From the NCBI GenBank assembly GCA_035545635.1, contig DASZXY010000013.1, positions 184,207 through 248,206 on the forward strand: a stretch of 64,000 bases of DNA, in the 5' to 3' direction. Under the pieces are notes generated by a model that worked only from the letters and a program-made list of their open reading frames with translations, searched no databases and was not told where the DNA came from. The position numbers and the translations under genes are program-made. This document shows, piece by piece, positions 1 to 64,000 of the stretch. Each line of letters begins with the position of its first letter. Positions within the stretch are counted from its first letter, which is position 1. This DNA is from Mycobacteriales bacterium (GTDB lineage: Bacteria; Actinomycetota; Actinomycetes; JAFAQI01).

Positions 1-360
1 TCGCGCCGGTCGAGATGGCGTCGGGCGAGCCCGCGTCGACCGCCGCGAGAAACGCGACGTCCGCTCCGTCGAGCTTCACGAGCGCCCAGGCGAACGGCTT
101 GTCGAGCGGCTGTCCCTTGGTGGGCTTGTCGTTCCAGGACCACGTGGTGACGACGCCGGTGTCGGCGACCTCGACGTACTCCGACAGGTCCTCGCTGGTC
201 ACCGGGTCGTAGTCGATCGCCGGAACGATCACCCGACCGTCCGCACCGCGGACGCCGACGAACTTCGCCTCACGCAGCCCGGTGAGGAAGGCGCCGATCG
301 CCGGACCGGTGGAGCGGGTGTAGGTGTACTCGACGAGGTGCGGGGCGGTCAGAACCTCGG

Positions 361-2953
<2,593 letters not shown>

Positions 2954-2960
2954 ACACCCC

Positions 2961-3008
2961 ACGAAATCGCTCCGCTTCGCTTCACGATTCCGCGGGGGCC
3001 CCGAAAGG
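2961..3008. repeat. Repeated spacer element R1 (ACGAAATCGCTCCGCT...CACGATTCCGCGGGGGCCCCGAAAGG)
   Basis: The 48-bp fadA5-echA spacer is near-identical to R2 (33837-33882) and shares its core with R3, R4 and R5. Confidence 0.7.
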
Positions 3009-3014
3009 ATTGTC

Positions 3015-3803
3015 TTGGCTCACCTTGATGTCGAACAGCAGGGTCATGTCCTCGTCCTGACGATGAACCGGCCGGAGGCGCGCAACGCGCTGTCGCCGGA
3101 CATGCTCGTCGGCCTCGCCGACGCATGGGACCGCATCGACGGCGACCCGGAGATCCGCGTCGCCGTACTCACGGGCGCAGGCGGCACGTTCTGCTCCGGC
3201 GCGGACCTCAAGGCGATGAACGCCTCCGGTACGACGTCGGAAGCCGCGCAGCGGATGAAGGAAGACGCCGGCATCCACTGGAAGGCACTGCTGCGCAGCC
3301 ACCGGCTGACCAAGCCACTGATCGCTGCGGTGGAAGGGTTCGCACTCGCCGGCGGCACCGAGATCTTGCAGGCGACGGACATCCGGGTCGCCGGCGAGAG
3401 TGCAGTCTTCGGGGTCACCGAGGTGACACGCGGCCTGTTCCCGCTCGGCGGCTCGACGGTCCGGTTGCGCCGTCAGATCGGCTTCACGAAGGCGATGGAG
3501 ATGCTGCTCATCGGCGAGCGCGTCTCGGCCGCGGAGGCCGAGCGGATCGGCCTGATCGGCCGCGTCGTACCTGACGGAGAAGCGCTCAAGCACGCTCTGG
3601 AGATCGCAGAGAAGATCGCGGCGAACGCACCGTTGTCGGTGCAGGCGGTGAAGCGCGCAGTGCAGGAGAGCGAGGGCCTCACCGAGGCCGAAGGCCTCGC
3701 GAAGGAGCTGGAGATCGGGGTCGCCATCTTCGGCACCAATGACGCGAAGGAAGGCACGCTCGCGTTCAAGGAGAAGCGCACGCCGAACTTCACGGGCACC
3801 TGA
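3015..3803 (+). CDS. echA19: Enoyl-CoA hydratase (crotonase), EchA19-like
   Basis: Crotonase motifs (LTMNRPEARNALS, GAGGTFCSGADL, AAVEGFALAGGTEIL). TTG start at 3015 preceded by an AAAGGA RBS. Confidence 0.8.
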   Translation: MAHLDVEQQGHVLVLTMNRPEARNALSPDMLVGLADAWDRIDGDPEIRVAVLTGAGGTFCSGADLKAMNASGTTSEAAQRMKEDAGIHWKALLRSHRLTKPLIAAVEGFALAGGTEILQATDIRVAGESAVFGVTEVTRGLFPLGGSTVRLRRQIGFTKAMEMLLIGERVSAAEAERIGLIGRVVPDGEALKHALEIAEKIAANAPLSVQAVKRAVQESEGLTEAEGLAKELEIGVAIFGTNDAKEGTLAFKEKRTPNFTGT

Positions 3804-4489
3804 TGCCCGTCGAAGGTTTCCTGCCCAAGGGCTACAAGGCACCTCGCGTCGATACCGCCGAGACTCGGCTCGCCGATGCGCTGCGACGGCTGATGGACGC
3901 CGCCGTCGTCACGGATGCCGACGATGCGGAGATGCTCGAAGTCGCGGCACGCCTCGACGCGATCTCCTCCCAGCTCGAGGGCGAAGACTGCGTGCGGCTC
4001 GCCCACGGCACCCGCTGGCCGAGCCGCGAGAAGATGATCCAGGGCGATCGCGACCACAACCCGATCGCCGGGCCCGCGAACCCGATGGCCCCGCCGATGC
4101 TCGTCACGGTGGGCGAGGACGACGAGGTCAGCGCCGAGCTGACGATGCGGCCGATCCACGAGGGGCCGCCCGGAGGCGTGCACGGCGGCTGGGTCGCCTC
4201 ACTGCTCGACCAGCTGCTCGGCATCGCTAACATCGCGTCCGGCAACCCGGCGATGACCGGCGAGCTGACGGTCCGCTACCGCCGGCCCACGCCAATCGGC
4301 GTGCCGCTCACGTTGCGAGCGCGCACTACGGCGGTCGACGGTCGACGGGTCGAGACAACGGGCGAGATCGTCGCCGACGGCGAGGTCACCGCGTCAGCAT
4401 TCGGTACGTTCGTGCGCCCGAACCGAGAGCGGTTGGACAAGCACGAGCAGATCGTCAAGGAGCGGATCGCCGCCAAGCAAGACGCGTAA
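3803..4489 (+). CDS. Hotdog-fold acyl-CoA thioesterase (PaaI/YbgC-like)
   Basis: 228 aa with a HGG...D hotdog thioesterase signature (GGVHGGWVASLLD). The start overlaps the echA stop. Confidence 0.65.
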   Translation: MPVEGFLPKGYKAPRVDTAETRLADALRRLMDAAVVTDADDAEMLEVAARLDAISSQLEGEDCVRLAHGTRWPSREKMIQGDRDHNPIAGPANPMAPPMLVTVGEDDEVSAELTMRPIHEGPPGGVHGGWVASLLDQLLGIANIASGNPAMTGELTVRYRRPTPIGVPLTLRARTTAVDGRRVETTGEIVADGEVTASAFGTFVRPNRERLDKHEQIVKERIAAKQDA

Positions 4490-4492
4490 TGA

Positions 4493-4699
4493 TCAGCGGG
4501 AGCTGACGACCACTCGCTCGAGGATCCGGCCGATCTTCTGTTCGACGTCATCCGGCGAGTCCGTCGAGTGCCACACGTCGGCGACCTCGTCGGCCGCGAT
4601 CTGGTACGTGAGAACGACCTCCAGCCACCCCATGAGCATCACCAGCCCGATCAGGCCAGGGACGAAGAGCAAGAACAGCAGCACCCACATCGAGCTCAT
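4493..4699 (-). CDS. Small hypothetical membrane protein
   Basis: 68-aa ORF with one strongly hydrophobic helix. No other support. Confidence 0.3.
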   Translation of the reverse strand: MSSMWVLLFLLFVPGLIGLVMLMGWLEVVLTYQIAADEVADVWHSTDSPDDVEQKIGRILERVVVSSR

Positions 4700-4757
4700 G
4701 GCTGCGGTCGCTCCACTCGTGGCATGACGGAGATGTATCCGGTTTGTCGAGAAACAA

Positions 4758-5516
4758 TCAGCGCGGGACGCGGTCGCCTCGCCAGCACCAGGTGCGCATC
4801 GGGAAGTCGATCTCCTCGGCGTCGCCGTACTGGTCGGTCAACAGCTCGCGCGCCCGGTCGAGGATCGCCGCCCGCTTCTCGGCGGTGGTCGTGATCACGC
4901 GACTGTACGTCGCGACCATGTCGACGGCATCGGACTGCGTCATTCGCCGGGTGAACGGAAACGACCGCCGCTCGATGCCCGTGAACCAGCGGTCACCGTC
5001 GTTCGTCACCTCGCGGCGGGTGCGGTGCTGGTCCTCGACCGCGTCCGCTGGCCGCTCCTCGCCGGGCGCCAAGTCGAGCTCACGCACCCACTCGAGCTCG
5101 CGATCGCGCGACGACCACAGCACGCCGAGGCGACCTCCGTCGCGAAGCACCCGGGCGATCTCCGGCAACGCGCGAGACTCGTCCAGCCAGTGCCAGGCGG
5201 AGGCGACGTAAAGCGCATCCGCGCTCGCGTCGGGAACCGGGATCGACTCCCCCGTGCCGTTGCGTACGTCGATCTCCGGCGACCGGTCGGCCAGGACGGC
5301 GCGCATCTGCGGGTCGGGCTCGACCGCGATCACGATGTCGACCCACTGTGCGAGAGCGCGTGTGAACAGTCCGGTGCCGGCCGCGACGTCGACCGCAACC
5401 TTGCACCCGTCAGGCACCAGCCAGTCGAGCGCCTCCGGCGGTGGGGTCGGGCGCAGCCGGTCGTAGTCCTCAGCGATCGCGCCGAAGGACAGCGCACGCT
5501 CTTCCTTGCTCGTCAC
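4758..5516 (-). CDS. Class I SAM-dependent methyltransferase
   Basis: SAM-binding motif I VAVDVAAGTGLFTRALA, 252 aa. Confidence 0.8.
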   Translation of the reverse strand: MTSKEERALSFGAIAEDYDRLRPTPPPEALDWLVPDGCKVAVDVAAGTGLFTRALAQWVDIVIAVEPDPQMRAVLADRSPEIDVRNGTGESIPVPDASADALYVASAWHWLDESRALPEIARVLRDGGRLGVLWSSRDRELEWVRELDLAPGEERPADAVEDQHRTRREVTNDGDRWFTGIERRSFPFTRRMTQSDAVDMVATYSRVITTTAEKRAAILDRARELLTDQYGDAEEIDFPMRTWCWRGDRVPR

Positions 5517-5539
5517 ACCTCAACCGTAGAGTCGGTCGG

Positions 5540-6136
5540 GTGCCTGTTTGCCGGAAGCCGCACGGCGCGACTCCGCCGAACCTTTCCACCGAGGCCCCTT
5601 CGACCGACGGCCTGGTCCTCGACGACGGCGACGCTTCCAGCCAGTGGCTGTCCGGCGTACGCGTGCTCGAGCTCGACCTCGATCGGCCACAGCTCGTCGA
5701 CCTGCGCCTCGATGAGTGCGACCTCTCTGCCATCACCGCCAACGGGTTCGGGATGCGCAGGGTCGCGATGCGGGGCACGAGGTTGCGGGGCGTGGCCCTT
5801 TCAAAAGGCCAGTACGACGACGGGCTGCTCGAGGACTGCACAACCGACGAGTTCTCCATGCGGTTCAGCGGCCTGCGCAACGTCGTGTTCCGCAACTGCG
5901 ACCTGACCGGCGCCGACTTCTACCAGGCCGGCTTCGACCACGTGACGTTCGAGGGCTGCCGGCTGCGCACGGCGCGCTTCCACGCTGTGTCGATCAAGTG
6001 CCTGCGGATCAGCAACTGTGACCTGAGCGGTGTCGTCGGCGCGCTCGACCTCAAGGGAGCGGTCGTCGACATCGCCGACTTGCCGAGCCTCGCGCCCTCG
6101 CTCGCCGGCGAGGTCGGCATCGAGCTGACGGATTGA
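5540..6136 (+). CDS. Pentapeptide-repeat protein
   Basis: Tandem pentapeptide repeats (NCDLTGADFYQAGFDHVTFEGCRLRTARFH...). A GTG at 5540 avoids overlapping the methyltransferase; the start is uncertain. Confidence 0.5.
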   Translation: MPVCRKPHGATPPNLSTEAPSTDGLVLDDGDASSQWLSGVRVLELDLDRPQLVDLRLDECDLSAITANGFGMRRVAMRGTRLRGVALSKGQYDDGLLEDCTTDEFSMRFSGLRNVVFRNCDLTGADFYQAGFDHVTFEGCRLRTARFHAVSIKCLRISNCDLSGVVGALDLKGAVVDIADLPSLAPSLAGEVGIELTD

Positions 6137-6406
6137 TCAGGCCGGGGGCGTGAGTCCCTCGATCAGCTTGCCGGGATCGATGTTGAGCGCCTCAGCCAGC
6201 TTGAGCAGGTTGTGCAACGACAGATTTCGGCGCCCACGTTCGACCTGACCGACGAAGGTCCAGTGCAAGCCGGCAAGGTCAGCAAGCGCCTCCTGGCTCA
6301 AGTCGAGCTCATGGCGGCGGGCACGCACCCGGTCGCCAAAGGTCGCAAGTGCGTCAGATGCGGGATCGGGCATGGTTGCCCAACCAAATAAGTCCCGACC
6401 AACCAC
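6137..6406 (-). CDS. XRE-family helix-turn-helix transcriptional regulator
   Basis: HTH_XRE signature LSQEALADLAGLHWTFVGQVERGRRNLSLHNLLKLAEAL. Confidence 0.75.
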   Translation of the reverse strand: MVGRDLFGWATMPDPASDALATFGDRVRARRHELDLSQEALADLAGLHWTFVGQVERGRRNLSLHNLLKLAEALNIDPGKLIEGLTPPA

Positions 6407-6531
6407 GACCAGAGCGTTTGGGTCTAGTGACTTTGAGTCCTAGTGCATCTGCACTGACGGGCTTTCAGAAACCGGGGGCGAGATATGGCAGGCTCTGATC
6501 CGCTCACCGGACGCGAAAGGGCTAGCAGGCC

Positions 6532-7512
6532 ATGCCGATCTCGATCATGCGCTTCAACTACGTGCTGCCCGGGCGCGATCCCGACCGTCTGTCCGAGATG
6601 TACGCGGCATCGATCGAGATGGCCGCGGTCGCCGACCGGGCCGGCTTCATGGCGATCTCGATGGAGGAGCACCACGGCGTCGACGACGGATGGAGCCCGG
6701 CGCCCCTGACGACCGCAGGCTTGATCCTCGGTCACACCAAGTACATCCGCGTGATGATCCAGGCGCTGCTCGTCCCCCTCAACGACCCGCTGCGGGTCGC
6801 GGAACAGGTCGCCGTACTCGACCTTGCCAGCGGCGGCAGGATCAACGTGGTCGCGGGGCTCGGCTACCGGCCGGAGGAGTACGAAGCCGCAGGTGTCGAC
6901 TGGAAGTCTCGCGGCAGGATCATGGACGAGTCGCTCGACGCGATCGTCGCGGCCTGGTCCGGCGAGGAGTTCGAGTACCGCGGCCGCAAGGTGCGCGTGA
7001 CTCCGACCCCCAAGAACCCGGCGAGCGCGATCCTGTTCGTCGGCGGCAGCGGCCGGCCGGCGGCCCGGCGTGCCGCGAGGCTCGGGCTTCCGCTCCTGCC
7101 TGCGGCACACCTGCCGGAGCTGCAGGCGTACTACCAGGAGGAGTGCGCCAACCACAACACGACTGGCTTCGTCATCATGCCGCCGGAGGAGACGAAGCTG
7201 ACGCTGCTGTCCAACGACCCGGACCGGGCGTGGGACGAGCTGGGCGAGCACCTGCTCCACGAGGCGAAGCAGTACCAGAGCTGGCAGACCCCCGACGTCC
7301 ATTCGGCGGTGTCGTCACACGCCTTTACGGTCGAGGAGCTCCGAGCCGAGGGCATCTACCGGATCATGAGCCCGGACGAGGCCGTCGAGTGGTGCCGGGC
7401 AAACGGCGAGTTCGCCACGATGGTGCTGCACCCGCTCTGCGGCGGCGTGCCGGTCGATCGCGGCTGGGAGACCCTGCGCCTCTACATCGACAAGGTGCTG
7501 CCAGCCCTCTAA
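6532..7512 (+). CDS. LLM-class flavin/F420-dependent oxidoreductase
   Basis: Luciferase-like monooxygenase fold, 326 aa. Confidence 0.8.
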   Translation: MPISIMRFNYVLPGRDPDRLSEMYAASIEMAAVADRAGFMAISMEEHHGVDDGWSPAPLTTAGLILGHTKYIRVMIQALLVPLNDPLRVAEQVAVLDLASGGRINVVAGLGYRPEEYEAAGVDWKSRGRIMDESLDAIVAAWSGEEFEYRGRKVRVTPTPKNPASAILFVGGSGRPAARRAARLGLPLLPAAHLPELQAYYQEECANHNTTGFVIMPPEETKLTLLSNDPDRAWDELGEHLLHEAKQYQSWQTPDVHSAVSSHAFTVEELRAEGIYRIMSPDEAVEWCRANGEFATMVLHPLCGGVPVDRGWETLRLYIDKVLPAL

Positions 7513-7562
7513 ACGCAGCATTGCCTGCACTGTGAGGGTGTGTCGCGGGTAGAACAGAGCGC

Positions 7563-8399
7563 ATGAGCGACGTACCCAGCATCCAGTTGAACAACGGCCG
7601 CCCGATCCCCCAGCTCGGATTCGGGGTGTTTCTCGTGCCGCCGGAGGAGACCGTGGCCGCGGTCACCGAGGCGTTGCGCGTCGGGTATCGCCACATCGAC
7701 ACCGCGGAGATGTACGGCAACGAGAAGGAAGTCGGTCAGGCGATTGCAGAGTCCGGTCTGCACCGCGACGACGTCTACATCACGAGCAAGCTCAACAACA
7801 GCTTCCACCTGCCCGACGACGCGCGCCGGGCCTTCGACGACACGCTCGCCGCACTCGGCATCGACCAGATCGACCTGTTCCTCATCCACTGGCCGCTGCC
7901 GACCCGGTACGGCGGCGACTTCATCTCGACGTGGAAGACGCTCGAGGAGTTCTACCGCGACGGACGCGCGCGCTCGATCGGCGTGTCGAACTTTCACGCG
8001 AATCATTTGAATCGGCTGTTCGCGGAGACCGAGATCGTTCCGGCGGTCAACCAGATCGAAGTCCATCCATATCTGGTGCAGGACGAGCTGCGGGCGTTCT
8101 GCGCCGACCACCAGATCGCGGTGGAGGCGTGGTCGCCGCTCGGGCGCGGCGCGGTGCTCGACGACCCGACGATTCGCGCGATCGCGAACCGCGTCGGCAA
8201 GACCACCGCACAGGTCGTGTTGCGGTGGGCGATCGAGCGCGGCGACATCATCTTCCCGAAGTCGACGCACCCCGAGCGGATGATCGAGAACTTCGACCTC
8301 TTCGACTTCACTCTCAACCCGGACGACGTCGCAGCGATCTCAGCGCTCAACCGCAACGAACGGGTCGGTCCCGACCCTGAGACGTTTGACCGCGTCTAG
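7563..8399 (+). CDS. Aldo/keto reductase (2,5-diketo-D-gluconate reductase-like)
   Basis: AKR motifs GFGVF...AEMYGNE...IHWP. A complete 278-aa AKR. Confidence 0.9.
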   Translation: MSDVPSIQLNNGRPIPQLGFGVFLVPPEETVAAVTEALRVGYRHIDTAEMYGNEKEVGQAIAESGLHRDDVYITSKLNNSFHLPDDARRAFDDTLAALGIDQIDLFLIHWPLPTRYGGDFISTWKTLEEFYRDGRARSIGVSNFHANHLNRLFAETEIVPAVNQIEVHPYLVQDELRAFCADHQIAVEAWSPLGRGAVLDDPTIRAIANRVGKTTAQVVLRWAIERGDIIFPKSTHPERMIENFDLFDFTLNPDDVAAISALNRNERVGPDPETFDRV

Positions 8400-8404
8400 C
8401 TCAG

Positions 8405-10063
8405 ATGTCGGGGGAAACGTTCGCCGACCTGCTGCTGCGGCGAGAGCACGACAAAGGCACCGCGTTGTGGTGCGAGGACGTCACGTGGTCGTGGGAGTGG
8501 CTGGTCTCGGAGTCCTACGAGCGTGCGCACCTGATGCTCGAGCGAAGGGACCCCGAACGACCGCACGTCGGCGTCCTGCTCGAGAACTCCCCGGAGTACG
8601 TCGCATGGATCTACGGCGCTGCGCTCGCGCGAATGACAGTGGTCGGCATCAACCCGACTCGTCGAGGCGCCGCGCTGCGTGACGACATCCGTCACACCGA
8701 CTGCGGGCTGATCGTCACCGACAGCGAGCGTTTGCCGCTGCTCGCCGATCTCGATCTCGGGATCGCCAGCGAGCGAACTGTGATCGTCGATGACCCGGAC
8801 TACGAGTACGACAGGAGCAGCGCGTGGGCAGGCGAGCTGCCGACCCCGCACCCGGAGGACCGGCTGCTGCTGCTGTTCACGTCTGGTTCGACCGGGGCGC
8901 CGAAAGCGGTCGTGTGCACCACCGGGCGGCTTGCTGCGATCGCTACCGGTGCCACGCAGAGCATCGGGATCAAAGGCGACGACGTGCTGTATCAGTCGAT
9001 GCCGATGTTCCACGGCAACGCGATCATGGCCAATCTCGCGCCCGCCGTCGCCCTCGGAGCACCGGTTGCCCTGCGTCGCCGGTTCTCCGCGTCGCAGTTC
9101 CTCAGCGACGTCCGGAAATACGACGCGACGTACTTCAACTACGTCGGTCGGTCCCTTGCCTACGTTCTGGCGACGCCCGAGCAACCCGATGACGGGCTCA
9201 ACTCGTTGCGGCTCGGTTTCGGCACCGAGGCCTCGCAGCGTGACCGCACCGAGTTCGAGCGTCGCTTCGGCTGTGCGCTGACCGAGTCGTACGGCTCAAG
9301 TGAAGGGGTCATCTCGACGTACCGGCCGCCCGGGACCCCGCCGAACTCGGTCGGCATCCCGCGACCCCGCCCCGGCTCGGATGTCGCAGTCGTGAACCCG
9401 GACACGAGCGAAGAATGCCCCACGGCGGATCTCGACGAAGACGGTCGCCTGATGAACGCCGCCGAGGCGATCGGCGAGATCGTCGACCGCGGTGGCGCAC
9501 CGGGATTCGAGGGCTACTACCGCAACGAGGAGGCGATGGCCTCGCGGCTGCGCGACGGCTGGTACTGGTCCGGCGATCTTGCCTACCGGGACGTCGAGGG
9601 CTACCTGTACTTCGCGGGTCGCAGCAACGACTGGCTGCGCGTCGACTCCGAGAACTTCGCGACGGGTCCCGTCGAGGCGATCCTGTTCCGGCACCCGGAC
9701 GTGATGATGGCCGCCGTCTACGCCACACCGGACCCGCGCACCGGCGACGAGGTCATGTGCGCGCTGGAGCTCAACGACGGTGCCGAGTTCGACGCCGACG
9801 GGTTCGGCAACTTCCTGAATGCCCAGCCGGATCTCGGAACCAAGTGGGCACCGCGATTTGTGCGAATCGTCGACGCGATGCCCCTCACCGCCACCAACAA
9901 GGTCAACAAAGCGCCACTACGGGCAGAGGGCTGGACGACCGGCGACGTGTATTGGCGGCCGTCCGCAGAGCTCAGATACCGGGCCTTCACCGTGGCGGAG
10001 CGCACAGCCCATCGCCAGGCATTCGCACTGCACGAACGCTCCCACCTGCTTCCAGCAATGTGA
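8405..10063 (+). CDS. fadD17: Acyl-CoA synthetase (AMP-binding), FadD17-like
   Basis: AMP-binding motif LLFTSGSTGAPKAV, plus RRFSASQFL, GFEGYY and SGDLAYRD. Strong similarity to FadD17 across the whole length. Confidence 0.85.
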   Translation: MSGETFADLLLRREHDKGTALWCEDVTWSWEWLVSESYERAHLMLERRDPERPHVGVLLENSPEYVAWIYGAALARMTVVGINPTRRGAALRDDIRHTDCGLIVTDSERLPLLADLDLGIASERTVIVDDPDYEYDRSSAWAGELPTPHPEDRLLLLFTSGSTGAPKAVVCTTGRLAAIATGATQSIGIKGDDVLYQSMPMFHGNAIMANLAPAVALGAPVALRRRFSASQFLSDVRKYDATYFNYVGRSLAYVLATPEQPDDGLNSLRLGFGTEASQRDRTEFERRFGCALTESYGSSEGVISTYRPPGTPPNSVGIPRPRPGSDVAVVNPDTSEECPTADLDEDGRLMNAAEAIGEIVDRGGAPGFEGYYRNEEAMASRLRDGWYWSGDLAYRDVEGYLYFAGRSNDWLRVDSENFATGPVEAILFRHPDVMMAAVYATPDPRTGDEVMCALELNDGAEFDADGFGNFLNAQPDLGTKWAPRFVRIVDAMPLTATNKVNKAPLRAEGWTTGDVYWRPSAELRYRAFTVAERTAHRQAFALHERSHLLPAM

Positions 10064-10075
10064 CATTGCTGGGAG

Positions 10076-11065
10076 CTAACGGCCGCGGAGCGGGAGGCCG
10101 GCTTTTCGGTAGACGTCGTCGATCACCCGCATGGTGCGGATCGCATCCTCGGGCGCTGTCAACACCGGGCCGCCCTCGCGGACGGCGGCGATGAACGCCT
10201 TCAGCTGGTAGTCGTACGTCGCCTCCCCACGGATCCGCTCTGTCGTCTTTCGGCCGTCGACGTTCAGGGTGAACCGGTTGTAGTGCTGTGGCGCGATGAA
10301 GTTCAGCACCTTCATCGTGCCCCGGGTACCGGAGACGCTGACCGAGAACTGAAGCAGCTTGCTCGACCACATCGACGTCGTCGTGCTGCCGGTCGAGCCG
10401 TCTGCGAACGAGTACTTCACCGACATCGCACGGTCGATGTCCGGCGTATGCAGCAACGCCTTTGCCGACTCGACGGTCGGCTCGCTGGTGCCGAGCAGCC
10501 GCAGCACGTGCACCGCGTAGCAGCAGTCCATCGACGCGCCGCCGCCGAGCGGATACGAGTAGCGGATGTCGGAGAACTTCGGCAGCGGGAAGCACATCGC
10601 GACATGGACGTGTTGGACATCGCCGAGCTGTCCGCCGTGCACCACGGTCCGCATCCGTTCCGCGAGCGGGTGATAGCGGTAGTGGTAGGCCTCCATCACG
10701 ACCAGACCCGACTTCTTCGCCGCGTCGGCAACGACCTGCGCCTCGGCCTCGTTCGAGGTGAAGGGCTTCTCGCACAGCACGTGCTTGCCCGCCTCGAGCG
10801 CTTTGACCGTCCACTCGGCGTGCAGCGCATTCGGTAGCGGGTTGTAGATCGCCTCTAGGGAGTCGTCGGCGAGCAGATCGTCGTACGACGCATGAACCGT
10901 CTCGATGCCGTGCTTCTTCGCGTGCGCCGCAGCGCGCCGCGGGTCACGCGCCGCAACCGCAGCCACGACAGCGCCCGGCACGCGCCTCGCCGGGCGCGCG
11001 AGCGCCATCGGCGTTATCCGTGCCGCGCCGAGCACACCGATTCGAAGGTCTGTCATGTCCCCCAC
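10076..11065 (-). CDS. Gfo/Idh/MocA-family NAD(P)-dependent oxidoreductase
   Basis: N-terminal Rossmann LRIGVLGAARI, C-terminal GFOR domain. Confidence 0.85.
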   Translation of the reverse strand: MGDMTDLRIGVLGAARITPMALARPARRVPGAVVAAVAARDPRRAAAHAKKHGIETVHASYDDLLADDSLEAIYNPLPNALHAEWTVKALEAGKHVLCEKPFTSNEAEAQVVADAAKKSGLVVMEAYHYRYHPLAERMRTVVHGGQLGDVQHVHVAMCFPLPKFSDIRYSYPLGGGASMDCCYAVHVLRLLGTSEPTVESAKALLHTPDIDRAMSVKYSFADGSTGSTTTSMWSSKLLQFSVSVSGTRGTMKVLNFIAPQHYNRFTLNVDGRKTTERIRGEATYDYQLKAFIAAVREGGPVLTAPEDAIRTMRVIDDVYRKAGLPLRGR

Positions 11066-11895
11066 ACCGCCTTGACCTGCTCCACGTGCGCTGCCGCCTG
11101 CGCGCGTCCCGCCAGCGCCGCCGGTCGCGCGGTCGCGGGATCCAGCGGGTTCAACCCGATCGCCTCCATCGAGGCCTCATTGGCGATGATCGTGACCACG
11201 GACGCCGTCGTGCGCACGAGTTCCTCGGCAAGGTCGACGTCAGCGGCCGGGAGCACCGACATCAGGGTGGGACTGATCACGATCACCGGGTCGCAACCGG
11301 CTGCGAGGTCGAGGTTGATCGTCGAGCGCATCCCACCGTCGATGTAGCGGCTGTCACCGATGGTGACCGGCGGCCAGATTCCCGGAACGGCGCAGCTCGC
11401 AGCCACCGCATCGACCAGCTCGACGCCGTCGGCGTTGGTGAAGGTTCGCGGCTCCCCGCTGTTCGCGTCGATCGCGATGATCCGAAGGTCGCGGTCCGGC
11501 CAGTTGCGGTTGGGAAGCCGTCGCTCGATCACCGCACGACGTACCGGCTCGTCGACGGTCTTCGCGCGCAACGAGTACTCCCCCAGCTTCCGATATGTCG
11601 GACGACCGGGTTTCGCGCCGGTGAGCGCCGCACCGAACTCCCGCATCATCACTTGCGGGTCGAACTCCGCGGCGATCTCGCTGACCAGCAGGTCCGACGA
11701 AAGCTGCCGCGCGTAGAGGTCGTTGAGGGGCGTCCCGCTGAGCACCTGCGCCGCAACCGCCGACCCTGCTGAGGTGCCGACGACCCGGTCCGCGGTCGTG
11801 AGATCGAGGCCTGCGTCGTACAAGCCCTTGAGCACGCCGAGCTCCCAAGCGATCCCGGCGACACCTCCGCCGCCCAGAACCAGAGCTCTTCTCAC
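11053..11895 (-). CDS. Patatin-like phospholipase
   Basis: Oxyanion GGGGVAG and nucleophile GTSAG motifs. I take the start at the GTG at 11895, which forms a GTGA overlap with the upstream LLM stop. The track ORF up to 12276 would read through the whole upstream gene in another frame. Confidence 0.8.
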   Translation of the reverse strand: MRRALVLGGGGVAGIAWELGVLKGLYDAGLDLTTADRVVGTSAGSAVAAQVLSGTPLNDLYARQLSSDLLVSEIAAEFDPQVMMREFGAALTGAKPGRPTYRKLGEYSLRAKTVDEPVRRAVIERRLPNRNWPDRDLRIIAIDANSGEPRTFTNADGVELVDAVAASCAVPGIWPPVTIGDSRYIDGGMRSTINLDLAAGCDPVIVISPTLMSVLPAADVDLAEELVRTTASVVTIIANEASMEAIGLNPLDPATARPAALAGRAQAAAHVEQVKAVWGT

Positions 11896-12713
11896 GCCGA
11901 AACCAATCCAGCCCACTCGCGCAGCGTCGGCAGCGCATCGGTGTGCGGCGGCAGGATCAGGATGCAGCGCTCGAGCCCGATCTCCGCGTAGTGGCCGAGC
12001 ACGGCCGCGTCGGGACGTACGGCGTGCAACGTGACCGCCGGCTCCGGCTTTCCGACCTCCGCGGCGTAGTCGCGAAGCTCGGTAAGCCGCTCGCCGATCT
12101 TTCGCTTCGACGGCATCGGCATCCAGCTCGTGCCGTACTCCACCGCGTGGCGCATCGAGAGCTTGCTGCTGCCGCCGACCAGGACCGGCATCGGCCTCTG
12201 CACCGGTTTCGGCCACTGCCAGGACGGCGACACCTTCGCGTACTGCCCGTCGTAGGACGCGACGTCGTTCTCCCACAGCGACTGCATCAGCTTCACCCGG
12301 TCGCGAAGGACGTCCCAGCGGTCGGCGTAGTCGACGCCGTGGTCAGCCATCTCCTCGGCGTTCCACCCGGCTCCGACGCCGAAAAGGAAGCGTCCGCCGG
12401 AGATCAGATCGAGCGACGCGACCTCCTTCGCGCACACGATCGGATCACGCTCGATCGGCAAGCAGATGCCGGTGCCGAGCTTCAACCGCTCGGTGACGGC
12501 CGCGGCAGCTGCGAGGGTCACGAACGGGTCGAGCGTGTGTGCGTACTCCTCTGGTAGCTCGCCGCCGTTCGGGTACGGCGTCGCACGCGACACCGGGATG
12601 TGGGTGTGCTCGGCAACCCAGAGGCTCTCGAAGCCGGCGTCCTCGGCAGCCCGCGCGACATCGCGGATGTCGTTGGTGAGGTCCGTCGCAAACAGCGAGA
12701 TGCCGAGATGCAA
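11892..12713 (-). CDS. LLM-class F420-dependent oxidoreductase
   Basis: Luciferase-like fold, MHLGISLFATD..., 273 aa. Confidence 0.85.
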   Translation of the reverse strand: MHLGISLFATDLTNDIRDVARAAEDAGFESLWVAEHTHIPVSRATPYPNGGELPEEYAHTLDPFVTLAAAAAVTERLKLGTGICLPIERDPIVCAKEVASLDLISGGRFLFGVGAGWNAEEMADHGVDYADRWDVLRDRVKLMQSLWENDVASYDGQYAKVSPSWQWPKPVQRPMPVLVGGSSKLSMRHAVEYGTSWMPMPSKRKIGERLTELRDYAAEVGKPEPAVTLHAVRPDAAVLGHYAEIGLERCILILPPHTDALPTLREWAGLVSA

Positions 12714-12741
12714 GATGCCGTCCTCAGTCGAGCGTGATGGC

Positions 12742-13827
12742 TCAGTCGAACGTGATGACTTGGCGGATCACATCGCCCGCCTGCATAGCGACGAACGCAT
12801 CGTTGACCTCGTCGAGGGTGATGCGCTTCGTGATCATGCCTTCCAGGTCGAGCTGTCCCGCACGCCAGAGGTCGAGCAGCCGTGGGAAGTCGCGACGGAT
12901 GTTGGCCGAGCCGTAGTAGGAGCTACGGATCGTCTTCTCGCCGTAGAACAGCTCGAACGCACTGAAGGACACCATGTCGTCGGCCGGTCCGACGCCGACG
13001 ATGACGGTCGTCCCGCCGCGTCGCGTCGCGTCGTACGCAGCGCGGATCGTCTGAGAACGGCCGACGACCTCGAAGGCGTAGTCGAAGCCGGCGCCGCCAG
13101 TGAGCTCCATGCTGAGAGCCGGCAGATCGCCGGGGGTGACCGCGTGCGTCGCCCCGAACTGCTTCGCCCACTCGAGCTTGTGCGGAACCATGTCAACCGC
13201 GACGATCTTGGCCGCGCCGCAGATCTTCGCTCCCTGGATCGCGCTGATTCCGACGCCGCCGCAACCGATCACCAGGACCGACGAACCAGGCTCGACCTTC
13301 GCCGCGTTCATGACGGCACCGACGCCTGTCATCACGCCGCAACCGATCAGCGACGCGAGGTCGAACGGTACGTCCTTGCCGATCTTGATCGCTGCCGCCT
13401 CCGGTACGACGAGCTCCTCGGCAAAGGTGCCCGCGCCGGCCATCCCGAACAGCGGGGTCTCGTCAGCGGCGGCGAAGCGGGGCTCGCCGAACGCCTCCGC
13501 CACCAGCTTCATGCAGAGCTGAGGCTTGCCGTTCGTGCAGTCCGCACACTGGCCACACTGCGGTGACCAGCAGATGACGACGTGGTCGCCCGGCTTCAGC
13601 GTGCTGACCCCGGGTCCGACCTCGACGACCTCGCCAGCGCCTTCGTGGCCGAGCACGGCGGGCATCGCCACCGGGATCGTCCCGGTCATAGCGGACAGAT
13701 CCGAGTGGCAGACGCCAGTGGCGCGGATCTTCACTCGCACCTTGCCGTCGGTGACAGCGGTCGCCACGACGTTGTCGCGGACCTCGAGGGTGGTGCTGCC
13801 GATCTCAGTGAGGACAGCAGCCTTCAC
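12742..13827 (-). CDS. Zn-dependent alcohol dehydrogenase (MDR family)
   Basis: GVCHSDL zinc site and GxGxxG Rossmann motif. GTG start at 13827, making a GTGA overlap with the ferredoxin stop. An ATG at 13866 is an alternative. Confidence 0.85.
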   Translation of the reverse strand: MKAAVLTEIGSTTLEVRDNVVATAVTDGKVRVKIRATGVCHSDLSAMTGTIPVAMPAVLGHEGAGEVVEVGPGVSTLKPGDHVVICWSPQCGQCADCTNGKPQLCMKLVAEAFGEPRFAAADETPLFGMAGAGTFAEELVVPEAAAIKIGKDVPFDLASLIGCGVMTGVGAVMNAAKVEPGSSVLVIGCGGVGISAIQGAKICGAAKIVAVDMVPHKLEWAKQFGATHAVTPGDLPALSMELTGGAGFDYAFEVVGRSQTIRAAYDATRRGGTTVIVGVGPADDMVSFSAFELFYGEKTIRSSYYGSANIRRDFPRLLDLWRAGQLDLEGMITKRITLDEVNDAFVAMQAGDVIRQVITFD

Positions 13828-14042
13828 TGCTGGGCCCGCTGGAGCTTCAGCGCGCGCTTGGGGCACATGTCAACGGCTTCCTGGACCTTGTCGAGGAGGT
13901 CGGCCGGCGGGTGGAAGTTCGACACCTGAAGGTTGTCGTCGTCATCGACGCTGAAGATCTCGGGGAGGATGCCCTCGCACACGGCGTTGGCCTCGCACTC
14001 GTCCCAGTCGACGACGATTTCGGCTGTCTGCTCGTCACTCAC
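13824..14042 (-). CDS. 3Fe-4S ferredoxin
   Basis: 72 aa with CxxxxxC...CP cysteine spacing (DECEANAVCEGILPE...MCP). A small FdxD-like ferredoxin next to oxidoreductases. Confidence 0.75.
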   Translation of the reverse strand: MSDEQTAEIVVDWDECEANAVCEGILPEIFSVDDDDNLQVSNFHPPADLLDKVQEAVDMCPKRALKLQRAQQ

Positions 14043-14050
14043 CGCCGAAG

Positions 14051-14064
14051 TAGAACACGTTCCG
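14051..14064. promoter_or_regulatory. KstR-like box (TAGAACACGTTCCG)
   Basis: Good TAGAAC half-site and weaker second half, in the fdx/echA divergent region. Confidence 0.4.
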
Positions 14065-14095
14065 AATTGCCGTCACAAGGCCGGGGTAGCGAGTT

Positions 14096-14110
14096 TCTGA
14101 CGGGTCGTCA
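14096..14110. promoter_or_regulatory. Palindrome TCTGACGGGTCGTCA (site B)
   Basis: TGACG-GGT-CGTCA, 10 bp upstream of the echA start at 14121. Confidence 0.5.
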
Positions 14111-14120
14111 TACTTTCCCG

Positions 14121-14951
14121 ATGGTGCGCATGGAGCCGGTCGAGGCCGAGGCCGACTGGATGCTCCGGCTCGACGTCGCGGACGGCATCGCCACCCTGAC
14201 GTTGGACCACCCGGAGAAGCTCAACGCCTGGTCCTGGGAGGCCACCCGCCAGCTCGGCAAGCGGGCCGACCAGATCCGGTTCGACGACTCGGTACGGGTC
14301 GTCGTCCTCCGAGCCGAGGGCCGAGCCTTTTGCGCCGGCGTCGACCTCGGGATGCCCGAGGACCGGATCACCGGGCGATCAGCGGCCGAGAAGGCACGCA
14401 ACTTCTATGAGGGCGTGCGCTGGGTGCACGAGCGGTTCCACGCCTTCTCCGACCTGCCACAGCCGATCGTCGCCGCGGTGCACGGCTACTGCCTCGGGTT
14501 CGGCTTCGAGCTCGCGCTCATGGCAGACATCCGGGTCGCCTCGGACGACGCGGTCTTCGCGCTGCCCGAAGCGCAGATCGGCGTCTCGATCGACGCTGGC
14601 GGCGACCTCCGGCTCGCGCGCGACGCCGGTGCCGGCTGGGCGAAGCTGCTTGCGCTGACCGGGCGCCGGATCGACGCGGCGACGGCGGAGCGGATCGGCG
14701 TCGTCCAGACCGTCGTGACCCGAGCCGAGCTCGACGAGACCGCGCTCGGGATCGCCCGCGAGATTCGAGACAACGCGCCGCTCGCCGTACAAAGCATCAA
14801 GCGCACGATCAACTCCTTCGCCGACAACGGTCTGGCCGATGCGATGCGATTCGAGGCGATGAGCGCGTCGGTCGAGTTCGTCTCGGAGGACATGCCGAAG
14901 GGATACGCCGCCAAGGCCAACAAGGTGACCCCCGACTTCGAGGGGAAATAA
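14121..14951 (+). CDS. Enoyl-CoA hydratase/isomerase family protein
   Basis: Crotonase fold (LDHPEKLNAW, AFCAGVDL). ATG at 14121. Confidence 0.85.
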   Translation: MVRMEPVEAEADWMLRLDVADGIATLTLDHPEKLNAWSWEATRQLGKRADQIRFDDSVRVVVLRAEGRAFCAGVDLGMPEDRITGRSAAEKARNFYEGVRWVHERFHAFSDLPQPIVAAVHGYCLGFGFELALMADIRVASDDAVFALPEAQIGVSIDAGGDLRLARDAGAGWAKLLALTGRRIDAATAERIGVVQTVVTRAELDETALGIAREIRDNAPLAVQSIKRTINSFADNGLADAMRFEAMSASVEFVSEDMPKGYAAKANKVTPDFEGK

Positions 14952-14956
14952 GCGGC

Positions 14957-15829
14957 GTGGCGACCCCAGCTGCCCGACCGGGCGTTCCGCACCCTGCCGC
15001 GCCTCCCGGGGCGATGTTGCCGACGGGCACGTACGACGGGCAGGTCGCTCTGGTCACCGGCGGCGGCACCGGCTTGGGCAAGGCCATCGCGGTGGAGTTC
15101 GGGCGGCTCGGCGCGGCGGTCGCGGTCGCGAGCCGCAGCGAGGAGCACCGGGTCGCGGGCGTGGCCGCGATCGAGGCGGTCGGCGGTACGTCGGTCGGGG
15201 TCGAGCTCGACGTCCGTGAGCCCGAGTCTGTGGCGGCGGCCTTCGATGCGATCGAGGCCGCGTTCGGCACCGTCACCGTGCTCGTGAACAACGCGGCCGC
15301 GAACTTCCCGGTGGCTGCGGCCGACCTCTCCCCCAACGGCTGGCGTGCGGTGGAACGGATCGTGCTGGACGGCACCTTCTTTTGCTCCAAAGAGCTGCAC
15401 CGTCGGCTGGTCGAGACCGGGAAGCCCGGCTCGATCATCAACATCGTGTCGACGGCGGCCGAGAGCGGCGGGCCGGGAATGGCGCACTCGGCGGCGGCGA
15501 AGGCCGGCGTCGTGTCTCTGACCAAGACCCTCGCGGTGGAGTGGGCACCCGACGGGGTCCGGGTCAACGCGATCGCCCCAGGCCTGTTCCCCCACGACGA
15601 CATGCCCGAGGCGATCCGCGCGGTTCGTGACGAATCGGTCGATGCGACCCGCCAGCCCGCGGGACGCGCGGGTGAGCCGAGAGAGCTCGGGTGGGCGGCG
15701 ACGTACCTCTGCTCCCCGTACGCTTCCTTCATCACCGGTCACGTGCTGGTGGTCGACGGTGGAAACTGGCTGCGTCGCGACTTCGCGATGCCGCCCTTCA
15801 CTCCGATCAGGGAGCAGCTCAACCGATGA
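14957..15829 (+). CDS. SDR-family oxidoreductase
   Basis: TGGGTGLGKAIA Rossmann motif and NNAA motif. GTG start. Confidence 0.85.
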   Translation: MATPAARPGVPHPAAPPGAMLPTGTYDGQVALVTGGGTGLGKAIAVEFGRLGAAVAVASRSEEHRVAGVAAIEAVGGTSVGVELDVREPESVAAAFDAIEAAFGTVTVLVNNAAANFPVAAADLSPNGWRAVERIVLDGTFFCSKELHRRLVETGKPGSIINIVSTAAESGGPGMAHSAAAKAGVVSLTKTLAVEWAPDGVRVNAIAPGLFPHDDMPEAIRAVRDESVDATRQPAGRAGEPRELGWAATYLCSPYASFITGHVLVVDGGNWLRRDFAMPPFTPIREQLNR

Positions 15830-16605
15830 GCGACGCGAGCAAGCTTCGCAACGCAGCGATCGCCGCCCGCCAGAAGCGCGAGGCGGAGGAGGCTGCTGCG
15901 GCCTCTGGCGCGACGACGTACGGCGTCGCCGATGCGGTCGGCCTTGCCGAGAGCGTGCTCCCGTTCCAGCTGGTCCAGCTGCTGCCGGACAAGGTCGCCG
16001 CGGCTCCCTGGCGCACTCAGTGCAGAGTGATCACCTGGGTGCACCCGGTCGCGCCCGCCGCGGTCGAGGCACTCCCCGCGCCGATCCGGTCCGCCGGCAT
16101 CTCGCTCGCGGCGTGGGCCCTGGTCCGTTACGAGCACACCCCCGTCGGCCCGTACGACGAGCTGGCCGTGACCCTGCTGCCGCAGGGCAACGGTGGCTAC
16201 GGCCACATCCCGTTCATCGCGGTCGACTCCTACCCGAGCATCGTCGGCGGGCGCGCCAACTGGCTGCTGCCGAAGTCGCTCGCGCGGTTCGTCTGGTCGG
16301 AGGACAGCCTCAACGCGAACGTGACCGCCGACGCGCCGGCAAAGCCCGGCTGGAGCCTCACGGTCAACACCACGCCGTCCGGCCAAGCCAGCGCAACCAC
16401 GATTCCGAGCAACGTCCAGCAGGTGAGCACCGCCGGCGCCGTACGCAGGTTCACGGGTGTCATGTCCGGCGCGATGCAGCCCGCCGCCGTCAACGTCGAA
16501 GGCGTGGCGGAAGGGCCCCTTGCGCCACTGCTGGTGTCGGGTCGGTACGACGGCACGCTGCTGACCGACTGCACGTTCGAGGTCGGGGCCCTCAACCCGG
16601 CCTGA
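15826..16605 (+). CDS. Acetoacetate-decarboxylase-like (ADC family) protein
   Basis: 259 aa from an ATG in an ATGA overlap with the SDR stop. It has a GRANWLLPK motif resembling the ADC-family GRExWGxPK. Confidence 0.5.
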   Translation: MSDASKLRNAAIAARQKREAEEAAAASGATTYGVADAVGLAESVLPFQLVQLLPDKVAAAPWRTQCRVITWVHPVAPAAVEALPAPIRSAGISLAAWALVRYEHTPVGPYDELAVTLLPQGNGGYGHIPFIAVDSYPSIVGGRANWLLPKSLARFVWSEDSLNANVTADAPAKPGWSLTVNTTPSGQASATTIPSNVQQVSTAGAVRRFTGVMSGAMQPAAVNVEGVAEGPLAPLLVSGRYDGTLLTDCTFEVGALNPA

Positions 16606-16613
16606 CAATCTGC

Positions 16614-16672
16614 GTGATCATGGCGTTTTGGTCAGACACGCCCGCGTGTCGTGACCACTTCGCCATGATCAC
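16614..16672. other. Long stem-loop (12-bp perfect arms GTGATCATGGCG/CGCCATGATCAC with a nested imperfect palindrome)
   Basis: Seen directly in the spacer between the ADC-like gene and the PHP gene. Confidence 0.6.
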
Positions 16673-16698
16673 GCCGGTTTAGCGGGTAGGAGGTGGGT

Positions 16699-17718
16699 GT
16701 GGCTGACGGTACGGCGCGGGATCCGCTCGCCGACCTGCAACGGATCGCCTACCTGCTCGAGCGCGCCCATGAGGCGACACCTCGGGTGAAGGCATTTCGC
16801 ACGGCCGCCTCGATCGTCGAGGACCTGCCGGCGGAGGAGCTCGCCCAGCGCGCCGAGAAGAACACCCTCACCGACCTTTCCGGCATCGGCGACACCACGT
16901 CGACGGTCATTCGGGAGTCCCTCGCGGGCAAGGTCCCGGCGTACCTGGAAAAGCTGGAAGCGGCACTGCCCAAGGCGAAGAACCCGGGGCGGATGCAGAA
17001 GGCGCTCAGGGGTGACCTTCACATGCACAGCGACTGGAGCGACGGCGGGTCACCGATCGAGGAGATGGTGACCGCGGCGCGCGACCTCGGTCATGAGTAC
17101 GTCGCCCTCACTGACCACTCGCCGCGGCTCACGGTCGCGCGCGGGCTCACCGCCGAGCGACTGCGCGAGCAGCTGAAGATCGTGAAGGCGCTCAACAAGA
17201 AGATGGCGCCGTTCCGGATCCTCACCGGCATCGAGGTCGACATCCTCGAAGACGGCTCGCTCGACCAAGAAGAGGACCTGCTCGCCGAGCTCGACGTCGT
17301 CGTCGCGTCGGTCCACTCCAAGCTCCGGATGGACGCGAAGCAGATGACCGAGCGCATGGTCATCGCGGTCGCGAACCCGAACACCGACATCCTGGGTCAC
17401 TGCACCGGCCGGTTGCTCGCCGGTCGCGGCCGGCCGGAGTCGGAGTTCGACGCGGACATGGTGTTCGAGGCGTGCAAGCAGTTCGGCACAGCGGTCGAGA
17501 TCAACTGCCGGCCGGAGCGCCTCGATCCGCCGAGACGGCTGCTCGCACTCGCTGACGAGATCGGTTGCATGTTCTCGATCGACACCGACTCCCACGCCCC
17601 GGGCCAGCTCGAGTGGCAGGTCAACGGCTGCGAACGAGCCGACGAGATCGACCTCGACCCCGAGCGAGTCATCAACACCAGAAACGCCGACGACCTCCTC
17701 GACCTGTTGGCCCACTGA
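16699..17718 (+). CDS. PHP-domain protein (PolX-like HhH plus PHP phosphoesterase)
   Basis: PHP His motifs (HMHSDWSDG, TDHSP, IDTDSHAP). GTG at 16699 with an AGGAGG RBS five nucleotides upstream. Confidence 0.75.
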   Translation: MADGTARDPLADLQRIAYLLERAHEATPRVKAFRTAASIVEDLPAEELAQRAEKNTLTDLSGIGDTTSTVIRESLAGKVPAYLEKLEAALPKAKNPGRMQKALRGDLHMHSDWSDGGSPIEEMVTAARDLGHEYVALTDHSPRLTVARGLTAERLREQLKIVKALNKKMAPFRILTGIEVDILEDGSLDQEEDLLAELDVVVASVHSKLRMDAKQMTERMVIAVANPNTDILGHCTGRLLAGRGRPESEFDADMVFEACKQFGTAVEINCRPERLDPPRRLLALADEIGCMFSIDTDSHAPGQLEWQVNGCERADEIDLDPERVINTRNADDLLDLLAH

Positions 17719-17793
17719 GCAAAGTGGCTTTGGTCGAGTTATAGCCACCCAAAGGGGCGTCGCTTGGCAATAGGCCGGGCGAAGCCACTTTGC
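17719..17793. other. 12-bp perfect inverted repeat GCAAAGTGGCTT...AAGCCACTTTGC with a nested CTTTGG/CCAAAG pair
   Basis: Immediately 3' of the PHP stop. A possible structured terminator. Confidence 0.5.
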
Positions 17794-17830
17794 TTGGCTG
17801 CTGGACGTTGACGGTTCGAACAGGTCAGAA

Positions 17831-17844
17831 TAGAACTTGTTCTA
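17831..17844. promoter_or_regulatory. KstR-type operator box (TAGAACTTGTTCTA)
   Basis: Perfect palindrome matching TnnAACnnGTTnnA, 22 bp upstream of the NMO start. In Mtb the ortholog Rv3553 is cholesterol-regulated. Confidence 0.55.
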
Positions 17845-17865
17845 GTTCGGTCCGGAGGGATTTCC

Positions 17866-18999
17866 ATGCGCACCGCGATCTGCGACGAGCTCGGCATCGA
17901 GTTCCCCATCTTCGCCTTCACCCACTGCCGCGACGTCGTCGTCGCCGTGAGCCGCGCCGGGGGCTTCGGCGTCCTCGGTGCCGTCGGCTACAGCCCTGAG
18001 CAGCTCGAGATCGAGCTCAACTGGATCGACGAGCACATCGGCGACCACACGTACGGCGTGGACATCGTGATCCCGAACAAGTACGAGGGCATGGACGCGA
18101 ACATGTCCACCGAGGACCTCACCAAGATGCTGCAGGACATGGTGCCGCAGCAGCACCTCGACTTCGCGCGGAAGATCCTCACCGACCACGGCGTCCCGAT
18201 GCCGGAAGACGGCGACGACAACACGCTGCGGCTCCTCGGCTGGACCGAAGCGACTGCAACCCCGCAGGTCGAGATTGCTCTGAAGCACCCGAAGATGACG
18301 TTGATCGCCAATGCGCTTGGCACGCCACCGGCGGAGATCATCGACCTGATCCACGCCGAGGGCCGCAAGGTCGCCGCGCTCTGCGGGTCGCCGTACCAGG
18401 CGTTGAAGCACGCCGCAGCCGACGTGGACATCATCATCGCCCAGGGTGGCGAGGGCGGCGGCCACTGTGGTGAGGTCGGCTCGATCGTGTTGTGGCCGCA
18501 GGTCGTCAAGGCGGTGGCGCCGCGGCCGGTGCTCGCAGCCGGCGGCATCGGCTCCGGCCAGCAGATCGCGGCCGCGCTCGCACTCGGCTGCCAGGGCGCG
18601 TGGTCCGGATCGCAGTGGCTGATGGTCGAAGAGGCGGAGAACACTCCGGTCCAGCAGCAGGCTTACATCAACGCCACGAGCCGCGACACCACCCGCAGCC
18701 GCAGCTTCACCGGCAAGCCGTGCCGAATGTTGAAGAACGACTGGACCGAGGCGTGGGAGAACCCGGACAACCCGGACCCCCTCGGCATGCCGCTGCAGTA
18801 CATGGTGTCCGGAATGGCTGTCGCCGCTACTCACCGCTACCCGAACGAGACTGTCGACGTCGCCTTCAACCCCGTCGGGCAGGTCGTCGGTCAGTTCGAG
18901 AAGGTCGAGAAGACCGCTGCGGTGATCGAGCGGTGGGTCAACGAGTACCTCGAGGCGACCCAGACCCTGGAGACGGCGAACGCCGCCGCCGGAGTCTGA
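17866..18999 (+). CDS. Nitronate monooxygenase / NAD(P)H-dependent flavin oxidoreductase (NMO family), paralog 1
   Basis: Full-length similarity to 2-nitropropane dioxygenase-like proteins (Rv3553-like). Paralogous to 27914..29044. Confidence 0.9.
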   Translation: MRTAICDELGIEFPIFAFTHCRDVVVAVSRAGGFGVLGAVGYSPEQLEIELNWIDEHIGDHTYGVDIVIPNKYEGMDANMSTEDLTKMLQDMVPQQHLDFARKILTDHGVPMPEDGDDNTLRLLGWTEATATPQVEIALKHPKMTLIANALGTPPAEIIDLIHAEGRKVAALCGSPYQALKHAAADVDIIIAQGGEGGGHCGEVGSIVLWPQVVKAVAPRPVLAAGGIGSGQQIAAALALGCQGAWSGSQWLMVEEAENTPVQQQAYINATSRDTTRSRSFTGKPCRMLKNDWTEAWENPDNPDPLGMPLQYMVSGMAVAATHRYPNETVDVAFNPVGQVVGQFEKVEKTAAVIERWVNEYLEATQTLETANAAAGV

Positions 19000-19001
19000 C
19001 C

Positions 19002-19080
19002 CAGCAGAGCCGCTCCACCAGGCAGATTGCCGCAGCAGAGCCGCTCTACCTGGCAGATTCGAGCAGTAGAGCCGCTCTGC
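19002..19080. repeat. Tandem ~30-bp repeat, 2.6 copies (CAGCAGAGCCGCTCyACCwGGCAGATTsC)
   Basis: Fills the convergent spacer between NMO and the amidohydrolase. Each unit carries a GAGCCGCTC palindrome. Confidence 0.8.
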
Positions 19081-19082
19081 TT

Positions 19083-20807
19083 CTAGCTGGTCGCGACTGT
19101 CACCGTGTCACGCCCGCTGCGGAGCACCTTGCCGGGGCGGGCGTCGGTCGCCTTGCCGTCGCGAATCGTCTCCACGCCGTTGACCAGCACGCGCTTCACG
19201 CCGATGCCACCTGCGGTCAGCCGCGGCGCGTCGCCGGGCAGGTCGAAGTGGAGCGCGGCGTCCTCCGACGCGATCGTCTCCGGATCGAACACGACGATGT
19301 CGGCGTGGTAGCCCTCGCGCAGGTAGCCGCGCTCGGTCAGGCCGAACAAGTCGGCCTGCGCCCCGGTGATCATCTGCACCGCTGACTCGAGCGGCACGAG
19401 CTTGCGACCGCGGATCATGTCGCCGAGGAACCGGGTCGGGAACGGCGCACCTGCCATGCGATCGAGGTGCGCGCCGGCGTCAGAGCCACCGAGCATGACG
19501 TCTTCCTCGCCCCACGCCGTCTGCCGCAGCGCCCACGTGTCCGGGTCGTTGTCGTTCGGCATCGGCCAGAGCACGGTGCGCAGCTCGTCGGCGATGACGA
19601 TGTCGAGCAGAGTGTCGAACGGGTCCTTGCCGAGCTCCGCCGCGATGTCCTTCACGACCCGGCCCTTGAGGCCGTCGTTCTCCGGCGCGTAGGTGTCACC
19701 GATGACATAGCGACCGAACGAGCCGAGCCGCTTGAACACACCCGCTTCCGGGGAGTTCACCAGCTCGACCATCTTGGCGCGGGTTGCCGGGTCGGACAGC
19801 CGCTCGATGCGCTCCGGCACCGGGCACTGCAGGATCTCGCCCCAGCCGGGGATCAGCCACAATCCGCAGAAGTTGAGCAGGCTCATGTTCATCGGCACGA
19901 GCACTGGCATCGTCAGCGCAACAACGCGGCCGCCGAGCTCACGCGCCCGCTGCGACGCCTGCAGCTGCCGCGGGATGCGGTCCGGCTCCCGCGCATCGAT
20001 GGTGAGCAGGTTCCAGTTCAGCGACCGCTTCGCCGCCGCCGACATCGAAGCGAGCAGTTCGATCTCCTCGTCCTCGAACTTGTCGAGGCAACCGGAGACG
20101 ATGCCCTCGAGGAACGTGCCTTCGTGCTCGCCGACGGCCGCGCACAGTGCGAGCAGCTCGTCCTTGCCGGCGTGACGTGACGCGACCGGCTTGCCCTCAC
20201 CGTCGGAGTGCGTGCGCGACAACGTGGTCGAGAAGCCAAGGCCGCCGGCCTCGATCGAGGAGTGCAGTACGGCGACGAGCTGCTTGATCTCGTCGTCGGT
20301 GGCCTCGCGGTCGGTCGCGTCCGCGCCCATGACGTAGCGGCGAAGCGCGCAGTGCCCGACGAGGAAGCCGGCGTTGACCGCAAGATCGGCGCGCTCAACC
20401 GCGTCGAGGTACTCGGCGAAGGTCTCCCAGGTCCAGTCGACGCCGGTCTCGAGCGCCTCGAGCGGCATGCCCTCGACCTTCTGCATCATCCGGCGGATGT
20501 AGTCGGCGTCCTCCGCCTTCAGCGGCGCGAGCGTGAAGCCGCAGTTGCCGCCGAGCACCGTCGTGACGCCGTGCTCGTTGGACGGCGTGAGCAGCGGGTC
20601 CCAGAACAGCTGCGCGTCGTAGTGCGTGTGGTTGTCGATGAAGCCGGGCGTCACGACAAGGCCGGTCGCGTCGAAGACCTCGGACGCGTCCTCATCAACA
20701 GAACCGACAGCGACGATCCGGCCGTCACGTACGCCGACGTCGCCGACGTACGACGGGCCCCCCGTCCCGTCGACGACGGTCGCCCCCTTGATCAGGTAGT
20801 CCAACAC
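19083..20807 (-). CDS. Amidohydrolase (D-aminoacylase / N-acyl-D-amino-acid deacylase-like)
   Basis: 574 aa. Metal-binding HxH (DNHTHYD) and the D-aminoacylase family architecture. Confidence 0.85.
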   Translation of the reverse strand: MLDYLIKGATVVDGTGGPSYVGDVGVRDGRIVAVGSVDEDASEVFDATGLVVTPGFIDNHTHYDAQLFWDPLLTPSNEHGVTTVLGGNCGFTLAPLKAEDADYIRRMMQKVEGMPLEALETGVDWTWETFAEYLDAVERADLAVNAGFLVGHCALRRYVMGADATDREATDDEIKQLVAVLHSSIEAGGLGFSTTLSRTHSDGEGKPVASRHAGKDELLALCAAVGEHEGTFLEGIVSGCLDKFEDEEIELLASMSAAAKRSLNWNLLTIDAREPDRIPRQLQASQRARELGGRVVALTMPVLVPMNMSLLNFCGLWLIPGWGEILQCPVPERIERLSDPATRAKMVELVNSPEAGVFKRLGSFGRYVIGDTYAPENDGLKGRVVKDIAAELGKDPFDTLLDIVIADELRTVLWPMPNDNDPDTWALRQTAWGEEDVMLGGSDAGAHLDRMAGAPFPTRFLGDMIRGRKLVPLESAVQMITGAQADLFGLTERGYLREGYHADIVVFDPETIASEDAALHFDLPGDAPRLTAGGIGVKRVLVNGVETIRDGKATDARPGKVLRSGRDTVTVATS

Positions 20808-20814
20808 GAAATGC

Positions 20815-22098
20815 TCAGCCCTTCCAGCGGCCTTCGGGAGTCAAGTCGTAGAACCGGATCGCGTTGCCACGCACGATCTTTTCGACAATGTCGTCGTCGA
20901 GGTGCTTCATCTGCTGCTCGGCGACTGCGCGGGTGTTCGGCCAGGTCGAGTCGGAGTGCGGGTAGTCGCTCTCGTAAGCGATGTTGTTGACGCCGACAGC
21001 CTCGACATTCATCAAGCCGTGCGGGTCGTCGAAGAAGCAACCGAGGACGTGCTCGTAGTAGAGCTCGCTCGGCGGACGCTTGACCGTGTCGGCGACGCCA
21101 CCCCAACCGCGGTTCTCCTCCCACACCACGTCCGCGCGGTGCAGCACATAGGGGATCCAGCCGATCGATCCCTCGGAGAACGCGATCTTCAGCGTCGGGA
21201 AGCGCTCCAGCGCGCCGCACATCAGCCAGTCGACGAGCGAGTAGCAGGAGTTGGCGAACGTCAGCGTCGAGCCGACCGCGGCGGGTGCGTCCTTCGACGT
21301 TGACGGCATCTTCGACGACGAGCCGATGTGCATGTTGATGACGGTGCCGGTCTCCGCGCATGCCTGGAAGAACGGGTCCCAGTAACGGTTCTTGTCGTGC
21401 ACGCTCGGCAGGTCGAGGAACGGCGGGATCTCGGAGAAGCACGTCGCGCGCACGCCACGCGCCGCGTTGCGTCGCACCTCTTGCGCCGCGAGTTCCGCGT
21501 CCCACAACGGCACGATGATCAGTGGGATGAGCCGGCCGTCGGCGTCGCCGCACCACTCTTCGACCTGGAAGTCGTTGTAGGCCTTCACGCACTCGAGCGC
21601 GACGTCCTTGTCCTTGGCCTCGAGGAAGGTCTGGCCACAGAACCGCGGGAACGTGGGGAAGCACATCTGGGACTCGGTCCAGTTGGCGTCCATGTCCTCG
21701 AGGCGCTCCTTTACGGAGTAGGCCCCGGTGCGCATCTGGTCGTAGCCCACGAGCCGGAGGTCGACCTCGTCACGGTCGTAACCGACGGAGGCGTCGAGCC
21801 GCATCAGCGGGCGCTTGAGCGACTCGTAGGTCCACCACGCGACGTCAGGACCGCTGCCCGGCTCGCCCATCGAAACCGTGAGCTTGCCGCCGACGAACGT
21901 CACGTCACCCTTGGGCGCGAAGACGACCTTCGGGCCCTTTTCCTTCATGGCGGCCGGGAGCCGGTCCTGCCACAGGTTCGGGGGCTCGACCACGTGGTCA
22001 TCGACCGACACGATCTTCGGGAACTCGTCCATGACGGCAACCCTACCTGTTTCTGACGGGTCGTCAGATTTAGACTTCGGCGATGAAGCGAACGGCAT
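20815..22098 (-). CDS. Amidohydrolase-2 family metal-dependent hydrolase
   Basis: ACMSD-like TIM-barrel hydrolase. An alternative start is the ATG at 22032 (MDEFPKIV). Confidence 0.8.
   Translation of the reverse strand: MPFASSPKSKSDDPSETGRVAVMDEFPKIVSVDDHVVEPPNLWQDRLPAAMKEKGPKVVFAPKGDVTFVGGKLTVSMGEPGSGPDVAWWTYESLKRPLMRLDASVGYDRDEVDLRLVGYDQMRTGAYSVKERLEDMDANWTESQMCFPTFPRFCGQTFLEAKDKDVALECVKAYNDFQVEEWCGDADGRLIPLIIVPLWDAELAAQEVRRNAARGVRATCFSEIPPFLDLPSVHDKNRYWDPFFQACAETGTVINMHIGSSSKMPSTSKDAPAAVGSTLTFANSCYSLVDWLMCGALERFPTLKIAFSEGSIGWIPYVLHRADVVWEENRGWGGVADTVKRPPSELYYEHVLGCFFDDPHGLMNVEAVGVNNIAYESDYPHSDSTWPNTRAVAEQQMKHLDDDIVEKIVRGNAIRFYDLTPEGRWKG
22052..22069. promoter_or_regulatory. Palindrome TCTGACGGGTCGTCAGAT (site C)
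   Basis: Perfect 18-bp inverted repeat in the divergent spacer between the amidohydrolase and the secreted hydrolase. Confidence 0.55.
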
Positions 22099-24260
22099 TC
22101 GGGTGTGTTCTCGCCGCCCTGCTCGGTGGCATCAGCCCGGCCGCATTCGCCACACCATCGGGGCATCGGCTGCCCCCCGCGATCCACATCGAGATCCCGC
22201 GGTCGCATCTGTCGGGCCTGCCCGCCGACGGGCCGCCCGCGCTGTACCGGCACGAGCCGAGCCTGCCGGCTGCGGCCGGATGGCCCGGCAGCAAGACCGC
22301 CTTCTCACGGACCTCGGGCACGGGCCGGCTGGCCGATGGCGGGCTGTACTGGACCGACTGGCTCTACGACGACCACGGCACCACCACAGCCTCGATCGGT
22401 GACCCGTCCGTCACTGCCGGGTCGCCCACGTTCGGCCTCTACACCTACCCGGCGGGCCCCGCGGACGGGAACGGCGCCGACATCTTCCGAGCCGCCGTGC
22501 TCGACCGTCCGCATGCGACGTACTGGCGGGTCGACTGGAACACGTTGGCGGCCGCCGACGTTCCGATCGCCGAGTGGACGTTCGACCGCGACGACAACGC
22601 TGCGACCGGCGTGAGCGACTGGACTGCCGGCGCGGGCGTGCACTCGCCCGGAATCGACACAGCGCTGACGATGACGAGCCACGAAGCGCAGCTGATCTCT
22701 CTGGTCACCGGCAAGGTGCTGAAGAAGCTGCCCGTGACCGTCGACGAGGCCGCGCAGTCGTTCGTCACGCGGATCCCGAAGTCCGTTCTGCGACCGTCCG
22801 GCAGCTGGCGAATCCGGCTCGCCGCGGGCCTCTCCAGCTCGGGCGATACCGGGTTCGCCACCCCACCGGACGCGCTGCCCGGCCAGCCGTCGGTCTACAA
22901 CGTCACCTTCCGCCGCGCCGACCAGGAGCGGATCGCCGACGACTTCTGGGACGACCAGGGACAGACCAGCGCACTGCGGAGTGGTGACGTCAGCGGGTTC
23001 TCGAAGGTGGTGCGCTGGTCCGACCTGGCGCGGCACGTCCGGACCGACCCGCCACAGCCGAAGGGGTGGAGCGATCGCTGGTACGTCTCTGCGGTGAAGC
23101 TCGGCGACGGCATCGTCACCGACCCGTCGAGCATCGAGGACAGCGCACCCAACTATCTCGGGCGGGTGCAGCCCTACGGCGTGTACATCCCAAAGTCGTA
23201 CCAGCCGTCGCACCCGGCGCCGCTGACGTTCCTGCTGCACTCACTAACCCAGAACCACAACCAGTACGCCGCGACGACGCCCAACTTCAGCGAGCTCGCC
23301 TGTGAGGACCGGCACTCGATCTGCGTGACGACACTGGGCCGCGGTCCCGACGGCGACTATTTCGACTATGCCGAACTCGACTTCTGGCAGGTCTGGCACT
23401 CGGTCGCCGCCGCCTTCAACCTCGACCCCGAGCGAACCGTCCTCTGCGGATATTCGATGGGGGGCCTCGGCACCAACGCCCTGGCGATGGCGCACCCGGA
23501 CCTGTTCGCCAAGGCGGTGACGCTGGCAGGCGCCGTCGGGAACGTGGCGACGCTGTCCAACCTGAAGTGGGTGCCGACCTACCTCGCAGGTGGCGTCACT
23601 GACGAGCTCGTCCCGGTGACGATCGAGAAGGGCGAAGCCGATGGGCTCGCCGCGCTGGGGTATCGCTACCGGTGGGTGGTCTATCCCGCGGTCGACCATG
23701 TCATCTTCGAGCTCGCCGACAGCTTCGCCGACGCCGCGGCGTACATGGGGAACGCGAAGCGGGTGCGCAACCCCGGCGACTTCTCCTTCTCCTGGGAACC
23801 GGCCAACGGCGGCGGGCTCGGCGGTGACCAGATCACCAGCGGCGGGATCGCGTGGACCCAGCTGCCGAAGTACGGCGTCGGGACGACCGGCGACTACTGG
23901 GTCCGGCACCTCGTGGCCCGGTCCGTGAAGGACATGGCAACCGTCGACGCCTCCTCCGGCGAACGGCCGGAGCGATCGGTGACGGCCCACGCCGCGCACC
24001 ACATCGCGGTGCAGGGTCCGGGACCTGGCATCGCCTCCCAGCTGACCTGGACCCGCGGCCGGCGACCGGCCGCCGAGCCGCTGATCACGCTGCACCTGAA
24101 GAACGTGAGCTCACTCGCGGTGCTGCTGCACGGAGCCGGATTTCGCGCCGGCCAGCAGGGCGAGCTGGGGGTGACAACAGATGGCCCGACCGTCCTACAC
24201 CTGGGGCAACGAACGATTCACCTCGGCAAGGGCCGCACGACCGTGCACTTCGCGACCTGA
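22083..24260 (+). CDS. Secreted alpha/beta-hydrolase (esterase/depolymerase-like), 725 aa
   Basis: Signal peptide MKRTAFGCVLAALLGGISPAAFA. GYSMGG nucleophile elbow in the C-terminal half. The large N-terminal domain is unassigned. Confidence 0.65.
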   Translation: MKRTAFGCVLAALLGGISPAAFATPSGHRLPPAIHIEIPRSHLSGLPADGPPALYRHEPSLPAAAGWPGSKTAFSRTSGTGRLADGGLYWTDWLYDDHGTTTASIGDPSVTAGSPTFGLYTYPAGPADGNGADIFRAAVLDRPHATYWRVDWNTLAAADVPIAEWTFDRDDNAATGVSDWTAGAGVHSPGIDTALTMTSHEAQLISLVTGKVLKKLPVTVDEAAQSFVTRIPKSVLRPSGSWRIRLAAGLSSSGDTGFATPPDALPGQPSVYNVTFRRADQERIADDFWDDQGQTSALRSGDVSGFSKVVRWSDLARHVRTDPPQPKGWSDRWYVSAVKLGDGIVTDPSSIEDSAPNYLGRVQPYGVYIPKSYQPSHPAPLTFLLHSLTQNHNQYAATTPNFSELACEDRHSICVTTLGRGPDGDYFDYAELDFWQVWHSVAAAFNLDPERTVLCGYSMGGLGTNALAMAHPDLFAKAVTLAGAVGNVATLSNLKWVPTYLAGGVTDELVPVTIEKGEADGLAALGYRYRWVVYPAVDHVIFELADSFADAAAYMGNAKRVRNPGDFSFSWEPANGGGLGGDQITSGGIAWTQLPKYGVGTTGDYWVRHLVARSVKDMATVDASSGERPERSVTAHAAHHIAVQGPGPGIASQLTWTRGRRPAAEPLITLHLKNVSSLAVLLHGAGFRAGQQGELGVTTDGPTVLHLGQRTIHLGKGRTTVHFAT

Positions 24261-24269
24261 CGTCGTAAC

Positions 24270-24737
24270 GTGCCTGCTATGACGATGACTGCCCCGCGCC
24301 CGCTCGCCATTCACATCGGCGCCGACGAGCTGCCGTTCGTGGACTACGGCGGCGGCAACATGATGAAGGTGCTCCTGATCGACGAGGCCGAGAGCCTCTG
24401 GATCGTGGAGAACATCTTCAAGGCCGGCTTCGAGACCCAGACCCACCGTCACACCGGCCCGGTCTTCGGCTACACGGTGTCAGGCGCGTGGAAGTACAAG
24501 GAGTACGACTACGTGAACCGCGCGGGCTCGTTCCTCTATGAGCCGGCCAACTCGGTGCACACGCTCGAGATCCTCGAGGACAACACGCAGGTTTGGTTCC
24601 AGATGTATGGCATGAACCTCAACCTTCGCGAGGACGGCAGCGTCGAGTCGGTCACCGACGGCGCGGGGACGCTGGGCGCGTACCTGCACCTCGCCGAGAA
24701 GCAGGGTCACGGGCGACCGAACGTGCTGGTGCTTTGA
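24270..24737 (+). CDS. Cupin-domain protein (2,4'-dihydroxyacetophenone-dioxygenase-like)
   Basis: 155 aa. Cupin His/Glu pattern (HRHTGP...H). Confidence 0.55.
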   Translation: MPAMTMTAPRPLAIHIGADELPFVDYGGGNMMKVLLIDEAESLWIVENIFKAGFETQTHRHTGPVFGYTVSGAWKYKEYDYVNRAGSFLYEPANSVHTLEILEDNTQVWFQMYGMNLNLREDGSVESVTDGAGTLGAYLHLAEKQGHGRPNVLVL

Positions 24738-25918
24738 CAGCACAGATCGATCTTTCGGACCCGGACACCTATCTCGACGGTCCGCCGCACGACTACTTCA
24801 CCGAGCTTCGTGCCAGCGACCCGGTGCATTGGCAGCCGATGGGTGACCGCGGCTACTGGGTGATCACCAAGCACCGCGACGTCGAGACGGTCGCGCGGCA
24901 GCCCCTCCTGTTCTCCTCCGCCGAACGCGGCATCGTGCTCGAGGACCTCGACGGCGAGCGGCTCGAGCAGATGCGCGGGATGCTGCTCGCGATGGACCCG
25001 CCAAAGCACCGGCAGGTCCGCAAGCCGCTCACGCCTCGCATGACCCCGCGCGCGCTGTCCGGGCTGGCCGAGGGCATCCGCGAGATCTGCAAGGACATCT
25101 TCGAGGTGGCAGCACAACAACGGGACGTCGAGTTCGTCGACGACGTCGCCGCCGCGCTACCGACGCGGGTCGTCGGTGCGCTCATGGGCCTGCCGCGCGA
25201 AGACTGGGAACGCGTCCACCGGATGTCCGAGGCCATCACGCACGGCCAGGATCCCGACTACGTCAACAAGTCCGGCGACGCCGCGGACGCCACCACTGCG
25301 ATGGGCACGTACGCCTACCAGTTCGCCGTCGACCGCGCTAGCCGCGAGCCGGTCGGTGACGGCGACATCACCGACGCGATGCTCGCGGTGATGGACCCGG
25401 TCGCGTTCGCGATGTTGTTCATCCAGCTGGTGACCGCCGGCCAGGACACGACCCAAACGATGCTGTCTTCGGGCCTGCTCGCTCTCCTCGACCATCCCGA
25501 GCAGCTCGTGCTGCTTCGCGACGAACCCGGGCGGATCCCCGCGGCGATCGAGGAGATCGTGCGATGGGCCAACCCACTGCACTACTTCCGTCGTACGGCG
25601 ACAGCGGACACCGTGATCGGCGACACGAGGATCGCCGCCGGCGATGCCGTGGCGATGTACTACACGTCCTGCAACCGCGACGAAGACGTGTTCGCGGACA
25701 GCCAGGCGTTCGACATCACACGCTCCCCCAACAAGCACCTCGGCTTCGGCCAGGCCGAGCACTTCTGCGTCGGCGTACACCTCGCCCGGCTCGAAGGCCG
25801 CATTTTCTTCGAGGAGCTGTTCAGCCGCTTTCAGACGATCGAGCTGACGGGCACCCCGAAGCGCCTGCGGTCCAACCTCAACAACTCCTACAAGGAGATG
25901 AAGGTCCGCCTCAGCTAA
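24734..25918 (+). CDS. Cytochrome P450
   Basis: Heme loop FGQAEHFCVGVHLA, EEIVRW (ExxR), I-helix AGQDTT. A TTG at 24734 in a TTGA overlap gives a canonical P450 N-terminus MTAQIDLSDPDTY. Confidence 0.88.
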   Translation: MTAQIDLSDPDTYLDGPPHDYFTELRASDPVHWQPMGDRGYWVITKHRDVETVARQPLLFSSAERGIVLEDLDGERLEQMRGMLLAMDPPKHRQVRKPLTPRMTPRALSGLAEGIREICKDIFEVAAQQRDVEFVDDVAAALPTRVVGALMGLPREDWERVHRMSEAITHGQDPDYVNKSGDAADATTAMGTYAYQFAVDRASREPVGDGDITDAMLAVMDPVAFAMLFIQLVTAGQDTTQTMLSSGLLALLDHPEQLVLLRDEPGRIPAAIEEIVRWANPLHYFRRTATADTVIGDTRIAAGDAVAMYYTSCNRDEDVFADSQAFDITRSPNKHLGFGQAEHFCVGVHLARLEGRIFFEELFSRFQTIELTGTPKRLRSNLNNSYKEMKVRLS

Positions 25919-27297
25919 AGCAGGCCCGGCGCTTCCTGTAGTTCGTCGATGAGTCCCTTGGTCGGGACCGTGCCGTCGCACACGATGATGTTGCAGCTCG
26001 GGCTGGCCGCGATGTCGCGCGCCAGGACCCGAGGGTCGATGAAGTTCAACGGGTTGAGATCGAGGTCGATCCCGCCGCCGGCGTATGGCCCGGGGTCTCG
26101 ATAGTGCACATCCTTCACCGACTTCATCAGCGCACGGAAGAAGTCGTACTGCAGGTTCCCCGGCGCTGCGCCGAGCACGATCGTCGGATCGGGATAGGTG
26201 TCGCCGAACCAACCGGTCGTCGTGACGGTCATGTGCAGGCTCGGGATCATCAGGTTGAGCTGACCGCCGGTGCCGTTCATCTGGTACATGTCGTGCGGTG
26301 CCGACGGCACGGCCCGGTGAGGCAGGGTCTCGGCGGCGGGGATGTTGGCTCCGGTGCACGGCCGGCCTCGGTTAGTCCAGTAGAGCAACCCGTAACACCC
26401 GTTGGTGCGGCTGGGGACGCTCACCTTCGACACGTAGCGCGCCGGGACGACCTGGCGCCCGCGCCAGCGACCGTGGTTCTGCATGAGCAGGCCGAGCCGC
26501 GCCATCTGCGCCGGCGTGAGGAACAGATTGCTGTAGCCGTACGGCGTGCCGGAGCGATCTTCGAGCCAAAGCCAGCTCCCGGCCTTGATCCCGACCGGAC
26601 CGAACAGCACGCGTTGCGCATAGGTCGCGAGGTTGGTGTGCACCGCGCGCTGCACGACGAAGGCAAGCAGCGCAGGACCCAACTGGCTGTACTCGAAATG
26701 AGTGCCCGGCTTGTGCACGATCGGCTGCGCGAGTGCCTCCTGCGCAAGGTTGGGGTCGGTGCCCGTCGTACCAGCCTCCGCCAGGATCGCCTCAGCTATG
26801 CCCGAGGTTTGGGTGAGCAGCTGGTGCACGGTGATCGCGCGGTGCGCGCGGTCGCCCCACGCCGGCCCCTGCGGGAGGTAGCGACCGACCGGCGCCGACA
26901 TCCGTAGCTTGCCCTGATGAATGGCGATGCCGGTCAGTGCCGACGTCACCGACTTGGTGACGCTGAAGAGGTTGTTGTGCGACGCCCCGGTCAGCGCATT
27001 GAGATGGTCGCCCGCGACGAGGCAGTTGTTGCGAAACACCTGGACGCTGGTGCGGTTGTGCACGCTCAGCTCATCGACCGCGGCCTGGAGCTTCGCGCCG
27101 TCAAGCCGCTCCTGCGCGGGAGTCGCGGTGGAGAAGGCCTGGCCTGCCGAAGGAAGTCGGCAGTGCTTGACCCCCGGACGCGCCGCGGCGTGGGCCGGCA
27201 AACCCGCCAGCAGCGGGACGAACGCCGCGAAAACCGCGGTGATCTTGATGAAGAAGGCGCTATGAGGCCCCGAATGCGCCTTCTTCGTCAAGATCAC
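25915..27297 (-). CDS. Secreted serine hydrolase (beta-lactamase / PBP class-C fold)
   Basis: SVTK (SxxK) active site and YxN-like motifs. A GTG start at 27297 gives a signal peptide VILTKKAHSGPHSAFFIKITAVFAAFVPLLAGLPAHA. The 75 codons further upstream look non-coding. Confidence 0.75.
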   Translation of the reverse strand: MILTKKAHSGPHSAFFIKITAVFAAFVPLLAGLPAHAAARPGVKHCRLPSAGQAFSTATPAQERLDGAKLQAAVDELSVHNRTSVQVFRNNCLVAGDHLNALTGASHNNLFSVTKSVTSALTGIAIHQGKLRMSAPVGRYLPQGPAWGDRAHRAITVHQLLTQTSGIAEAILAEAGTTGTDPNLAQEALAQPIVHKPGTHFEYSQLGPALLAFVVQRAVHTNLATYAQRVLFGPVGIKAGSWLWLEDRSGTPYGYSNLFLTPAQMARLGLLMQNHGRWRGRQVVPARYVSKVSVPSRTNGCYGLLYWTNRGRPCTGANIPAAETLPHRAVPSAPHDMYQMNGTGGQLNLMIPSLHMTVTTTGWFGDTYPDPTIVLGAAPGNLQYDFFRALMKSVKDVHYRDPGPYAGGGIDLDLNPLNFIDPRVLARDIAASPSCNIIVCDGTVPTKGLIDELQEAPGLL

Positions 27298-27302
27298 GGC
27301 TG

Positions 27303-27854
27303 TCAGGCGGGGCGGGACTCGACCAGGCGGACCAGGGGGATCTTGCGTTCGGTCTTCGTCTGGTAGTCCGCGTAGTGGGGCCGGTCTTCGAGCATCGCGG
27401 CCCAGGTCGCGTCGTACTCCTCGCCCTCGAGGATCTCCGGCACCGACCAGTAGGTCCCACCTTGCACGCGGACGAAGACCTCCGGGTTCGCGGCGCGGTC
27501 GGAGAGGTTCAGGAACCACGCGGGATGCTTCTCGGCCCCTGCGAATGACCCGACCACGACGCGAACGCCGTTCGGATCCCGCCAGAACGGCAGGGCGACC
27601 TTGTGCTCGCGCCCGCTGCGCCGTCCGATCGTGCGGAGCAGCACGTGATGCATGTTGACCCAGACCCAGACGCTGTCCTCGTCGGAGCTCTCCATCATCT
27701 CGACGTGCTGAGCGCTGATCGCAACGATCTCGTCACGCGTAGGCGTTGTGAAGTCCGTAGACCGTTGTGAGGTCACGCCAGGCACCGTACTCTGCAACCT
27801 GACAGAACCTGACGAGGCGTCAGATTTCGCCACGACGTCGCTCGCTGCGCTCAC
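27303..27854 (-). CDS. Ddn-like deazaflavin (F420H2)-dependent nitroreductase family protein
   Basis: C-terminal 130 aa resemble Ddn/PA-824 nitroreductase split-barrel proteins (RRSGREHKVALPFWRD...KHPAWFLNL). The start is uncertain, either 27854 or an internal Met. Confidence 0.55.
   Translation of the reverse strand: MSAASDVVAKSDASSGSVRLQSTVPGVTSQRSTDFTTPTRDEIVAISAQHVEMMESSDEDSVWVWVNMHHVLLRTIGRRSGREHKVALPFWRDPNGVRVVVGSFAGAEKHPAWFLNLSDRAANPEVFVRVQGGTYWSVPEILEGEEYDATWAAMLEDRPHYADYQTKTERKIPLVRLVESRPA
27808..27825. promoter_or_regulatory. Palindrome CCTGACGAGGCGTCAGAT (site D)
   Basis: TGACG-AGG-CGTCA preceded by the direct repeat AACCTGAC x2. Lies upstream of NMO paralog 2. Confidence 0.5.
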
Positions 27855-27875
27855 AACGCCGCGGGCCCCGATGCC
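27841..27875. repeat. Spacer element R4 (CGCTCACAACGCCGCGGGCCCCGATG)
   Basis: Shares the CACAAC-CCGCGGG-CCCCGA(A)ATG core with R3. Confidence 0.55.
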
Positions 27876-27913
27876 GTGGCGGGCTTGGACTGAAGAGCTA
27901 CGGAGGCAACTGA

Positions 27914-29044
27914 GTGCGCACGCCGGTCTGCGAGAAGTTCGGGATCGAGTTCCCGATCTTCGCGTTCTCCCACTGCCGCGACGTGGTTGCCGCCGTCAGC
28001 CGGGCCGGGGGCCTCGGGGTTCTCGGCGCGCTCGCCTACACCTCCGAAGAGCTCGAGATCGAGCTGAAGTGGATCGAGGACCACTGCGACGGCAAGCCGT
28101 ACGGCGTGGACCTCGTGATGCCGGCCAACTACATCGGCAAGGGCGACAAGCAGCCCTCCGAGGACGAGCTGCGCGCGATGATCCCGCAGGAGTACTGGGA
28201 CTTCCTCGACAGCATCATGGACGAGTACGGCGTCCCACCACTGCCGGAGGACGTCGACCTCGGCCGCGCCAAGACGGCGGGCCTCGGTGTCGACGACCAG
28301 GCAGGACGCTCGGTCGACGTGGCGCTGAGCTACCCCAACGTCCGGCTGCTCGTGAACGCACTCGGTCCGCCGCCGGAGGACGTGGTCAAGAAGGCGCACG
28401 ACCACGGCGTACTGGTCGGCGCGCTGATCGGCAGCCAGCACCACGCGCAGAAGCAGATCGACATCGGCGTCGACATCATCGTCGCGCAGGGAACCGAGGC
28501 CGGCGGCCATACCGGCGAGATCGCCACGATGGTGCTCGTGCCGGAGATCGTCGACGCCGTCGGCGACCAGGTTCCGGTCCTCGCTGCAGGCGGTATCGGT
28601 TCCGGACGTCAGATGGCGGCGGCGCTCGCGCTCGGCGCGCAGGGCGTGTGGACCGGCTCGATCTGGCTGACCGTGGCCGAGGCCGACACCCAGCCCGAGC
28701 CGCTCGCGAACCTGCTCGCCGCCGACTCGCGCGGCACGGTCCGGTCCAAGACGATGACCGGCAAGCCCGCCCGCCAGCTTCGTACGGCGTGGACCGACGC
28801 GTGGGAGCGCGAGGGCGCGCCCAAGACGCTGCCGATGCCGCTGCAGGGAATCCTCTGGAACGCAATGGCGCGCCGCGTGAGCCGTTCCAAGACCAAGGAG
28901 CTCTCTGGCTTTCCGGTCGGTCAGATCGTCGGCCGCATGAACAAGGTGCGCCCGACCCAGGAGGTCATGCTCGATCTGGTTCAGGAGTGGATCGCCACGA
29001 CCGAGCGGCTGTCCGCCATGCTCGAAGACTCGGCGAGCGGCTGA
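27914..29044 (+). CDS. Nitronate monooxygenase family protein, paralog 2
   Basis: Same family as 17866..18999, with a near-identical N-terminus (GIEFPIFAFSHCRDVVAAVSRAGGLGVLGA). GTG start. Confidence 0.9.
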   Translation: MRTPVCEKFGIEFPIFAFSHCRDVVAAVSRAGGLGVLGALAYTSEELEIELKWIEDHCDGKPYGVDLVMPANYIGKGDKQPSEDELRAMIPQEYWDFLDSIMDEYGVPPLPEDVDLGRAKTAGLGVDDQAGRSVDVALSYPNVRLLVNALGPPPEDVVKKAHDHGVLVGALIGSQHHAQKQIDIGVDIIVAQGTEAGGHTGEIATMVLVPEIVDAVGDQVPVLAAGGIGSGRQMAAALALGAQGVWTGSIWLTVAEADTQPEPLANLLAADSRGTVRSKTMTGKPARQLRTAWTDAWEREGAPKTLPMPLQGILWNAMARRVSRSKTKELSGFPVGQIVGRMNKVRPTQEVMLDLVQEWIATTERLSAMLEDSASG

Positions 29045-29051
29045 GCTGACG

Positions 29052-29567
29052 GTGGGAACCAACCAGCGGTCGGCGATCGTGCTGACCGACGAGGAGATCG
29101 ACGACTTCCTCGCCGGCTCACGGTCGATGACGCTCGCCACGGTCGGTGCTGACGGCACTCCGCACCTCGTGGCGATGTGGTACGCCGTCATCGACGGCGA
29201 CATCTGCTTCGAGACGAAGGCGAAGTCCCAGAAGGCCGTCAACCTGAGGCGAAACCCAAAGGTCAGCTGCCTCGTCGAAGATGGCATGACGTACGAAGAG
29301 CTCCGCGGCGTCGCGATCGAAGGCACCGCGGAGGTCGTCGACGACCCGGATCTGCTCTGGAAGATCGGGATCAGCGTCTGGGAGCGCTACTACGCGCCGT
29401 ACACCGACGAAGTGAAGCCCTTCGTCGAGACGATGCTGAACAAGCGCGTCGCGGTCCGCGTGAAATCTGAGCGCGTGCGCTCTTGGGACCACCGCAAGCT
29501 CGGGATGGCCTCGACAGGGCCGCCCGGAGGATCAACGATGACAGCAACCGGCCGCCGACCCCGCTAA
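29052..29567 (+). CDS. PPOX-class (pyridoxamine 5'-phosphate oxidase-like) probable F420-dependent protein
   Basis: Split-barrel flavin-binding signature (LATVGADGTPHLVAMWY...RRNPKVS). Confidence 0.6.
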   Translation: MGTNQRSAIVLTDEEIDDFLAGSRSMTLATVGADGTPHLVAMWYAVIDGDICFETKAKSQKAVNLRRNPKVSCLVEDGMTYEELRGVAIEGTAEVVDDPDLLWKIGISVWERYYAPYTDEVKPFVETMLNKRVAVRVKSERVRSWDHRKLGMASTGPPGGSTMTATGRRPR

Positions 29568-29600
29568 GGCCCGCCCCACCCCACGAGGCGAAGGAGTCAC

Positions 29601-31118
29601 ATGCGCACCCCCCGCGCAGCTGTACTGGTGATGATGGCCGGACTGATCGCCACGGCCTGTGGCGCCCGGCTTCCTGCCGACGTGCAGACGAAGGCTCAAA
29701 GCGCCGTCCTCAACCCCAACACCGGTTCGAGCGGTGTGGGCACGACGACGGGCGGAAGCACCGACACCACCGGCGGCGTCGACACGACCGGTGGCGGCAC
29801 GACGACGACCGGGGGCACCGGCACCACCGGTAGCGGTACGACGACCGGGGGCACCGGCACCACCGGTAGCGGTACGACGGCGGGCGGCCACGGCACCAAG
29901 CCGGGCACGACGCAGACGCAGGCCGCGGGGCCGGCTTGTGGCAAGGGCACCGACGTCGGCCTGACCGCCTCCGACGTCACGATCGGCACGATCGCCGATG
30001 TGACCGGACCCGTGAGCGGCCTGTTCCAGGGTGCGCAGCAGGGCATGCTCACGTTCGCGAACTTCATCAACCAGACGCAGGGCGGGATCTGCGGCCACCA
30101 CGTCAACGTCGCATTCCGCGACGGTGGCACCAACTGCACTCAGACCCAGAACGCCGCTTCCGATCTCGTCAACAAGGTCTTCGCGTTCGTCGGGAGCTTC
30201 GCGCTGTACGACAACTGCGCCGCTTCGGTGCTCCAGCAGCACCCGACCGTGCCGGACATCCATGACTCGCTCGACCCGGCGGCGGGCAAGCTCTCGAACC
30301 ACTTCGACATCGAGCCCGGCGAGCTCGGCTACGCCTCCGGCCCGTTCGAGTACTTCAAGCAGAAGTACGGCGACAAGGTTCTGCACGTCGGCACGATCGC
30401 CGAGGACCTCAGCTCGGCTCTGGCAAAGCAGCACGCGATCGTGCACGCGGCGGAGTCGGCCGGCTGGAAGTTCGTGTACTCGCAGAACGAGCAGCCGACG
30501 AACAGCAACTTCCAGCAGGACTTCGTCACGATGTGCAGCCGCAAGCACATCCAGATCTTCTTCACGGTCACCGAGAACGCGCAGAACGCCGCGACGATGA
30601 TCCAGAACGAGAACCAGGCGGGCTGCCCGAAGACGCTGATCAACATCATCCCGATCGCGTACGACCAGGCATTCCTCGACGCCTTCAAGGGCAACACGGG
30701 AGCGATCGAGAACCTGCAGGGCTACAACCAGTACGCGATGTTCTTCAACCCCGAAGACGGTGCGCAGATCCCAGAGCTGAAGCTGTTCCAGGAATGGTTC
30801 CAGCGCACCTATCCGAACCAGCCCGCCAATCTCTATGCGATGTTCGCGTGGGCATCGGGCCGGCTGTTCCAGCAGGCGATGGAGAACGCCGGACCCACCC
30901 TCAACCGCAAGACCGTCCTGGCGGCGCTGCACAAGATCAAGAACTTCGACGCCAACGGCATGATCTCGCCGGAGACGCCGAGCTCGAAGTCCACCGGCGT
31001 GCACTGCTACATCCTGTGGCAGTTCAAGGACGGCAAGTTCCAGCGACAGGCCGACCCGCCGATCTCGGGCCCGACCAAGGGCTATCGCTGCGACGGCAGA
31101 TTCGTGCCGGCGTCATAG
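29601..31118 (+). CDS. ABC transporter substrate-binding lipoprotein (LivJ/branched-chain amino acid/amide family)
   Basis: Lipobox LIATAC, then a long Gly/Thr-rich linker and a type-I periplasmic binding fold. Strong RBS GAAGGAG. Confidence 0.85.
   Translation: MRTPRAAVLVMMAGLIATACGARLPADVQTKAQSAVLNPNTGSSGVGTTTGGSTDTTGGVDTTGGGTTTTGGTGTTGSGTTTGGTGTTGSGTTAGGHGTKPGTTQTQAAGPACGKGTDVGLTASDVTIGTIADVTGPVSGLFQGAQQGMLTFANFINQTQGGICGHHVNVAFRDGGTNCTQTQNAASDLVNKVFAFVGSFALYDNCAASVLQQHPTVPDIHDSLDPAAGKLSNHFDIEPGELGYASGPFEYFKQKYGDKVLHVGTIAEDLSSALAKQHAIVHAAESAGWKFVYSQNEQPTNSNFQQDFVTMCSRKHIQIFFTVTENAQNAATMIQNENQAGCPKTLINIIPIAYDQAFLDAFKGNTGAIENLQGYNQYAMFFNPEDGAQIPELKLFQEWFQRTYPNQPANLYAMFAWASGRLFQQAMENAGPTLNRKTVLAALHKIKNFDANGMISPETPSSKSTGVHCYILWQFKDGKFQRQADPPISGPTKGYRCDGRFVPAS
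29808..29879. repeat. Perfect 36-bp tandem duplication x2 (ACCGGGGGCACCGGCACCACCGGTAGCGGTACGACG)
   Basis: Inside the Gly/Thr linker of the SBP. It encodes TGGTGTTGSGTT twice, in frame. Confidence 0.9.
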
Positions 31119-31128
31119 GAGCCTCCCG

Positions 31129-33072
31129 ATGACCGCATTCGAGGGCTTCCTGATCACCGGGCTGGTGATCGGGTCGATCTATGCCCTCATCGCAATGGGT
31201 CTCGTCGTGACCTACACGACGACGGGCATCTTCAACTTCTCCCACGGCGCCGTCGCAATGTTCGCGGCGTACATGTACTGGCAGCTCTGGCAGGGCTGGG
31301 GCCTGAACTCCGTCCTGGCTTTCCTGATCGTCCTGCTTGTCATTGCGCCCGTGTTCGGACTCGTCGTCGAGTTCGTGCTGATGCGCCCGTTGCGGGGCGC
31401 GCCGGTCGACCTCACCGTGGTCGTCACCCTTGGGCTGCTGCTTGCCCTCGTCGGAGTCGCCAACAGCGTGTGGAGCCCGACGAAGACACGGGTGCTGTCG
31501 CAGTTCGACCACGGCCGGGGCTTCCGGGTCGGCGCCGTCCTCGTCAGCTACCACGAGCTGGTGACCGTCTGCGCGTTGATCACGGTCGCGATCCTGCTTC
31601 GCGCACTGTTCACCAAGACCCGCCTTGGCATCGCGATGCGCGCCGTCGTCGACAACCCCGACCTCGTCGCGATGGCCGGCGGCCGGCCGTTCCGCGTCTC
31701 CCAGCTGTCGTGGGTGCTGTCCTGCTCGCTCGCAGCGCTCGGCGGCATGCTGCTCGCCCCGATCGAGCAGCTGAACATCCTCAACCTGACCCTGCTGGTC
31801 ATTGATGGCTACGCCGCCGCGATCATCGGACGACTGCGCAACCTGCCGGTCGCAGTGGGCGGCGCGATCGTGATCGCGGTCGGCCAGATCATGGCGCAGG
31901 GCTACCTGCCGGCGTCGGGCTTCCTCACCCGGATCCAGAACATCATCCCGATGATCGTGCTGTTCATCATGCTGATCCTGCTTCCACAGGATCGACTGAA
32001 GAGCGCCACGTTCGCCGACGCCGTCGCGCCGCGCGTCGCAGGCCTGAGGTCGTCGCTGAGCACCGGGGTAGTAGTCCTCATCGCCGCGGCGATCGTGTCG
32101 GCGTTCCTGTCCGGGCCGAACCTCAAGATCGGCGCGAACGGCTTCGTCACCGGCATCGAGATCCTGTCCCTCGTCCTGCTCACCGGGTACGGCGGGATGG
32201 TCTCGCTGTGCGTGCTCTCCTTCGTGGGCATCGGTGCCTATGCGATGTCGCACGCCGGCGGGACCGGCGGCTCACTCCTCGGCGTCCTCGCGGCGGTTGG
32301 CCTGTCGGCCGCCGTCGGAGCCGTGGTCGCGCTCCCCACACTTCGGCTACGTGGCCTCTATCTCGCGCTCGCGACGTTCTCCTTCGCCACGGTCATGGAC
32401 CTCGCCGTCTTCACCCAGATCCTCGGCACCGGCGGCAGCATCAACGTCGCGCGAGTCCACATCCCGGGCATCCCGACGAGGTCCGACCGCGCCTACTTCA
32501 TGGTGTGCGCCGTCACCTTCGTGCTGGTAGCGGTTGGCGTCCTCGCGTTGCGTCGTAGCTCGTTCGGCCGACGTCTCGTCGCGACGAACGACTCGCCCGC
32601 AGCCTGCGCAACGCTCGGCGTCAACGTCAACGGGACGAAGCTGATCACGTTCACGATCGCGGCGGGGCTTGCCGGTCTGGCCGGCGCGTTGTTCGGCGGG
32701 GTGCCGGGCCAGGTGTCCGCAAACGACTTCGCGGCCCTCGGCAGTCTCGTCGTTCTGCTCCTCGCCCGCGTCGGCGGCATCAACACGGCGACCGGGGCGC
32801 TGCTCGGCGCCTCGACGTTGACCGTCTTCCAGATCTCACAACCGCACCTGCCGAGCTGGGTCGGCCAGCTGCAGTACACGTTGACCGGCCTCGCGGCCAT
32901 CAGCGTCGGCAAGAACCCGAACGGCTTCGGCGGCAGGATCGCCAAGCTGATCGAGCGGGTGCGCCCGCAGTCCGACGAGCTCCCCGCCGAGCTCCAGACT
33001 GTGGGCGACGAAGGCACGGTCGGATCCGTGTTCTTCGCCGAGGAGCAGGAGCTCGCGCATGCCGGCCGCTGA
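31129..33072 (+). CDS. ABC transporter permease, fused LivH-LivM type
   Basis: 647 aa with two BPD-transporter inner-membrane domains. Confidence 0.85.
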   Translation: MTAFEGFLITGLVIGSIYALIAMGLVVTYTTTGIFNFSHGAVAMFAAYMYWQLWQGWGLNSVLAFLIVLLVIAPVFGLVVEFVLMRPLRGAPVDLTVVVTLGLLLALVGVANSVWSPTKTRVLSQFDHGRGFRVGAVLVSYHELVTVCALITVAILLRALFTKTRLGIAMRAVVDNPDLVAMAGGRPFRVSQLSWVLSCSLAALGGMLLAPIEQLNILNLTLLVIDGYAAAIIGRLRNLPVAVGGAIVIAVGQIMAQGYLPASGFLTRIQNIIPMIVLFIMLILLPQDRLKSATFADAVAPRVAGLRSSLSTGVVVLIAAAIVSAFLSGPNLKIGANGFVTGIEILSLVLLTGYGGMVSLCVLSFVGIGAYAMSHAGGTGGSLLGVLAAVGLSAAVGAVVALPTLRLRGLYLALATFSFATVMDLAVFTQILGTGGSINVARVHIPGIPTRSDRAYFMVCAVTFVLVAVGVLALRRSSFGRRLVATNDSPAACATLGVNVNGTKLITFTIAAGLAGLAGALFGGVPGQVSANDFAALGSLVVLLLARVGGINTATGALLGASTLTVFQISQPHLPSWVGQLQYTLTGLAAISVGKNPNGFGGRIAKLIERVRPQSDELPAELQTVGDEGTVGSVFFAEEQELAHAGR

Positions 33073-33826
33073 GCGCGCGGCCAGCCGGCCGGACCCCGTG
33101 CTCGAGGTCGTCAACGCCTCGGTGCGCTTCGGTGGGATCAACGCCGTCTCCGATGTCTCGCTGTCTGTGCTGCCGGGCCAGGTCACCGGGCTGATCGGTC
33201 CCAACGGGGCAGGCAAGACCACAACCTTCAACGTGATCACCGGACTTCAGGAACCGACCCACGGCAAGGTCTTCATCGATGGCAAGGAGGTGAGCAAGCT
33301 CGCGCCGTTCAAGCGTGCTCGGCGCGGACTCGCTCGCACGTTCCAGCGCCTCGAGGTCTTCGGCTCGCTCACGGTCTACGAGAACGTCCTCGCCGCGGCC
33401 GAGTTCCACAAGTCGTGGTCGGACGACGCGACGCCGCCGGTGAAGGTGGCGGCCGAGGTCATCGACAGGGTCGGCCTGCGCCGCGTGGCCAACGCCCGGG
33501 TCGACGCGCTGCCCACCGGCATCTCGCGGCTCGTCGAGCTCGGCCGCGCGCTTGCCACCCGGCCGCGCGTGCTGCTGCTCGACGAGGTCGGTTCCGGGCT
33601 CAACGCCGAAGAGACCGACGCTCTCGGCGACCTGATGCTCGCCCTGGTGAGTGACGGTACGGCGATCTTGCTCGTTGAGCATGACGTGGAGCTCGTCATG
33701 CGGGTGTGTACGGAGATCTACGTCCTCGACTTCGGACGGATCATCGCGAACGGCACGCCGGCGCAGATCCAGAAGGACCCGGTCGTGAAAGCGGCCTACC
33801 TAGGCGCGGACGACATCGCCTCATGA
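33059..33826 (+). CDS. ABC transporter ATP-binding protein (LivG-like)
   Basis: Walker A GPNGAGKTT, signature and Walker B motifs. Confidence 0.9.
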   Translation: MPAAERAASRPDPVLEVVNASVRFGGINAVSDVSLSVLPGQVTGLIGPNGAGKTTTFNVITGLQEPTHGKVFIDGKEVSKLAPFKRARRGLARTFQRLEVFGSLTVYENVLAAAEFHKSWSDDATPPVKVAAEVIDRVGLRRVANARVDALPTGISRLVELGRALATRPRVLLLDEVGSGLNAEETDALGDLMLALVSDGTAILLVEHDVELVMRVCTEIYVLDFGRIIANGTPAQIQKDPVVKAAYLGADDIAS

Positions 33827-33836
33827 ACCACTCGCC

Positions 33837-33882
33837 ACGAAATCCCTCCGCTACCCTCCACGATTCCGCGGGGGCCGTGGAA
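33837..33882. repeat. Spacer element R2 (ACGAAATCCCTCCGCT...CACGATTCCGCGGGGGCCGTGGAATG)
   Basis: Near-identical to R1. It ends with the ATG start codon of the livF-like gene. Confidence 0.7.
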
Positions 33883-34592
33883 TGAGCACGCACGCCATAG
33901 AGCTCATCGACCTGCACGCCGGCTATGGCCGGATCGAGGTGCTGCACGGCGTCAACCTCGCCGTACCGAGCGGCACGGTCTTCGCGCTGCTCGGACCTAA
34001 CGGCGGCGGCAAGTCGACGACGCTTCAGGTCGTCTCCGGAGCGATTCGTCCCACCTCCGGCTGCGTCCATATCGCGGGCTCGCACGTGAACGGCGCCAGC
34101 CCCGACGCCCTGGCACGGGCCGGCGTGACCCGGATCCCGGAGGGACGCGGGATTTTCCCGAACCTCACCGTCGACGACAATCTCCGGATCTGGACGTACG
34201 CCGCGGGTGAGTCGCTGAAGTCGGTGCAGAAAACGACGTTCAAGCGCTTCCCGCGCCTCGAGGAACGCCGTAACCAGCGCGCCGGGACGATGAGCGGCGG
34301 CGAGCAGCAGATGCTCGCGATGTCACGGGCGCTCGTTGCGCGACCCGCCGTACTGCTGCTCGACGAGATCTCCATGGGTTTGGCGCCGATAATCGTCAGT
34401 GAGCTCTACTCACTGGTGCGCCAACTCGCTGAGGAGGGGATCACGATCCTGCTCGTGGAGCAGTTCGCGACCACGGCGCTACGCGTCGCGGACTTCGCTG
34501 CAGTAATGACGCAGGGCCGCATCATCGCGGTCGGCGAACCGCAGGACATCGAGTCGCAGGTGTCCGAGGCCTACCTCGGTGGTGCCGCATGA
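33882..34592 (+). CDS. ABC transporter ATP-binding protein (LivF-like)
   Basis: Walker A GPNGGGKST, LSGGEQQ signature. Confidence 0.9.
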   Translation: MSTHAIELIDLHAGYGRIEVLHGVNLAVPSGTVFALLGPNGGGKSTTLQVVSGAIRPTSGCVHIAGSHVNGASPDALARAGVTRIPEGRGIFPNLTVDDNLRIWTYAAGESLKSVQKTTFKRFPRLEERRNQRAGTMSGGEQQMLAMSRALVARPAVLLLDEISMGLAPIIVSELYSLVRQLAEEGITILLVEQFATTALRVADFAAVMTQGRIIAVGEPQDIESQVSEAYLGGAA

Positions 34593-35890
34593 TCCGACCA
34601 GCACTCAGCTTCCGGCGCCGCGCGGCGGTCGGCATCGTCGCCATCGGCGTCGCCGCGGTCGCTCCGCTCACGACCACGCTGCAGGCAGGCGCCACGCCGG
34701 GCTCTGCCCTCGGCGCGGTGAACGTGCACGCGGTCGCTGTCGGGTTACGCATCCCGTTCTACGAGCACCAGGGCGAAGACGCGCAGGCGGAGATCCCTTA
34801 CGCGATGTCCGACCTTGGCGGTGGCGGCGTCGCACACGCCCTCACGACGTTCTTCTGGCCCGGCGGGACTGGCGCGTCGCTCGGCTCGACGCTCGGCGTC
34901 CTCGCACAGGGCAAGATTCCGCAGAACGTCCTCGACATGCTCAACGACCCGTTCAAGGCGGAGGCGCCGACCACGCAAGGCGATGAGAAGGTGTCGCTGA
35001 GCCAGCCGGGCTTCATCATGCAGGCACTGGCGCAGCCCACGCATGTCAACTCGAGCTCGGCGCTCGGTCTGTCGAACCTGGCGAACTTCAAAAACAACGC
35101 GGGCCCGCTGGTCAGCTCGACCACGAACATCGCCTTCAAGGGCGCGGACACAGTCGTGGGCGATGCCTCGAGCACGCTGACCGACATCGCTGTCGGCCCG
35201 CTCTCGATCGGCTCGCTGGTGTCCGCCGTACACGCGACGTCGAACGGCAAGCACGCGACCGGTACCGCGACGACCAACATCGTCGGTGCGAAGATCGCCG
35301 GCGTCCCCGTCATCCTCGGGCACGACGGCATTGAGCTCGCCGGCCAGAGCGCGCTACCGGCAAGTGTCGTCAAGACGCTCAACAAGACGGTCAACTCCGC
35401 GCTCGCTGCCGCGGGCCTGAAGATCTACGTCACGAAGTCCTCGAAGCTCGCGCACGGCGCGGAGGTCTCGCTGCAGTCCGGCGAGCTGATCGTCATGCTC
35501 AACAAGGCGGGCTACAAGTCCGGCGCCAATGACACCGGACTTGTCCTCGAGCTCGGCGGCGCGAGCATCACGGCAAACGCCACCGGCGGCTACGTCGCAC
35601 CCGTCCTGCCGACTCCCTCGTCGTCGACGCTGCCGACATCGGGCAGCGACAGCACGACGGGCAGCCAGCCACTACCTGACACCAGCACTGGGACGATGGT
35701 CACGAGCCCACCGAACCCGCCCGCGCCGGTAGTGGCCGAGAAGCCACTGTCGATGCCCGGTCCGCTGTCGTCGTGGTGGGTCGTCCTCGGCGTCGCCCTC
35801 GCCGTTCTCTTCTCGTATCTCATGTCGTTGCTTCCAGGCCGCGCGTTCGCGGCTGCAGCCGCCGGCTGTCGCCTTGAGGAGGAGTCATGA
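34589..35890 (+). CDS. Surface-anchored hypothetical protein (signal peptide, Ser/Thr/Pro-rich stalk, C-terminal TM anchor)
   Basis: 433 aa. Its start is in an ATGA overlap with the livF stop. The N-terminus has a signal peptide with RRR, and a C-terminal hydrophobic helix follows a PNPPAPV region. No recognisable domain. Confidence 0.55.
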   Translation: MIRPALSFRRRAAVGIVAIGVAAVAPLTTTLQAGATPGSALGAVNVHAVAVGLRIPFYEHQGEDAQAEIPYAMSDLGGGGVAHALTTFFWPGGTGASLGSTLGVLAQGKIPQNVLDMLNDPFKAEAPTTQGDEKVSLSQPGFIMQALAQPTHVNSSSALGLSNLANFKNNAGPLVSSTTNIAFKGADTVVGDASSTLTDIAVGPLSIGSLVSAVHATSNGKHATGTATTNIVGAKIAGVPVILGHDGIELAGQSALPASVVKTLNKTVNSALAAAGLKIYVTKSSKLAHGAEVSLQSGELIVMLNKAGYKSGANDTGLVLELGGASITANATGGYVAPVLPTPSSSTLPTSGSDSTTGSQPLPDTSTGTMVTSPPNPPAPVVAEKPLSMPGPLSSWWVVLGVALAVLFSYLMSLLPGRAFAAAAAGCRLEEES

Positions 35891-36450
35891 CGACCTCGGT
35901 CGAGACGCTCAACGAGGGCGGTGGAGCGGCAAGCCTGATGGGGCGCTTGTCCGAGCAGACCCGCGCTGTCCGCACCCGGGCAGCCGGGTTCGGATTCGAC
36001 CGGCTCATGCTTGTCGCGGGCGGGGTGCTGATGCCCGTCGGCATCATCCTGATCCTGCTCGGCTGGGCGGGGGCCTCTCGCACGCCGTTCGCATGGGAGC
36101 AGACCGACTACCTGATCTCCGGCGGCATCCTCGGACTCGGCCTGGTTTTCGCCGGCGGCTTCCTCTACTTCTCGTACTGGAACACGGTGCGCATCAACGA
36201 ATCGCGCGCGCAGGCGCGCCAGGTCGTCGCCGCGCTCGGCCGCGTCGAGGCACTGCTTTCCGGCGGTGCCGGGGTCGATGAAGGCGGCCGCGCGATTCCC
36301 GCACCGCGCCGCTTCGTCGCGACTCCGAGCGGCTCGATCTTCCACCGGCCCGACTGCGCGGCCGTCGCGGGCCGCTCCGATGTCAAGGATGTCAACGTCG
36401 AGCGGACCTCCCTGAAGCCGTGCCGCATCTGCAACCCGCTCGATCAGTAA
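35887..36450 (+). CDS. Small membrane protein with C-terminal Cys/His cluster
   Basis: 187 aa with two TM helices and a HRPDC...CRIC tail. ATGA overlap with the upstream gene. Confidence 0.5.
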   Translation: MTTSVETLNEGGGAASLMGRLSEQTRAVRTRAAGFGFDRLMLVAGGVLMPVGIILILLGWAGASRTPFAWEQTDYLISGGILGLGLVFAGGFLYFSYWNTVRINESRAQARQVVAALGRVEALLSGGAGVDEGGRAIPAPRRFVATPSGSIFHRPDCAAVAGRSDVKDVNVERTSLKPCRICNPLDQ

Positions 36451-36452
36451 CG

Positions 36453-37382
36453 GTGCCGATCCCAGACGAGTTCTTCGCACTCGCCAAGGAAGTCAACAAC
36501 TGGGGGCGCTGGGGCGCCGAGGACGAGCGCGGCACCCTCAACCTGATCTCGCCTGGAGCGATCCGCGCCGCAGGCGCCGAAGTCCGTGACGGCAAACGGT
36601 TCTCCCTCGCCATCCCCATGTCGGTCGACGGGCCACAGCTCGGGTTCGTGCCCGGTCGCACCAACCCGACCCGCACGACGATCGCGCATTACGAGCTGTA
36701 CGGCGACGACGAGCGCGGCATTCGCTTCAACGACGACTCCGTGCAGATGGGCGTGCAGGCCGCGACCCATTGGGACGCTCTCGGGCACGCCAGCTACAAC
36801 GGCCGGATCTACAACGGCTTCGACGTCGAGACCATCGACGCGGAGTCGGGTGCGAGCCGGCTCGGCGCCGACAAGCTCGGCGCAATCGTCGGGCGCGGTG
36901 TGCTTCTCGACCTGCCGAAGGCACGTGGGCTCGAACGGCTCGACGGCGGTCATGCGCTGACGCCAGACGATCTGGAAGCGGCCGAGGAGGTCGGCAAGGT
37001 CACCGTCGGTGAGGGCGACATCGTGTTGCTGCGTACCGGCCAGATGCAGCATCTGCATGCCGGCGACAAGATGGCGTACTGCATCTCGACGGCGGGTCCT
37101 TCGACGCAAACCGTGAGGTGGTTCCACTCGCGGGGCGTCGCGGCAGTCGCGACGGACAACCTGTCCTTCGAGGTCTACCCCGGGGAGAACGACGACGTGA
37201 TGTTCCCGGTGCACATGCTTCATCTCGTCGAGATGGGCATGCCGCAAGGACAGAACTTCGACTTGGAGGAGCTGGCGGCCGACTGCGCAGCCGACGGTCG
37301 CTACGCCTTCTTCCTGAGCGCCACGCCCGAGCCGATCGTCGGGGCGACCGGGGCGCCCGTCACGCCGGTAGCAATCAAGTAG
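36453..37382 (+). CDS. Cyclase-family protein (kynurenine-formamidase-like)
   Basis: PF04199-like features (HxGTHxDxPxH-like region, QATHWDALGHASYNGRIYNG). A GTG at 36453 sits 3 nt after the upstream stop. Confidence 0.65.
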   Translation: MPIPDEFFALAKEVNNWGRWGAEDERGTLNLISPGAIRAAGAEVRDGKRFSLAIPMSVDGPQLGFVPGRTNPTRTTIAHYELYGDDERGIRFNDDSVQMGVQAATHWDALGHASYNGRIYNGFDVETIDAESGASRLGADKLGAIVGRGVLLDLPKARGLERLDGGHALTPDDLEAAEEVGKVTVGEGDIVLLRTGQMQHLHAGDKMAYCISTAGPSTQTVRWFHSRGVAAVATDNLSFEVYPGENDDVMFPVHMLHLVEMGMPQGQNFDLEELAADCAADGRYAFFLSATPEPIVGATGAPVTPVAIK

Positions 37383-39795
37383 TGACGGTCAGGCCGGCCT
37401 CATCGTGAGCCGGCTGCCGGGTCCGCGGTAGCTGCATCGGCAGCTTCGTCAGGTGCTCGGGGTCCCGCAGCAGCGCGGTGATCCGGTGCGGGTCGAGCGG
37501 ACGCGCGAAGTAGTAGCCCTGCACCGCGTCGCAGTCCGCGCGTTGCAGCCACTCCGCCTGAGCCGGAGTCTCCACGCCTTCCGCGACCGTGGTGAGGCCG
37601 AGCGACTTTCCGAGCGCGAGGCAGGCCGACACGAGCGAGGTCGACGGCTCGGTGCCGATCCCGGCCACGAACGAGCGGTCGACCTTGATCCGATCGACCG
37701 GGAACCGGGTGAGGTAACCCAGTGACGAGAAGCCGGTGCCGAAGTCGTCGAGCGCGATCGTGATGCCGCACGCACGCAGCCGCCGGAACTGGTCTTCGAT
37801 CTGCTCATCCGACGCCATCAGCACCGTCTCGGTGATCTCGATTCCCAGCGACGTCGGCGGCAGACCGCTCTCGCTGAGAACGCGCTGAACCGTGTCACAG
37901 AACCCTGGGTCGGCGAACTGCCGAGCCGACACGTTCACCCAGACGCGGAACCCGCGGTTCGCGAGATGAACCCACTGCCTGGCGTAGTGGCAGGCGTGGG
38001 CCAGCACTTGCGCGCCAAGCGGGATGATCAGACCGGTGTCTTCGGCAACCGCGAGGAACTCATCTGGGCGCAGCCGCCCGAGCGCCGGGTGGTCCCACCG
38101 CGCCAAGACCTCGACACCCGTGATGCCCCCGGTCCGCAGATCGACGATCGGCTGGTAGGCCGCGCTGATGTCCTTACCGGTGGCGAGCGCGTGTCGCAGC
38201 TCGCGCTCGACGTCGAGGCGGTTCTGTGCCTGCTTGCGAATGTGCGGGCCGAACACGACGACGCGGTCGCGGCCGTCTTCCTTCGCCCGGTACATCGCCG
38301 CGTCCGCGTCGCGGATCAGGGATACCGGGTCACCGCCACCGCGGGTGATCACGACGCCAATGCTGGCGCGGACCGAGTAGTCACGGTCGCCAACGATGAT
38401 CGGCACACCGACAGCGGCGCGGAACCTGTCCGCGAGCGAAATCGCCTCGGCCTCGTCGCCGACCTCGGCGAGGACGGTGAACTCGTCACCGCCGAAGCGT
38501 GCGACGGTGTCGGCAGCACGAGCAGTCGTGAGCAGCCGGCGCGCGGTCTCTGCGAGGACCTCGTCGCCCGTCGAGTGGTCCACACCGTCGTTCACCAGCT
38601 TGAACTGGTCAAGGTCGAGGAACATGACGGCAACGGCCGACGACTGGCGCTTAGCGCGAGCCAGCGCTTCGGACAGCCGGTCGGCGAACAACGAGCGGTT
38701 CGGCAGTCCGGTGAGCGCGTCGTGCGTCGCCTGATGGGACAGCTGGGCCTGCGCCTCGCGCTCACGCTCGAGCAGCTCGCAGCGGTCGATCGCGAGACCG
38801 ACGAACTCGGCGAGACCATTCAGCGCGCGGAACTCGTTGCGCGCGAAGAACGGCAAGTAGGGGTCGCTGCGCACCACAAGCCGGTGCGCGCGGCCAACCG
38901 GCACCTCGAGGGGCACGGTCTCGTCGGCAACCTCACTGGCCGGCCGCTGCTCCGGGACGTCCGACGCCCGGTAACGCGCGACCTCAACGTTGTCGCCGTC
39001 GACGAGCGCGATGTCGGACGCGCCGGTCAGCGCAGCGACATGGGGAAGCAGGCCGGAGGCAACGTCAGCGGCGGAGTAGGCGCTGACCAGGTCGGCGACG
39101 GCAACCCGCATCGCGTTCCGTTCCTTGGTCCGCCACCAAGTCCGGACGGCACCGGGCAGCACCAGACCGAGCCCGAACATCACGGCCATCACGGCGGTGT
39201 TGACCTCGCTCGCGAGCTGCACGTTCGGGTGGTAGCTGAGGCCGAGAGTGCTGAGGATCACCGGTACGTCGAGACCGGCTGCGGCCACCGCGAGGATGCG
39301 CATCCGGTAGCGCGCAGCCTGCGGCTGGTGCGCACCAGCGCGCCACATCCGGACGGCGACGAAGCCGAACAACGAACCCCACTGCAGGGTGATCAGCACG
39401 CGATAGGCGAGGAAGCCGGGAGGCGCGTCCTGACCCGGATATGGCAGATACGGGATGATGAGGGTGCCGGTGACCGCGGCGAGCGTCAGCCACGCCGCAA
39501 GGTGGCGCGCCCAGTTCCGGACCGGCGCAAAGCTGGCCGCGAACCGGTACAGCGCATAAGGCACGAGCAGCACCGAGCACAGGAGCGACTTGATCAGCCC
39601 GCTCGGCAGCATGAGGAGGCCGGCTTCCTGAACCACCAGGCTGGTGACGCTGATCGCGGCGAGCAAACCGAATGATCCAGCCGCCCAGCCGGCACCTCGG
39701 GCGCCGTACCGGCGCCACTGCCAGACCGACAGCGCGAAGAGCGCGACGAACTCGGCAGTGACGAAGTCGGTGAGAGTCCGCTGGAAGGTAGTCAC
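37375..39795 (-). CDS. Membrane sensor diguanylate cyclase/phosphodiesterase (GGDEF-EAL)
   Basis: N-terminal polytopic membrane domain, then GGDEF (RFGGDEFTVL) and EAL (EVLARW, QPIVDL) domains. 806 aa. Confidence 0.9.
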   Translation of the reverse strand: MTTFQRTLTDFVTAEFVALFALSVWQWRRYGARGAGWAAGSFGLLAAISVTSLVVQEAGLLMLPSGLIKSLLCSVLLVPYALYRFAASFAPVRNWARHLAAWLTLAAVTGTLIIPYLPYPGQDAPPGFLAYRVLITLQWGSLFGFVAVRMWRAGAHQPQAARYRMRILAVAAAGLDVPVILSTLGLSYHPNVQLASEVNTAVMAVMFGLGLVLPGAVRTWWRTKERNAMRVAVADLVSAYSAADVASGLLPHVAALTGASDIALVDGDNVEVARYRASDVPEQRPASEVADETVPLEVPVGRAHRLVVRSDPYLPFFARNEFRALNGLAEFVGLAIDRCELLEREREAQAQLSHQATHDALTGLPNRSLFADRLSEALARAKRQSSAVAVMFLDLDQFKLVNDGVDHSTGDEVLAETARRLLTTARAADTVARFGGDEFTVLAEVGDEAEAISLADRFRAAVGVPIIVGDRDYSVRASIGVVITRGGGDPVSLIRDADAAMYRAKEDGRDRVVVFGPHIRKQAQNRLDVERELRHALATGKDISAAYQPIVDLRTGGITGVEVLARWDHPALGRLRPDEFLAVAEDTGLIIPLGAQVLAHACHYARQWVHLANRGFRVWVNVSARQFADPGFCDTVQRVLSESGLPPTSLGIEITETVLMASDEQIEDQFRRLRACGITIALDDFGTGFSSLGYLTRFPVDRIKVDRSFVAGIGTEPSTSLVSACLALGKSLGLTTVAEGVETPAQAEWLQRADCDAVQGYYFARPLDPHRITALLRDPEHLTKLPMQLPRTRQPAHDEAGLTVTT

Positions 39796-39883
39796 GCCGA
39801 CTCCCCCTGGTGTACTTCACGAAATGGCAAGCCCAAATCGAGTAATCACCACAGGTTGGCGACCTTCGCCCATACCGGGCAAT

Positions 39884-39913
39884 AGCAAAAAATGGCTAGG
39901 ACAAAGCGTCCTA
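39884..39913 (-). terminator. Putative intrinsic terminator after the Ltp thiolase (hairpin TAGGAC-gcttt-GTCCTA followed by a T6 tract on the minus strand)
   Basis: The stem includes the thiolase stop codon. The run A6 on the plus strand (T6 on the minus strand) follows immediately. Confidence 0.45.
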
Positions 39914-41101
39914 AATCGCGAGCAACACCGACGAACCATGACCGAAGAGTCCCTGGTTCGCGGTGATTCCTGCCGTTGCGCCGTCGACCTGGCGCGCGCC
40001 GGCTTGCCCGCGCAGCTGCCACACCACTTCGCACACCTGCGCGAGCGCTTGCGCAGGCACCGCCTCCCCGAAGCAGGCCAGGCCGCCTGACGGGTTCACG
40101 GGGACGCGCCCACCGATCGTCGTGTCGCCGTCGTGGAGCATCCGCTCCGCTTCGCCCGCCTTGCACAACCCGATGTCTTCGTACCAGTCGAGCTCAAGCG
40201 CACTCGACAGGTCGTAGACCTCCGCAAGCGACAGATCCTCCGGGCCGATGCCGGCCTCTTCGTACGCGGCGTGCGCAATCGCCGACTTGAACGGCATCAC
40301 CGCATCGGGCACCGCGACACCGGAGTCCGTCGAGAAGTTCGGCATCTCGATCACCGTCTGCGGAAACGCGGGCGTCACGGTGGAGACGGCACGTACGGCC
40401 ACCGGCTTCTCGACGCCGTTGCGTGCCGCCCAGTCGGCGCTCGTCAGCACGATCGCCGCGCCGCCGTCACTCGTCGCGCAGATCTCGAGCAGGCGCAGCG
40501 GATCAGCGACGATCGCCGAGTCGAGGATCTCCTCAACAGTGAACGCCTTGCGGTAGCGCGCGTTGGGGTTCTCAAGGCCGTGCTTGCCGTTCTTGGCACG
40601 AACCAGCGCGAAGTCCTTCTCGGTCGCGCCGTACAACGCCATCCGGCGACGCGCGTAGAGCGCAAAGTACGTCGGATTCGTCGCACCCAGCAGCCGGAAG
40701 CGCAGCCAGTCCGGATCGTCGGGCCGGTCCCCCGCGTTCGGTGCGAGAAACCCCTTCGGCGTCGTGTCTGCGCCGACGACGAGGGCAACCTCACACCGGC
40801 CGGCGAGTATCTCGGCGCGCGCGACCTCGAGTGCTGTCGCACCGGACGCGCAGGCGGCATACGACGAGGCGACTCGCGCGCCGGTCCAGCCGAGTGCCTG
40901 CGCGAACGTCGCGCCACTCACGTAGCCGGGGTAGCCGTTGCGCATCGTGTCCGCGCCGGACACGAGCTGCACCTCACGCCACGCGACTCCGGCATCGGCG
41001 AGCGCAGCGCGCGCCGCCGCGACGCCGTACTCCACGAAGTTGCGACCCCACTTGCCCCAGGGATGCATGCCGACACCGGCGACGACGACATCGGCGGTCA
41101 T
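39911..41101 (-). CDS. Thiolase-like lipid-transfer protein (SCP-x type, Ltp)
   Basis: Thiolase fold with VVAGVGMHPWGKW and the Cys region ASSYAACASGATAL. Its ATG start is in an ATGA overlap with the DUF35 stop. Codons upstream of 41101 overlap the DUF35 gene. Confidence 0.8.
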   Translation of the reverse strand: MTADVVVAGVGMHPWGKWGRNFVEYGVAAARAALADAGVAWREVQLVSGADTMRNGYPGYVSGATFAQALGWTGARVASSYAACASGATALEVARAEILAGRCEVALVVGADTTPKGFLAPNAGDRPDDPDWLRFRLLGATNPTYFALYARRRMALYGATEKDFALVRAKNGKHGLENPNARYRKAFTVEEILDSAIVADPLRLLEICATSDGGAAIVLTSADWAARNGVEKPVAVRAVSTVTPAFPQTVIEMPNFSTDSGVAVPDAVMPFKSAIAHAAYEEAGIGPEDLSLAEVYDLSSALELDWYEDIGLCKAGEAERMLHDGDTTIGGRVPVNPSGGLACFGEAVPAQALAQVCEVVWQLRGQAGARQVDGATAGITANQGLFGHGSSVLLAI

Positions 41102-41550
41102 GAGCTCGCCTCCTGCGGCTTCCAGCGGTAGACGAGGTAGTCCTTCTCGTCGTCGGAGTAGAGCGTCTCGATGACGAGGTCCACTTTCGTGCCGACGCTG
41201 AGGTCGGCCACTCCGAAGCCGTCGGCGATCTGACCGAGCACGACCATCTGCTCGGCCTCGAGCTCGACGGCAGCGAGCGCGAACGGCACGTATGGGTCGC
41301 TGCGCGGAATGTATGGCGGCGGCGGTTGGTACTGCGCGTCGGTGAAGGACCAGATGGTTCCGGTGCGCGACAGCTCGATGTCGGCAAAGGCGTCGCCGCT
41401 GCAGTCCGGGTTGCGGCAGAAGTTCGACGCCTTCGGGAAGAAGACAGTGCCGCACGACGTACAGCGATTGCCGACCAGGGCCGGGTTGTCATCGATCGTG
41501 AACCAGCCCTCGACGGCGGGTACCCGCTCCCTGGCTGCGGTTTCTGACAC
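41098..41550 (-). CDS. DUF35 OB-fold / Zn-ribbon protein (thiolase partner)
   Basis: 150 aa. Cys4 ribbon CTSCGTVFFPKASNFCRNPDC plus an OB-fold region. Classic pairing with an SCP-x thiolase. Confidence 0.75.
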   Translation of the reverse strand: MSETAARERVPAVEGWFTIDDNPALVGNRCTSCGTVFFPKASNFCRNPDCSGDAFADIELSRTGTIWSFTDAQYQPPPPYIPRSDPYVPFALAAVELEAEQMVVLGQIADGFGVADLSVGTKVDLVIETLYSDDEKDYLVYRWKPQEASS

Positions 41551-41560
41551 CCCGTCAGAT
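41543..41560. promoter_or_regulatory. Palindrome TCTGACACCCCGTCAGAT (site E)
   Basis: Lies between the DUF35/Ltp operon start and the LLM gene. It is followed by a second inverted repeat, TTAGCGC-N8-GCGCTAA, at 41559-41583. Confidence 0.5.
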
Positions 41561-41590
41561 TAGCGCTCCCGACCGCGCTAATCTCCGGGG

Positions 41591-42490
41591 ATGGCTCCGA
41601 TCGTCCCTACCGGCAAGGTCGTCTACGGCATGCAGCTGCCGGTGCAGGCACAGAGCAAGTACTTCGTCGAGCCGTGGGAGATCGATGCCGGTCCGGCCGA
41701 GATGCTCGCGGTCGCCAAGGCGGCGGACGAGTCCGGCTTCTTCTACATCGGTGTCTGTGACCACGTCGCCATCCCCGACGACCTGTCGCCCAAGATGAGC
41801 GCGGTCTGGTACGACACGATCGCGACCCTGGGCTGGCTCGCCGGGCAGACGAAGCAGACGCGGCTGCTGTCGACGGTTTTCAACCTGGCCTACCGCCACC
41901 CGCTCGTCAGCGCGAAGTCGTTCTCGACCCTCGACCTGCTCTCCGACGGTCGGGTGATCGTCGGGCTCGGCGTCGGCCACGTCGAGAAGGAGTTCGCGGC
42001 ACTCGGCCTCGACGTCAGCAGACGCGCCGAGCTCACCACCGAGGCGTATCCGGTGTTCGAGCAGGCCCTCACCGACGGCAAGGTCGGTGAGATGGAGATC
42101 GAGCCGCGCGCGGTGCAGCAGCCGAGGCCCCCGATCTGGTTCGGCGGCGGCGTGGCCGCTGCGGTGAAGCGGGCCGCGAAGGCCGACGGCTGGATCCCGC
42201 AAGGAACGCCGCAGGAGCAGCTCCCCGACCTCATCGCGCTGTTCCGCAAGGAGCGCGGCGACGACACCGGCGACATCGGTGCCATCAGTGAGTGGATCTA
42301 CGTCGGCGAGCCGACGTGGGATCTTGGCCGGCCCGCCGTCACCGGCTCGCCCGAGCAGATCGCCGAGGCGATGAAGGCCTGGACATCGCTCGGCGTGAAC
42401 CATCTGCAAGTGAGGTTCCCGAGCCGGTCTGTCGGCGAGCTGGTCGATCAGGTATCTGCGTTCGGCGCCACGGTCGGCCCACTGCTCTGA
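41591..42490 (+). CDS. LLM-class F420-dependent oxidoreductase
   Basis: Luciferase-like fold, 299 aa, of the TIGR03619-like type. Confidence 0.85.
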   Translation: MAPIVPTGKVVYGMQLPVQAQSKYFVEPWEIDAGPAEMLAVAKAADESGFFYIGVCDHVAIPDDLSPKMSAVWYDTIATLGWLAGQTKQTRLLSTVFNLAYRHPLVSAKSFSTLDLLSDGRVIVGLGVGHVEKEFAALGLDVSRRAELTTEAYPVFEQALTDGKVGEMEIEPRAVQQPRPPIWFGGGVAAAVKRAAKADGWIPQGTPQEQLPDLIALFRKERGDDTGDIGAISEWIYVGEPTWDLGRPAVTGSPEQIAEAMKAWTSLGVNHLQVRFPSRSVGELVDQVSAFGATVGPLL

Positions 42491-42501
42491 CGGACAACGC
42501 C

Positions 42502-43173
42502 GTGCCGGATAAGTCAGGACGGACGGAGCCGACCAGCGGTCGGCGTGCCGGCGACACCTCACGTGCCGAAGTCGACCTCGACCGCGCCGTCCTGGCGCAG
42601 CGGCTCGCCAAGTTCGATCGGCGCGAGCACGACCTCGAACAGCGCCGTGCAGCCGCGGTCGCGGTGGCTGTGGTCGTCGACGACGACGGTCCCGGCATCC
42701 TCGTCACCCGGCGGGCGGCGAAACTGCGCGCCCACCCTGGCCAATGGGCACTACCCGGCGGGCGGCTCGACGAAGGCGAAGACGCCGAACAGGCCGCGCT
42801 GCGAGAGCTACACGAAGAGCTCGGTCTCGACCTGCAGCGCGACGTCGTACTCGGGCGGCTCGACGACTACTCGACACGTTCGGGCTACCGGATCACACCT
42901 GTCGTGCTGTGGGCCGGATCGGTCGTCGGCGACATGACGCCCAACCCGGAAGAGGTCGCGAGCGTCCACGTCGCACACGCCACCGACTACGACGTCGATC
43001 CGATGTTCGCGTCGATTCCAGAGTCGCCCGACCCGATCATCCGGGTGTCGATGCTCGGCGCTTGGATCCACGCGCCAACGGCGGCCGTGGTCTACCAGTT
43101 CCGAGAGCTGGCCCTCCACGGCCGCACGACGAGAGTCGCCCACTTCGAGCAACCCGTCTTCGCCTGGCGCTGA
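42502..43173 (+). CDS. NUDIX hydrolase (CoA-pyrophosphatase-like)
   Basis: Nudix box GGRLDEGEDAEQAALRELHEELG. GTG at 42502 after the LLM stop. The track ORF from 42292 overlaps the LLM gene. Confidence 0.75.
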   Translation: MPDKSGRTEPTSGRRAGDTSRAEVDLDRAVLAQRLAKFDRREHDLEQRRAAAVAVAVVVDDDGPGILVTRRAAKLRAHPGQWALPGGRLDEGEDAEQAALRELHEELGLDLQRDVVLGRLDDYSTRSGYRITPVVLWAGSVVGDMTPNPEEVASVHVAHATDYDVDPMFASIPESPDPIIRVSMLGAWIHAPTAAVVYQFRELALHGRTTRVAHFEQPVFAWR

Positions 43174-43188
43174 ACCATCAGCGACGCG

Positions 43189-43599
43189 TTAGGCCGCGGT
43201 GAGGACGCCCGGCTTGCGCTGCTCGGCGATGCGGTGGACCTCGAAGGCGACCTCGGGCTCGGCGAGAATGCTCGCGAACTCCTGAGCGCTCATCACGAGG
43301 GCCTCTACGTCGCCGGCCGCGGTGACCGTCGCGTTGCGGGGGGCGTGGCCCAGCAGGGCCATCTCACCGACGACCGCGCCGGTGCTGAGGGTGGCGAGGT
43401 GCTCGGCACCCCGGCTGACCTCAACCTCGCCGTCGACGATGATGAAGGCCTCCCGGCCGAGCTTGCCCTCTTCGCAGAGGACGTCGCCGTCTCTGAACGC
43501 GACCGGCGTGAGCAATGCGTCGACGCGCGCAACGGCGCGCCTGGACAGCCCGGCGAATACGGGCAGCTTGCGCAGGTCGGCTCGGGTGTGTCGAGCCAT
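43189..43599 (-). CDS. Cyclic-nucleotide-binding domain protein
   Basis: cNMP-binding beta-barrel (FRDGDVLCEEGKLGREAFIIVDGEVEV...GEMALL). ATG at 43599 with a GGAGTGAGG RBS. Confidence 0.7.
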   Translation of the reverse strand: MARHTRADLRKLPVFAGLSRRAVARVDALLTPVAFRDGDVLCEEGKLGREAFIIVDGEVEVSRGAEHLATLSTGAVVGEMALLGHAPRNATVTAAGDVEALVMSAQEFASILAEPEVAFEVHRIAEQRKPGVLTAA

Positions 43600-43868
43600 G
43601 GTGCACCTCACTCCTTGTGGGAGAACACGTTCTACTTCCACTGCTAACTAAAGCAAGCAAACGTGACGGGGATATTTCCTGCAAGGGAATTTGTTGTGTG
43701 ACCTTGCCCACAGCCCGGGATAACTCCCGGGGATAAGCGGTCCCCCTACGAACGATTTACGGCGAATTCACCCGCCCTTCACACCTCGCCTCACCCTGTG
43801 ACAGGTCCGTTGGCGAGGCGCGTTGAACAGATGAACCATGACCGTCCGCTCCCGGCTCACCGCCGTCG

Positions 43869-46064
43869 TTGCCCTGGTCGGGTGCCCTCGCAGTGCCGCT
43901 GGCCCCCTCCGCTCACGCCGGCCGGCCGCGGCAGCTCCGCATCGAGGTGCTCTCGACCCGGGCCGACCTGGTGTCGGGGCAGGTCGCCGTCGTGGCGGTC
44001 GATCTCCCCGCGGGCGTGAAGCCGTCGTCGGTCCGGGTGCGCCTCGGTCACCGCGACATCACACGGGAGTTCGCCGTACGCCCGAACCACCGGTTCGCCG
44101 CACTCGTCCACGGGCTGAACACCGGACGCAACGTCGTCGTCGCGACCGCCCGCGGCGCCCGCGGCGCGCGGCTGACGATCACGGACCATCCGCTGGGCGG
44201 ACCCGTCTTCGCCGGGCCACAGCTCCCCGCCTGGCAGTGCGAGGCAGGCGCAGTCGACGCGAAGTGCGACAAGCCCGCGGCGTTCAGCTATCTCTACCGC
44301 TCCTCGGACCCGACGAAGGCGGGGCTTCAGCCGTACAACCTCAACCATCCGGCGTCGGACGTCGCGATGACGACTACGGACACGGGTGTCACCGTCCCGT
44401 TCATCGTGCGCAAGGAGATCGACTACCAGGACCGCGACCAGGTCATCTACATGACGCTGTTCCAGCCCGGGAAGCGCTGGAGTCGCTGGTCGCCGCAACC
44501 GCAGTTCGCCCACAAGCTGCTGATCACGCACGGTGGCGGTTGCGGTGCCTCCCACGGCTCGGGCAACGCGCCGACTGATGACTTCAGCGGCACGATCCCG
44601 ACGGTGCCCGGAGTCACGCAGAGCTACATCACCGCTCTCGGCAAGGGCTTCGGCGTGATGTCGACCGCGCTCGACAACAACGGGCACAACTGCAACGGCG
44701 TGCTCCAGGCCGAGTCGCTGGTCATGGCGAAAGAGCACTTCATCGACCAGTACGGCGACGTCCGCTACACGATCGGCACCGGCTGCTCAGGTGGCTCGAT
44801 CGCACAACAGCAGGTCGCCAATTCCTACCCCGGCGGCGTCTACAACGGCCTCATCGTCACGTGCGCCTACCCCGACGACTTCTCGACAGCGGCGGAGTTC
44901 GTCGACTACCACCTGTTGCGCCTCTACTTCGAGGATCCGTCGAAGTGGGGTGCCGGCATCGCATGGACACCCTTGCAATGGTCGTTGGTCGAAGGCCGCC
45001 CCGACCCCGTCAACGCGATCGTCGCTGACGAGGCGTTCCTCAAGAGCGCCATCAACCCAGGCGGCGACTGCGCGGGCAAGCGCACCTACAACGCGAAGAC
45101 CAATCCGAAGGGCGTGCGGTGCTCGGTGATCGATGCCGCGATCAACGTCCTCGGTCCACGGCCGAAGCAGGACTGGACCAGACAGGAGAAGGCCGCCGGC
45201 CATGGGTTCGCGGGGATCCCGCTCGGCAACGTCGGCGTCATGTACGGCCTCAGCGCCCTCGAGGATGGCCTGATCACGGCCGACCAGTTCATCGATCTGA
45301 ACGCCAAGATCGGCGGGCTGAACATCGATGGCGGCTGGCGCCACGCGCGCATCCCCGGCGATCGCAGATCGCTCCGCGCCGCCTACCGCTCGGGCCTCAT
45401 CAACGAGGCCAACAACATGGGCAATGTCGCGATCATCGACGCCGCGGGACCGGATCCAGGTGTCGCGCACGACTACGTCCACACGTGGTGGATGCGCGAC
45501 CGCATCGAGCGCGCGCTGGGCGGGCTCGGCAACCACGTGCTCTGGTACGGCCCGGTGCCGCTGGTCGGCGACGTCAACTGGATGAACGTGGCGCTGAACC
45601 GGATGGACAGCTGGCTCGCGGACATCGCCGGCGACCACTCCTCACGGTCCGTAGCGCAGAAGGTTCTTGCCGACCGGCCGGCCAATGTGCACGACCGTTG
45701 TGAGTACGCACCCGACGAGACTTCACAGCTCGACACCGCGCCGACCGACGGCGTCTGCCTGCCGCCCATCACCCAGACGCGCTACCAGACGCCGCGGATC
45801 GTCGCGGGCAGCGACGAGGCCAGCGACATCGTCGCGTGCTCGCTCAAGCCGTTGCTTCGCTACCAGTACCCCAACGGGCTGTTCACCGATGCCCAGTGGC
45901 AGAAGCTGCAAGCCATCTTCCCGCACGGTGTGTGCAACTGGTCGGCACGCGGGATCGGGCAGCAAGACACGATCCCGTGGCAGACCTATCAGGATGCGAA
46001 GGGGCATGTCATCTACGGCGGCCGGCCGCTCGGCCCGGCGCCGGTGTCCGCCCCGATCGACTAG
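43869..46064 (+). CDS. Secreted large alpha/beta-hydrolase, tannase/feruloyl-esterase-like (DUF6351-like)
   Basis: 731 aa with a GCSGGS nucleophile motif and many Cys pairs. See the finding on the split signal peptide at the 5' end. Confidence 0.65.
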   Translation: MPWSGALAVPLAPSAHAGRPRQLRIEVLSTRADLVSGQVAVVAVDLPAGVKPSSVRVRLGHRDITREFAVRPNHRFAALVHGLNTGRNVVVATARGARGARLTITDHPLGGPVFAGPQLPAWQCEAGAVDAKCDKPAAFSYLYRSSDPTKAGLQPYNLNHPASDVAMTTTDTGVTVPFIVRKEIDYQDRDQVIYMTLFQPGKRWSRWSPQPQFAHKLLITHGGGCGASHGSGNAPTDDFSGTIPTVPGVTQSYITALGKGFGVMSTALDNNGHNCNGVLQAESLVMAKEHFIDQYGDVRYTIGTGCSGGSIAQQQVANSYPGGVYNGLIVTCAYPDDFSTAAEFVDYHLLRLYFEDPSKWGAGIAWTPLQWSLVEGRPDPVNAIVADEAFLKSAINPGGDCAGKRTYNAKTNPKGVRCSVIDAAINVLGPRPKQDWTRQEKAAGHGFAGIPLGNVGVMYGLSALEDGLITADQFIDLNAKIGGLNIDGGWRHARIPGDRRSLRAAYRSGLINEANNMGNVAIIDAAGPDPGVAHDYVHTWWMRDRIERALGGLGNHVLWYGPVPLVGDVNWMNVALNRMDSWLADIAGDHSSRSVAQKVLADRPANVHDRCEYAPDETSQLDTAPTDGVCLPPITQTRYQTPRIVAGSDEASDIVACSLKPLLRYQYPNGLFTDAQWQKLQAIFPHGVCNWSARGIGQQDTIPWQTYQDAKGHVIYGGRPLGPAPVSAPID

Positions 46065-47827
46065 ACGCCGAGCAGCTTCCAGCTCAGCAACACCGCGGTG
46101 GACGCGGCGGTCAGTAACGTCGCCACCGCGGCTGAACCGCCGCTCCGCCAGGTCACCACCGCGAGCGCGCCAGAACACGTGGCATGCCCATCAGAAAGCT
46201 TCGCGTTGGCGATCACATGGCGCACGATCACCGCGCTGGTAGCCAGCAGGTACGTGGCCGACTGCACCAACAGCAGGATCGTCAGGCCCATCGTCCATTG
46301 CGGGTGCGCGGCGACCGCGATCACCACAGCCGGCGCCAAAGCAAGGACCAGCAGCGGTGAGAGCAGCTTCACGGACAGCGGTCGAATGTCGGTCAGCCCC
46401 TTGGGTGTGACCCGGAACGGCTTCGGCATCGGCTTGCGGCCGGCCCACATCCCTTGGAAGAACCCCCACGTCGTCCATGGCCAGCGAACCAGCTGGAACA
46501 GCACCAGGTCCGTCGACCACAGCTTGGCCTGCACCGGGCGCATCACGCCACACCGACGCAGCCACGCCAGAGTGCCCATCAAGAACATCGACGGCACCCA
46601 GAGGCGAAGGTAGAACTCCAGAAAGCTGGTGTTGCCCCAGGCTGTCGCGGTCAGAACACCGATCGCCGGCAGGCTGACCGCGGCGAGGCAGATCAGTCCC
46701 TGAACGAGATAGAAGAACAGCGCGAAGCCCATGCGTGCGCGTGCCTTGGCAGGCACGGTGCGGAACTTCCGCGGCGCCCACTTCGTGAGGATCGTGCCGA
46801 GGCTCCGCGACCACTGCAGCTCCTGCGTGATCATGTCGTCGAAGGTCTCCGGTCCGTCGCCGTGAGCCTCTGCATCGATGGCGAAGGCGCCCGCCCAGCC
46901 CGCCGACTGCAGCCACAACGTGGTCGCGTAGTCCTCTGCGAGCTCAGGTCCAAGACCTCCTACATCGCGCAATGCCGCCGTACGAACCGCGTAGTGAGAC
47001 CCGATGCAAAGCGGCGCCCAGCCGCCATTCGAGCCCGCCTGCACAGCTCCGTGCAGCGATGCCTCCCGGTGCAGCCTGCCTTTGACCGTCCAGCCCTTGT
47101 GCTCGTTCGCGTCGCAGACACTCGGCGCCGCGACATAGCCGACAGCAGGATCAGCAAACGGTCGAACCATCTCGGTGAGATAGCTCGGCGCCGGCACATG
47201 ATCGGCGTCCAGTTGCGCGACGACGTCGTAGCGCGTGTAGCCGTACTTGTCGTAGAAGTAGGCGAGGTTGCCTTCCTTGCTCTTGGTACGTCGCGGCCAG
47301 ACCGGCTGGTGGTAGTCCGCAATCCCGGCCCGCGTCGAGATGTGGACGCCGTTGAGCCGGCACCACTCGAGGGCTTCTTCGCTCGGCTGCTCGTCAGCCA
47401 GCCAGACGTCATACGCGTAAGGCAGGTCCTGCGTGAGCATCGCGCGGAGGGTCTGGACCACCATCGCCCACGGCTCGGAGGGTGCCTTCGTCACCACGAT
47501 CGCCACCCGAAGATCCGGCAACGGCAACCGCGGATTCGGGCGCTTCATCCGGCAGGCGAAGAACAGAAAGTACGCACCGAGCAGGAACAACCACGCCAGG
47601 CCGACGGTGCCGAGGGATCGGCCATAGCCCCACGGGCCTCGCGCGGGCGCAAGCCACCACAACCAGAACATGGCGGCTCCGCCGGCCCATGCCGTCACCA
47701 ACAGGCGAAGAACGACCTCCTGGTGGACGCTGAGAATGGGCACCAGGTATCGCGCGCGGCGATGTCTCCCCCTCTGAACGCGAGTGAGCGGTAGACGAGC
47801 GGTCGTCGCCGGCTCCGCAAAGATCAC
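46061..47827 (-). CDS. Polytopic family-2 glycosyltransferase (cellulose-synthase/NodC-like processive synthase), copy 1
   Basis: Two N-terminal TM helices, a cytoplasmic GT-A domain (DAD, DADH, GPELAEDY, QELQWSRS, which is QxxRW-like) and 4-5 C-terminal TM helices. Confidence 0.85.
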   Translation of the reverse strand: MIFAEPATTARLPLTRVQRGRHRRARYLVPILSVHQEVVLRLLVTAWAGGAAMFWLWWLAPARGPWGYGRSLGTVGLAWLFLLGAYFLFFACRMKRPNPRLPLPDLRVAIVVTKAPSEPWAMVVQTLRAMLTQDLPYAYDVWLADEQPSEEALEWCRLNGVHISTRAGIADYHQPVWPRRTKSKEGNLAYFYDKYGYTRYDVVAQLDADHVPAPSYLTEMVRPFADPAVGYVAAPSVCDANEHKGWTVKGRLHREASLHGAVQAGSNGGWAPLCIGSHYAVRTAALRDVGGLGPELAEDYATTLWLQSAGWAGAFAIDAEAHGDGPETFDDMITQELQWSRSLGTILTKWAPRKFRTVPAKARARMGFALFFYLVQGLICLAAVSLPAIGVLTATAWGNTSFLEFYLRLWVPSMFLMGTLAWLRRCGVMRPVQAKLWSTDLVLFQLVRWPWTTWGFFQGMWAGRKPMPKPFRVTPKGLTDIRPLSVKLLSPLLVLALAPAVVIAVAAHPQWTMGLTILLLVQSATYLLATSAVIVRHVIANAKLSDGHATCSGALAVVTWRSGGSAAVATLLTAASTAVLLSWKLLGV

Positions 47828-47865
47828 GGCATACCCGGCGGGTGTCGTGATGAATGTCGAGGTCG

Positions 47866-48078
47866 TCAGGACGAGTCACCGTCCGACACGCGCGCGATCA
47901 CCCCGAGCATCAGAATTCCAGTGATCAGAAGCACCAGACCGAGCGCGACCAGCTCCATCAGGTGGCTGGCGCCCGTGTAGGGCAGCGCCTTGATGGCGGA
48001 AGCGCCCTTCACTCCCGAACCTGTGCCGACCAGAGCGCCGACAACGGCGGCACCACCAGTACCGGCTGAAACGCTCAT
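47866..48078 (-). CDS. 70-aa small membrane peptide with an LPYTG motif, copy 1
   Basis: MSVSAGTGGAAVVGALVGTGSGVKGASAIKALPYTGASHLMELVALGLVLLITGILMLGVIARVSDGDSS. ATG at 48078 with an AAGGGAAAG RBS. 38 bp upstream of, and co-oriented with, GT2 copy 1. A paralog lies at 51925..52137. Confidence 0.55.
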   Translation of the reverse strand: MSVSAGTGGAAVVGALVGTGSGVKGASAIKALPYTGASHLMELVALGLVLLITGILMLGVIARVSDGDSS

Positions 48079-48308
48079 GACTGACTTTCCCTTTCGCAAC
48101 TCTCGACGTGTCCAGGCTGCGTGCGAGGGTCAGATGCGACTAGGGCCCTTCGTCACAGCGGGCTCGTCGTGGTGACTAGTCAGCACCGGGCGGATGATCA
48201 CTTCTCGCTATTGCTCGTCAGCTCACGCGGCTGCAACGCTCCCTATCGGCACTTCGTCCGAATTCTTCGGATGTCCACCGGCTTGGTCGGAGACCTGAGG
48301 GGGTCCGC

Positions 48309-50060
48309 GTGGCGCGCCGTTGGTTGTTGGCAGCGACAGCGGCGCTGTTCGCACTCCAGCTGCCGACGCCGGCTAGCGCATCCGCACCCCCGCCCGGGGT
48401 CGCGACGATCGTCACCGCCTCGATGCATCCGAGCACCGTCAAGGCGGGCGGATCCACCACCGTCTTCGCGAACGTCAGCGGTGCCTTCAACCGCAAGGTT
48501 CGGCTGCAGGTCAGCCGCGATGGCACCTGGCAGACCCTGCTCAAGGGTCGGCTGACGAAGAAGTCGTCGTCGTACGCATTTCGGCTTCACGACCTGCCCG
48601 TCGGCGCCTACACCCTCCGGGTCTGGGTGCCGATCGACCCCGGCTACGCCTTCAGCCAGTCACTCGAGCTGAGAGTCGAGTCCGTGCTCCCATCCACCAA
48701 CGCCGTGACGGACGGCGCATGGACAGGGACGCAGATTCCGTTGCCGAGGGACGCCGACGTCGATTCGAAGCCCTACGTCGGCCCGACCGCATGCACGACG
48801 ACCGGCGTCTGCATCGCGACGGCCAACTACGTGACGAGGTCCGGCGCGTCCGCAACTTCCATTGACGCGACGATTGGTGGGGCGTGGTTCCCGACCGAGA
48901 TCCCACGCATGCACCTCGAGGGCGCCGCATGTACGGACGTCGGCTGTGTGGTCGTCGGCGACAGCTCTGCCACAGCGGGCGCGACAACGCCGTACGCCGA
49001 AGTGCTCAACAACGGGACCTGGACAGGTCACGAGCTCCCCCTTCCTCCCGACGGCGTGCCGAGCATCTGGACCGTTCTGAGCCGGGTCGCCTGCCAACCG
49101 GGCGGGACGTGCATCGCAACCGGCGGGTACTACGACAAGAACGACGTGCAGCTTCCGCTCATCGAAACGTTGAGCCTCGGCGGGTGGGCGGCTAACGCGA
49201 CTGCTGCACCCCTGCCAGACGACGCGGGTGAGGAGCCCGGCAATCGAGAGTGGCGAGGTGGCAAAGGTCCGGGGCTGAGCGGTGGGGTCGCGTGCCCGAC
49301 CAATGGCTACTGCGTCGCAGTCGGCTACTACCACGACACGGCGGGGTCCTACCAAGGGCTGATCGAGACGCTCTCCGATGGCAAGTGGACGGCGGCGAGG
49401 GCGCCGCTTCCACCGATTGCCGGCAACCCGACGCCACGGGACTCCTACGAAGATGCCGACCCCATCTACTACGGACTCGCCTGCTACGCGGCTGAACACT
49501 GCGCCGCAGCCGGCACCGACGAAGTTGCCGGTGGGCAAGGAATGGTCCTCACCCTCGACGGAGGATCATGGGCAGCTGAGACCGTGTACCCGAATCAGGC
49601 GTTGCCGTCAGTTGGCGGCCTGGGAGGGGTGACGTGCAGCCCTGACGGGACCTGCCTGGCGGGCGGTAGCGCCTATTGGTCGGACGGCAGCATGGACGGA
49701 ATCATCGACTCCTACGGCAAGGGCGCGTGGACCGTCGGTAAGGTGGCAGCCCCATCCGACGTGTCCCCCAAGGCCCGAGGTGTCGCTGGACTCGGCGTGG
49801 TCGCGTGCACCGTCGTCGACACCTGCGTCGCGGCGGGCAGCTACCGGGACGTCAACCTCAACTCGTCAGGGGTCCTCGCGACCCGCGTGCTCGGGACCTG
49901 GACGGCGCTCAAGGCTCCGGTGCCACTCGGCGCCGCACTGAACCCGAACACCGCGTTCGTCTCCGCCAGCTGCGGATTGACGCTGTGTGTCGCGGATGGC
50001 ATCTACACCGATCACTTGGGCAACGTGCAAGGTCTGCTCGAGACGTTCGCCGCCGGCTGA
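48309..50060 (+). CDS. Secreted protein built of eight ~43-aa Cys-pair repeats
   Basis: Signal peptide MARRWLLAATAALFALQLPTPASA. Repeats of the form [VL]ACxxxGxCxAxGxYxD...GL[IL]ETxSxGxWTAxxAPLP. No known domain. Confidence 0.7.
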   Translation: MARRWLLAATAALFALQLPTPASASAPPPGVATIVTASMHPSTVKAGGSTTVFANVSGAFNRKVRLQVSRDGTWQTLLKGRLTKKSSSYAFRLHDLPVGAYTLRVWVPIDPGYAFSQSLELRVESVLPSTNAVTDGAWTGTQIPLPRDADVDSKPYVGPTACTTTGVCIATANYVTRSGASATSIDATIGGAWFPTEIPRMHLEGAACTDVGCVVVGDSSATAGATTPYAEVLNNGTWTGHELPLPPDGVPSIWTVLSRVACQPGGTCIATGGYYDKNDVQLPLIETLSLGGWAANATAAPLPDDAGEEPGNREWRGGKGPGLSGGVACPTNGYCVAVGYYHDTAGSYQGLIETLSDGKWTAARAPLPPIAGNPTPRDSYEDADPIYYGLACYAAEHCAAAGTDEVAGGQGMVLTLDGGSWAAETVYPNQALPSVGGLGGVTCSPDGTCLAGGSAYWSDGSMDGIIDSYGKGAWTVGKVAAPSDVSPKARGVAGLGVVACTVVDTCVAAGSYRDVNLNSSGVLATRVLGTWTALKAPVPLGAALNPNTAFVSASCGLTLCVADGIYTDHLGNVQGLLETFAAG

Positions 50061-50114
50061 CCCAACGCTGCGTCGTTCGCCGGGCAACCTGCGAGCCGTT
50101 GCCGCGATCACCGC

Positions 50115-51914
50115 TCAGAAGGCGCCTAGCAACTTCCCGCTCAACAGCGACGCGGCGCACAGAACAGTCGCCAGCGTTGCGGCTACCGCAGAGCCTCCGG
50201 CTTCCCACGTCACCAAGGTAGTCGTAGCGGCTTCGTCCGGATGCTGGCGTCTTCGATTCGCGTTCGCGGCTACGTGACGCACGATCACCGCACAGGACGC
50301 GAGGAGATAGGTGAGCGCCTGCGCGAGCAAGAGGATCGTCAGGCCTATGGTCCGGTCGGGATGAGGGGCGATCGCAATCACTACTACGGGTGCGAAGCAA
50401 AGAACCAGCAGCGGCGAGAAGAACTTCAGCGACAACGGCCGGATGTCCGTCAGGCCTTTTGGCGTGACCCGAAACGGCTTCGGGGCGGACCTGCGACCGG
50501 CCCACATTCCCTGGAAGAAGCCCCAGGTGGTCCAAGGCCAGCGCACGAGCTGAAAGAGCACGAGATCGGTCGACCACAGCTTGGCCCGGACTGGACGCAG
50601 CACGCCGCAGTGCCGAAGCCACGCCAAGGTGCTCATGAGCAACAGCGAAGGCAGCGAGAGGCGGATGTAGAACTCGAGGATGCTCGTGTTGACCCATGTG
50701 ACGCCGGTGAGCACGCCAAGGGACGGCAGGCTGATCGCCGCGAGACACACCAAACCTTGGACCAGGTAGAAGAAGAGCGCAAAGCTCATCCGCGCCCGCG
50801 CCCTGCGAGGGACCGTGCGGAACTTCGACGGCGCCCATCTGGTGAAGATCGTTCCCAGGCTGCGCGACCACTGCAGCTCCTGGGTGATCATGTCGTCGAA
50901 GGTCTCGGGCCCATCGCCGTGAGCTTCGGCGTCGATGGCGAAGGCACCCGACCATCCCGCGGACTGCAGCCACAACGTTGTCGTGTAGTCCTCGGCGAGC
51001 TCCGGCCCGAGCCCGCCCACCTCACGCAACGCCGACGTACGAACCGCGTAGTGAGATCCGATGCAGAGTGGCGCCCAACCCCCGTTCGAACCAGCCTGCA
51101 CCACGCCGTGCAACGACGCCTCGCGATGCAGCCGGCCTCTCACGGTCCAGCCCTTGTCCTCGTTCGCATCGCACACGCTGGGCGCTGCGACGTAGCCGAT
51201 GCCCGCGTCCGCAAACGGCCGCACCATCTCCATGAGATAGCCAGGTGCGGGCACATGGTCCGCGTCCAGCTGGGCCACCACGTCGTAGGAGTCGTAGCCG
51301 TGACGGTCGTAGAAGTACGCGAGGTTGCCCTCCTTGCTCTTCGTACGTCGGGGCCAGACCGGCTGGTGGTATTCAGGAGCCCGCGCCCGCGTGGAGACGC
51401 GGACACCGTGGCGTCGGCACCACTGTCGCGCTGTCCGGGTGGGCTGCTCATCGGCCAGCCAGACGTCGTAGGCGAAGGGCACCTCCTGCGCGACCATGCC
51501 TCGCAAGGTCTCGCGAACCATCGGCCACGGCTCCGAGGGCGCCTTCGTCACGACCATTGCGACGCGTAGCGGGGGAACTGTCAGTTGAGGATTCGGCCGC
51601 TTGATGCGACAGGCGAAGAAGACGAAGTACGCACCGAGCAAAAAGATCCAACCTAGACCTGCGGTCGAGGCGACGCGACCGACACTCCACCGCCCGCGAG
51701 CCGGCGCGAACCACCACAGCCAGAACAGGGCGCCGCTGCTGACCCACGCCAGCACCAACAGGCGGAGGACGGCCTCCTGATGGACGGTGAGAACAGGTAC
51801 GAGGTGTTGCGGGCGCTCACCGCGCTTCGACCCACGAACGACGGCACGGTCCGGCCTCGCATGACCGCGGATGCCCGCAGCGGAGAAGCCGGATCGGACG
51901 GATCCGATCATCAT
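50115..51914 (-). CDS. Polytopic family-2 glycosyltransferase, copy 2
   Basis: Paralog of 46061..47827 with the same motifs. I take the start at MMIGSV to avoid overlapping the small upstream gene. Confidence 0.85.
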   Translation of the reverse strand: MMIGSVRSGFSAAGIRGHARPDRAVVRGSKRGERPQHLVPVLTVHQEAVLRLLVLAWVSSGALFWLWWFAPARGRWSVGRVASTAGLGWIFLLGAYFVFFACRIKRPNPQLTVPPLRVAMVVTKAPSEPWPMVRETLRGMVAQEVPFAYDVWLADEQPTRTARQWCRRHGVRVSTRARAPEYHQPVWPRRTKSKEGNLAYFYDRHGYDSYDVVAQLDADHVPAPGYLMEMVRPFADAGIGYVAAPSVCDANEDKGWTVRGRLHREASLHGVVQAGSNGGWAPLCIGSHYAVRTSALREVGGLGPELAEDYTTTLWLQSAGWSGAFAIDAEAHGDGPETFDDMITQELQWSRSLGTIFTRWAPSKFRTVPRRARARMSFALFFYLVQGLVCLAAISLPSLGVLTGVTWVNTSILEFYIRLSLPSLLLMSTLAWLRHCGVLRPVRAKLWSTDLVLFQLVRWPWTTWGFFQGMWAGRRSAPKPFRVTPKGLTDIRPLSLKFFSPLLVLCFAPVVVIAIAPHPDRTIGLTILLLAQALTYLLASCAVIVRHVAANANRRRQHPDEAATTTLVTWEAGGSAVAATLATVLCAASLLSGKLLGAF

Positions 51915-51924
51915 CGAGCCGTCG

Positions 51925-52137
51925 TTAGTGCGAGTCGCCGTCTGACAGACGCCGGAAGAAGCCGACCATGAGGACACCGGCGATCAGCAGCACGAAGCCG
52001 ATGGCAACCAGAACCATCAAGTGGCTCGCACCCGTGTAAGGCAGGGACTTCAGCGCGGGCGCACCCTTGGCACCGGCTGCTGCGCCGACCACCGCGCCGG
52101 CGACACTGGCGCCTCCGGTGCCGGCTGAAACGCTCAT
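51925..52137 (-). CDS. 70-aa small membrane peptide with an LPYTG motif, copy 2
   Basis: MSVSAGTGGASVAGAVVGAAAGAKGAPALKSLPYTGASHLMVLVAIGFVLLIAGVLMVGFFRRLSDGDSH. GAAGG RBS. Directly upstream of GT2 copy 2. Confidence 0.55.
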   Translation of the reverse strand: MSVSAGTGGASVAGAVVGAAAGAKGAPALKSLPYTGASHLMVLVAIGFVLLIAGVLMVGFFRRLSDGDSH

Positions 52138-52261
52138 TGCTGGGCCTTCGCTCTCTTGTCAGTCTGAGTAGTTGTTACGCATAACTACCCACTTCGACCT
52201 CGATCGCACATGGCGGCGCCAGCCGTGTCGCCTCCTACACAGCTATGGAAGGGGGCGGTTG

Positions 52262-53104
52262 CTACCAGAGCTGGTCGACGTAGGTGTCGGTGCCGACAAT
52301 CGTTCGAAGGAACGGCGCCACCAACAACGCGTCCGCGAGGTCGAGCTCGGCGAGTGCTTTGGTGTACGCGCGGAACCAGTCGATCGACGCGCGCACGTCA
52401 CCACCGATGAACGCCACTTGGCAGAGCCGGTTCTCCTGCCCTCCCGGCGATCCGAGCGCCATCGGTGCGTTGTCGCGGGAGTTGCGGAACTCCGGCCGTG
52501 GCGTCCAGGACGACACGATCTCGACGTCGGAGCCGGACAGCAGGTCACGTGTCGCGTCGCTCTCGCTGATGCGTTCGTGGAGCGCCGCGGCGTCGAGGCC
52601 GTTGCGGCCGTCGAGCCAAACGCAGACGATGCCGTCGTAGTGGTGATCGAGGGCGAGCTCAAGCGGCACTGGGTCGGCGTCGCGATATACCGCGCCTACG
52701 TGATCGAACGTCGCGGTGTGCACGTGCGAGCGCTCCGAGAAGCCGCGTCCGTTGCTGTAGAGCTGCTGCACCTGCGGCAGGGCCCAGTCGTCCCAATCCT
52801 TGTGGTGACCGGCTTCGACCCAATAGATCGCAACGTACGAACCCGCATCGAGCGGATCCGCGACGTCGGTGCCGCCCCAACGCAGGTTCTTCATCTCGCG
52901 GGTCGCAACCCAACGCGAGCCGGCAATCTGCCATGGCCCTTCCATGCAGCCCGCGTAGAAGTGGTCGCGCTCGTACCAGCGGTTGTACGCGCTCTCGAAC
53001 CCCTTGTGCGGGTCGACGAGGGTGAGCAGCATCGATCCGACCTTGACCGGGTAGTCGTCGACCCCCGCAGGCGTCAGCGGGTAGTTGTCGGGTGGGTAGG
53101 CCAT
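52262..53104 (-). CDS. Conserved hypothetical protein
   Basis: 280-aa ORF translationally coupled to the upstream ligase by a TAATG overlap. No motif recognised. Confidence 0.5.
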   Translation of the reverse strand: MAYPPDNYPLTPAGVDDYPVKVGSMLLTLVDPHKGFESAYNRWYERDHFYAGCMEGPWQIAGSRWVATREMKNLRWGGTDVADPLDAGSYVAIYWVEAGHHKDWDDWALPQVQQLYSNGRGFSERSHVHTATFDHVGAVYRDADPVPLELALDHHYDGIVCVWLDGRNGLDAAALHERISESDATRDLLSGSDVEIVSSWTPRPEFRNSRDNAPMALGSPGGQENRLCQVAFIGGDVRASIDWFRAYTKALAELDLADALLVAPFLRTIVGTDTYVDQLW

Positions 53105-54558
53105 TACTGCTCCTTGAACCGGTCCATGACCTCTGCGCGCACTACTTTGCCAGTTGCGGTCCTGGGAAGGGGGTCCCGCGTGATCACCCAGCGGCTCGGG
53201 ACCTTGAAATACGCGAGCCGCTGCTTCACGTAGCCGGTGAGCGCGTCCTCGCTGAGGCTCACGCCTTCAGCGGGCACGACGATCGCGCCGACAATCTGGC
53301 CGAACTCATCGTTGGGCAGCCCGACGACGACCACCTCGTGCACGTCGGGGTGTCCCTCGAGACAGCTCTCGATCTCTGCGGGGTAGACGTTCTCGGCGCC
53401 GCGGAGAATCAGGTCAGTACGACGAGTGGTGAGGAACAGCAGACCATCGCGAATCTCTCCCAGGTCGCCGGTCTTGAGCCAGCGGTTCTCGCCGATCACG
53501 GCGTCGGTGGCTTCCTGGTTGTTCCAGTACCCGATCATCACCATCGGGCCGCGCAGGTAGATCTCTCCCGCGTCGTCGACCTTCAGCTCCACTGTCGGCA
53601 CCGGGCGTCCGACGGTGTCGGGATGCTCTTGCAGCTCGGCGAACGACGACGTCGTCGACAGCCCGCAGGCCTCGGTCTGGCCGTAACCGATCCCCCAGCT
53701 GATGTGCTCACCGAACGTGTCACGGATCGCCTGCTGCAACGCCGCCGACCATGCGGCGCCGCCGCCGCCGATGTGCATCATCGATGACGTGTCGTAGTCC
53801 TTGGCGGTCGGCTCGTGCACCACCCGCCAGAGCGTGGTCGGCATCGTCGTCCACGTGCTGCACCGCTCCCGCTCGATCACCTTCAGCGTTGAGACCGGGT
53901 CGAACTTGCCGTCCTGCCACACGGTGGTGTTGCCGGCGCCGAGGCACGCGATGACGCCGCTGTGCAGGCCCGACACGTGGAACAGCGGCGTACTCGTCAG
54001 AGCCCGAGACGGCGGAAGCGTGAACCCCGGTGGCACTCGCGCCGCGATGATGCACTGCTGCGCCTGCACCAGGCAGTTGAGATTGCGATGCGAGTGCGTT
54101 GCGCCCTTCGGACGCCCGGTCGTGCCGGACGTGTAGAGGATCAGCGCCGGGTCGTCCTCGTCGACGTCCACCTGCGGTCGCTCGACTTCGTCGCCATCAA
54201 GCAATGCGGTGATCGGCCCCATGTCCTTGACGACGAGCTTCGGAGCGCAGTCGGCGAGCGCGTAGTCGAGCTCGTCCTGTGCCCACCACACATTGAGCCC
54301 AACGGCGATCGCGCCGATCGAGACCGCCGCCCAGAACGTGACGACCCACTCGATCGAGTTCTTGCCGAAGATCGCGACTCGGTCGCCCTTGTCGACACCT
54401 TGCTCTTGGAGATAGCGGGCGACTCGCGCGACGGCCGCGTGATGCTCGGCGTAGGTGAGCCGGCGATCACCGTCGACGATGTACTCACGATCGGCCCACT
54501 CGAGCGACCGGTCGAGCAGCGCCGCCATCGAGCGCAGCCGCTCGCTGAAAACCGTCAT
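53104..54558 (-). CDS. AMP-dependent acyl-CoA synthetase/ligase
   Basis: ILYTSGTTGRPKGA AMP-binding motif. I take the start at MTVFSERLRS (54558) so that it does not overlap the divergent NTF2 gene. Confidence 0.85.
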   Translation of the reverse strand: MTVFSERLRSMAALLDRSLEWADREYIVDGDRRLTYAEHHAAVARVARYLQEQGVDKGDRVAIFGKNSIEWVVTFWAAVSIGAIAVGLNVWWAQDELDYALADCAPKLVVKDMGPITALLDGDEVERPQVDVDEDDPALILYTSGTTGRPKGATHSHRNLNCLVQAQQCIIAARVPPGFTLPPSRALTSTPLFHVSGLHSGVIACLGAGNTTVWQDGKFDPVSTLKVIERERCSTWTTMPTTLWRVVHEPTAKDYDTSSMMHIGGGGAAWSAALQQAIRDTFGEHISWGIGYGQTEACGLSTTSSFAELQEHPDTVGRPVPTVELKVDDAGEIYLRGPMVMIGYWNNQEATDAVIGENRWLKTGDLGEIRDGLLFLTTRRTDLILRGAENVYPAEIESCLEGHPDVHEVVVVGLPNDEFGQIVGAIVVPAEGVSLSEDALTGYVKQRLAYFKVPSRWVITRDPLPRTATGKVVRAEVMDRFKEQ

Positions 54559-54598
54559 GCGTTCGCCGAGGACGATCTCCTCAGTAAGGTCAAAGTTC

Positions 54599-55051
54599 AT
54601 GACGGCCACCGCTCACGAGCAGATCCGCAACCTGCTCGGTCGCTACTGCGAGCGCATGGACGCCGGCGACTTCGCCGGTCTCGCGGCGCTGTTCACCCAC
54701 GGCACCCTCGCCGATGGCCACGGAAACATCTTCGCGACGGGCGCAGCGGAGATGCAGGCCATGTGGGAGGGGCAGACCAAGACCTACGACGGGTCGCCCC
54801 GCACGCGCCACATCACCGCGAACCCGGTGATCGAGGTCGACGAGAGCACCGGCACCGCGACGTGCACGTCGTCGTACGTCGTGTTCCAGGGCGTTGACGG
54901 CTTCGCGTTCCAGCCGATCGTGAGCGGCCGGTACGCCGACAGCTTTACGCGGGACGACGACGGCTCGTGGCGCTTCACCGCGCGCCGCTACGCCGTCGAT
55001 CACGTCGGCGACCTCTCTCACCATCTCCGGATGCAGGTGACAGAGAGCTAG
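54599..55051 (+). CDS. SnoaL/NTF2-like (ketosteroid-isomerase-fold) protein
   Basis: MTATAHEQIRNLLGRYCERMDAGDF is a typical NTF2-like N-terminus. 150 aa. Confidence 0.6.
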   Translation: MTATAHEQIRNLLGRYCERMDAGDFAGLAALFTHGTLADGHGNIFATGAAEMQAMWEGQTKTYDGSPRTRHITANPVIEVDESTGTATCTSSYVVFQGVDGFAFQPIVSGRYADSFTRDDDGSWRFTARRYAVDHVGDLSHHLRMQVTES

Positions 55052-56634
55052 TTGACCATTCGGGCGCCGTCGCCCCAGTACTGCGCGCGTAGCGCCTTCT
55101 TGTCCGGCTTGCCGAGAGCCGACAGCGGGATCGCATCGACGAAGTCGACGCTCTTCGGCGCGTGGGTCGCGCCCTTGCGCTCCTTCACCAGCTCGTAGAG
55201 CTCCTCCTCGCTCACCGTCTGGTCTGGCCGCAGAACAACGACGGCCTTGACCGCCTCACCCCACTTCTCGTCGGGCACGCCGATCACCGCGACCTGTCCG
55301 ACCGACGGGTGCGTGCCGATCACGTCCTCGATCTCACGCGGGAACACGTTGAAGCCACCGGACACGATCATGTCCTTCTTGCGGTCGACGATCGTGAGGA
55401 AGCCCTGGGCGTCCTTCTTCGCGATGTCACCGGTGTGCAGCCAACCACCGGCGAGTGCCTCAGCGGTCTGCTCCGGCTTGTTCCAGTAGCCCGCCATCAC
55501 GAGTGGGCCGCGGACGCAGATCTCGCCCGGCTCGCCATCGGGAACCTCGTTGAGATCGTCGTCGAGCAGCTTCACGTTCAGCCACGGCACAGCGCGGCCA
55601 CACGTGGCGAGCCGCTCGAGGTCGTTGATGTCGTGCTCGCCCTTGCGCAACACCGAGATCGTCATCCCGCACTCGGACTGGCCGAAGAACTGGAAGAAGA
55701 TGTGGCCGAACTTCTCGATGGCCTCCTTGAGCCGGGTCGGTGAGATCGCGGAGGCGCCGTAATAGACGGTCTCGAGGCTCGACAGGTCGTAGTCGTCGAT
55801 CTTCGGGTGGTCCATGAGGATGTAGAGCATCGTCGGAACGAGCATCGTGGCGGTGATCTTGTACTTCTGGATCGTCTCGAGCACCGCGGTCGGGTCGAAG
55901 CCGGGAAGCACGACGATGCTTCCGCCGCGAAGCAGCGTCGGGACGAAAAACGCCGCGCCCGCGTGCGACAGCGGAGTCGCGATCAGGAACCGCGTCTCCT
56001 CAGGCCACTCCCACTCCGCGAGCTGGATCTGCGTGAGCGTCGCGCCACTGCGATAGGTCTGCATGACCCCCTTGGATGCACCCGTCGTACCGCCGGTGTA
56101 GGTGAACCCACTGATGTCCTCGCCGTTGACTTCGGGAGCGACCAGCGGCTTCGGTTCGAACGTCTCCGCGAGCGCGATGAGGTCGACGCCGACCTCGGAC
56201 GGCCCGAGCGAAAGGAGCGTCTTGAGGCCGGGCACGCGGTCGCGAAGTTCGGCCGCGCGCTCCTCGAACGCACTCGGGTCGAAGACCAGCGTCTCGATCT
56301 CCGCGTCCTCGAGCACGTAGGCCTGGTCGTCGGCGGATCCCATCGGGTGCAGCGACGTGCTCCGGCACGGCGTCAGCATGTTCGCACCCATGGTGAACAA
56401 CACCTCGGGGCGGTTCTTCGACAGCATCGCGATCGGGTGATGCTCGGTGATGCCGAGCGAGGCGAACGCCTGCACGTACTTGCTCATCTGCGCCGCCACC
56501 TGGGACGCGGTGAGCACCTCGTCCCCCAGATACACGGCGGGTTTGTCCGCGTGCCGGGCCAGCGCCGCAACCAGCAGGTTGGGCATGAAAGCCGGCTTGT
56601 GAAGGTCGTCTGCAGTCGTCGACATCAGTGCCAA
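55048..56634 (-). CDS. Acyl-CoA synthetase (AMP-binding)
   Basis: FTYTGGTTGASKGV motif. 528 aa. Confidence 0.85.
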   Translation of the reverse strand: MALMSTTADDLHKPAFMPNLLVAALARHADKPAVYLGDEVLTASQVAAQMSKYVQAFASLGITEHHPIAMLSKNRPEVLFTMGANMLTPCRSTSLHPMGSADDQAYVLEDAEIETLVFDPSAFEERAAELRDRVPGLKTLLSLGPSEVGVDLIALAETFEPKPLVAPEVNGEDISGFTYTGGTTGASKGVMQTYRSGATLTQIQLAEWEWPEETRFLIATPLSHAGAAFFVPTLLRGGSIVVLPGFDPTAVLETIQKYKITATMLVPTMLYILMDHPKIDDYDLSSLETVYYGASAISPTRLKEAIEKFGHIFFQFFGQSECGMTISVLRKGEHDINDLERLATCGRAVPWLNVKLLDDDLNEVPDGEPGEICVRGPLVMAGYWNKPEQTAEALAGGWLHTGDIAKKDAQGFLTIVDRKKDMIVSGGFNVFPREIEDVIGTHPSVGQVAVIGVPDEKWGEAVKAVVVLRPDQTVSEEELYELVKERKGATHAPKSVDFVDAIPLSALGKPDKKALRAQYWGDGARMVN

Positions 56635-56676
56635 TCCTCTGTGCCATTCCGGGTGGCTGTGGCCTGGCCCGACGAT

Positions 56677-56695
56677 ATCTGAAAAGGTGTCAGAT
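56677..56695. promoter_or_regulatory. Palindrome ATCTGA-N7-TCAGAT (site G, degenerate)
   Basis: Has the outer arms of the TCTGACG..CGTCAGAT motif. Lies in the divergent spacer between the ligase and the LLM gene. Confidence 0.4.
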
Positions 56696-56702
56696 AATCC
56701 TC

Positions 56703-56746
56703 ACGAGGTTGCCCGCTCCGCTCACAACCCCGCGGGGGCCCCGAAA
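56703..56746. repeat. Spacer element R3 (ACGAGGTTGCCCGCTCCGCTCACAACCCCGCGGGGGCCCCGAAATG)
   Basis: Core identical to R1 and R2. Its terminal ATG is out of frame with the LLM gene. Confidence 0.65.
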
Positions 56747-56780
56747 TGCCAAGAAACACAACGCTTTGGGAGCCTGCGTC

Positions 56781-57671
56781 GTGGCAGTCACGTTGAGCAT
56801 CGGCGTGCCGAACTTCGGTGGCTGGTCGGGCGGCGACTGGCGTGGCCTCGTCGACGTCGCGCGGATGACGGAGGACGCGGGGATTGACCGCATCGTCGTC
56901 GTCGACCACACGGTGATGGGCCGTAACACCGACGCCTACGCCTGGGGCCGGTTCCCGGTGCCACCCGAGGCGCCCTGGCTCGAGCCGCTCGCTGTGCTGA
57001 GCGCGATGGCGGCCGTCACGACGACGCTGCGGCTGTCCACCGGCATCCTCATCGCGCCGCTGCGCCCGGCGTCCGTGCTGGCGAAGCAGGTCGCGACGCT
57101 CGACGTCTTGTCGAACGGCCGGGTCGACCTCGGCGTCGGGGTCGGGTGGCAGAAGGAGGAGTACGACGCGCAGGGCCTGGACTTCTCCCAACGCGGGACG
57201 CTGCTGGACGACACGATTGCGGCCTGTCGCGCACTGTGGTCCGACCTGCCAGCCAGCTTCGAGTCGACGTCCGTCAGCTTCGACGACACGTTCTGCTCGC
57301 CGCAGCCAATCCAGTCCCGGCTACCGGTGTGGTTCGGCGGGTCGCTGACCGAACGAATGATCGCTCGCATCGTCGATCTCGGGGACGGCTGGATCCCGAT
57401 CATGGGAGCGACGCTCGACGACGTACGGGACGGCGCCACCCGCCTGGCGGCAGCCACGAGCCGGCGGATCGAAGTACAGATGCGAGCCACCACGGTGATG
57501 GGCGATGACGGAAAGGCGGATCCGGTCGGCACAATGTCTGGCGTGCCCCAGCTCCCCGATGCCGGCGTCACGGACGTGACAGTTAACCTCGCGGCATTCG
57601 CTCCCACGATGGCGGATGCGCCAGCCGCGCTGCGCGCGCTCGGCAAAGCTTTTGGGGAGGTGACCGCGTGA
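56781..57671 (+). CDS. LLM-class F420-dependent oxidoreductase
   Basis: GTG at 56781 gives MAVTLSIGVPNFGGW, a typical LLM N-terminus, and is preceded by a GGGAG RBS. The track ORF extension from 56628 overlaps the divergent gene. Confidence 0.8.
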   Translation: MAVTLSIGVPNFGGWSGGDWRGLVDVARMTEDAGIDRIVVVDHTVMGRNTDAYAWGRFPVPPEAPWLEPLAVLSAMAAVTTTLRLSTGILIAPLRPASVLAKQVATLDVLSNGRVDLGVGVGWQKEEYDAQGLDFSQRGTLLDDTIAACRALWSDLPASFESTSVSFDDTFCSPQPIQSRLPVWFGGSLTERMIARIVDLGDGWIPIMGATLDDVRDGATRLAAATSRRIEVQMRATTVMGDDGKADPVGTMSGVPQLPDAGVTDVTVNLAAFAPTMADAPAALRALGKAFGEVTA

Positions 57672-58111
57672 TCAACACGATGGTCGACAGCTGGGAGATC
57701 CGCCAGCTTGTCGAGCGCTACGCGGCGGCCGCCGATCGCGGGGACGGTGCGAGTGCAGCAGGCCTTTTCGTCGAGGACGGCGAGTTCGCCATGTGGCTCG
57801 ACCCAGAGTCCCTCGACCCGACGTCGACCCGCCGCGGTCGCCCCGAGATCGCGGCATCGATCGACCGGATTCGCGACTACAGCCACACCCATCACACCAT
57901 CGGCAGCCATGTCGTCGAGATCGCCGAGGACCGCGCAACCGGTGAAGCCCGCTGCGAGGCACACCACCTGATCGGCGCGCCCCCGAACGTCAAGGACCAT
58001 GTGATGTTCGCCTACTACCTCGACGAGTACGTCAAGGTTGACGGTCGCTGGTTCTTCAAGCGCCGCGAGCTGCGTGTGAACTGGATCAGCATCCTGCCCG
58101 TCGAACAGTGA
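57668..58111 (+). CDS. NTF2/SnoaL-like protein
   Basis: 147 aa. GTGA overlap with the LLM stop. Confidence 0.6.
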   Translation: MINTMVDSWEIRQLVERYAAAADRGDGASAAGLFVEDGEFAMWLDPESLDPTSTRRGRPEIAASIDRIRDYSHTHHTIGSHVVEIAEDRATGEARCEAHHLIGAPPNVKDHVMFAYYLDEYVKVDGRWFFKRRELRVNWISILPVEQ

Positions 58112-59133
58112 TGAAGGCGTACCGGCTTCTCGACTGGCAGCGGGCGGACTTCGACGAGGTGCCGATTCCCGAGCCCGGACCGGGAGAGGTGCGAGTCCGC
58201 ATCGGCGGCGTCGGGCTCTGCCATTCCGACGTCATCTTCCTTGAGGCACCGGCCGGCCTGCTCCCTTACGACCTGCCGTTCACCCTCGGCCACGAGATCG
58301 CCGGATGGGTGGACGCGGTCGGTGCCGGCGTCGACGCCGTTGCTCACGATGAGGCAGTCGCGGTCGCCTGCATGGCGCCGTGCGGCGAGTGCCGTTGGTG
58401 TCGTCGGGGCCAGGACAACTATTGCGTCGACACCTGGCACGGCCGGGGCTTCGGTGTCGACGGCGGGCTCGCGGAGTACATCGTCGTCGGCGCAAGTCAG
58501 CTCGTGCCGCTCGGCGACCTGGACCCGAAGGTCGTCGCACCGTTGACGGATGCGGGCGCGACGTCGTACCACGCAGTGAAGAAGGCCCTACCGAAGCTGT
58601 ACGACGACTCAACCGCGGTCGTGATCGGCGTCGGCGGGCTCGGCGCGTACGGCGTGCAGTGGCTGCGCATGCTGACGAAGGCGCGGATCATCGCGGTCGA
58701 GGCGAAGCCGGAACGCATCAAGGCGGCCGCCGAACTCGGAGCGCACGAGGTGATCGAGGCGGGCGACGGCCTTTCGAGGCGGCTCGCCGAGGCGATCGGC
58801 GAGGGCGGTGCCGACGCGATCCTCGATTTCGTCGGCAGCGATGCCACGATCCGCGCCTCGATGCGCAACGTCGCGAAGGCGGGAGCGATCGGTCTCGTCG
58901 GCCAGGGCTTCGGCAAAGGCGAGGTCCGCTACGGAGCGTGGGCGCATGACGCCGACCTGTTCAACCCGCAGGGCTCGACGATCGCCGAGCTCGGCGAGGT
59001 GATCGCACTCGCGAAGTCGGGCGAGGTGGTCGTCGAGGTTGAGCAGTTCGGGTTCGACGAAGTCGTCGAGGCCTACCAGCGGCTAACGGACGGGACCCTC
59101 AACGGCCGAGCGGTCGTCCTCCCCAACGGCTAG
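58108..59133 (+). CDS. Zn-dependent NAD(P) alcohol dehydrogenase (MDR family)
   Basis: GLCHSD zinc site and GVGGLG Rossmann motif. ATGA overlap. Confidence 0.85.
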   Translation: MMKAYRLLDWQRADFDEVPIPEPGPGEVRVRIGGVGLCHSDVIFLEAPAGLLPYDLPFTLGHEIAGWVDAVGAGVDAVAHDEAVAVACMAPCGECRWCRRGQDNYCVDTWHGRGFGVDGGLAEYIVVGASQLVPLGDLDPKVVAPLTDAGATSYHAVKKALPKLYDDSTAVVIGVGGLGAYGVQWLRMLTKARIIAVEAKPERIKAAAELGAHEVIEAGDGLSRRLAEAIGEGGADAILDFVGSDATIRASMRNVAKAGAIGLVGQGFGKGEVRYGAWAHDADLFNPQGSTIAELGEVIALAKSGEVVVEVEQFGFDEVVEAYQRLTDGTLNGRAVVLPNG

Positions 59134-59954
59134 GGCTTCTGTAGGAACTTCTGGAGCTTGGCGATCCGCCAGGGCCGGCGGCCGCCCGCGACGCGTAGCC
59201 CGCGACGGACTGCGCCGACCTGGCCGAGGCGCTGATAGAAGAAGAGCAGGAGCGTCTCCGGTGGCGACGTGAGAACGACATCGGCGGGCTCACCTACATC
59301 AGCCGGTCGACTGTCGACCTTGCCGTTGTCGAAGGCGAGCATCCAGTTCGCGGCACCCGGCACCCGGAACTGCAGATCGAGGGTGCCTGTCGCGGTCGGC
59401 TCGGCATAGGCGGACGTCAGCTGCATGATCGCGTTGATGACGAGGAGCGCGTCACGCGAGTCGATTCGCCACGGTCGACCCGCCCCGCGAGCGAGGTCGT
59501 GGCCGTGCACCATGAACTCGCCGATGAAGTTGGCCATCCCTCCCGCAGCGTCGATCGTCGTGTTGCCGTGGAACGGGAAGCGCTGATGCAGGTCGAGTTG
59601 CTCCGGCGCGAACGCGACCCGCACTCTCTTCATCTGCGACACCAGCTCCGGGATCAGGTCCCCCATCTGGACACCATCGAGCTCGCGCAGCTCTCGATCG
59701 TTGATCAGGTCGACCTCGCGTGGCGTCGCGCCGAGGCCGTCGGTGCTCATGATGTCGCGGTTCGTATAACGACGAGCGACGGTCAGGATGTGGGCGACGA
59801 CGTCCCGCGATGTCCAGGTCGTTCCCGCGCCGACGACGTCAGGCCCGACCGACCTCACCAGCGAGATGAACCGCTCCTGCACCGCATCGATGCGCCGCCA
59901 GAGCTCTTCTCCCTCTGTCGCGATGAACCGCTGGTAAGCCTGCTGCACAGCCAT
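59130..59954 (-). CDS. DinB/maleylpyruvate-isomerase-N-domain family protein (mycothiol-dependent-like)
   Basis: N-terminal DinB-like four-helix region (WTSRDVVAHIL). I take the start at the MAVQQAYQRF Met. Confidence 0.55.
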   Translation of the reverse strand: MAVQQAYQRFIATEGEELWRRIDAVQERFISLVRSVGPDVVGAGTTWTSRDVVAHILTVARRYTNRDIMSTDGLGATPREVDLINDRELRELDGVQMGDLIPELVSQMKRVRVAFAPEQLDLHQRFPFHGNTTIDAAGGMANFIGEFMVHGHDLARGAGRPWRIDSRDALLVINAIMQLTSAYAEPTATGTLDLQFRVPGAANWMLAFDNGKVDSRPADVGEPADVVLTSPPETLLLFFYQRLGQVGAVRRGLRVAGGRRPWRIAKLQKFLQKP

Positions 59955-59973
59955 GTCGTCCTCCCGTGTGGTG

Positions 59974-60003
59974 CAGTTTGCAGTACTGCATATTGCAGTA
60001 CTA
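59974..60003. promoter_or_regulatory. Candidate PadR operator: 12-bp perfect palindrome TGCAGTACTGCA plus 9-bp direct repeat TGCAGTACT x2
   Basis: In the 60-bp divergent spacer between the DinB-like gene and padR. Confidence 0.5.
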
Positions 60004-60023
60004 TCACCACATGACCGACGGCA

Positions 60024-60637
60024 TGTCAACCAACTCCTACGCGGTGCTCGGAATGCTCGCCCTACGGCCGTGGACGCCGTACGAGCTCACCCAGCAATTT
60101 CTTCGCAGCCTTTCCTGGTGCTGGCCCGTCTCGGAGCGCCAGCTCTACACCGAACCCGAAAAGCTGGTCGGTCTGGGCCTTGCGAGGGTCCAGTCCGCCG
60201 ACAACGGCGCTCGCGCCCGGCGGCAGTACTCGATTACTCCCGCCGGGCGAAAGGCCCTCAAAGAATGGCTCGGCACCCCCACCACTGCGCCTCGAGTCTT
60301 CAACGAGCCGCTGCTACGAGTGCTCTACGCGGATCAGGGCGACCAGGCTGATCTGCTGCAGGCACTCGTCGGCCTACGCGAGGAGATGCTCGCGCGGTTC
60401 GAGGTCGGCCGAGAGCGGTCCCTCGAGTACCTGGAGGAACGCGGCCCGTTCCCGGACCGGGCACACCTCATCGCGATCTTCGCCGACCTGGGCCAGCGCA
60501 TCACCACCGTCATCGACGAGTGGGCGTCGGATTCGATCCGCGAAGTGAAGACGTGGCCGAGCACGAAGAGCCTGGGCATGACTTCCGCAACGCGGCGGAC
60601 CCTCAAACGGGTGGTGGACGCCGCCCATCCCGCCTGA
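60024..60637 (+). CDS. PadR-family transcriptional regulator
   Basis: PadR winged-helix motif AVLGMLALRPWTPYEL. An ATG at 60012 is also possible. Confidence 0.8.
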
Positions 60638-60654
60638 TGGCAGAGACGCCCGTT

Positions 60655-60767
60655 CGTATGTGACATAGGTGTCGTGAATTACGACCCGAATGTCACATAC
60701 GTGTTGGATATTGCGACACCTATGTCACATGCGGCACCGGTGGCACAACACCTATGTCACATGCGAT
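60655..60767. repeat. Cluster of four TATGT(G/C)ACATA palindromes, including a 17-bp perfect inverted repeat (ATGTGACATAGGTGTCG / CGACACCTATGTCACAT)
   Basis: Lower-GC 150-bp spacer between convergent padR and aldehyde dehydrogenase genes. Confidence 0.75.
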
Positions 60768-60790
60768 ACGGCGCGAGAAGCCGGTAGCGC

Positions 60791-62239
60791 TCAGCCGGTG
60801 TAGCCCATGGGCATGAGGATCGACTTGAGCTCGCAGAAGGCGGCGAGGCCTTCGGGACCGTCCTCGCGACCGATACCGGAGCACTTGTAGCCACCGAACG
60901 GCGAGCCCATGTCGAAGGCGTACCAGTTGATGCCGTAGGTGCCGGTGCGGACCTTCGTCGCGATCTCGTAGCCGTGGTCGACATCCTGCGTCCAGACCGA
61001 GCCGGCAAGACCGAAGTCGCTGTCGTTCGCAATCGCGACGGCCTCTTCCTCGGTGTCGTAGGGCAGCAGGGAGAGGACCGGGCCGAAGATCTCCTCCTGC
61101 GCGATCGTCATCTTGTTGTCGACGTCGGCGAAGACGGTCGGGGCGACGTACCAGCCGGTGTCGAGACCGGCCGGCCGGGTCCCGTCGAGCACGAGCCGCG
61201 CTCCCTCGGCCTTGCCCTTCTCGATGTAGCCCTCGACGCGGTCGCGCTGCCGCTCGGCGACCAGCGGGCCGAGCTGCGTCGCCGGGTCCGACGGATCACC
61301 CACGACGAACATCTTCGCGGCCTCGGTGATCGCCTCGGTGATCTCGTCGTAGCGGTTCCGCGGCGCCAGGATCCGAGTCTGCGCGACGCACGCCTGCCCG
61401 GAGTTCATCAGGCCGGAGAACGCGATCATGAACGCGCTCGATGCGAGGTCGACGTCGTCGAGCAGGATCGCGGCCGACTTGCCGCCGAGCTCGAGCGAGA
61501 CGCGCTTGAGCCGCTCGGTCGCGAGCGAGCCGACCTTGCGACCAGCCGCAGTCGAGCCGGTGAACGACACCTTGTCGACGCCGGGGTGCGTGACGAGGTA
61601 CTCGCTCACCTCGCGGTCCGCCGGTACGACGGAGATGACGCCCTCGGGCAGCCCCGCCTCGACCAGCAGCCCGCCGAGCATCAGCGAGTCGATCGGCGTC
61701 TCTGGGGCCGGCTTCAGCACCACGGTGCAACCGGCGAGCAGCGCCGGGATGACCTTGTTGACCGCGATGAACAGCGGCACGTTCCACGGGATGATCGCGG
61801 CGACGACGCCAACCGGCTCGCGACGTACCTTGCTGATGCCGAACGCGCCGCTGCGCTGCTCCTCCCACGGGAAGCTGTCAGCCAGGCCCGCGAACACGTC
61901 GAGCGCGCCCTTCGCCGGCGTGTACATCATCATCTCGACGGTCGACGGCGGGGCGCCCATCTCCGAGGAGATGACCGTCTTGTAGTCCTCGATCCGCTCG
62001 GCAAGCAGGTCGGCGAACTTCGCCAGCACCTTCGCCCGCTCACTCGGCGGCGTGGTCGGCCACGGTCCGTGGTCGAAAGCCTGCCGGGCGGCAGCAACCG
62101 CCGCGTCGATGTCCGCCTCGACGCCCTCGGGCACCGTGCCGACCACCTCGAGCGTCGCCGGAGAGCGCACCTCGAAGGTCTGGCTGGTCGACGGCGCGAC
62201 CCACTTTCCGCCGATCAGAAGCTGGTCGTATGAGGTCAT
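60791..62239 (-). CDS. Aldehyde dehydrogenase (NAD(P)+)
   Basis: ALDH motifs (ELGGKSAAIL, catalytic Cys in NSGQACVA, EEIFGPV). Confidence 0.9.
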   Translation of the reverse strand: MTSYDQLLIGGKWVAPSTSQTFEVRSPATLEVVGTVPEGVEADIDAAVAAARQAFDHGPWPTTPPSERAKVLAKFADLLAERIEDYKTVISSEMGAPPSTVEMMMYTPAKGALDVFAGLADSFPWEEQRSGAFGISKVRREPVGVVAAIIPWNVPLFIAVNKVIPALLAGCTVVLKPAPETPIDSLMLGGLLVEAGLPEGVISVVPADREVSEYLVTHPGVDKVSFTGSTAAGRKVGSLATERLKRVSLELGGKSAAILLDDVDLASSAFMIAFSGLMNSGQACVAQTRILAPRNRYDEITEAITEAAKMFVVGDPSDPATQLGPLVAERQRDRVEGYIEKGKAEGARLVLDGTRPAGLDTGWYVAPTVFADVDNKMTIAQEEIFGPVLSLLPYDTEEEAVAIANDSDFGLAGSVWTQDVDHGYEIATKVRTGTYGINWYAFDMGSPFGGYKCSGIGREDGPEGLAAFCELKSILMPMGYTG

Positions 62240-62249
62240 GTCGCCATTA

Positions 62250-62267
62250 TGTGACGACCCGTCAGAT
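62250..62267. promoter_or_regulatory. Palindrome TGTGACGACCCGTCAGAT (site F)
   Basis: TGACG-ACC-CGTCA, in the divergent spacer between the aldehyde dehydrogenase and the lipoprotein gene. Confidence 0.5.
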
Positions 62268-62288
62268 CTGGTCGAGGCAGGGTCGAAT

Positions 62289-62332
62289 CACGATCTTGAA
62301 CACCTTGATTCCGCAGGTTCCGCGCCGAATGG
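62289..62332. repeat. Degenerate spacer element R5 (CACGATCTTGAACACCTTGATTCCGCAGGTTCCGCGCCGAATG)
   Basis: Retains the CACGAT, GATTCCGC and CCGAATG blocks of the R element. Its ATG is in frame with the lipoprotein. Confidence 0.4.
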
Positions 62333-62337
62333 ATGGC

Positions 62338-62820
62338 ATGAAGCCGATTGCGACCACTCTCAGCCTCGCGGCCGTTGTCGCCCTCGCGGGCTGCGGTGGC
62401 GGCAGCAGCGGAGGCGCCGCGACCACGACGCCGACCAACCCGCCGAATGCGCCTGCCGACAGTGCCGCCGCGACGTCTGAGATCACCACGACCTGGCAGA
62501 CGTTCTTCCACACCGGCACGAAGCCCACGGCCGCGGAGCAGCTGCTGGAGAATGGCGACCAGCTCGGCGCGGCAATCAGGGTCGCAGGCATGATCCAGCA
62601 CAAGCAGAAGATCACCGAAGCCGCGAAGGTCCTCCACGTCGCCTTCACGAGTCCAACCGCCGCGACCGTCACCTACAACCTGCTGAGCCACGGCACGGTG
62701 TTGCTGCCCAACGCGACCGGCCAGGCCGTGCTCCAAGACGGCCACTGGAAGGTGTCGCAGTCGACGTTCTGCACCCTCGTCCAACTAGGTGCAGGAGGTA
62801 AGGAAATTCCTGGATGCTAA
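62338..62820 (+). CDS. Lipoprotein of unknown function
   Basis: MKPIATTLSLAAVVALAGC lipobox, followed by a Gly/Ser/Thr-rich linker. Upstream in-frame ATGs at 62329 and 62333 are alternatives. Confidence 0.6.
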   Translation: MKPIATTLSLAAVVALAGCGGGSSGGAATTTPTNPPNAPADSAAATSEITTTWQTFFHTGTKPTAAEQLLENGDQLGAAIRVAGMIQHKQKITEAAKVLHVAFTSPTAATVTYNLLSHGTVLLPNATGQAVLQDGHWKVSQSTFCTLVQLGAGGKEIPGC

Positions 62821-62891
62821 GGACCCCCGCGAGCATCTGAAACGAGGTCATATAGTCCGGAGACCCCCTGCATCTCTCCGGAGGACCTCCT

Positions 62892-64000
62892 TTGTCCGGG
62901 TTCAACCTTGCCGATCTCTTCGAGCGGGTTGTTGATGCCGTCCCCGACCGCGAGGTCATCGTCTCCCCCGCCCGCCGGCTCACCTTCGCCCAGCTCGACG
63001 AGCGCGCGAACCGGCTGGCGAACGTCCTGACCGAGCTGGGCGTCGAGCGCGGCGAGCACATCGGCCTGCAGCTCCTGAACGGCTCGGAGTACATCGAGGG
63101 AATGCTCGCGGCGTTCAAGATCGGCGCCGTACCCGTCAATGTGAACTTCCGGTACGTCGAGGGCGAGCTGCGCCATCTGTACGACGACGCGGACCTGGTT
63201 GCGGTGATCCACCACCAACAGTTCTCGCCACGAGTCGCGGCTGTGTTCCCGAAAGCTGTGACAGTGCGCAACCTCATCGTCGTCGCCGAGAGCTCGGCGG
63301 CCGACATCGCGCCCGACTCGCTCGACTACGAGGCTGCGCTGGCTGACGCGAAGCCCGAACGTCCGGACGGCAGCGAGCGCACCGGCGACGACCGCTACAT
63401 CGCCTACACCGGTGGGACGACGGGTCTGCCCAAGGGCGTCGTGTGGCGACAGGAGGACATCTTCTTCGCCGCCATGGGCGGCGGTGACGTCTTCCAGTCC
63501 GGCAACTTCATCGCGACACCCGAGGAGATCGTCGAGCGCATCCCGGAGACCGGCGGGACCATCCTCACGACCCCACCACTGATGCACGTCAGCGCGCAGT
63601 GGGGCGTCTTCCACTCGCTGTTCGCCGGCGGCCGGGTCGTGTTCCCGCCGCAGGGTCCGTTCGACCCTGACGGCATCTGGTCGCTCGTCGCCAAGGAAGG
63701 CGTCAACATCCTCACGATCGTCGGCGACGCGATGGCGCGGCCGCTAGCCGACGCGTACGCCGCCGCCCTCGAAACCGGCAACCCGCACGATGCATCGTCG
63801 CTGTTCGTCATCGGCTCCGGTGGTGCCGTGCTGTCGACGCAGGCGAAGGCGAAGCTGACCGAGCTCCTGCCGTCACTGATGGTGGTCGACGGCTTCGGCT
63901 CTTCGGAAACCGGCATCGTCGGCAGCAAGATGCACGTCAGCGGCGACACGACGACGGCGCCCACCTTCACTGTCAACGCGCAGACCCAGGTGCTCGACGA
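62892..64000 (+). CDS. fadD19: Acyl-CoA synthetase, FadD19-like (steroid side-chain CoA ligase), 3'-truncated by the window end
   Basis: TTG at 62892 with a GGAGGA RBS. VNVNFRYVEGELRHLYDDADLV and YTGGTTGLPKGVVWRQEDIF closely match FadD19. No stop before the end of the window, so it is absent from the ORF track. Confidence 0.8.
   Translation, partial: MSGFNLADLFERVVDAVPDREVIVSPARRLTFAQLDERANRLANVLTELGVERGEHIGLQLLNGSEYIEGMLAAFKIGAVPVNVNFRYVEGELRHLYDDADLVAVIHHQQFSPRVAAVFPKAVTVRNLIVVAESSAADIAPDSLDYEAALADAKPERPDGSERTGDDRYIAYTGGTTGLPKGVVWRQEDIFFAAMGGGDVFQSGNFIATPEEIVERIPETGGTILTTPPLMHVSAQWGVFHSLFAGGRVVFPPQGPFDPDGIWSLVAKEGVNILTIVGDAMARPLADAYAAALETGNPHDASSLFVIGSGGAVLSTQAKAKLTELLPSLMVVDGFGSSETGIVGSKMHVSGDTTTAPTFTVNAQTQVLD

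Follow-up and report, generated by a model that had tools for sequence, protein, structure and literature searches.

The window analysed here, a stretch of 64,000 nucleotides of actinomycete DNA, carries a short GC-rich element, termed R, in the spacers before genes of unrelated function, and the question that this locus raises is what such an element is and how it came to stand in these places. The reading that we favor, with a probability of about 0.72, is that R represents an apparently uncatalogued family of interspersed repeats of the Actinomycetes, built to the design of the MIRUs, whose members are selfish insertions coupled to the stop and start codons of the neighboring genes.

The original prediction listed five copies, of which R1 through R4 proved to be one element, all in the same orientation, while the fifth is not supported as a member (Table 1). 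These four are the sole matches in the window to a degenerate pattern derived from them, with 0 expected from 100 shuffles, and a covariance model trained on 73 members of the family scores them far above its next match in the window, at 14.7 bits (E 0.26); nhmmer agrees with the covariance model on all four. Their real extents are a little wider than first drawn, the start of R4 having been set about 10-18 nt too late, and the identity of R1 and R2, put earlier at about 85%, was found to be 83-90%. That the copies end at or near start codons holds exactly for R2, which runs up to the livF ATG (33882) and is the canonical coupled form in the window, and less so for the others. R1 is an insertion inside an operon that uses its own SD: preceded by a thiolase stop codon (TAA 2951-2953), with hairpin arms at 2957-2997 and an SD-like AAAGGA (3003-3008) after it, it stops 10 nt before the TTG (3015) of an enoyl-CoA hydratase gene (both genes by Pfam). 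R3 and R4 are insertions in 5' UTRs, each following directly on a repressor-type operator. R4, with a 2-nt deletion in its G run, lies 42 nt before GTG 27914, and R3 lies 36 nt before GTG 56781, the probable start of the LLM gene because the annotated protein P0241 (HVT64955.1, 296 aa) is 100% identical; the ATG after R3 (56746-56748) is out of frame with that gene.

Table 1. Copies of R and associated features in the window
Feature	Coordinates	Strand	Description
R1	2952..3004	+	full copy; covariance model 72.5 bits, E 8.4e-15
R2	33828..33880	+	copy between livG and livF; covariance model 43.1 bits
Mini-ORF through R2	33823..33885	+	20 codons plus stop, MNHSPRNPSATLHDSAGAVE
R3	56694..56744	+	AMP-ligase/LLM divergent intergenic region; covariance model 63.8 bits
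R4	27823..27871	+	5' untranslated region of NMO gene; covariance model 55.5 bits
R5 as first claimed	62289..62332	+	unsupported as family member
Operator-like palindrome CCTGACGAGGCGTCAGA	27808..27824	.	context, outside R; kept without R in L166-L170
Weak operator-like palindrome TCTGAAAAGGTGTCAGA	56678..56694	.	context; kept in L175 (with R) and L176 (without R)

Further copies, sought beyond the window, were found in many other actinomycete genomes. A strict pattern, which divergent copies would escape, was run across 185,579 species genomes and matched 85 loci, about 70 of them true members, and the covariance model places 88 matches in the loci found in this way; these counts are not independent events, because copies are related by descent. 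Carriers comprise Micromonospora, Phytohabitans, Asanoa, Geodermatophilus, Blastococcus, Cellulomonas and Actinophytocola as well as Frankiales and Mycobacteriales MAGs, and include the cultured strains Micromonospora sp. CPCC 206061 and Geodermatophilus siccatus DSM 45419. Across the 185,579 species genomes the genus Mycobacterium yielded one strict-pattern match only (L067, M. sphagni), which the model did not confirm. Rfam 15 gave no match at the gathering score in the window and none at E<=1 in four R-bearing loci, and the family of about 50-nt hairpin repeats is apparently uncatalogued. Its consensus reads [A/G]TGA-n-CACCC CACGA NNNNN CTCGCTGCGCTCA NNNNN CCGCGGGG(G/A)CCCCG-n-ATGA, with CACGA and CCGCGG as conserved boxes; the invariance of the CACGA, CGCT and CCGCGGG bases, including two A.C mismatches, is partly by construction, because the ascertainment pattern fixes them. 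Single units measure 51-53 nt, and tandem arrays repeat at 53-56 nt (five units of 54 nt in L021, four of 56 in L065, two of 53 in L034 and two of 56 in L044), adjacent copies being without exception direct and head-to-tail. Copy number can differ at an orthologous site, with one R in L046 and two in L076.

The hairpin formed by R is maintained by compensatory substitutions. The pairs covary at positions 14-39 (AU 37, CG 17, GC 6), 15-38 (GC 34, AU 25, UA 3) and 17-36 (CG 54, UA 13); across these three freely varying pairs 95.5% of cells are paired, vs 41-50% in slid controls, and double changes occur in 64 cells vs 21 in shuffles, a value that 0 of 500 shuffles reach. Compensatory changes appear also at orthologous sites, between R3 and its counterpart in L175 (G-C to C-G) and between R2 and that in L167. 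The covariation which the original prediction proposed to look for among the copies is present. Two conserved mismatches make the hairpin imperfect, the conserved boxes lie at its foot, and its stability differs strongly between the strands: -25.7 kcal/mol antisense vs -14.3 sense, the antisense form being the stronger in 87 of 87 copies, with the two A.C mismatches turning into G.U or G.T pairs. RNAalifold recovers it on the antisense strand only and not on the sense (mRNA) strand, and sense-strand folds of single sequences do not surpass those of shuffles (z -2.0 to +1.2). With a hairpin about 11 kcal/mol stronger antisense, insertions in the sense direction would give the mRNA no more than a weak hairpin. 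A role as intrinsic terminator (hairpin plus T run) was considered and rejected: no terminator-like site was found at R3 or R4, and the consensus is followed by CCCCG-ATG.

A second constraint lies in the reading frame. Of 52 copies with NTGA on both flanks, 51 have a spacing of 2 mod 3 and no stop codon in between, and therefore contain an open mini-ORF that begins on the stop of the upstream gene ([A/G]TGA) and terminates on the start of the downstream one (ATGA). This mini-ORF is 17-22 codons long and crosses R in any of the three frames, and GC3 frame analysis identifies the flanking NTGA and ATGA as the real stop and start of the neighboring genes. Length variants and tandem units keep frame, at 2 mod 3 or at 0 mod 3 where they are fused in frame; a C-terminal extension of 15 aa in L166 and an in-frame array of 5 x 18 aa in L021 both consist of R. 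SD-like tetramers precede 28 of 57 mini-ORF starts, vs 17% of random positions. In the window R2 exemplifies the arrangement, the ATG of its mini-ORF overlapping the livG stop (ATGA 33823-33826) and its TGA overlapping the livF start (ATGA 33882-33885), and at the orthologous filled sites the ATG-to-ATG distance is 59, 65 or 68 nt, each 2 mod 3; R1, R3 and R4 do not have the mini-ORF form. From this layout the mini-ORF is predicted to be translated and coupled to the downstream gene. The original prediction had missed this overlap with the upstream stop and downstream start, which is the central feature of R.

Orientation and distribution speak to how R behaves over time. Both flanks are coding on R's own strand in 64 of 92 copies, and the downstream gene is co-oriented with R in 78 of the 82 cases in which one was called. 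Close relatives differ in which R copies they carry, copies having been gained and lost between them. R1 is absent in all four relatives compared, in which the hydratase is 83-96% identical and the spacer only 1-14 nt; R2 is missing in two of five, its site being empty in L169 and L170 (gccTAG followed directly by ATGAGC) and filled in L166, L167 and L168; R3 is shared at its site by L175 (56.4 bits) and is absent in L176, thus in one of two relatives; and R4 is absent at the orthologous promoter in all five relatives (L166-L170). L166 alone has an extra copy. Further copies, covariation and empty sites together bear out the earlier suggestion of a miniature interspersed element with conserved structure. 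Filled and empty sites are 4-17% diverged at the protein level, and neither a target-site duplication nor an exact insertion boundary was definable between them; copies may have been gained by recombination or gene conversion instead of transposition.

We therefore propose that R is a selfish insertion that would be tolerated since translation stays coupled across it. The original ribosome-binding site, which lies within the upstream gene, would now serve the mini-ORF, whose translating ribosome would melt the hairpin with its 3' arm, an SD-like G run 6-8 nt before the start codon; the ribosome would then terminate and restart at the ATGA. The hairpin and the CACGA and CCGCGG boxes are probably the recognition structure for a putative mobilizing activity.

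How such an element might move would be specified if R were a REP-like or IS200/IS605-derived hairpin element, transferred as ssDNA by a tyrosine transposase of the Y1/RAYT type and inserted beside a short target ending in GA (ATGA, GTGA or TCAGA). The imperfect hairpin with its two conserved mismatches and foot boxes, its far greater stability on one DNA strand, the orientation-specific insertion with a left flank that nearly always ends in NTGA or CAGA, and the lack of any clear target duplication speak for this mechanism. R nevertheless has one hairpin instead of left and right ends, forms direct tandem units and never inverted REP doublets, lacks a GTAG-type REP head, and keeps an NTGA-to-core distance that varies from 3 to 9 nt where the IS200/IS605 family cleaves at a fixed distance; moreover, no copies were found on phage contigs or plasmids. 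On these grounds we regard this mechanism as unlikely.

Quite unlikely, in our estimation, is that R is a structured RNA serving the host, for example by processing or stabilizing mRNA as a hairpin, by throttling translation or by binding a protein, which was recruited to many operons and is not selfish. Compensatory changes that persist at orthologous sites after divergence would suit such a role, as would the strong sense orientation and the retention of R at the same junction across genera (L012 in Micromonospora, L035 in Phytohabitans). Against it, the genes downstream are unrelated, encoding enoyl-CoA hydratase, ABC ATPase, LLM oxidoreductase, NMO, acyl-CoA dehydrogenase, SDR and many other proteins; close relatives are without R at each of the four sites in the window, and nothing visible takes its place; tandem arrays form and copy number differs between orthologous sites; and the hairpin is weak in the sense strand, where RNAalifold does not find it, and has no Rfam match in the window or in the four R-bearing loci searched. 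The conserved 5' leader envisaged earlier survives only as to its conserved structure, a gene-specific cis-regulatory leader or riboswitch having been rejected for want of any consistent gene family or pathway downstream. A host function is compatible with the selfish-repeat reading, in that a selfish repeat can be co-opted.

The suggestion that R and a TGACG palindrome make up one composite operator-promoter/leader module is highly improbable. The palindromes beside R3 and R4 are real, but they do not lie 10-40 bp away as first described: about 7 nt separate their ends from the CACGA core, and they touch or overlap the stretch matched by the R model, and at five promoters (R3, R4, L024 and L046/L076) R begins about 7 nt after the operator's TCAGA. 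The reading fails because the operator persists without R at orthologous promoters, those of NMO in L166-L170 and of LLM in L176; in addition, 64 of 92 family members sit inside operons with no operator, and four of the window's six good operator sites lack R. Neither does R itself look like a promoter, a role suggested for it earlier: its consensus has no TA dinucleotide and therefore no TANNNT -10 element, and a promoter scan of the consensus found none, so that promoter function appears unlikely. Finally, chance likeness of GC-rich spacers, which would account for the 5' half of R alone (ACGAAATCNCTCCGCT, no commoner with 3 mismatches than in shuffles) and is exemplified by R5, is of negligible probability for R1-R4, being refuted by four full-pattern matches vs 0 expected, by model scores of 43-72 bits and by about 90 further copies outside the window. 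R5 was not recovered by the covariance model in the window with filters off at E<=10, is not among the nhmmer matches listed, down to about E=11, and has no hairpin when folded; it is a decayed relic at best, and the likeness of its 3' half is more probably due to chance.

Returning to R as a selfish, stop/start-coupled repeat, MIRUs are used worldwide for tuberculosis typing, and we know of no explanation for their origin, their mobility or their effect on expression. R is widespread in soil Actinomycetes and has the same mini-ORF design in a sequence unlike MIRU292, which points to a stop/start-coupled mini-ORF as a general way for DNA to enter operons while translation remains intact, and its covarying hairpin and conserved boxes offer a concrete target in the search for a mobilizing factor. 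Only tentatively would we go further and read R as belonging to a 'start-codon-seeking' kind of miniature element that forms a second and independent lineage, the antisense-strong hairpin being the handle of a dedicated mobilization system directed at stop/start junctions and at the bases transcribed first after promoters; were this true, R could reveal how MIRU-type elements move, since cultured carriers exist, and bacteria would tolerate or exploit portable translational couplers that tune operon stoichiometry. In practical terms, R repeats create unannotated mini-ORFs, shift apparent gene starts and ends through N- and C-terminal extensions, can lead annotation and operon prediction astray in MAGs of high GC content, and could be strain-typing loci.

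Among known systems the MIRUs come closest. They are described as mobile elements that insert at start codons with an ORF coupled at -4 spacing (PMC12548453, citing Supply 1997). On that account, MIRUs and R are alike short units (about 46-100 nt and about 50 nt, respectively) in spacers inside operons, oriented with the flanking genes, present singly or in tandem in variable number, hosted by Actinomycetes, and endowed with a small ORF whose two ends overlap the stop of the gene before it and the start of the gene after it (ATGA, -4 spacing). With MIRU292 of M. avium paratuberculosis (PMC7977185, Table 1), the only MIRU compared, R has no significant sequence similarity: only the 11-mer TCGCTGCGCTC is common to both, the nhmmer score of 1.1 bits over 11 nt is matched by 3 of 200 shuffles, and the best rotated global alignment by 54 of 300. 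Unlike MIRUs, R is also found in 5' UTRs adjoining an operator, and its hosts are Micromonosporales, Geodermatophilales, Frankiales, Cellulomonas and uncultured 'Mycobacteriales' MAGs, with no true copy in the genus Mycobacterium by the strict pattern. A covarying 13-bp hairpin is a further feature of R, whereas MIRUs, to our knowledge, are described as without dyad symmetry. R is accordingly best classed as a hairpin-bearing variant of the MIRU kind, a verdict for which sequence was compared with MIRU292 only.

The REP/BIME elements of Enterobacteria and Pseudomonas, associated with RAYT transposases, resemble R as imperfect palindromes of ~35-40 nt with many extragenic copies, conserved sequence at the stem foot and possible effects on mRNA. 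REPs, however, are found for the most part behind genes, in many cases as inverted doublets, and obey no reading-frame rule, whereas R stands before start codons in direct repeats under a mod-3 rule; no inverted pairs of the BIME or REP-doublet type occur among adjacent R copies. R does have a covarying imperfect palindrome, in which no GTAG occurs and the conserved boxes are CACGA and CCGCGG. Elements derived from IS200/IS605 carry distinct left and right subterminal hairpins and insert at a fixed distance 3' of a specific tetra- or pentanucleotide, a definition that the single hairpin and variable NTGA-to-core distance of R do not fit. Rickettsia palindromic elements (RPEs) are, like R, palindromic repeats that can sit in frame in coding sequence, but at about 100-150 nt they are longer and insert inside ORFs, whereas R is found chiefly at gene junctions. 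Lastly, in engineered bicistronic designs and uORF-delivered ribosomes a short leader ORF terminates on the target gene's start codon, and initiation therefore needs upstream translation and is insensitive to local structure (PMC12548453); R differs from these designs in being a natural, repeated and mobile cassette.

The roughly 50-nt hairpin repeat R belongs to an interspersed family that lies in sense orientation at stop/start junctions, where it forms frame-preserving mini-ORFs; its hairpin covaries, it is gained and lost among relatives, and it changes copy number in tandem. In the window, an exact 18-mer is common to R1 and R2, R3 carries the same string with three mismatches, and hand alignment puts R4 close to R3. 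A degenerate pattern drawn from these four copies (CACGA N7-8 CGCT N5-6 CAC N A NN CCGCGGG) matches the window at R1-R4 only, all on the plus strand, with 0 matches expected from 100 shuffles. A covariance model built on 73 distinct copies scores R1 at 72.5, R3 at 63.8, R4 at 55.5 and R2 at 43.1 bits, with everything else at 14.7 bits or less (filters off), and nhmmer gives the same outcome. The original prediction, whose gene names agree with Pfam, had counted five copies. Its first four stand, while the fifth (R5), which aligns loosely to R1-R4, is rejected as a member, being missing from the 32 covariance-model matches at E≤10, with nhmmer concurring.

Coordinates of R copies, associated features and operator-like palindromes in the window, and of R copies at loci of other genomes (L numbers)
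Feature	Position	Strand	Description
R1	2952-3004	+	After TAA; no mini-ORF; then AAAGGA-6 nt-TTG
R2	33828-33880	+	Mini-ORF 33823-33885 from livG stop to livF start; canonical form
R3	56694-56744	+	5' untranslated region, directly after TGACG...CGTCAGA palindrome
R4	27823-27871	+	5' untranslated region, directly after TGACG...CGTCAGA palindrome
uORF behind R3	56746-56796		16 codons; ATG 56746 to TGA overlapping in-frame TTG (TTGA, 56793-56796)
Claimed R5	62289-62332		Rejected as R member
Gene after claimed R5	62329-62400		Lipoprotein signal peptide MDGMKPIATTLSLAAVVALAGC, lipobox LAGC; two in-frame ATGs, 62329 and 62338; no Pfam family match
Palindrome TCTGACG-N3-CGTCAGA	14096-14112		Good or fair
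Palindrome	22052-22068		Perfect
Palindrome	27808-27824		Good or fair
Palindrome	41543-41559		Good or fair
Palindrome	56678-56694		Good or fair
Palindrome	62250-62266		Good or fair
R copy, L166	17312-17354	-	ChsH2|thiolase junction; loop 9 nt shorter
R array, L021 (Micromonospora sp. CPCC 206061)	1127-1395	-	Five tandem 54-nt units without ATGA
R copy, L046	1839-1891	-	Adjoins operator at acyl-CoA dehydrogenase gene
Two R copies, L076	73-181	+	Adjoin operator at orthologous acyl-CoA dehydrogenase gene
R copy, L024	3710-3760	+	Adjoins operator at SDR gene
R copy, L012 (Micromonospora)	1654-1706	+	Junction shared with L035
R copy, L035 (Phytohabitans)	5930-5982	+	Junction shared with L012
R copy, L016	7089-7139	-	Adjoined by partial R fragments
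R copy, L066	5023-5073	-	Adjoined by partial R fragments
R copy, L051	6705-6755	-	Adjoined by partial R fragments

The existence of further copies, on which the original prediction depended, is borne out by a scan of the species-genome collection: the pattern matched 85 loci, about 70 of them obviously R in their flanks too, and 13 matches were set aside as chance because their flanks are not conserved and the covariance model did not confirm them. The family consensus is GAnCACCC CACGAAGTCGCTCGCTGCGCTCACGACTCCGCGGG GGCCCCGn. Across the 85 loci the covariance model recovers 88 copies, about 10 of them outside the strict pattern and some forming tandem arrays. Carriers include Micromonospora, Phytohabitans, Asanoa, Geodermatophilus, Blastococcus, Cellulomonas, Actinophytocola and one unclassified actinomycete, together with many soil MAGs of Frankiales, Sporichthyaceae and 'Mycobacteriales'. 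Micromonospora sp. CPCC 206061, Geodermatophilus siccatus DSM 45419 and Phytohabitans aurantiacus are carriers available in culture. Canonical copies also occur on two contigs (L005, L010) of JAJAYQ01, a MAG labelled 'Spirochaetaceae bacterium CAN_BIN15', in high-GC, actinomycete-like flanks, a placement likely caused by mis-binning. One Micromonospora and one Phytohabitans locus carry R at the same junction with near-identical downstream sequence, and some insertions are therefore old and have been kept across genera. At three loci, full copies are adjoined by partial fragments (5' flank ...CTCGCTGCGCTCACGCTT.GCACCC, 3' repeats of GGGGACCCCG) that look like truncated tandem units. No copies were found on viral or phage contigs or on PLSDB plasmids, and Rfam gave no match in the window (gathering score) or in four R-rich loci (E≤1). 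The full-text literature searched held no relevant description of R's sequence strings, of REP/RAYT in Actinobacteria or of MIRU-like repeats beyond mycobacteria, an absence that holds for that literature only.

The family's central feature is its reading frame. Among the 52 pattern copies with [A/G]TGA just upstream and NTGA just downstream, the distance between the two is 2 mod 3 in 51, with values of 53, 56, 59, 62, 65 and 68 nt; each such distance therefore leaves open a mini-ORF whose start overlaps the first TGA and whose own TGA overlaps the next start codon. Analysis of GC phase at codon positions identifies the first TGA as the stop codon that the upstream gene really uses and the final ATG as the downstream gene's true start. 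Mini-ORFs use R in any of its three frames and yield peptides as different as MSTPRRRSLRSRRRGDPA, MKHPTKLLRFAPQFRGGPA and MISPHEIAPLRSTIPRGPR, so that the constraint is on frame and not on product. An SD-like tetramer precedes 49% of mini-ORF starts vs 17% of random positions, which fits the downstream gene's old ribosome-binding site now serving the mini-ORF. Flanking coding strands were called by a GC1/GC2/GC3 phase rule, since in high-GC DNA antisense frames are also open and open frames and GC3 are thus unfit for the purpose. By this rule, the downstream gene is co-oriented with R in 78 of the 82 called cases, and same-strand coding sequence lies on both flanks of 64/92 copies. Array units with ATGA obey the frame rule as well (53 or 56 nt). 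The Micromonospora sp. CPCC 206061 array is in frame from an ATG overlapping the upstream stop through to the downstream ORF, and would extend the downstream protein by about 90 residues of repeated PPHEIAPLRSTIPRGPQQ, unless translation begins at an internal GTG.

Folded as single sequences, R1 and R3 form the hairpin CCCC-A-CG-A-NNNNN / NNNNN-C-CG-C-GGGG, and a 73-sequence alignment shows strong covariation at three pairs that the search pattern leaves free on both sides: 14-39 (AU 37, CG 17, GC 6), 15-38 (GC 34, AU 25, UA 3) and 17-36 (CG 54, UA 13). Paired cells amount to 95.5%, vs 41-50% in controls with slid 3' partners, and double-change cells number 64 vs 21 +/- 5 in shuffles, a value reached by 0/500 shuffles, in a sample whose copies are related by descent and in which the pattern fixes many positions, both A.C mismatches included. 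The mean hairpin energy is -25.7 kcal/mol on the antisense strand vs -14.3 kcal/mol on the sense strand, and antisense is better in 87/87 copies; the difference of about 11 kcal/mol arises because the two conserved A.C mismatches turn into G.U. RNAalifold recovered the hairpin with three covarying pairs from the antisense alignment and did not recover it from the sense alignment, and 65-nt sense windows fold no better than shuffles; at the variable pairs, G.U and A.C counts are equal (9 vs 9) and favour neither strand. The structured character envisaged by the original prediction is supported by covariation, with consensus recovery on the antisense strand only. At orthologous filled sites, R3 and its counterpart in the relative L175 differ by a compensatory change at pair 14-39 (G-C vs C-G), as do R2 and its counterparts in L166 and L167 at pair 16-37 (T-A vs G-C). 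These changes are suggestive of post-insertion selection on the hairpin, with gene conversion as a possible alternative.

The window stems from an uncultured 'Mycobacteriales' soil MAG, whose relatives include assemblies GCA_035545775.1, GCA_035548055.1, GCA_035550055.1 and GCA_035550655.1. Gain and loss were compared at syntenic loci of relatives, those found by LivF being 93-94% identical in that protein; metagenome LivF at ≤70% identity was left out as too distant. R occupies the livG|livF junction in the window and in L166, L167 and L168 (spacings 59, 65 and 68 nt, all 2 mod 3), whereas the junction is empty in L169 and L170 (...gccTAG ATGAGC). R is missing from the R1 site in four relatives, one with a hydratase 96% identical, the spacers there being 1-14 nt, and from the R4 site in five of five, where the operator and promoter region are conserved. 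The R3 site contains R in L175 and none in L176, in which the operator is kept and the start codon comes 21 nt behind it. Candidate target-site duplications at this site (AGA/AGAAAC) match too weakly to claim. L166 carries a further copy at its ChsH2|thiolase junction, where the reading frame runs on through R and gives the ChsH2-like protein 15 extra C-terminal residues (163 vs 148 aa); in L169 and L170 the genes at this junction simply overlap by ATGA.

The mobile, miniature and structured character proposed for R in the original prediction stands, while two further roles that it proposed do not. R as a promoter is not supported by sigma-70 promoter scans, which, like terminator scans, found nothing at R3 and R4; a candidate promoter, TTGTGA-17-TACTCT, which scores under the tool's threshold, lies upstream of the NMO operator. 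As to a composite module of R with the TGACG palindrome, R starts about 7 nt past the TCAGA of the operator at no fewer than four different genes (NMO, LLM, acyl-CoA dehydrogenase and SDR). The two are separable, since the operator occurs without R at orthologous sites, and only 2/6 good or fair operator sites in the window adjoin R. The palindrome stands upstream of several catabolic genes in the window, is conserved at orthologous promoters of related MAGs (L166-L170, L175, L176) and occurs also in L024, L046 and L076; a single regulator controlling a regulon probably binds it. That R and the operator repeatedly meet in this way may reflect a preferred target (left flank ...GA, as in NTGA) or tolerated insertion at the transcript start. 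R3 is followed by an ATG in another frame than the LLM gene. The likely start of that gene is GTG 56781, since a 100% identical database protein (HVT64955.1) has 296 aa and homologue lengths agree. The uORF that begins at the ATG stops within what is probably the first part of the LLM gene and may be a relic of R's ATGA end; translational coupling is not claimed here, since homologue lengths favour the GTG.

We infer that at a canonical junction the mini-ORF would be translated from the pre-existing ribosome-binding site, that the ribosome would melt the R hairpin, and that termination-reinitiation would follow at ATGA, with R's G run, 6-8 nt before the start codon, serving as an SD-like element. 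More speculatively, the hairpin on the antisense DNA strand could be the recognition structure for mobilisation, and sense insertions might survive because the mRNA has just the weakened, A.C-interrupted hairpin.

Among known systems, REP/RAYT and IS200/IS605-type elements have an imperfect hairpin like that of R; however, their arrangement and position differ and they have no frame rule. In architecture R agrees throughout with the mycobacterial interspersed repetitive unit (MIRU), described as a mobile unit that inserts at start codons and carries an ORF coupled at -4 spacing (PMC12548453, citing Supply 1997). Homology to MIRU292 of M. avium paratuberculosis (PMC7977185, Table 1), the one MIRU unit compared, is rejected, as only TCGCTGCGCTC is shared and the similarity is not significant. 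R differs from MIRUs in its hosts and in having a covarying hairpin, and is an apparently undescribed, hairpin-bearing form of the MIRU design.

Follow-up and report, generated by a model that had tools for sequence, protein, structure and literature searches.

A mini-peptide with a candidate sorting signal forms a conserved two-gene module with a predicted BcsA-fold synthase in uncultured Actinomycetota

A small membrane peptide and a family-2 glycosyltransferase (GT2) with a predicted BcsA fold constitute a conserved two-gene module, which occurs as two tandem cassettes in a 64,000-nucleotide stretch of DNA from a Mycobacteriales bacterium (hereafter, the window). No description of this peptide-synthase pair was found in the literature, and no dedicated NCBIfam or Pfam family was found for the peptide. 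The initial annotation knew of no polysaccharide system that pairs a membrane synthase with a dedicated mini-peptide bearing a sorting-signal motif. That was in part an overstatement, as small membrane partners of such synthases are already known (the BcsB tail, PgaD and IcaD); the novelty is confined to the partner's character as a sorting signal.

Two cassettes under purifying selection

Both cassettes lie on the minus strand of the window. In one, peptide 2 (70 aa; 51925–52137, minus strand) begins with MSVSAG and continues with a Gly/Ala-rich tail, LPYTG, a transmembrane (TM) helix, RR and an acidic end. It is accompanied by GT2-2 (599 aa; 50115–51914, minus strand), a predicted BcsA-fold, membrane-embedded, processive glycosyltransferase. 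The other cassette consists of the paralogs of these genes, peptide 1 (70 aa; 47866–48078, minus strand) and GT2-1 (588 aa; 46061–47827, minus strand). ORF calls returned all four genes at the coordinates and on the strand originally assigned to them. The paralogy implied by a tandem duplication was also borne out, with 71% identity between the peptides and 75% between the GT2s, and GT2-1 and GT2-2 are sisters in a neighbor-joining (NJ) tree. The reading frame of GT2-2 is open as far as 51977, and the start that yields 599 residues agrees with an NCBI-called protein (P0007). Two Logan contigs carry a called gene identical to that of peptide 2, and on them the GT2 gene follows after 10 nt. An RBS-like GAAGG is located ~9 nt 5′ of peptide 2. 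The claim that even the 5′ UTRs are duplicated did not hold: only a purine-rich, RBS-like stretch is common to both, and the alignment breaks down farther upstream.

Peptide and GT2 are both genuine genes that evolve under purifying selection. Comparison of the paralogs (Nei-Gojobori) gave dN/dS values of 0.195 (peptides) and 0.173 (GT2s); the corresponding dS values are 0.99 and 1.03. Third codon positions account for 34 of the 60 nucleotide differences between the two peptide genes, and when the two paralogs were compared, the annotated frame was the best conserved of all six. The low dN/dS of the peptides, the third-position excess and the preserved frame therefore identify the small ORFs as selected coding sequence. 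Since dN/dS is ~0.2 and dS ~1 for both kinds of gene, peptide and GT2 were duplicated as a unit.

Between the cassettes, on the plus strand, lies a gene for a secreted protein of 583 aa (48309–50060). Its 16 cysteines are arranged as eight CX4-5C pairs, as had been described. The protein has three Pfam matches, all under gathering cutoffs, and no match in NCBIfam or among PDB sequences. No homologs occur in loci L001–L091, and in related loci a right-handed beta-helix protein holds its position; whether it is part of the system is uncertain. The tannase-like (DUF6351), cNMP-binding and GGDEF-EAL genes were correctly identified in the initial annotation but misplaced as upstream, as they lie 3′ of cassette 1. 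None of them neighbors the module in any related locus; with no such conservation of position, the c-di-GMP and cNMP genes are not counted in the system.

The synthase and its linkage to the peptide gene

Based on its predicted structure, the GT2 is a processive membrane synthase of the BcsA fold. Pfam matches are to GT2 families, namely Glyco_trans_2_3 (PF13632), Glyco_tranf_2_3 (PF13641) and Glyco_transf_21 (PF13506). The AF2 model of GT2-2 (pLDDT 91.5, pTM 0.89) comprises two TM helices, the GT domain, interface helices and 5–6 further helices. A Foldseek search of the PDB with this model returned BcsA first (9b8v_E; E 2e-19, TMq 0.63), then two other BcsA structures (4p00_A and 4hg6_A), and after BcsA hyaluronan synthase and plant CesA. 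Run with phmmer against PDB sequences, GT2-1 matched BcsA only (E 4e-9). The earlier description of a cellulose-synthase-like processive GT2 is thus upheld by model and Foldseek search. Across 72 GT2 homologs the DAD, ED and Q-E-L-Q-W motifs are invariant (D217, D219, E308, D309 and Q345-E-L-Q348-W349), and R351 is nearly so. Of the motifs first noted, DxD and ED stand, while the “QxxRW-like” motif is actually QxxQW followed by S-R. A cellulose synthase BcsA proper was considered and rejected, given that the GT2s score only 51–53 bits against TIGR03030 (cutoff 699) and 38–40 bits against NF008558 (cutoff 992), and that the Pfam scan found no PilZ domain in them. The PgaC_IcaA model barely matches the GT2 (E 0.037).

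The linkage of peptide and synthase is retained throughout one GT2 clade. Where the GT2 is at least 57% identical, the peptide adjoins it in all 16 evaluable foreign loci, and more divergent forms of the peptide accompany GT2s of 54% (L020) and 49% identity (L021/L022). The peptide is absent from ~65 loci with more distant GT2s. In an NJ tree of 89 GT2s, all peptide-linked enzymes fall into a single clade, and every evaluable relative within it has the peptide, in keeping with the proposed synteny. Four gene orders are known: the peptide gene lies upstream on the same strand in 14 cases, convergent in four, divergent in one and downstream in one. Five loci (L008, L013, L014, L020 and L092) have it on the opposite strand, and in L021 it follows the GT2 gene on the same strand. 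Maintenance of the linkage through four gene orders indicates that the peptide acts in trans, as a protein. Divergence of the peptides is correlated with that of the GT2s (r 0.74, Mantel p ~2e-4).

Sorting-signal anatomy of the peptide

The peptide family is rare. Homologs of the small ORFs were recovered both as sequence clusters and in related loci, giving 19 representative clusters, 27 clusters at 90% identity and further members from the loci. The family comprises ~50 sequences of 70–100 residues, every one from uncultured Actinomycetota. A family HMM recognizes peptide 2 with an E-value of 1.3e-27 and peptide 1 with one of 7e-24. Both window peptides contain every element first noted as shared (MSVSAGTGGA, LPYTGASHLM, the TM helix, R and DGDS). 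In the family as a whole, the N-terminus reads M-[TS]-V-S-A-G-x-G-G, with 47 of the 50 sequences having T or S in second place, while position 4 is S, Q or A. It opens an uncharged tail of 27–63 residues, composed of Gly, Ala, Val, Ser and Thr. Charged and aromatic residues are nearly lacking from this tail in the 50 sequences, with only two charged residues among the 1100 found in the first 22 positions.

The LPYTG motif is conserved in orthologs as L-[PA]-x-T-G. The L, T and G are invariant (50/50), 34 sequences have P and 16 have A in second place, and X is unconstrained, with F, H, Y, M, R, S, K, V, A or L found there. Sortases of Actinobacteria tolerate P or A at position 2, with class E enzymes using LAXTG (PMC5148588), and the P/A alternation is therefore counted in favor of a sorting signal. 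A single TM helix follows the motif, and an RR pair lies 25 residues past TG in 43 of 50 peptides. Within the helix, small residues recur as A/G at +15, an invariant G at +22 and G at +27. The cytoplasmic tail after the RR, put at 8–31 residues in one count and at 6–29 in another, exceeds that of typical sorting signals. Hydropathy and insertion energy mark the C-terminal segment as a TM helix (Kyte-Doolittle 2.86, summed Hessa dG −3.6), while the N-terminal tail is not TM-like (1.34 and +4.8, respectively). Judged by sequence, then, the peptide has the anatomy of a sorting signal: pentapeptide, hydrophobic helix and basic residues.

Profile scores are mixed. TIGR01167 (LPXTG_anchor, cutoff 15.9) is passed by both window peptides, with 23.1 bits for peptide 2 and 16.3 for peptide 1; for PF00746, the score of a window peptide is 18.4 bits and the cutoff 20. 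The six families matching most of the 50 peptides are all sortase-anchor or wall-anchor models, with NF058582 matched by 29 of 50 and TIGR01167 by 16 of 50 at E ≤ 0.05. Most family members fall under the curated cutoffs of such models.

To our knowledge, all established sortase substrates carry a signal peptide. In the 50 peptides, composition and hydropathy/dG scores revealed no Sec-type signal peptide, as there is no basic n-region and the tail is weakly hydrophobic. The original proposal of an LPXTG-type sorting signal is borne out in motif, helix and basic stretch. Neither the window nor related loci (~0.75 Mb for the sortase search) yielded a sortase-like ORF with TLxTC or a further sorting-signal protein. 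The crgA-DUF881-trpG-pknB cluster, the position of srtE1 and srtE2 in S. coelicolor, has no space for a sortase gene in locus L093. Mycobacterium is without sortase (PMC9282373).

Known systems and possible roles of the peptide

Several known systems resemble the module in part. The BcsA-BcsB complex has the same catalytic-subunit fold, as seen in the Foldseek result, and BcsB, like the peptide in its proposed topology, is a partner whose N-terminal part lies outside the cytoplasm and which is held by one TM anchor at the C-terminus. BcsB is co-catalytic, and its anchor plus the preceding short helix are indispensable for polymerization (PMC8892547). In contrast to BcsB (~700 aa), the peptide has 70–100 residues, no carbohydrate-binding domains and no sequence similarity to it; the peptide also bears L-[PA]-x-T-G, and its GT2 is without PilZ. 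PgaD and IcaD are small dedicated membrane proteins that are encoded beside a processive GT2 and needed for its activity, and the gene arrangement of PgaC-PgaD and IcaA-IcaD is therefore similar. With two TM helices each and without a sorting motif, they differ from the peptide, to which no homology was detected: in NCBIfam the peptides match sorting-signal models only, and in Pfam nothing significant.

Sortase substrates, including the long chaplins ChpA-C of Streptomyces, share with the peptide the motif, hydrophobic helix, basic stretch and actinobacterial P/A alternation. The peptide differs from them in lacking a signal peptide and a folded passenger or chaplin domain (no chaplin match in Pfam or NCBIfam), with the Gly-rich tail of 27–63 aa as its only “passenger”, and in the strict linkage of its gene to that of a synthase instead of a sortase. 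The amyloid fimbriae of S. coelicolor are built from chaplins. A glucan from the cellulose-synthase-like CslA anchors these fimbriae to the cell surface (PMC8892547), and there is therefore precedent for combining hydrophobic surface peptides with a GT2 product. In the GspA-LcpA-SrtA system of Actinomyces oris, a glycopolymer and a sortase-anchored polypeptide are likewise combined on the wall (PMC6381275). There, however, the LPXTG protein is an ordinary secreted one that receives its glycan from an LCP phosphotransferase, whereas here a BcsA-type synthase adjoins the peptide gene and no LCP gene was seen in module loci. The PEP-CTERM/exosortase (EpsH) system also associates C-terminal sorting-signal proteins with exopolysaccharide loci (PMC1569441), but it is Gram-negative, has a PEP motif and another enzyme family, and shows no homology.

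The preferred reading, adopted tentatively, is that the peptide may partner the synthase in an N-out orientation and have its tail linked to peptidoglycan by a sortase. We infer its topology, cleavage and tethering role as follows. The synthase would polymerize and export a glycan, and the peptide would be produced along with this enzyme, usually from the same transcript (10–40 nt gap). The peptide would insert as a single-pass protein, with its N-terminus outside and C-terminus inside; the uncharged tail of 27–63 residues would cross the membrane without a signal peptide, and the RR past the helix would remain cytoplasmic. L-[PA]-x-T-G would then face outward at the membrane surface. There a sortase may cut after Thr and join the tail to peptidoglycan, and the wall-bound tail would hold or nucleate the glycan leaving its cognate synthase. 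Against such an anchor stand the missing Sec-type signal peptide, the lack of a sortase-like ORF nearby, the long cytoplasmic tail and the mostly sub-cutoff scores. The N-terminal motif and small-residue pattern of the helix would also fit a stable helix-helix partner.

The main rival explanation, itself a serious contender albeit less than probable, is that the peptide is an uncleaved, obligate subunit comparable to the BcsB tail or PgaD, with its helix packing on the GT2 and completing or activating the channel. L-[PA]-x-T-G would then be a juxtamembrane contact or helix cap that merely resembles a sortase signal. The 10-nt gap, which points to translational coupling, the one-to-one co-duplication and the retention of the peptide throughout one GT2 clade all fit such a subunit, as do the conserved N-terminus, the small-residue helix with its invariant Gly, and the spacing of 25 from TG to RR. 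BcsA has four TM helices before the GT domain, and the GT2 model has only two. The BcsB tail anchor fits a groove between TM1–3 of BcsA and is indispensable for polymerization (PMC8892547). Absence of a signal peptide, and of a sortase gene in the window and related loci, is also in line with this reading. However, a sortase site, and not a packing motif, would be expected to combine an invariant L/T/G with a second residue limited to P/A and a free X, and the best-populated HMM matches are the six anchor models noted above. In addition, same-length GT2 relatives in sister clades work without such a peptide, so the fold as such does not depend on the helix; the scans also gave no similarity to PgaD, IcaD or BcsB.

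It is unlikely that the peptide is instead a covalent primer or carrier, with glycan started on or transferred to an N-terminal Thr/Ser of the tail, the tail drawn out along with the polymer, and a sortase fixing the resulting glycopeptide. The residues at positions 2 and 4 could serve this purpose, a tail almost free of charged and aromatic residues would suit a narrow glycan channel, and the glycosylated, sortase-anchored protein of the GspA/LcpA/SrtA system in Actinomyces oris offers a precedent (PMC6381275). Yet the tail composition is also explained by translocation of an N-terminal tail without a signal peptide. Moreover, we know of no BcsA-type synthase that uses a protein acceptor. A cis-acting leader or uORF controlling GT2 translation, or a GC-rich annotation artefact, is highly improbable: the ORF does usually precede the GT2 directly, with only a very short spacer between them, but six loci place it elsewhere (five on the opposite strand, one downstream), and these trans arrangements already contradict it. 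Conservation at the amino acid level, with its low dN/dS and specific invariant residues, also speaks against a leader or artefact, and neither an Rfam match nor a terminator was found between the peptide and GT2 genes.

For the uncultured soil actinobacteria that carry it, the module suggests a possible, as yet undescribed link between the synthesis of a surface sugar polymer and its anchoring to the cell wall.

The duplicated cassettes and their surroundings

Two cassettes occupy the minus strand of this DNA, whose overall G+C content is ~67%, and each consists of a 70-aa ORF with a cellulose-synthase-like family-2 glycosyltransferase (GT2) gene directly after it. The first comprises peptide 1 (47866-48078, minus strand) and GT2-1 (46061-47827, minus strand), while the second comprises peptide 2 (51925-52137, minus strand) and GT2-2 (50115-51914, minus strand); all four ORFs lie where the initial annotation had placed them. 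The paralogous peptides are 71% identical and the two GT2s 75%. By the Nei-Gojobori method, dN/dS is 0.195 (dS 0.99) between the peptides and 0.173 (dS 1.03) between the GT2s. Third codon positions hold 34 of the 60 peptide differences, and of the six frames the annotated one is conserved best. Together, the dN/dS and dS values and the codon-position pattern indicate an ancient duplication of the whole cassette as one unit, with both small ORFs retained as coding sequences since.

The 5′ UTRs had also been described as duplicated, but the likeness between the cassettes' DNA starts only ~9 nt before the ATG, in a purine-rich, RBS-like stretch 5′ of which no similarity was found. A start for peptide 1 at an upstream TTG (MRKGKSV...), which would give it a signal-peptide-like n-region, was ruled out, since all homologs are conserved only from the ATG onwards and the DNA 5′ of it is not alignable. 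An RNA element or attenuator was likewise rejected, there being no Rfam match at E <= 0.1 and no terminator-like site between peptide and GT2.

Between the cassettes, at the position where relatives have a beta-helix protein, lies a plus-strand gene (48309-50060) for a secreted protein of 583 aa. The product has a signal peptide and a weak Ig-like match, followed by eight ~55-aa repeats with one CX4-5C pair each, so that the eight Cys-pair repeats reported earlier are indeed present. It matched no Pfam or NCBIfam family and no PDB sequence, and no homolog was found in 91 of the loci fetched around GT2 relatives (L001-L091); its single-sequence AF2 model was unusable (pLDDT 38). On the other side of GT2-1 is a tannase-like DUF6351 gene (43869-46064, plus strand), which is convergent with the synthase gene, the 3′ ends of the two overlapping by 4 nt (46061-46064). 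This gene and those for a cNMP-binding and a GGDEF-EAL protein are present as the initial annotation had it, but relatives do not keep them beside the peptide-GT2 pair (hereafter, the module). A link to c-di-GMP was considered and rejected, as neither the GGDEF-EAL nor the cNMP gene occurs in any related locus; the two are thus not part of the module.

Linkage of the peptide family to one synthase clade

A word-based search with one peptide returned only itself and its paralog. In comparison, a profile of the two paralogs (full HMMER, 1.84 billion representative proteins) recovered 19 small proteins of 78-133 aa, a 20-sequence profile recovered 27 peptide clusters, and the family HMM found further members in the fetched DNA. 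Records contain no more than 27 peptide clusters, versus ~90 for the GT2s of the same clade. NCBI names both window peptides "LPXTG cell wall anchor domain-containing protein", and the only existing names in the family are this one and "hypothetical protein".

Loci for comparison were drawn from a genome collection, 80 metagenome contigs, and exact look-ups around GT2 relatives. The peptide adjoins the GT2 in all 16 evaluable foreign loci in which the synthase is at least 57% identical to those of the window, and in one more locus, represented without its DNA, a 74-aa gene occupies the matching place. More divergent peptides (with LPATG and LPSTG) occur with GT2s of 54% and 49% identity, and no peptide was found in ~65 loci with a GT2 at 44-51% identity, including that of Streptomyces solicamelliae. 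In a neighbour-joining tree of 89 GT2s, a single clade holds all of the peptide-linked enzymes, and GT2-1 and GT2-2 are sisters. Pairwise divergences of peptide and GT2 are correlated (r 0.74, Mantel p ~2e-4). None of the carriers is a cultured organism, and their labels are Mycobacteriales, Frankiales, Jatrophihabitans, Acidimicrobiales or Actinomycetota. Besides the source MAG, assemblies with the module include DASZVL01, DASZOU01, GCA_037719915.1, GCA_041166405.1, and ERZ25039538 (contig_5281, 5.56 Mb), and an identical peptide gene is present in the samples SRR12170518 and SRR12170515. The module is a conserved unit that is under selection and has been duplicated as such.

Gene order within the module varies: the peptide lies directly upstream on the same strand in 14 cases, is convergent with the GT2 in four, divergent in one, and downstream in one. 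Retention of adjacency in spite of such rearrangements favours a trans-acting protein partner over a leader ORF. The proposal that the small ORF is a cis-regulatory leader or an artefact is contradicted both by these arrangements and by the protein-level selection on the peptide.

A BcsA-fold synthase

GT2-1 and GT2-2 match the Glyco_trans_2_3, Glyco_tranf_2_3, and Glyco_transf_21 models, and score 51-53 bits with cellulose synthase models, for which the equivalog cutoff is 699. Their only sequence relatives in the PDB are BcsA chains (E 4e-9). The AlphaFold2 prediction for GT2-2, for which 72 homologs were used, has high confidence (pLDDT 91.5, pTM 0.89) and depicts two N-terminal TM helices and a GT-A domain, followed by an interface and TM helix bundle. 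When compared with the PDB by Foldseek, the model matched E. coli and Rhodobacter BcsA best (E 2e-19 to 8e-15, TMq ~0.6), then hyaluronan synthases and plant CesAs. The catalytic motifs D-A-D, E-D, and Q-E-L-Q-W are invariant across the GT2 homologs, and no PilZ domain was found in the GT2s. As modelled, the GT2 is a BcsA-fold processive synthase-translocase; it belongs to the BcsA-fold superfamily rather than to cellulose synthase proper. The family is large, with >3,000 database matches.

Residues 345-351 of GT2-2, and the equivalent positions of all 72 aligned homologs, read Q-E-L-Q-W-S-R where the canonical motif is QxxRW. Hence, Gln replaces the Arg of QxxRW, and a nearly invariant Arg occurs two positions after the Trp. 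Some GT2 homologs are also extended by Ala/Arg/Glu-rich sequence, either N-terminally by ~250-400 residues (proteins P0046, P0048, P0053, and P0090) or C-terminally by a shorter ~200 residues (P0044 and P0062). These extensions resemble coiled coils and may be related to the cytoskeleton or to polar growth. Natural fusions of peptide and GT2 were not found: the long homologs (713-946 aa) carry coiled-coil, GH26, and other extensions only, and the peptide HMM matched no GT2 ORF.

Hints as to the product come solely from relatives. Beside the GT2 genes of the family, a right-handed beta-helix protein (~420-460 aa) is conserved, as are one or two NAD-dependent epimerase/dehydratases, for example at 12034-13377 and 8821-9909 in locus L010. 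They occur both in peptide-bearing loci (L003, L004, L006, L007, L009, L010, and L012) and in peptide-less ones (L049, L051, L052, and L056). In another peptide-bearing locus, L093, a GH5/Cellulase-family gene (4777-6186) directly follows the GT2, and P0122 (946 aa), a GT2 homolog of 50% identity, carries a fused GH26 domain. A Streptomyces GT2 homolog has UXS-like and GalE-like genes on its flanks. The GH26 fusion and GH5 neighbour hint at a possible beta-mannan-like or beta-glucan-like product. The 64-kb window itself contains none of these accessory genes (epimerase/dehydratase, beta-helix, GH5, GH26, UXS-like, or GalE-like). As a separate observation, L010 holds a phage-type integrase gene and an HTH_17 gene (14260-15734) ~2 kb past the module's beta-helix gene, and the module may adjoin a mobile element there.

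Sorting-signal anatomy and possible roles of the peptide

In an alignment of 50 peptides, the motif's L, T, and G and a single Gly in mid-helix are invariant, with the starting Met, two glycines of the tail, and one Arg nearly so. The N-terminal consensus is M-[TS]-V-[SQA]-A-G-x-G-G, position 2 being T or S in 47 of the 50. The motif itself reads L-[P/A]-x-T-G (P in 34 peptides, A in 16), where x is F, H, Y, M, R, S, K, V, A or L, and in 43 of the 50 peptides RR follows TG at a distance of exactly 25 residues. Preceding the motif is an N-terminal tail of 27-63 residues, 79% of which are Gly, Ala, Val, Thr or Ser; across all 50 peptides, only two charged residues occur in the first 22 positions. 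The C-terminal segment is the sole one to score as a TM helix, with a Kyte-Doolittle mean of 2.86 and summed Hessa dG of -3.6 in its best 19-residue window, compared to 1.34 and +4.8 for the tail. By the positive-inside rule, the peptide is predicted to be single-pass, with its N-terminus out and C-terminus in; it has no Sec-type signal peptide. The module thus pairs a BcsA-fold synthase with a single-pass mini-protein, the C-terminal half of which is built like a cell-wall sorting signal.

Whether this anatomy denotes a working sorting signal can be argued from both sides. The conservation pattern, in which L, T, and G are fixed, position 2 is confined to P or A, and x is free, is that predicted of a sortase site and favours a sorting signal. 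So does the use of LAXTG by class E sortases of soil Actinobacteria (PMC5148588). In an NCBIfam scan of the 50 peptides, the six most-populated families were sortase-anchor or wall-anchor models, with NF058582 matching 29 peptides and TIGR01167 matching 16; the two peptides of the window score above the TIGR01167 cutoff. Counting against a sorting signal, most family members do not reach the curated cutoffs, and the cytoplasmic tail is longer than is usual for such signals. The missing signal peptide also counts against it, and as a sortase substrate the peptide has the appropriate motif and lacks the appropriate export signal.

Findings on sortases also count against a sorting signal. Scanning for TLxTC in the window and all 93 loci (~0.75 Mb of flanks) gave spurious frames only and no sortase-like ORF. 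Other sorting-signal proteins were also not found in the window or these flanks, a result that is uninformative given the little sequence per genome. L093 is a peptide-bearing MAG in which the crgA-to-pstP cell-division cluster is conserved (crgA-DUF881-trpG-pknB-pbpA-rodA-pstP, 7818-11331). Neither DUF881 and trpG nor trpG and pknB have a gene between them, which leaves no room there for a sortase; in S. coelicolor, that position holds the class E sortase genes srtE1 and srtE2. Mycobacterium species are without a sortase (PMC9282373), and one should therefore not be assumed for a "Mycobacteriales" MAG.

The preferred reading, held tentatively and at somewhat less than even likelihood, is that the N-out peptide is linked by sortase to peptidoglycan and that its tail tethers the glycan. 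The peptide would insert N-out next to its cognate synthase, a sortase would cut after the Thr and attach the Gly-rich tail to peptidoglycan, and the wall-bound tail would then retain or nucleate the glycan as the synthase exports it. The main rival, a plausible one in which limited confidence can be placed, holds that the peptide is an uncleaved co-subunit of the synthase. Precedent exists in the C-terminal tail anchor of BcsB, which sits in a groove of BcsA and without which there is no polymerisation (PMC8892547). The GT2 described here has only two N-terminal TM helices, and the invariant helix Gly, near-constant TG-to-RR spacing, and conserved N-terminus of the peptide would all suit a packing partner. 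Sortase tethering and an uncleaved subunit are compatible rather than mutually exclusive. A bolder and quite improbable reading is that the peptide is a covalent glycan carrier, whereby the BcsA-like synthase would start or load the glycan on the conserved Thr/Ser near the N-terminus of its slender, uncharged tail and a sortase would move the glycopeptide to peptidoglycan. Partial precedent is provided by GspA of Actinomyces, which is both glycosylated and sortase-anchored (PMC6381275).

Sortase signals are known, as are dedicated small partners of membrane GT2 synthases, such as the BcsB tail, PgaD, and IcaD, and the chaplins are Streptomyces peptides that act with CslA. In that genus, hydrophobic, sortase-anchored peptides cooperate with the cellulose-synthase-like (CslA) product (PMC8892547; PMC5148588). 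The window peptide did not qualify as a member of PgaD, IcaD or BcsB, nor of the chaplins, when tested for membership. A synthase partner made up of a bare sorting signal and a short glycine-rich tail was not found in NCBIfam, Pfam, or the literature searched, and no description of the peptide-GT2 pair was found in that literature.

Known routes of glycan attachment in Gram-positive bacteria use LCP enzymes and lipid-linked precursors; surface retention of synthase-made polysaccharides in these organisms is poorly understood. The peptide family exemplifies a conserved small gene of a kind that is often overlooked or generically named. If the peptide is an uncleaved subunit, no smaller co-subunit of a cellulose-synthase-type enzyme would be known; if it is a glycan carrier, its product would be the first synthase-dependent polysaccharide to be protein-primed and anchored to the wall through a sortase signal. 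Kept across a clade of soil Actinomycetota, this two-gene module is a minimal, testable candidate for the coupling of glycan export to wall anchoring.

Follow-up and report, generated by a model that had tools for sequence, protein, structure and literature searches.

The gene studied here lies in a 64-kb stretch of DNA (hereafter the window). It occupies positions 48309..50060 of the forward strand (stop codon included) and begins with a GTG codon, 5 nt downstream of a GAGGGGG ribosome-binding site. Its 583-aa product, which combines a probable signal peptide, a probable Ig-like region and a predicted eight-bladed, Cys-stapled beta-propeller, is 100% identical to VHD81_07330 (NCBI), a protein annotated as hypothetical in a Mycobacteriales MAG. 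The GC content of the gene is that of the surrounding DNA. A scan for promoters and terminators around the gene found none, and a search of the window revealed no second propeller gene.

The propeller gene is flanked by two cassettes, each made of a mini LPXTG-type peptide and a family-2 glycosyltransferase (GT2). On the left side, a 70-aa peptide (47866..48078, reverse strand; LPYTG, then a TM segment, then R; its paralogue passes the NCBIfam LPXTG_anchor model) is divergent from the propeller gene, from which it is separated by a 230-bp intergenic region. The adjacent gene (46061..47827, reverse strand) encodes GT2-1, a multi-TM processive-type enzyme matching Pfam Glyco_trans_2_3 and Glyco_transf_21, with a weak CelA-like match. 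On the right side, GT2-2 (50115..51977, reverse strand), which is 75% identical to GT2-1, is convergent with the propeller gene, the two stop codons being 54 nt apart. The true start of GT2-2 is probably near 51914 (MMIGS...), since its longest ORF overlaps the second 70-aa peptide (51925..52137, reverse strand; TIGR01167 LPXTG_anchor, 23.1 bits for a cutoff of 15.9 bits). A gene encoding a DUF6351 tannase-like secreted protein (43869..46064, forward strand; Pfam DUF6351, E 1.3e-191) is convergent with GT2-1, with a 4-bp overlap, and thus has the same position relative to GT2-1 as the propeller gene has relative to GT2-2. Tandem duplication of a 4.06-kb unit as the origin of the propeller gene was ruled out: despite the 75% identity of the cassettes, there is no propeller homologue at the equivalent offset. 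No sortase TLxTC motif was found within the window.

The protein begins with a probable Sec signal peptide (residues 1-24, MARRWLLAATAALFALQLPTPASA|SA; 48309..48380, forward strand, as are all features of the gene given below). Its hydrophobic core covers residues 5-16 and it lacks a lipobox Cys. Reading of the N-terminal sequence by eye and a hydrophobicity scan indicate that the protein is probably secreted, in agreement with the extracytoplasmic location proposed in the preliminary description. The N-terminus also contains an RR pair, which could point to export by Tat instead of Sec. Neither an LPXTG motif nor a C-terminal TM segment was detected in the sequence and its hydrophobicity profile, and the C-terminus (...GLLETFAAG) has neither the hydrophobic segment nor the basic tail of a sortase anchor. 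Residues ~30-125 (48396..48683) probably form an Ig-like beta-sandwich spacer: residues 36-105 match Big_7 weakly (E 0.011, 16.7 bits, under the Pfam cutoff of 24.1 bits) and the AF2 model places beta strands in this region, with a pLDDT below 50. Furthermore, He_PIG, Big, TIG and fn3 are among the domains adjacent to the propeller in Pfam scans of relatives. The first 130 residues are the probable signal peptide and this probable domain and are devoid of repeats; the protein, initially viewed as made of repeats throughout, carries them downstream only.

All 16 cysteines of the protein fall in eight C-x4-5-C pairs, one per repeat unit (162/168, 208/213, 262/268, 329/335, 392/398, 443/449, 500/506 and 555/560). 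When 16 cysteines were placed randomly in 583 aa, never more than six such pairs were obtained in 100,000 trials. A repeat HMM of 57 positions, made from homologues alone and leaving out the protein itself, gave eight matches on it (iE 6e-6 to 3e-26), together with a partial match to residues 134-154, on the N-terminal side of the first unit. Pairwise identity between units is 19-50% (mean 31%). The count of eight repeats proposed previously thus holds, with a period of 46-67 aa (mean 56) instead of ~43 aa. Likewise, a Cys pair is present in 8/8 units, the exact CxxxGxC pattern being found in four of them, and the GL(I/L)ET...WTA...PLP core is recognizable in units 3, 4, 7 and 8 (clear LIET, WT and PLP) and degenerate elsewhere.

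The AlphaFold model converts these units into blades. Residues 132-583 form one compact domain (pLDDT 87.3, pTM 0.89) with eight blades of four strands, the last one completed by an N-terminal strand. This "velcro" strand (residues 134-146, DGAWTGTQIPLP; 48708..48746), which supplies the fourth strand of blade 8 in the model, corresponds to positions 34-54 of the repeat HMM, while the last unit ends at position 36; the strand itself is modelled at residues 137-142, in a region with a pLDDT of about 90. Blade 1 (residues 157-202, Cys162/Cys168; 48777..48914; HMM iE 6.9e-9) has four modelled strands, with Cys162 closing strand 1 and Cys168 opening strand 2, an arrangement also seen in blades 2 and 3. 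Blade 2 (residues 203-256; 48915..49076; iE 3.9e-13), again with four modelled strands, carries a C-x4-C pair (Cys208/Cys213). Blade 3 (residues 257-322, Cys262/Cys268; 49077..49274; iE 3.3e-17) is followed by a long 4-to-1 loop of low pLDDT, at about residues 305-321. The unit nearest to the family consensus is blade 4 (residues 323-386, Cys329/Cys335, CPTNGYCVAVGYYHDTAGSYQGLIETLSDGKWTAARAPLP; 49275..49466; iE 2.7e-26). Blade 5 (residues 387-437, Cys392/Cys398; 49467..49619; iE 4.9e-10) is the only one that fits a short Asp-box pattern, in its 3-4 hairpin (TLDGGSW). Blades 6 (residues 438-494, Cys443/Cys449; 49620..49790; iE 3.7e-10) and 7 (residues 495-549, Cys500/Cys506; 49791..49955; iE 7.7e-16) both have four modelled strands. 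Blade 8 (residues 550-583, Cys555/Cys560; 49956..50057; iE 5.6e-6) comprises strands 1-3 only, all three modelled, and many relatives likewise stop directly after the LIET strand.

From DSSP, pLDDT and pTM, we infer that the propeller ring would be closed. Foldseek searches of the PDB with the AlphaFold model returned beta-propellers exclusively; these matches are generic, many are of the Asp-box type, and they include the glycoside hydrolases GH33, GH74, BT3686 and BACINT_00347. The repeat architecture that was to be sought in this way is hence predicted, as an eight-bladed propeller, and, of the two folds envisaged beforehand ("beta-propeller-like or solenoid"), the solenoid was rejected on the AF2 models. 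Each Cys pair probably forms a disulfide within its blade, clamping the 1-2 hairpin.

The preliminary description could not assign the protein to any known family. This is correct in that no curated model covers it: scans with Pfam and NCBIfam gave no match over the propeller, no Pfam match to WD40, Kelch, NHL, PQQ, RCC1, YWTD, FG-GAP, TolB/PD40, SBBP or Reg_prop was obtained at E<=10, and the family profile retrieved nothing among PDB sequences at E<=10. Weak Pfam matches in the repeat region (DUF2510, DUF6087, CBM_56 and Erg28) were taken to be spurious, or partial hits on short conserved hairpins. In roughly 90 relatives scanned, no Pfam model matched over the repeat; matches to RCC1, Reg_prop and SGL correspond to separate extra domains of single proteins only. 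However, the protein is not an orphan. On sequence grounds, it belongs, as a divergent member, to a very large unnamed family that is mostly actinobacterial and is defined here by the profiles A1/A3 and the repeat HMM. This family comprises 34,042 clusters at 50% identity for E<=1e-3, 23,624 for E<=1e-10 and 11,944 for E<=1e-30. The protein shows 8/8 Cys pairs, eight HMM matches and the N-terminal partial match that characterize it. Nevertheless, it deviates from the family consensus at several framework positions and, in a search of 5.8 billion proteins, its nearest non-self match is only 33-38% identical, with no orthologue.

The family framework can be written (V/A)xC-x4-5-C-(V/I)A(V/A)G-x-Y ... 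L(I/L)ETLS-G-x-W-T ... P-L-P. Its hallmarks are the Cys pair at the 1-2 hairpin, a C-terminus located after strand 3 and an N-terminal velcro strand. The Cys columns are invariant in 46 family sequences and nearly invariant in 54. Members often consist of two propellers in tandem or are long surface proteins with several domains, and the partner domains of relatives include Pkinase, Zn_ribbon, He_PIG, Big, TIG, fn3, SGNH, CHAP, CE2_N and cutinase. When the partner is a kinase, a single TM helix separates it from the propeller in 13/13 cases.

The family can be tied to the lineage of Asp-box (BNR/sialidase-fold) propellers through a bridge protein from Legionella, WP_125466284.1, annotated as "sialidase family protein". 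This protein was matched by P0005 in tblastn (E 9e-8). It carries the same Cys pair and a canonical SADSGATW in each of its eight blades and passes Pfam BNR_2 (40.1 bits for a cutoff of 31.4 bits). Moreover, the repeat HMM matches it eight times, in register, and its hhalign alignment with profile A3, headed by the protein studied here, reaches a probability of 99.2% (E 2e-19, 373 columns) with the blades in register. This BNR_2-positive protein bridges both groups, and the family is distantly related to Asp-box propellers, in whose lineage it would be a branch that has lost the canonical Asp-box. The Asp-box, whose role is structural, links strand 3 to strand 4, whereas ligand or catalytic residues lie on the opposite, variable face (PMC2716378). 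We used the pattern X-X-(S/t)-X-(D/n)-X-G-X-(T/s)-(W/f/y) for the strand 3-4 loop (PMC2716378). The canonical S-x-D-x-G-x-T-W is found in 0/8 blades of the protein and only three times in about 2,769 family units. Its G-x-W hairpin is nonetheless at the Asp-box position, between strands 3 and 4, and is two residues shorter than that of the Legionella protein. The BNR models (PF02012 and PF13088) do not match the protein even at E<=10, and BNR is absent from the 25 most frequent Pfam families listed for 46 and 43 scanned relatives.

The location of the gene exactly between two cassettes had made the propeller a candidate partner of GT2. This was not borne out in the loci sampled, where the outcome named beforehand as refuting it, homologues never accompanied by the GT2 cassette, was obtained: seven loci encoding homologues of the propeller have no GT2 nearby and 12 loci encoding GT2 homologues have no Cys-propeller unit, so that the pairing was encountered nowhere else in 19 loci, these samples being small and several contigs short. 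The three closest GT2 loci among the 12 (L005, L006 and L012) keep the mini-LPXTG peptide. They also encode a secreted right-handed beta-helix protein convergent with the 3' end of the GT2 gene, peptide, GT2 and beta-helix protein forming a conserved three-gene module. In three more distant relatives (L014, L015 and L018), the GT2 is part of a single ORF of ~1060-1150 aa that extends it at the C-terminus; this extension matches GH26 in L014, the only one of the three scanned against Pfam. No beta-helix homologue is encoded in the window. Because a secreted beta-helix protein takes this convergent position in the closest cassettes, the propeller may still have a local glycan-related role in its genome.

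Concerning function, the columns conserved at 70% or more all belong to the per-blade framework (C, G, W, P, A, L, Y and the E/T/S of ETLS) and, among 54 family sequences, no blade-specific conserved polar residue was found. The catalytic set of GH33 (RIP/Arg triad, Tyr-Glu pair, Asp acid/base) was also looked for in these 54 sequences: they contain neither an R-[IVL]-P motif nor a conserved polar residue off the framework. Since no blade-specific polar residue is conserved and the module is used outside the membrane, non-catalytic ligand recognition is the most likely function. We therefore favour, by a modest degree of belief, an exported non-catalytic extracellular recognition module consisting of a closed eight-bladed propeller on an Ig-like spacer. 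Such a protein, exported by Sec, would be soluble or loosely attached to the wall and would consist of a short Ig-like spacer followed by the propeller. The disulfide of each blade would stabilize the fold in the extracellular environment, the strand 3-4 hairpin would be a shortened Asp-box remnant, (S/D/N)-G-x-W, and the N-terminal strand would close the ring by joining blade 8. By analogy with Asp-box propellers, the putative ligand face would be made of the variable 2-3 loops and the long 4-to-1 connections, opposite the conserved hairpins. Among relatives, single-pass Ser/Thr kinases and zinc-ribbon membrane proteins bear the module as their ectodomain, which suggests a signal input, and others carry it as a head on Ig/fn3/TIG stalks or joined to esterases, which suggests targeting. 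Against recognition, arguments drawn from the family may not transfer to so divergent a member, glycosidases prevail among characterized Asp-box propellers (PMC2716378), and the local context (beta-helix protein, GH26-like fusion at GT2s) also suits an enzyme.

The leading guess for the ligand, a tentative one, is a glycan of the cell envelope, which might be the polymer that the flanking GT2 synthases make. A more specific and rather doubtful extension is that peptide and GT2 constitute a module whose third component, convergently encoded and extracellular, is interchangeable (a beta-helix protein in the closest relatives, a fused GH26-like domain in more distant ones or, here, the esterase-like DUF6351 protein and the propeller), and that the propeller binds or processes a wall-linked exopolysaccharide.

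The propeller could instead be an enzyme of the sialidase fold (glycoside hydrolase, lyase or similar) that trims or releases the polysaccharide made by the flanking GT2 synthases, in the role that the secreted beta-helix protein or the fused GH26-like domain has in related cassettes. This is unlikely, although the genetic context has some weight: the propeller gene occupies the position of the beta-helix gene of the closest cassettes in a window that lacks the latter, peptide, GT2 and beta-helix forming a conserved module there, and the GT2 ORF of L014 carries a GH26 extension, those of L015 and L018 being similarly long. Furthermore, glycosidases are the majority of characterized Asp-box propellers (PMC2716378) and figure among the Foldseek matches. 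Nevertheless, the 54 family members display neither a RIP motif nor a conserved polar or acidic residue off the framework, the protein has no GH or BNR match in Pfam or NCBIfam, and the family is used chiefly as a kinase ectodomain or stalk head. Moreover, convergent genes are not co-transcribed, and the other 19 loci offer no example of a propeller paired with a GT2.

It is still more doubtful that the protein serves recognition in interactions with other organisms (for example as a decoy, phage or epibiont receptor, or adhesin), being a surface or secreted protein that diversifies fast, was gained with mobile DNA and is functionally unrelated to the GT2 genes. The lack of an orthologue and the extreme diversity of the family would fit this proposal. 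In addition, five of the seven homologue loci, as a raw proportion, lie on a conjugative plasmid or have genes for an integrase, transposase, resolvase or conjugation at a distance of 6-8 kb or less. A surface propeller of oral Actinobacteria is also a threat sensor, though of the WD40 class (bioRxiv 10.64898/2026.09.08.750141). However, the genes examined between 37.4 and 56.6 kb of the window include none noted as belonging to a mobile element (56.6-60.6 kb: ORF translations only), the GC content does not depart from that of the surroundings, and no MoxR/vWA or other conflict-system gene is located nearby. Searches of plasmids with the propeller (tblastn) and of phages with P0005 gave no match. 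The epibiont sensor of oral Actinobacteria was not retained as a close match: being of the WD40 class and part of a MoxR/vWA-linked system (bioRxiv 10.64898/2026.09.08.750141), it is only an analogy. Finally, a purely structural envelope or matrix protein (scaffold or S-layer-like) devoid of specific ligand, which a secreted, disulfide-rich and stable fold and the tandem or long surface architecture of relatives could suggest, is improbable given the lack of any anchor, the ligand-dependent signalling implied by kinase ectodomains and the variability of the loops, as recognition would predict.

As a secreted beta-propeller, the protein is in itself ordinary, and the family behind it is the notable part, with at least 12,000 clusters at 50% identity, a probable design of one disulfide per blade and a decayed Asp-box. 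With a model of the family and a first ligand, tens of thousands of "hypothetical" envelope proteins could be annotated, and it would be easier to establish what the many actinobacterial Ser/Thr kinases that bear the module sense. At the level of the locus, our results chiefly weaken the idea of the propeller as a dedicated partner of the GT2 cassette. If the third component of the peptide-GT2 module is indeed interchangeable, this would be the first recruitment of the disulfide-stapled, Asp-box-derived family to a wall-linked exopolysaccharide and would provide the first candidate ligand class for the whole family, including kinase ectodomains.

Several known systems resemble the protein or its relatives. 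PknD of Mycobacterium tuberculosis reportedly bears an NHL beta-propeller sensor domain with six blades, as Good and colleagues are said to have described in 2004; it is also mentioned in PMC3322341. It shares with the 13 kinase-fused relatives a layout made of a Hanks kinase, one TM helix and an extracellular propeller. Its NHL blades lack a per-blade disulfide, the protein studied here has no kinase, and neither it nor the scanned family members match the NHL model of Pfam. In the propeller that forms the ectodomain of plant CRINKLY4 (ACR4/PpCR4), each blade holds one conserved disulfide, read as an extracellular adaptation, and there is a putative ligand groove (bioRxiv 10.1101/2020.08.10.245050). 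As a single-pass receptor kinase with a disulfide per propeller blade, it is an analogue of the kinase-fused relatives in the way it works. Unlike them, it is a plant protein, seven-bladed and WD40/RCC1-like, with an N-terminal strand that fills the pore. As judged from the lack of any PDB sequence match at E<=10, the likeness is convergent, without sequence relationship.

Among sialidase-fold propellers, CyRPA of Plasmodium falciparum (PF18638) has disulfide-bearing blades and, like CRINKLY4, offers a precedent for such a design in a non-enzymatic propeller located outside the cell. This non-enzymatic extracellular binding scaffold contains an intra-blade disulfide in five of its six blades, the disulfide-free blade being made of the N- and C-terminal strands (PMC5349852). 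It differs in being six-bladed and eukaryotic. No sequence similarity between CyRPA and the protein was detected, a weak CyRPA match being obtained on the Legionella bridge protein only. With Asp-box propellers as a group (PF02012/PF13088; GH33, GH74, Vps10/sortilin), the protein shares four-stranded blades in a predicted closed ring, a conserved 3-4 hairpin ending with an aromatic residue and an extracytoplasmic location, which is the usual one in the group; the Foldseek matches are enriched in such propellers. It departs from this group by C-x4-5-C at every 1-2 hairpin and by the lack of BNR match and catalytic residues; moreover, its blades show an unusual regularity, in contrast to the irregular ones reported for Asp-box propellers (PMC2716378). 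WP_125466284.1, encoded by plasmid pLLO-F1157CHC of Legionella longbeachae, resembles the protein in its eight repeats of ~56 aa, signal peptide and N-terminal non-repeat domains. It also shares the Cys pair (CSGATC), the AAGYY strand, the GxTW hairpin and the P-x-L-P tail, and it is distinguished by a full Asp-box in each blade, near-identical repeats and its location on a gammaproteobacterial conjugative plasmid.

The gene at 48309..50060 (forward strand) lies in a window with a GC content of 0.64-0.70, has a GTG start with GAGGGGG 5 nt upstream and encodes a 583-aa protein that is 100% identical to the hypothetical protein VHD81_07330 of a Mycobacteriales metagenome-assembled genome (382-kb contig). 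All 16 cysteines of this protein belong to eight C-x4-5-C pairs, spaced by 46-67 aa from pair to pair; in 100,000 trials, 16 cysteines placed randomly in 583 aa never formed more than six such pairs. A 57-position profile of one unit (repeat HMM; consensus ALNGVACPAAGSCVAVGSYTDSSGASQGLIETLSGGTWTAAEAPLPAGAAASKQEKE), built from 250 homologue units with the protein itself excluded, matches it eight times (iE 6e-6 to 3e-26). The preliminary description of an eight-repeat protein with one Cys pair per unit therefore holds, but its ~43-aa period has to be replaced by one of ~56 aa, and the CxxxGxC pattern that it gave to every unit is exact in four only, the pair being present in all eight as C-x4-5-C. 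Besides, the repeats do not make up the whole protein: residues 1-130 have none and would consist of a signal peptide, read by eye as MARRWLLAATAALFALQLPTPASA followed by SA and having a hydrophobic core, and of a probable Ig-like domain (Pfam Big_7, E 0.011, sub-threshold). Residues 134-154 match the C-terminal third of the repeat HMM only and the last unit ends at HMM position 36. This split match is typical of a 'velcro' closure, the N-terminal strand completing the last blade; many family proteins likewise stop directly after the strand-3 motif.

The full-length AlphaFold2 model (alignment of 46 sequences) has a pLDDT of ~85-95 at residues 134-583 and low confidence in the N-terminal third. 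The model restricted to residues 132-583 (54 sequences; mean pLDDT 87.3, pTM 0.89) displays 31 clear strands forming eight four-stranded blades, strand 4 of blade 8 being the N-terminal strand. In blades 1-3, strand 1 ends with the first cysteine of the pair and strand 2 begins with the second, and in the remaining blades the pair lies within ~2 residues of the strand 1-2 turn; it is therefore geometrically plausible that a disulfide clamps each inner hairpin. Actinomycetota oxidise exported proteins via DsbA/MdbA-VKOR systems. Foldseek comparison with the PDB retrieved beta-propellers only, at 8-16% identity, with TM-scores of at most 0.55 (query-normalised) and up to ~0.54 (target-normalised). 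CylK was the best match; many others were sialidases, sortilin/SorCS2 Vps10 domains, GH74 xyloglucanase and the glycoside hydrolase BT3686, and further ones Kelch, acylaminoacyl peptidase and WD40 proteins. Among PDB sequences, the family profile had no match at E<=10. The predicted fold is thus that of a propeller without close solved relative. From the initial alternative, 'beta-propeller-like or solenoid', the propeller is retained, and the solenoid is ruled out by the models and the propeller-only matches.

As previously suggested, the protein cannot be assigned to a known family as far as curated models are concerned: no Pfam or NCBIfam model covers its repeats, and no Pfam model covers those of the ~90 relatives scanned. 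The family behind it is nevertheless very large, with 34,042 clusters at 50% identity (E<=1e-3) in a profile search of 1.84 billion representatives, 23,624 at E<=1e-10 and 11,944 at E<=1e-30. The protein is an outlier, with at most 38% identity to any other of 5.8 billion proteins. Its close relatives have mostly seven units and some have eight; among the strongest profile matches, 14-16 units are usual, suggesting two propellers, and one protein reaches 30. Database names, where given, reflect partner domains ('zinc ribbon domain-containing protein' and 'serine/threonine-protein kinase' in Trebonia sp., 'IPT/TIG domain-containing protein' in an Acidimicrobiales) or are 'hypothetical', and the organisms named for these relatives are all Actinomycetota. 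Short partial matches to DUF6087 and DUF2510 (Pfam) occur within repeat units of five homologues (P0049, P0058, P0081, P0095 and P0129, in the last of which DUF6087 reaches 40 bits although no one stretch qualifies); it may be that these small 'families' are pieces of the Cys-propeller repeat.

A tblastn search of plasmids with a typical member, P0005, gave a single match (E 9e-8, 87% coverage), WP_125466284.1, annotated 'sialidase family protein' and encoded by the Legionella longbeachae conjugative plasmid pLLO-F1157CHC next to a porin gene (NZ_CP020895.2, 32942-35038; 2296-4392 of locus L011). Its eight near-identical 56-aa repeats, reading LQSASCSGATCIAAGYYSTGSGSYPLLARSADSGATWTYAIDSSTPALP, share with the actinobacterial family the Cys pair, the AAGYY strand and the P-x-L-P tail but, unlike those of our protein, carry a full canonical Asp-box, S-A-D-S-G-A-T-W. 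It exceeds the Pfam BNR_2 cutoff (40.1 vs 31.4 bits), its match to CyRPA being weak. With the repeat HMM it gives eight in-register matches, in which the Asp-box is the exact site of a two-residue insertion, and hhalign aligns it with the profile headed by our protein over 373 columns (99.2% probability, E 2e-19). It stands as a gammaproteobacterial outpost of a repeat type that is otherwise actinobacterial. The Asp-box, X-X-(S/t)-X-(D/n)-X-G-X-(T/s)-(W/f/y), has a structural role and is always located between strands 3 and 4, ligand-binding and catalytic residues being on the opposite, variable face (Quistgaard and Thirup, PMC2716378). In sequence and model, the equivalent hairpin of our protein, also between strands 3 and 4, reads (S/D/N/G)-G-x-W; none of the eight hairpins has the full Asp-box and one has a short variant. 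Among ~2,769 units from 217 family proteins, three have the full motif. The family is homologous to the Asp-box lineage, yet fails its defining motif and the curated models; the description that suits it best is that of a Cys-stapled, Asp-box-degenerate branch, our protein being a member with eight regular blades, predicted per-blade disulfide staples and a decayed Asp-box.

The gene is flanked by two paralogous units (75% identity), each encoding on the reverse strand a 70-aa peptide and then a multi-TM processive-type family-2 glycosyltransferase (GT2) that is weakly CelA-like: peptide 1 (47866..48078) with GT2-1 (46061..47827), and peptide 2 (51925..52137) with GT2-2 (50115..51977). Relative to the propeller gene, peptide 1 is divergent (230 bp between them) and GT2-2 convergent (54 nt between stop codons). 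The equivalent convergent position at GT2-1 is occupied by a 731-aa DUF6351 tannase-like protein (43869..46064, forward strand, E 1e-191), which overlaps the GT2-1 stop by 4 bp. Both peptides read MSVSAGTGGA...LPYTG, TM segment, R...SDGD, and one passes NCBIfam LPXTG_anchor. Peptides of this class are Gly/Ala-rich, end with LP(Y/F)TG, a TM segment and a basic tail, and have no obvious N-terminal signal peptide. Their role could be that of an acceptor or anchor of a wall-linked glycan; a search of the 64-kb window for a sortase motif was negative. A multi-TM GGDEF-EAL protein (806 aa, 37375..39795, reverse strand) is encoded ~8.5 kb upstream of the propeller gene, and a PAS-GGDEF-EAL protein (L008, 3989-6454, reverse strand) 1.6 kb from the homologue P0014; this proximity may be coincidence.

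The propeller had been proposed as a partner of the GT2 cassette, but the pairing was never found in our sample, an outcome that the proposal itself counted as refuting: none of the seven homologue loci (six plus the Legionella locus) has a GT2, and none of 12 GT2 loci from genomes and metagenomes has a Cys-propeller unit in any frame, including three with 74-77% identity that keep the mini-LPXTG peptide. The tie is therefore unsupported by conservation and is a local hypothesis. In these three closest loci, which are from related Mycobacteriales, a single-copy peptide and GT2 pair (L005 ~7650-9704, L006 ~330-2368, L012 ~330-2352) is followed by a conserved secreted right-handed beta-helix protein of ~420 aa (Pfam Beta_helix; 9711-10964, 2382-3641 and 2355-3620, respectively, reverse strand), convergent with the GT2 and within ~14 bp of its stop. 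The similarity between L005 and L006 is confined to peptide, GT2 and beta-helix genes, a three-gene module whose surroundings otherwise differ. No beta-helix homologue is encoded in the window; since the beta-helix protein holds the same convergent position in the closest cassettes, a local link is kept open. Three more distant loci encode a single ~1060-1150-aa GT2 ORF (46-47% identity) with a C-terminal extension (L014 4114-7569, L015 4036-7488, L018 5812-8997), which matches GH26 in L014, the one scanned (Pfam); after this long ORF comes one that resembles UDP-glucose dehydrogenase, as judged from sequence only. In Streptomyces solicamelliae (L007 6083-12213, 49% identity), an NAD-dependent epimerase and a Pfam-confirmed UDP-glucose dehydrogenase flank the GT2. 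Such neighbours hint at a uronic-acid-containing polymer. We regard a role in binding or handling the GT2 product as a tentative proposal for the propeller, rather doubtful on these data.

Its enzymatic version, in which the propeller processes that product, would fit the beta-helix protein or GH26-matching extension associated with related GT2s and the equivalent convergent position of the propeller. However, all columns conserved at 70% or more belong to the per-blade framework (Cys pair, G and Y of VAVGxY, ETLS strand, G-x-W-T, P-L-P), and the family alignments contain neither a blade-specific conserved polar or acidic residue nor a RIP motif, which argues against a conserved asymmetric active site and makes this version unlikely. 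The protein could alternatively be a rapidly evolving recognition protein brought in with accessory DNA, which would agree with the extreme diversity of the family and with the mobile-element genes found within 6-8 kb at five of seven homologue loci (raw count; L001, L002, L009, L010 and L011), namely TrwB/TraG and transposases, resolvase, phage integrase and rve, DDE transposase, and a conjugative plasmid. We consider this improbable, no mobile-element gene having been noted between 37.4 and 56.6 kb of the window among the genes examined there (from 56.6 to 60.6 kb, ORF translations only were read). A purely structural role is less likely, and indeed very unlikely.

We moderately favor, as the best explanation, a putative secreted, non-catalytic ligand-binding propeller. 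Variation is found in the 2-3 loops and particularly in the 4-to-1 connections (7 to 25 aa in our protein); by analogy with other Asp-box propellers, both would lie on the ligand-binding face. In each of the 13 fusions to a cytoplasmic Hanks kinase, one TM helix lies between kinase and propeller; other relatives carry N-terminal zinc ribbons, Ig-like, fn3 or TIG stalks, or SGNH, cutinase, CE2_N, CHAP or alpha/beta-hydrolase domains. This pattern suggests usage as an extracellular recognition module. One fusion, P0030 (L004 8001-10418), is located between groES/groEL and two IMPDH (guaB-like) genes, a housekeeping neighborhood unlike the mobile contexts of stand-alone family members. The main value of this analysis lies in the definition of the family and in the question of which signals the kinases bearing its module perceive. 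Known non-enzymatic extracellular propellers provide parallels: PfCyRPA combines a sialidase fold and five intra-blade disulfides (PMC5349852), and the ectodomain of the receptor kinase CRINKLY4 has one disulfide per blade, which has been understood as adapting it to extracellular conditions (bioRxiv 10.1101/2020.08.10.245050).
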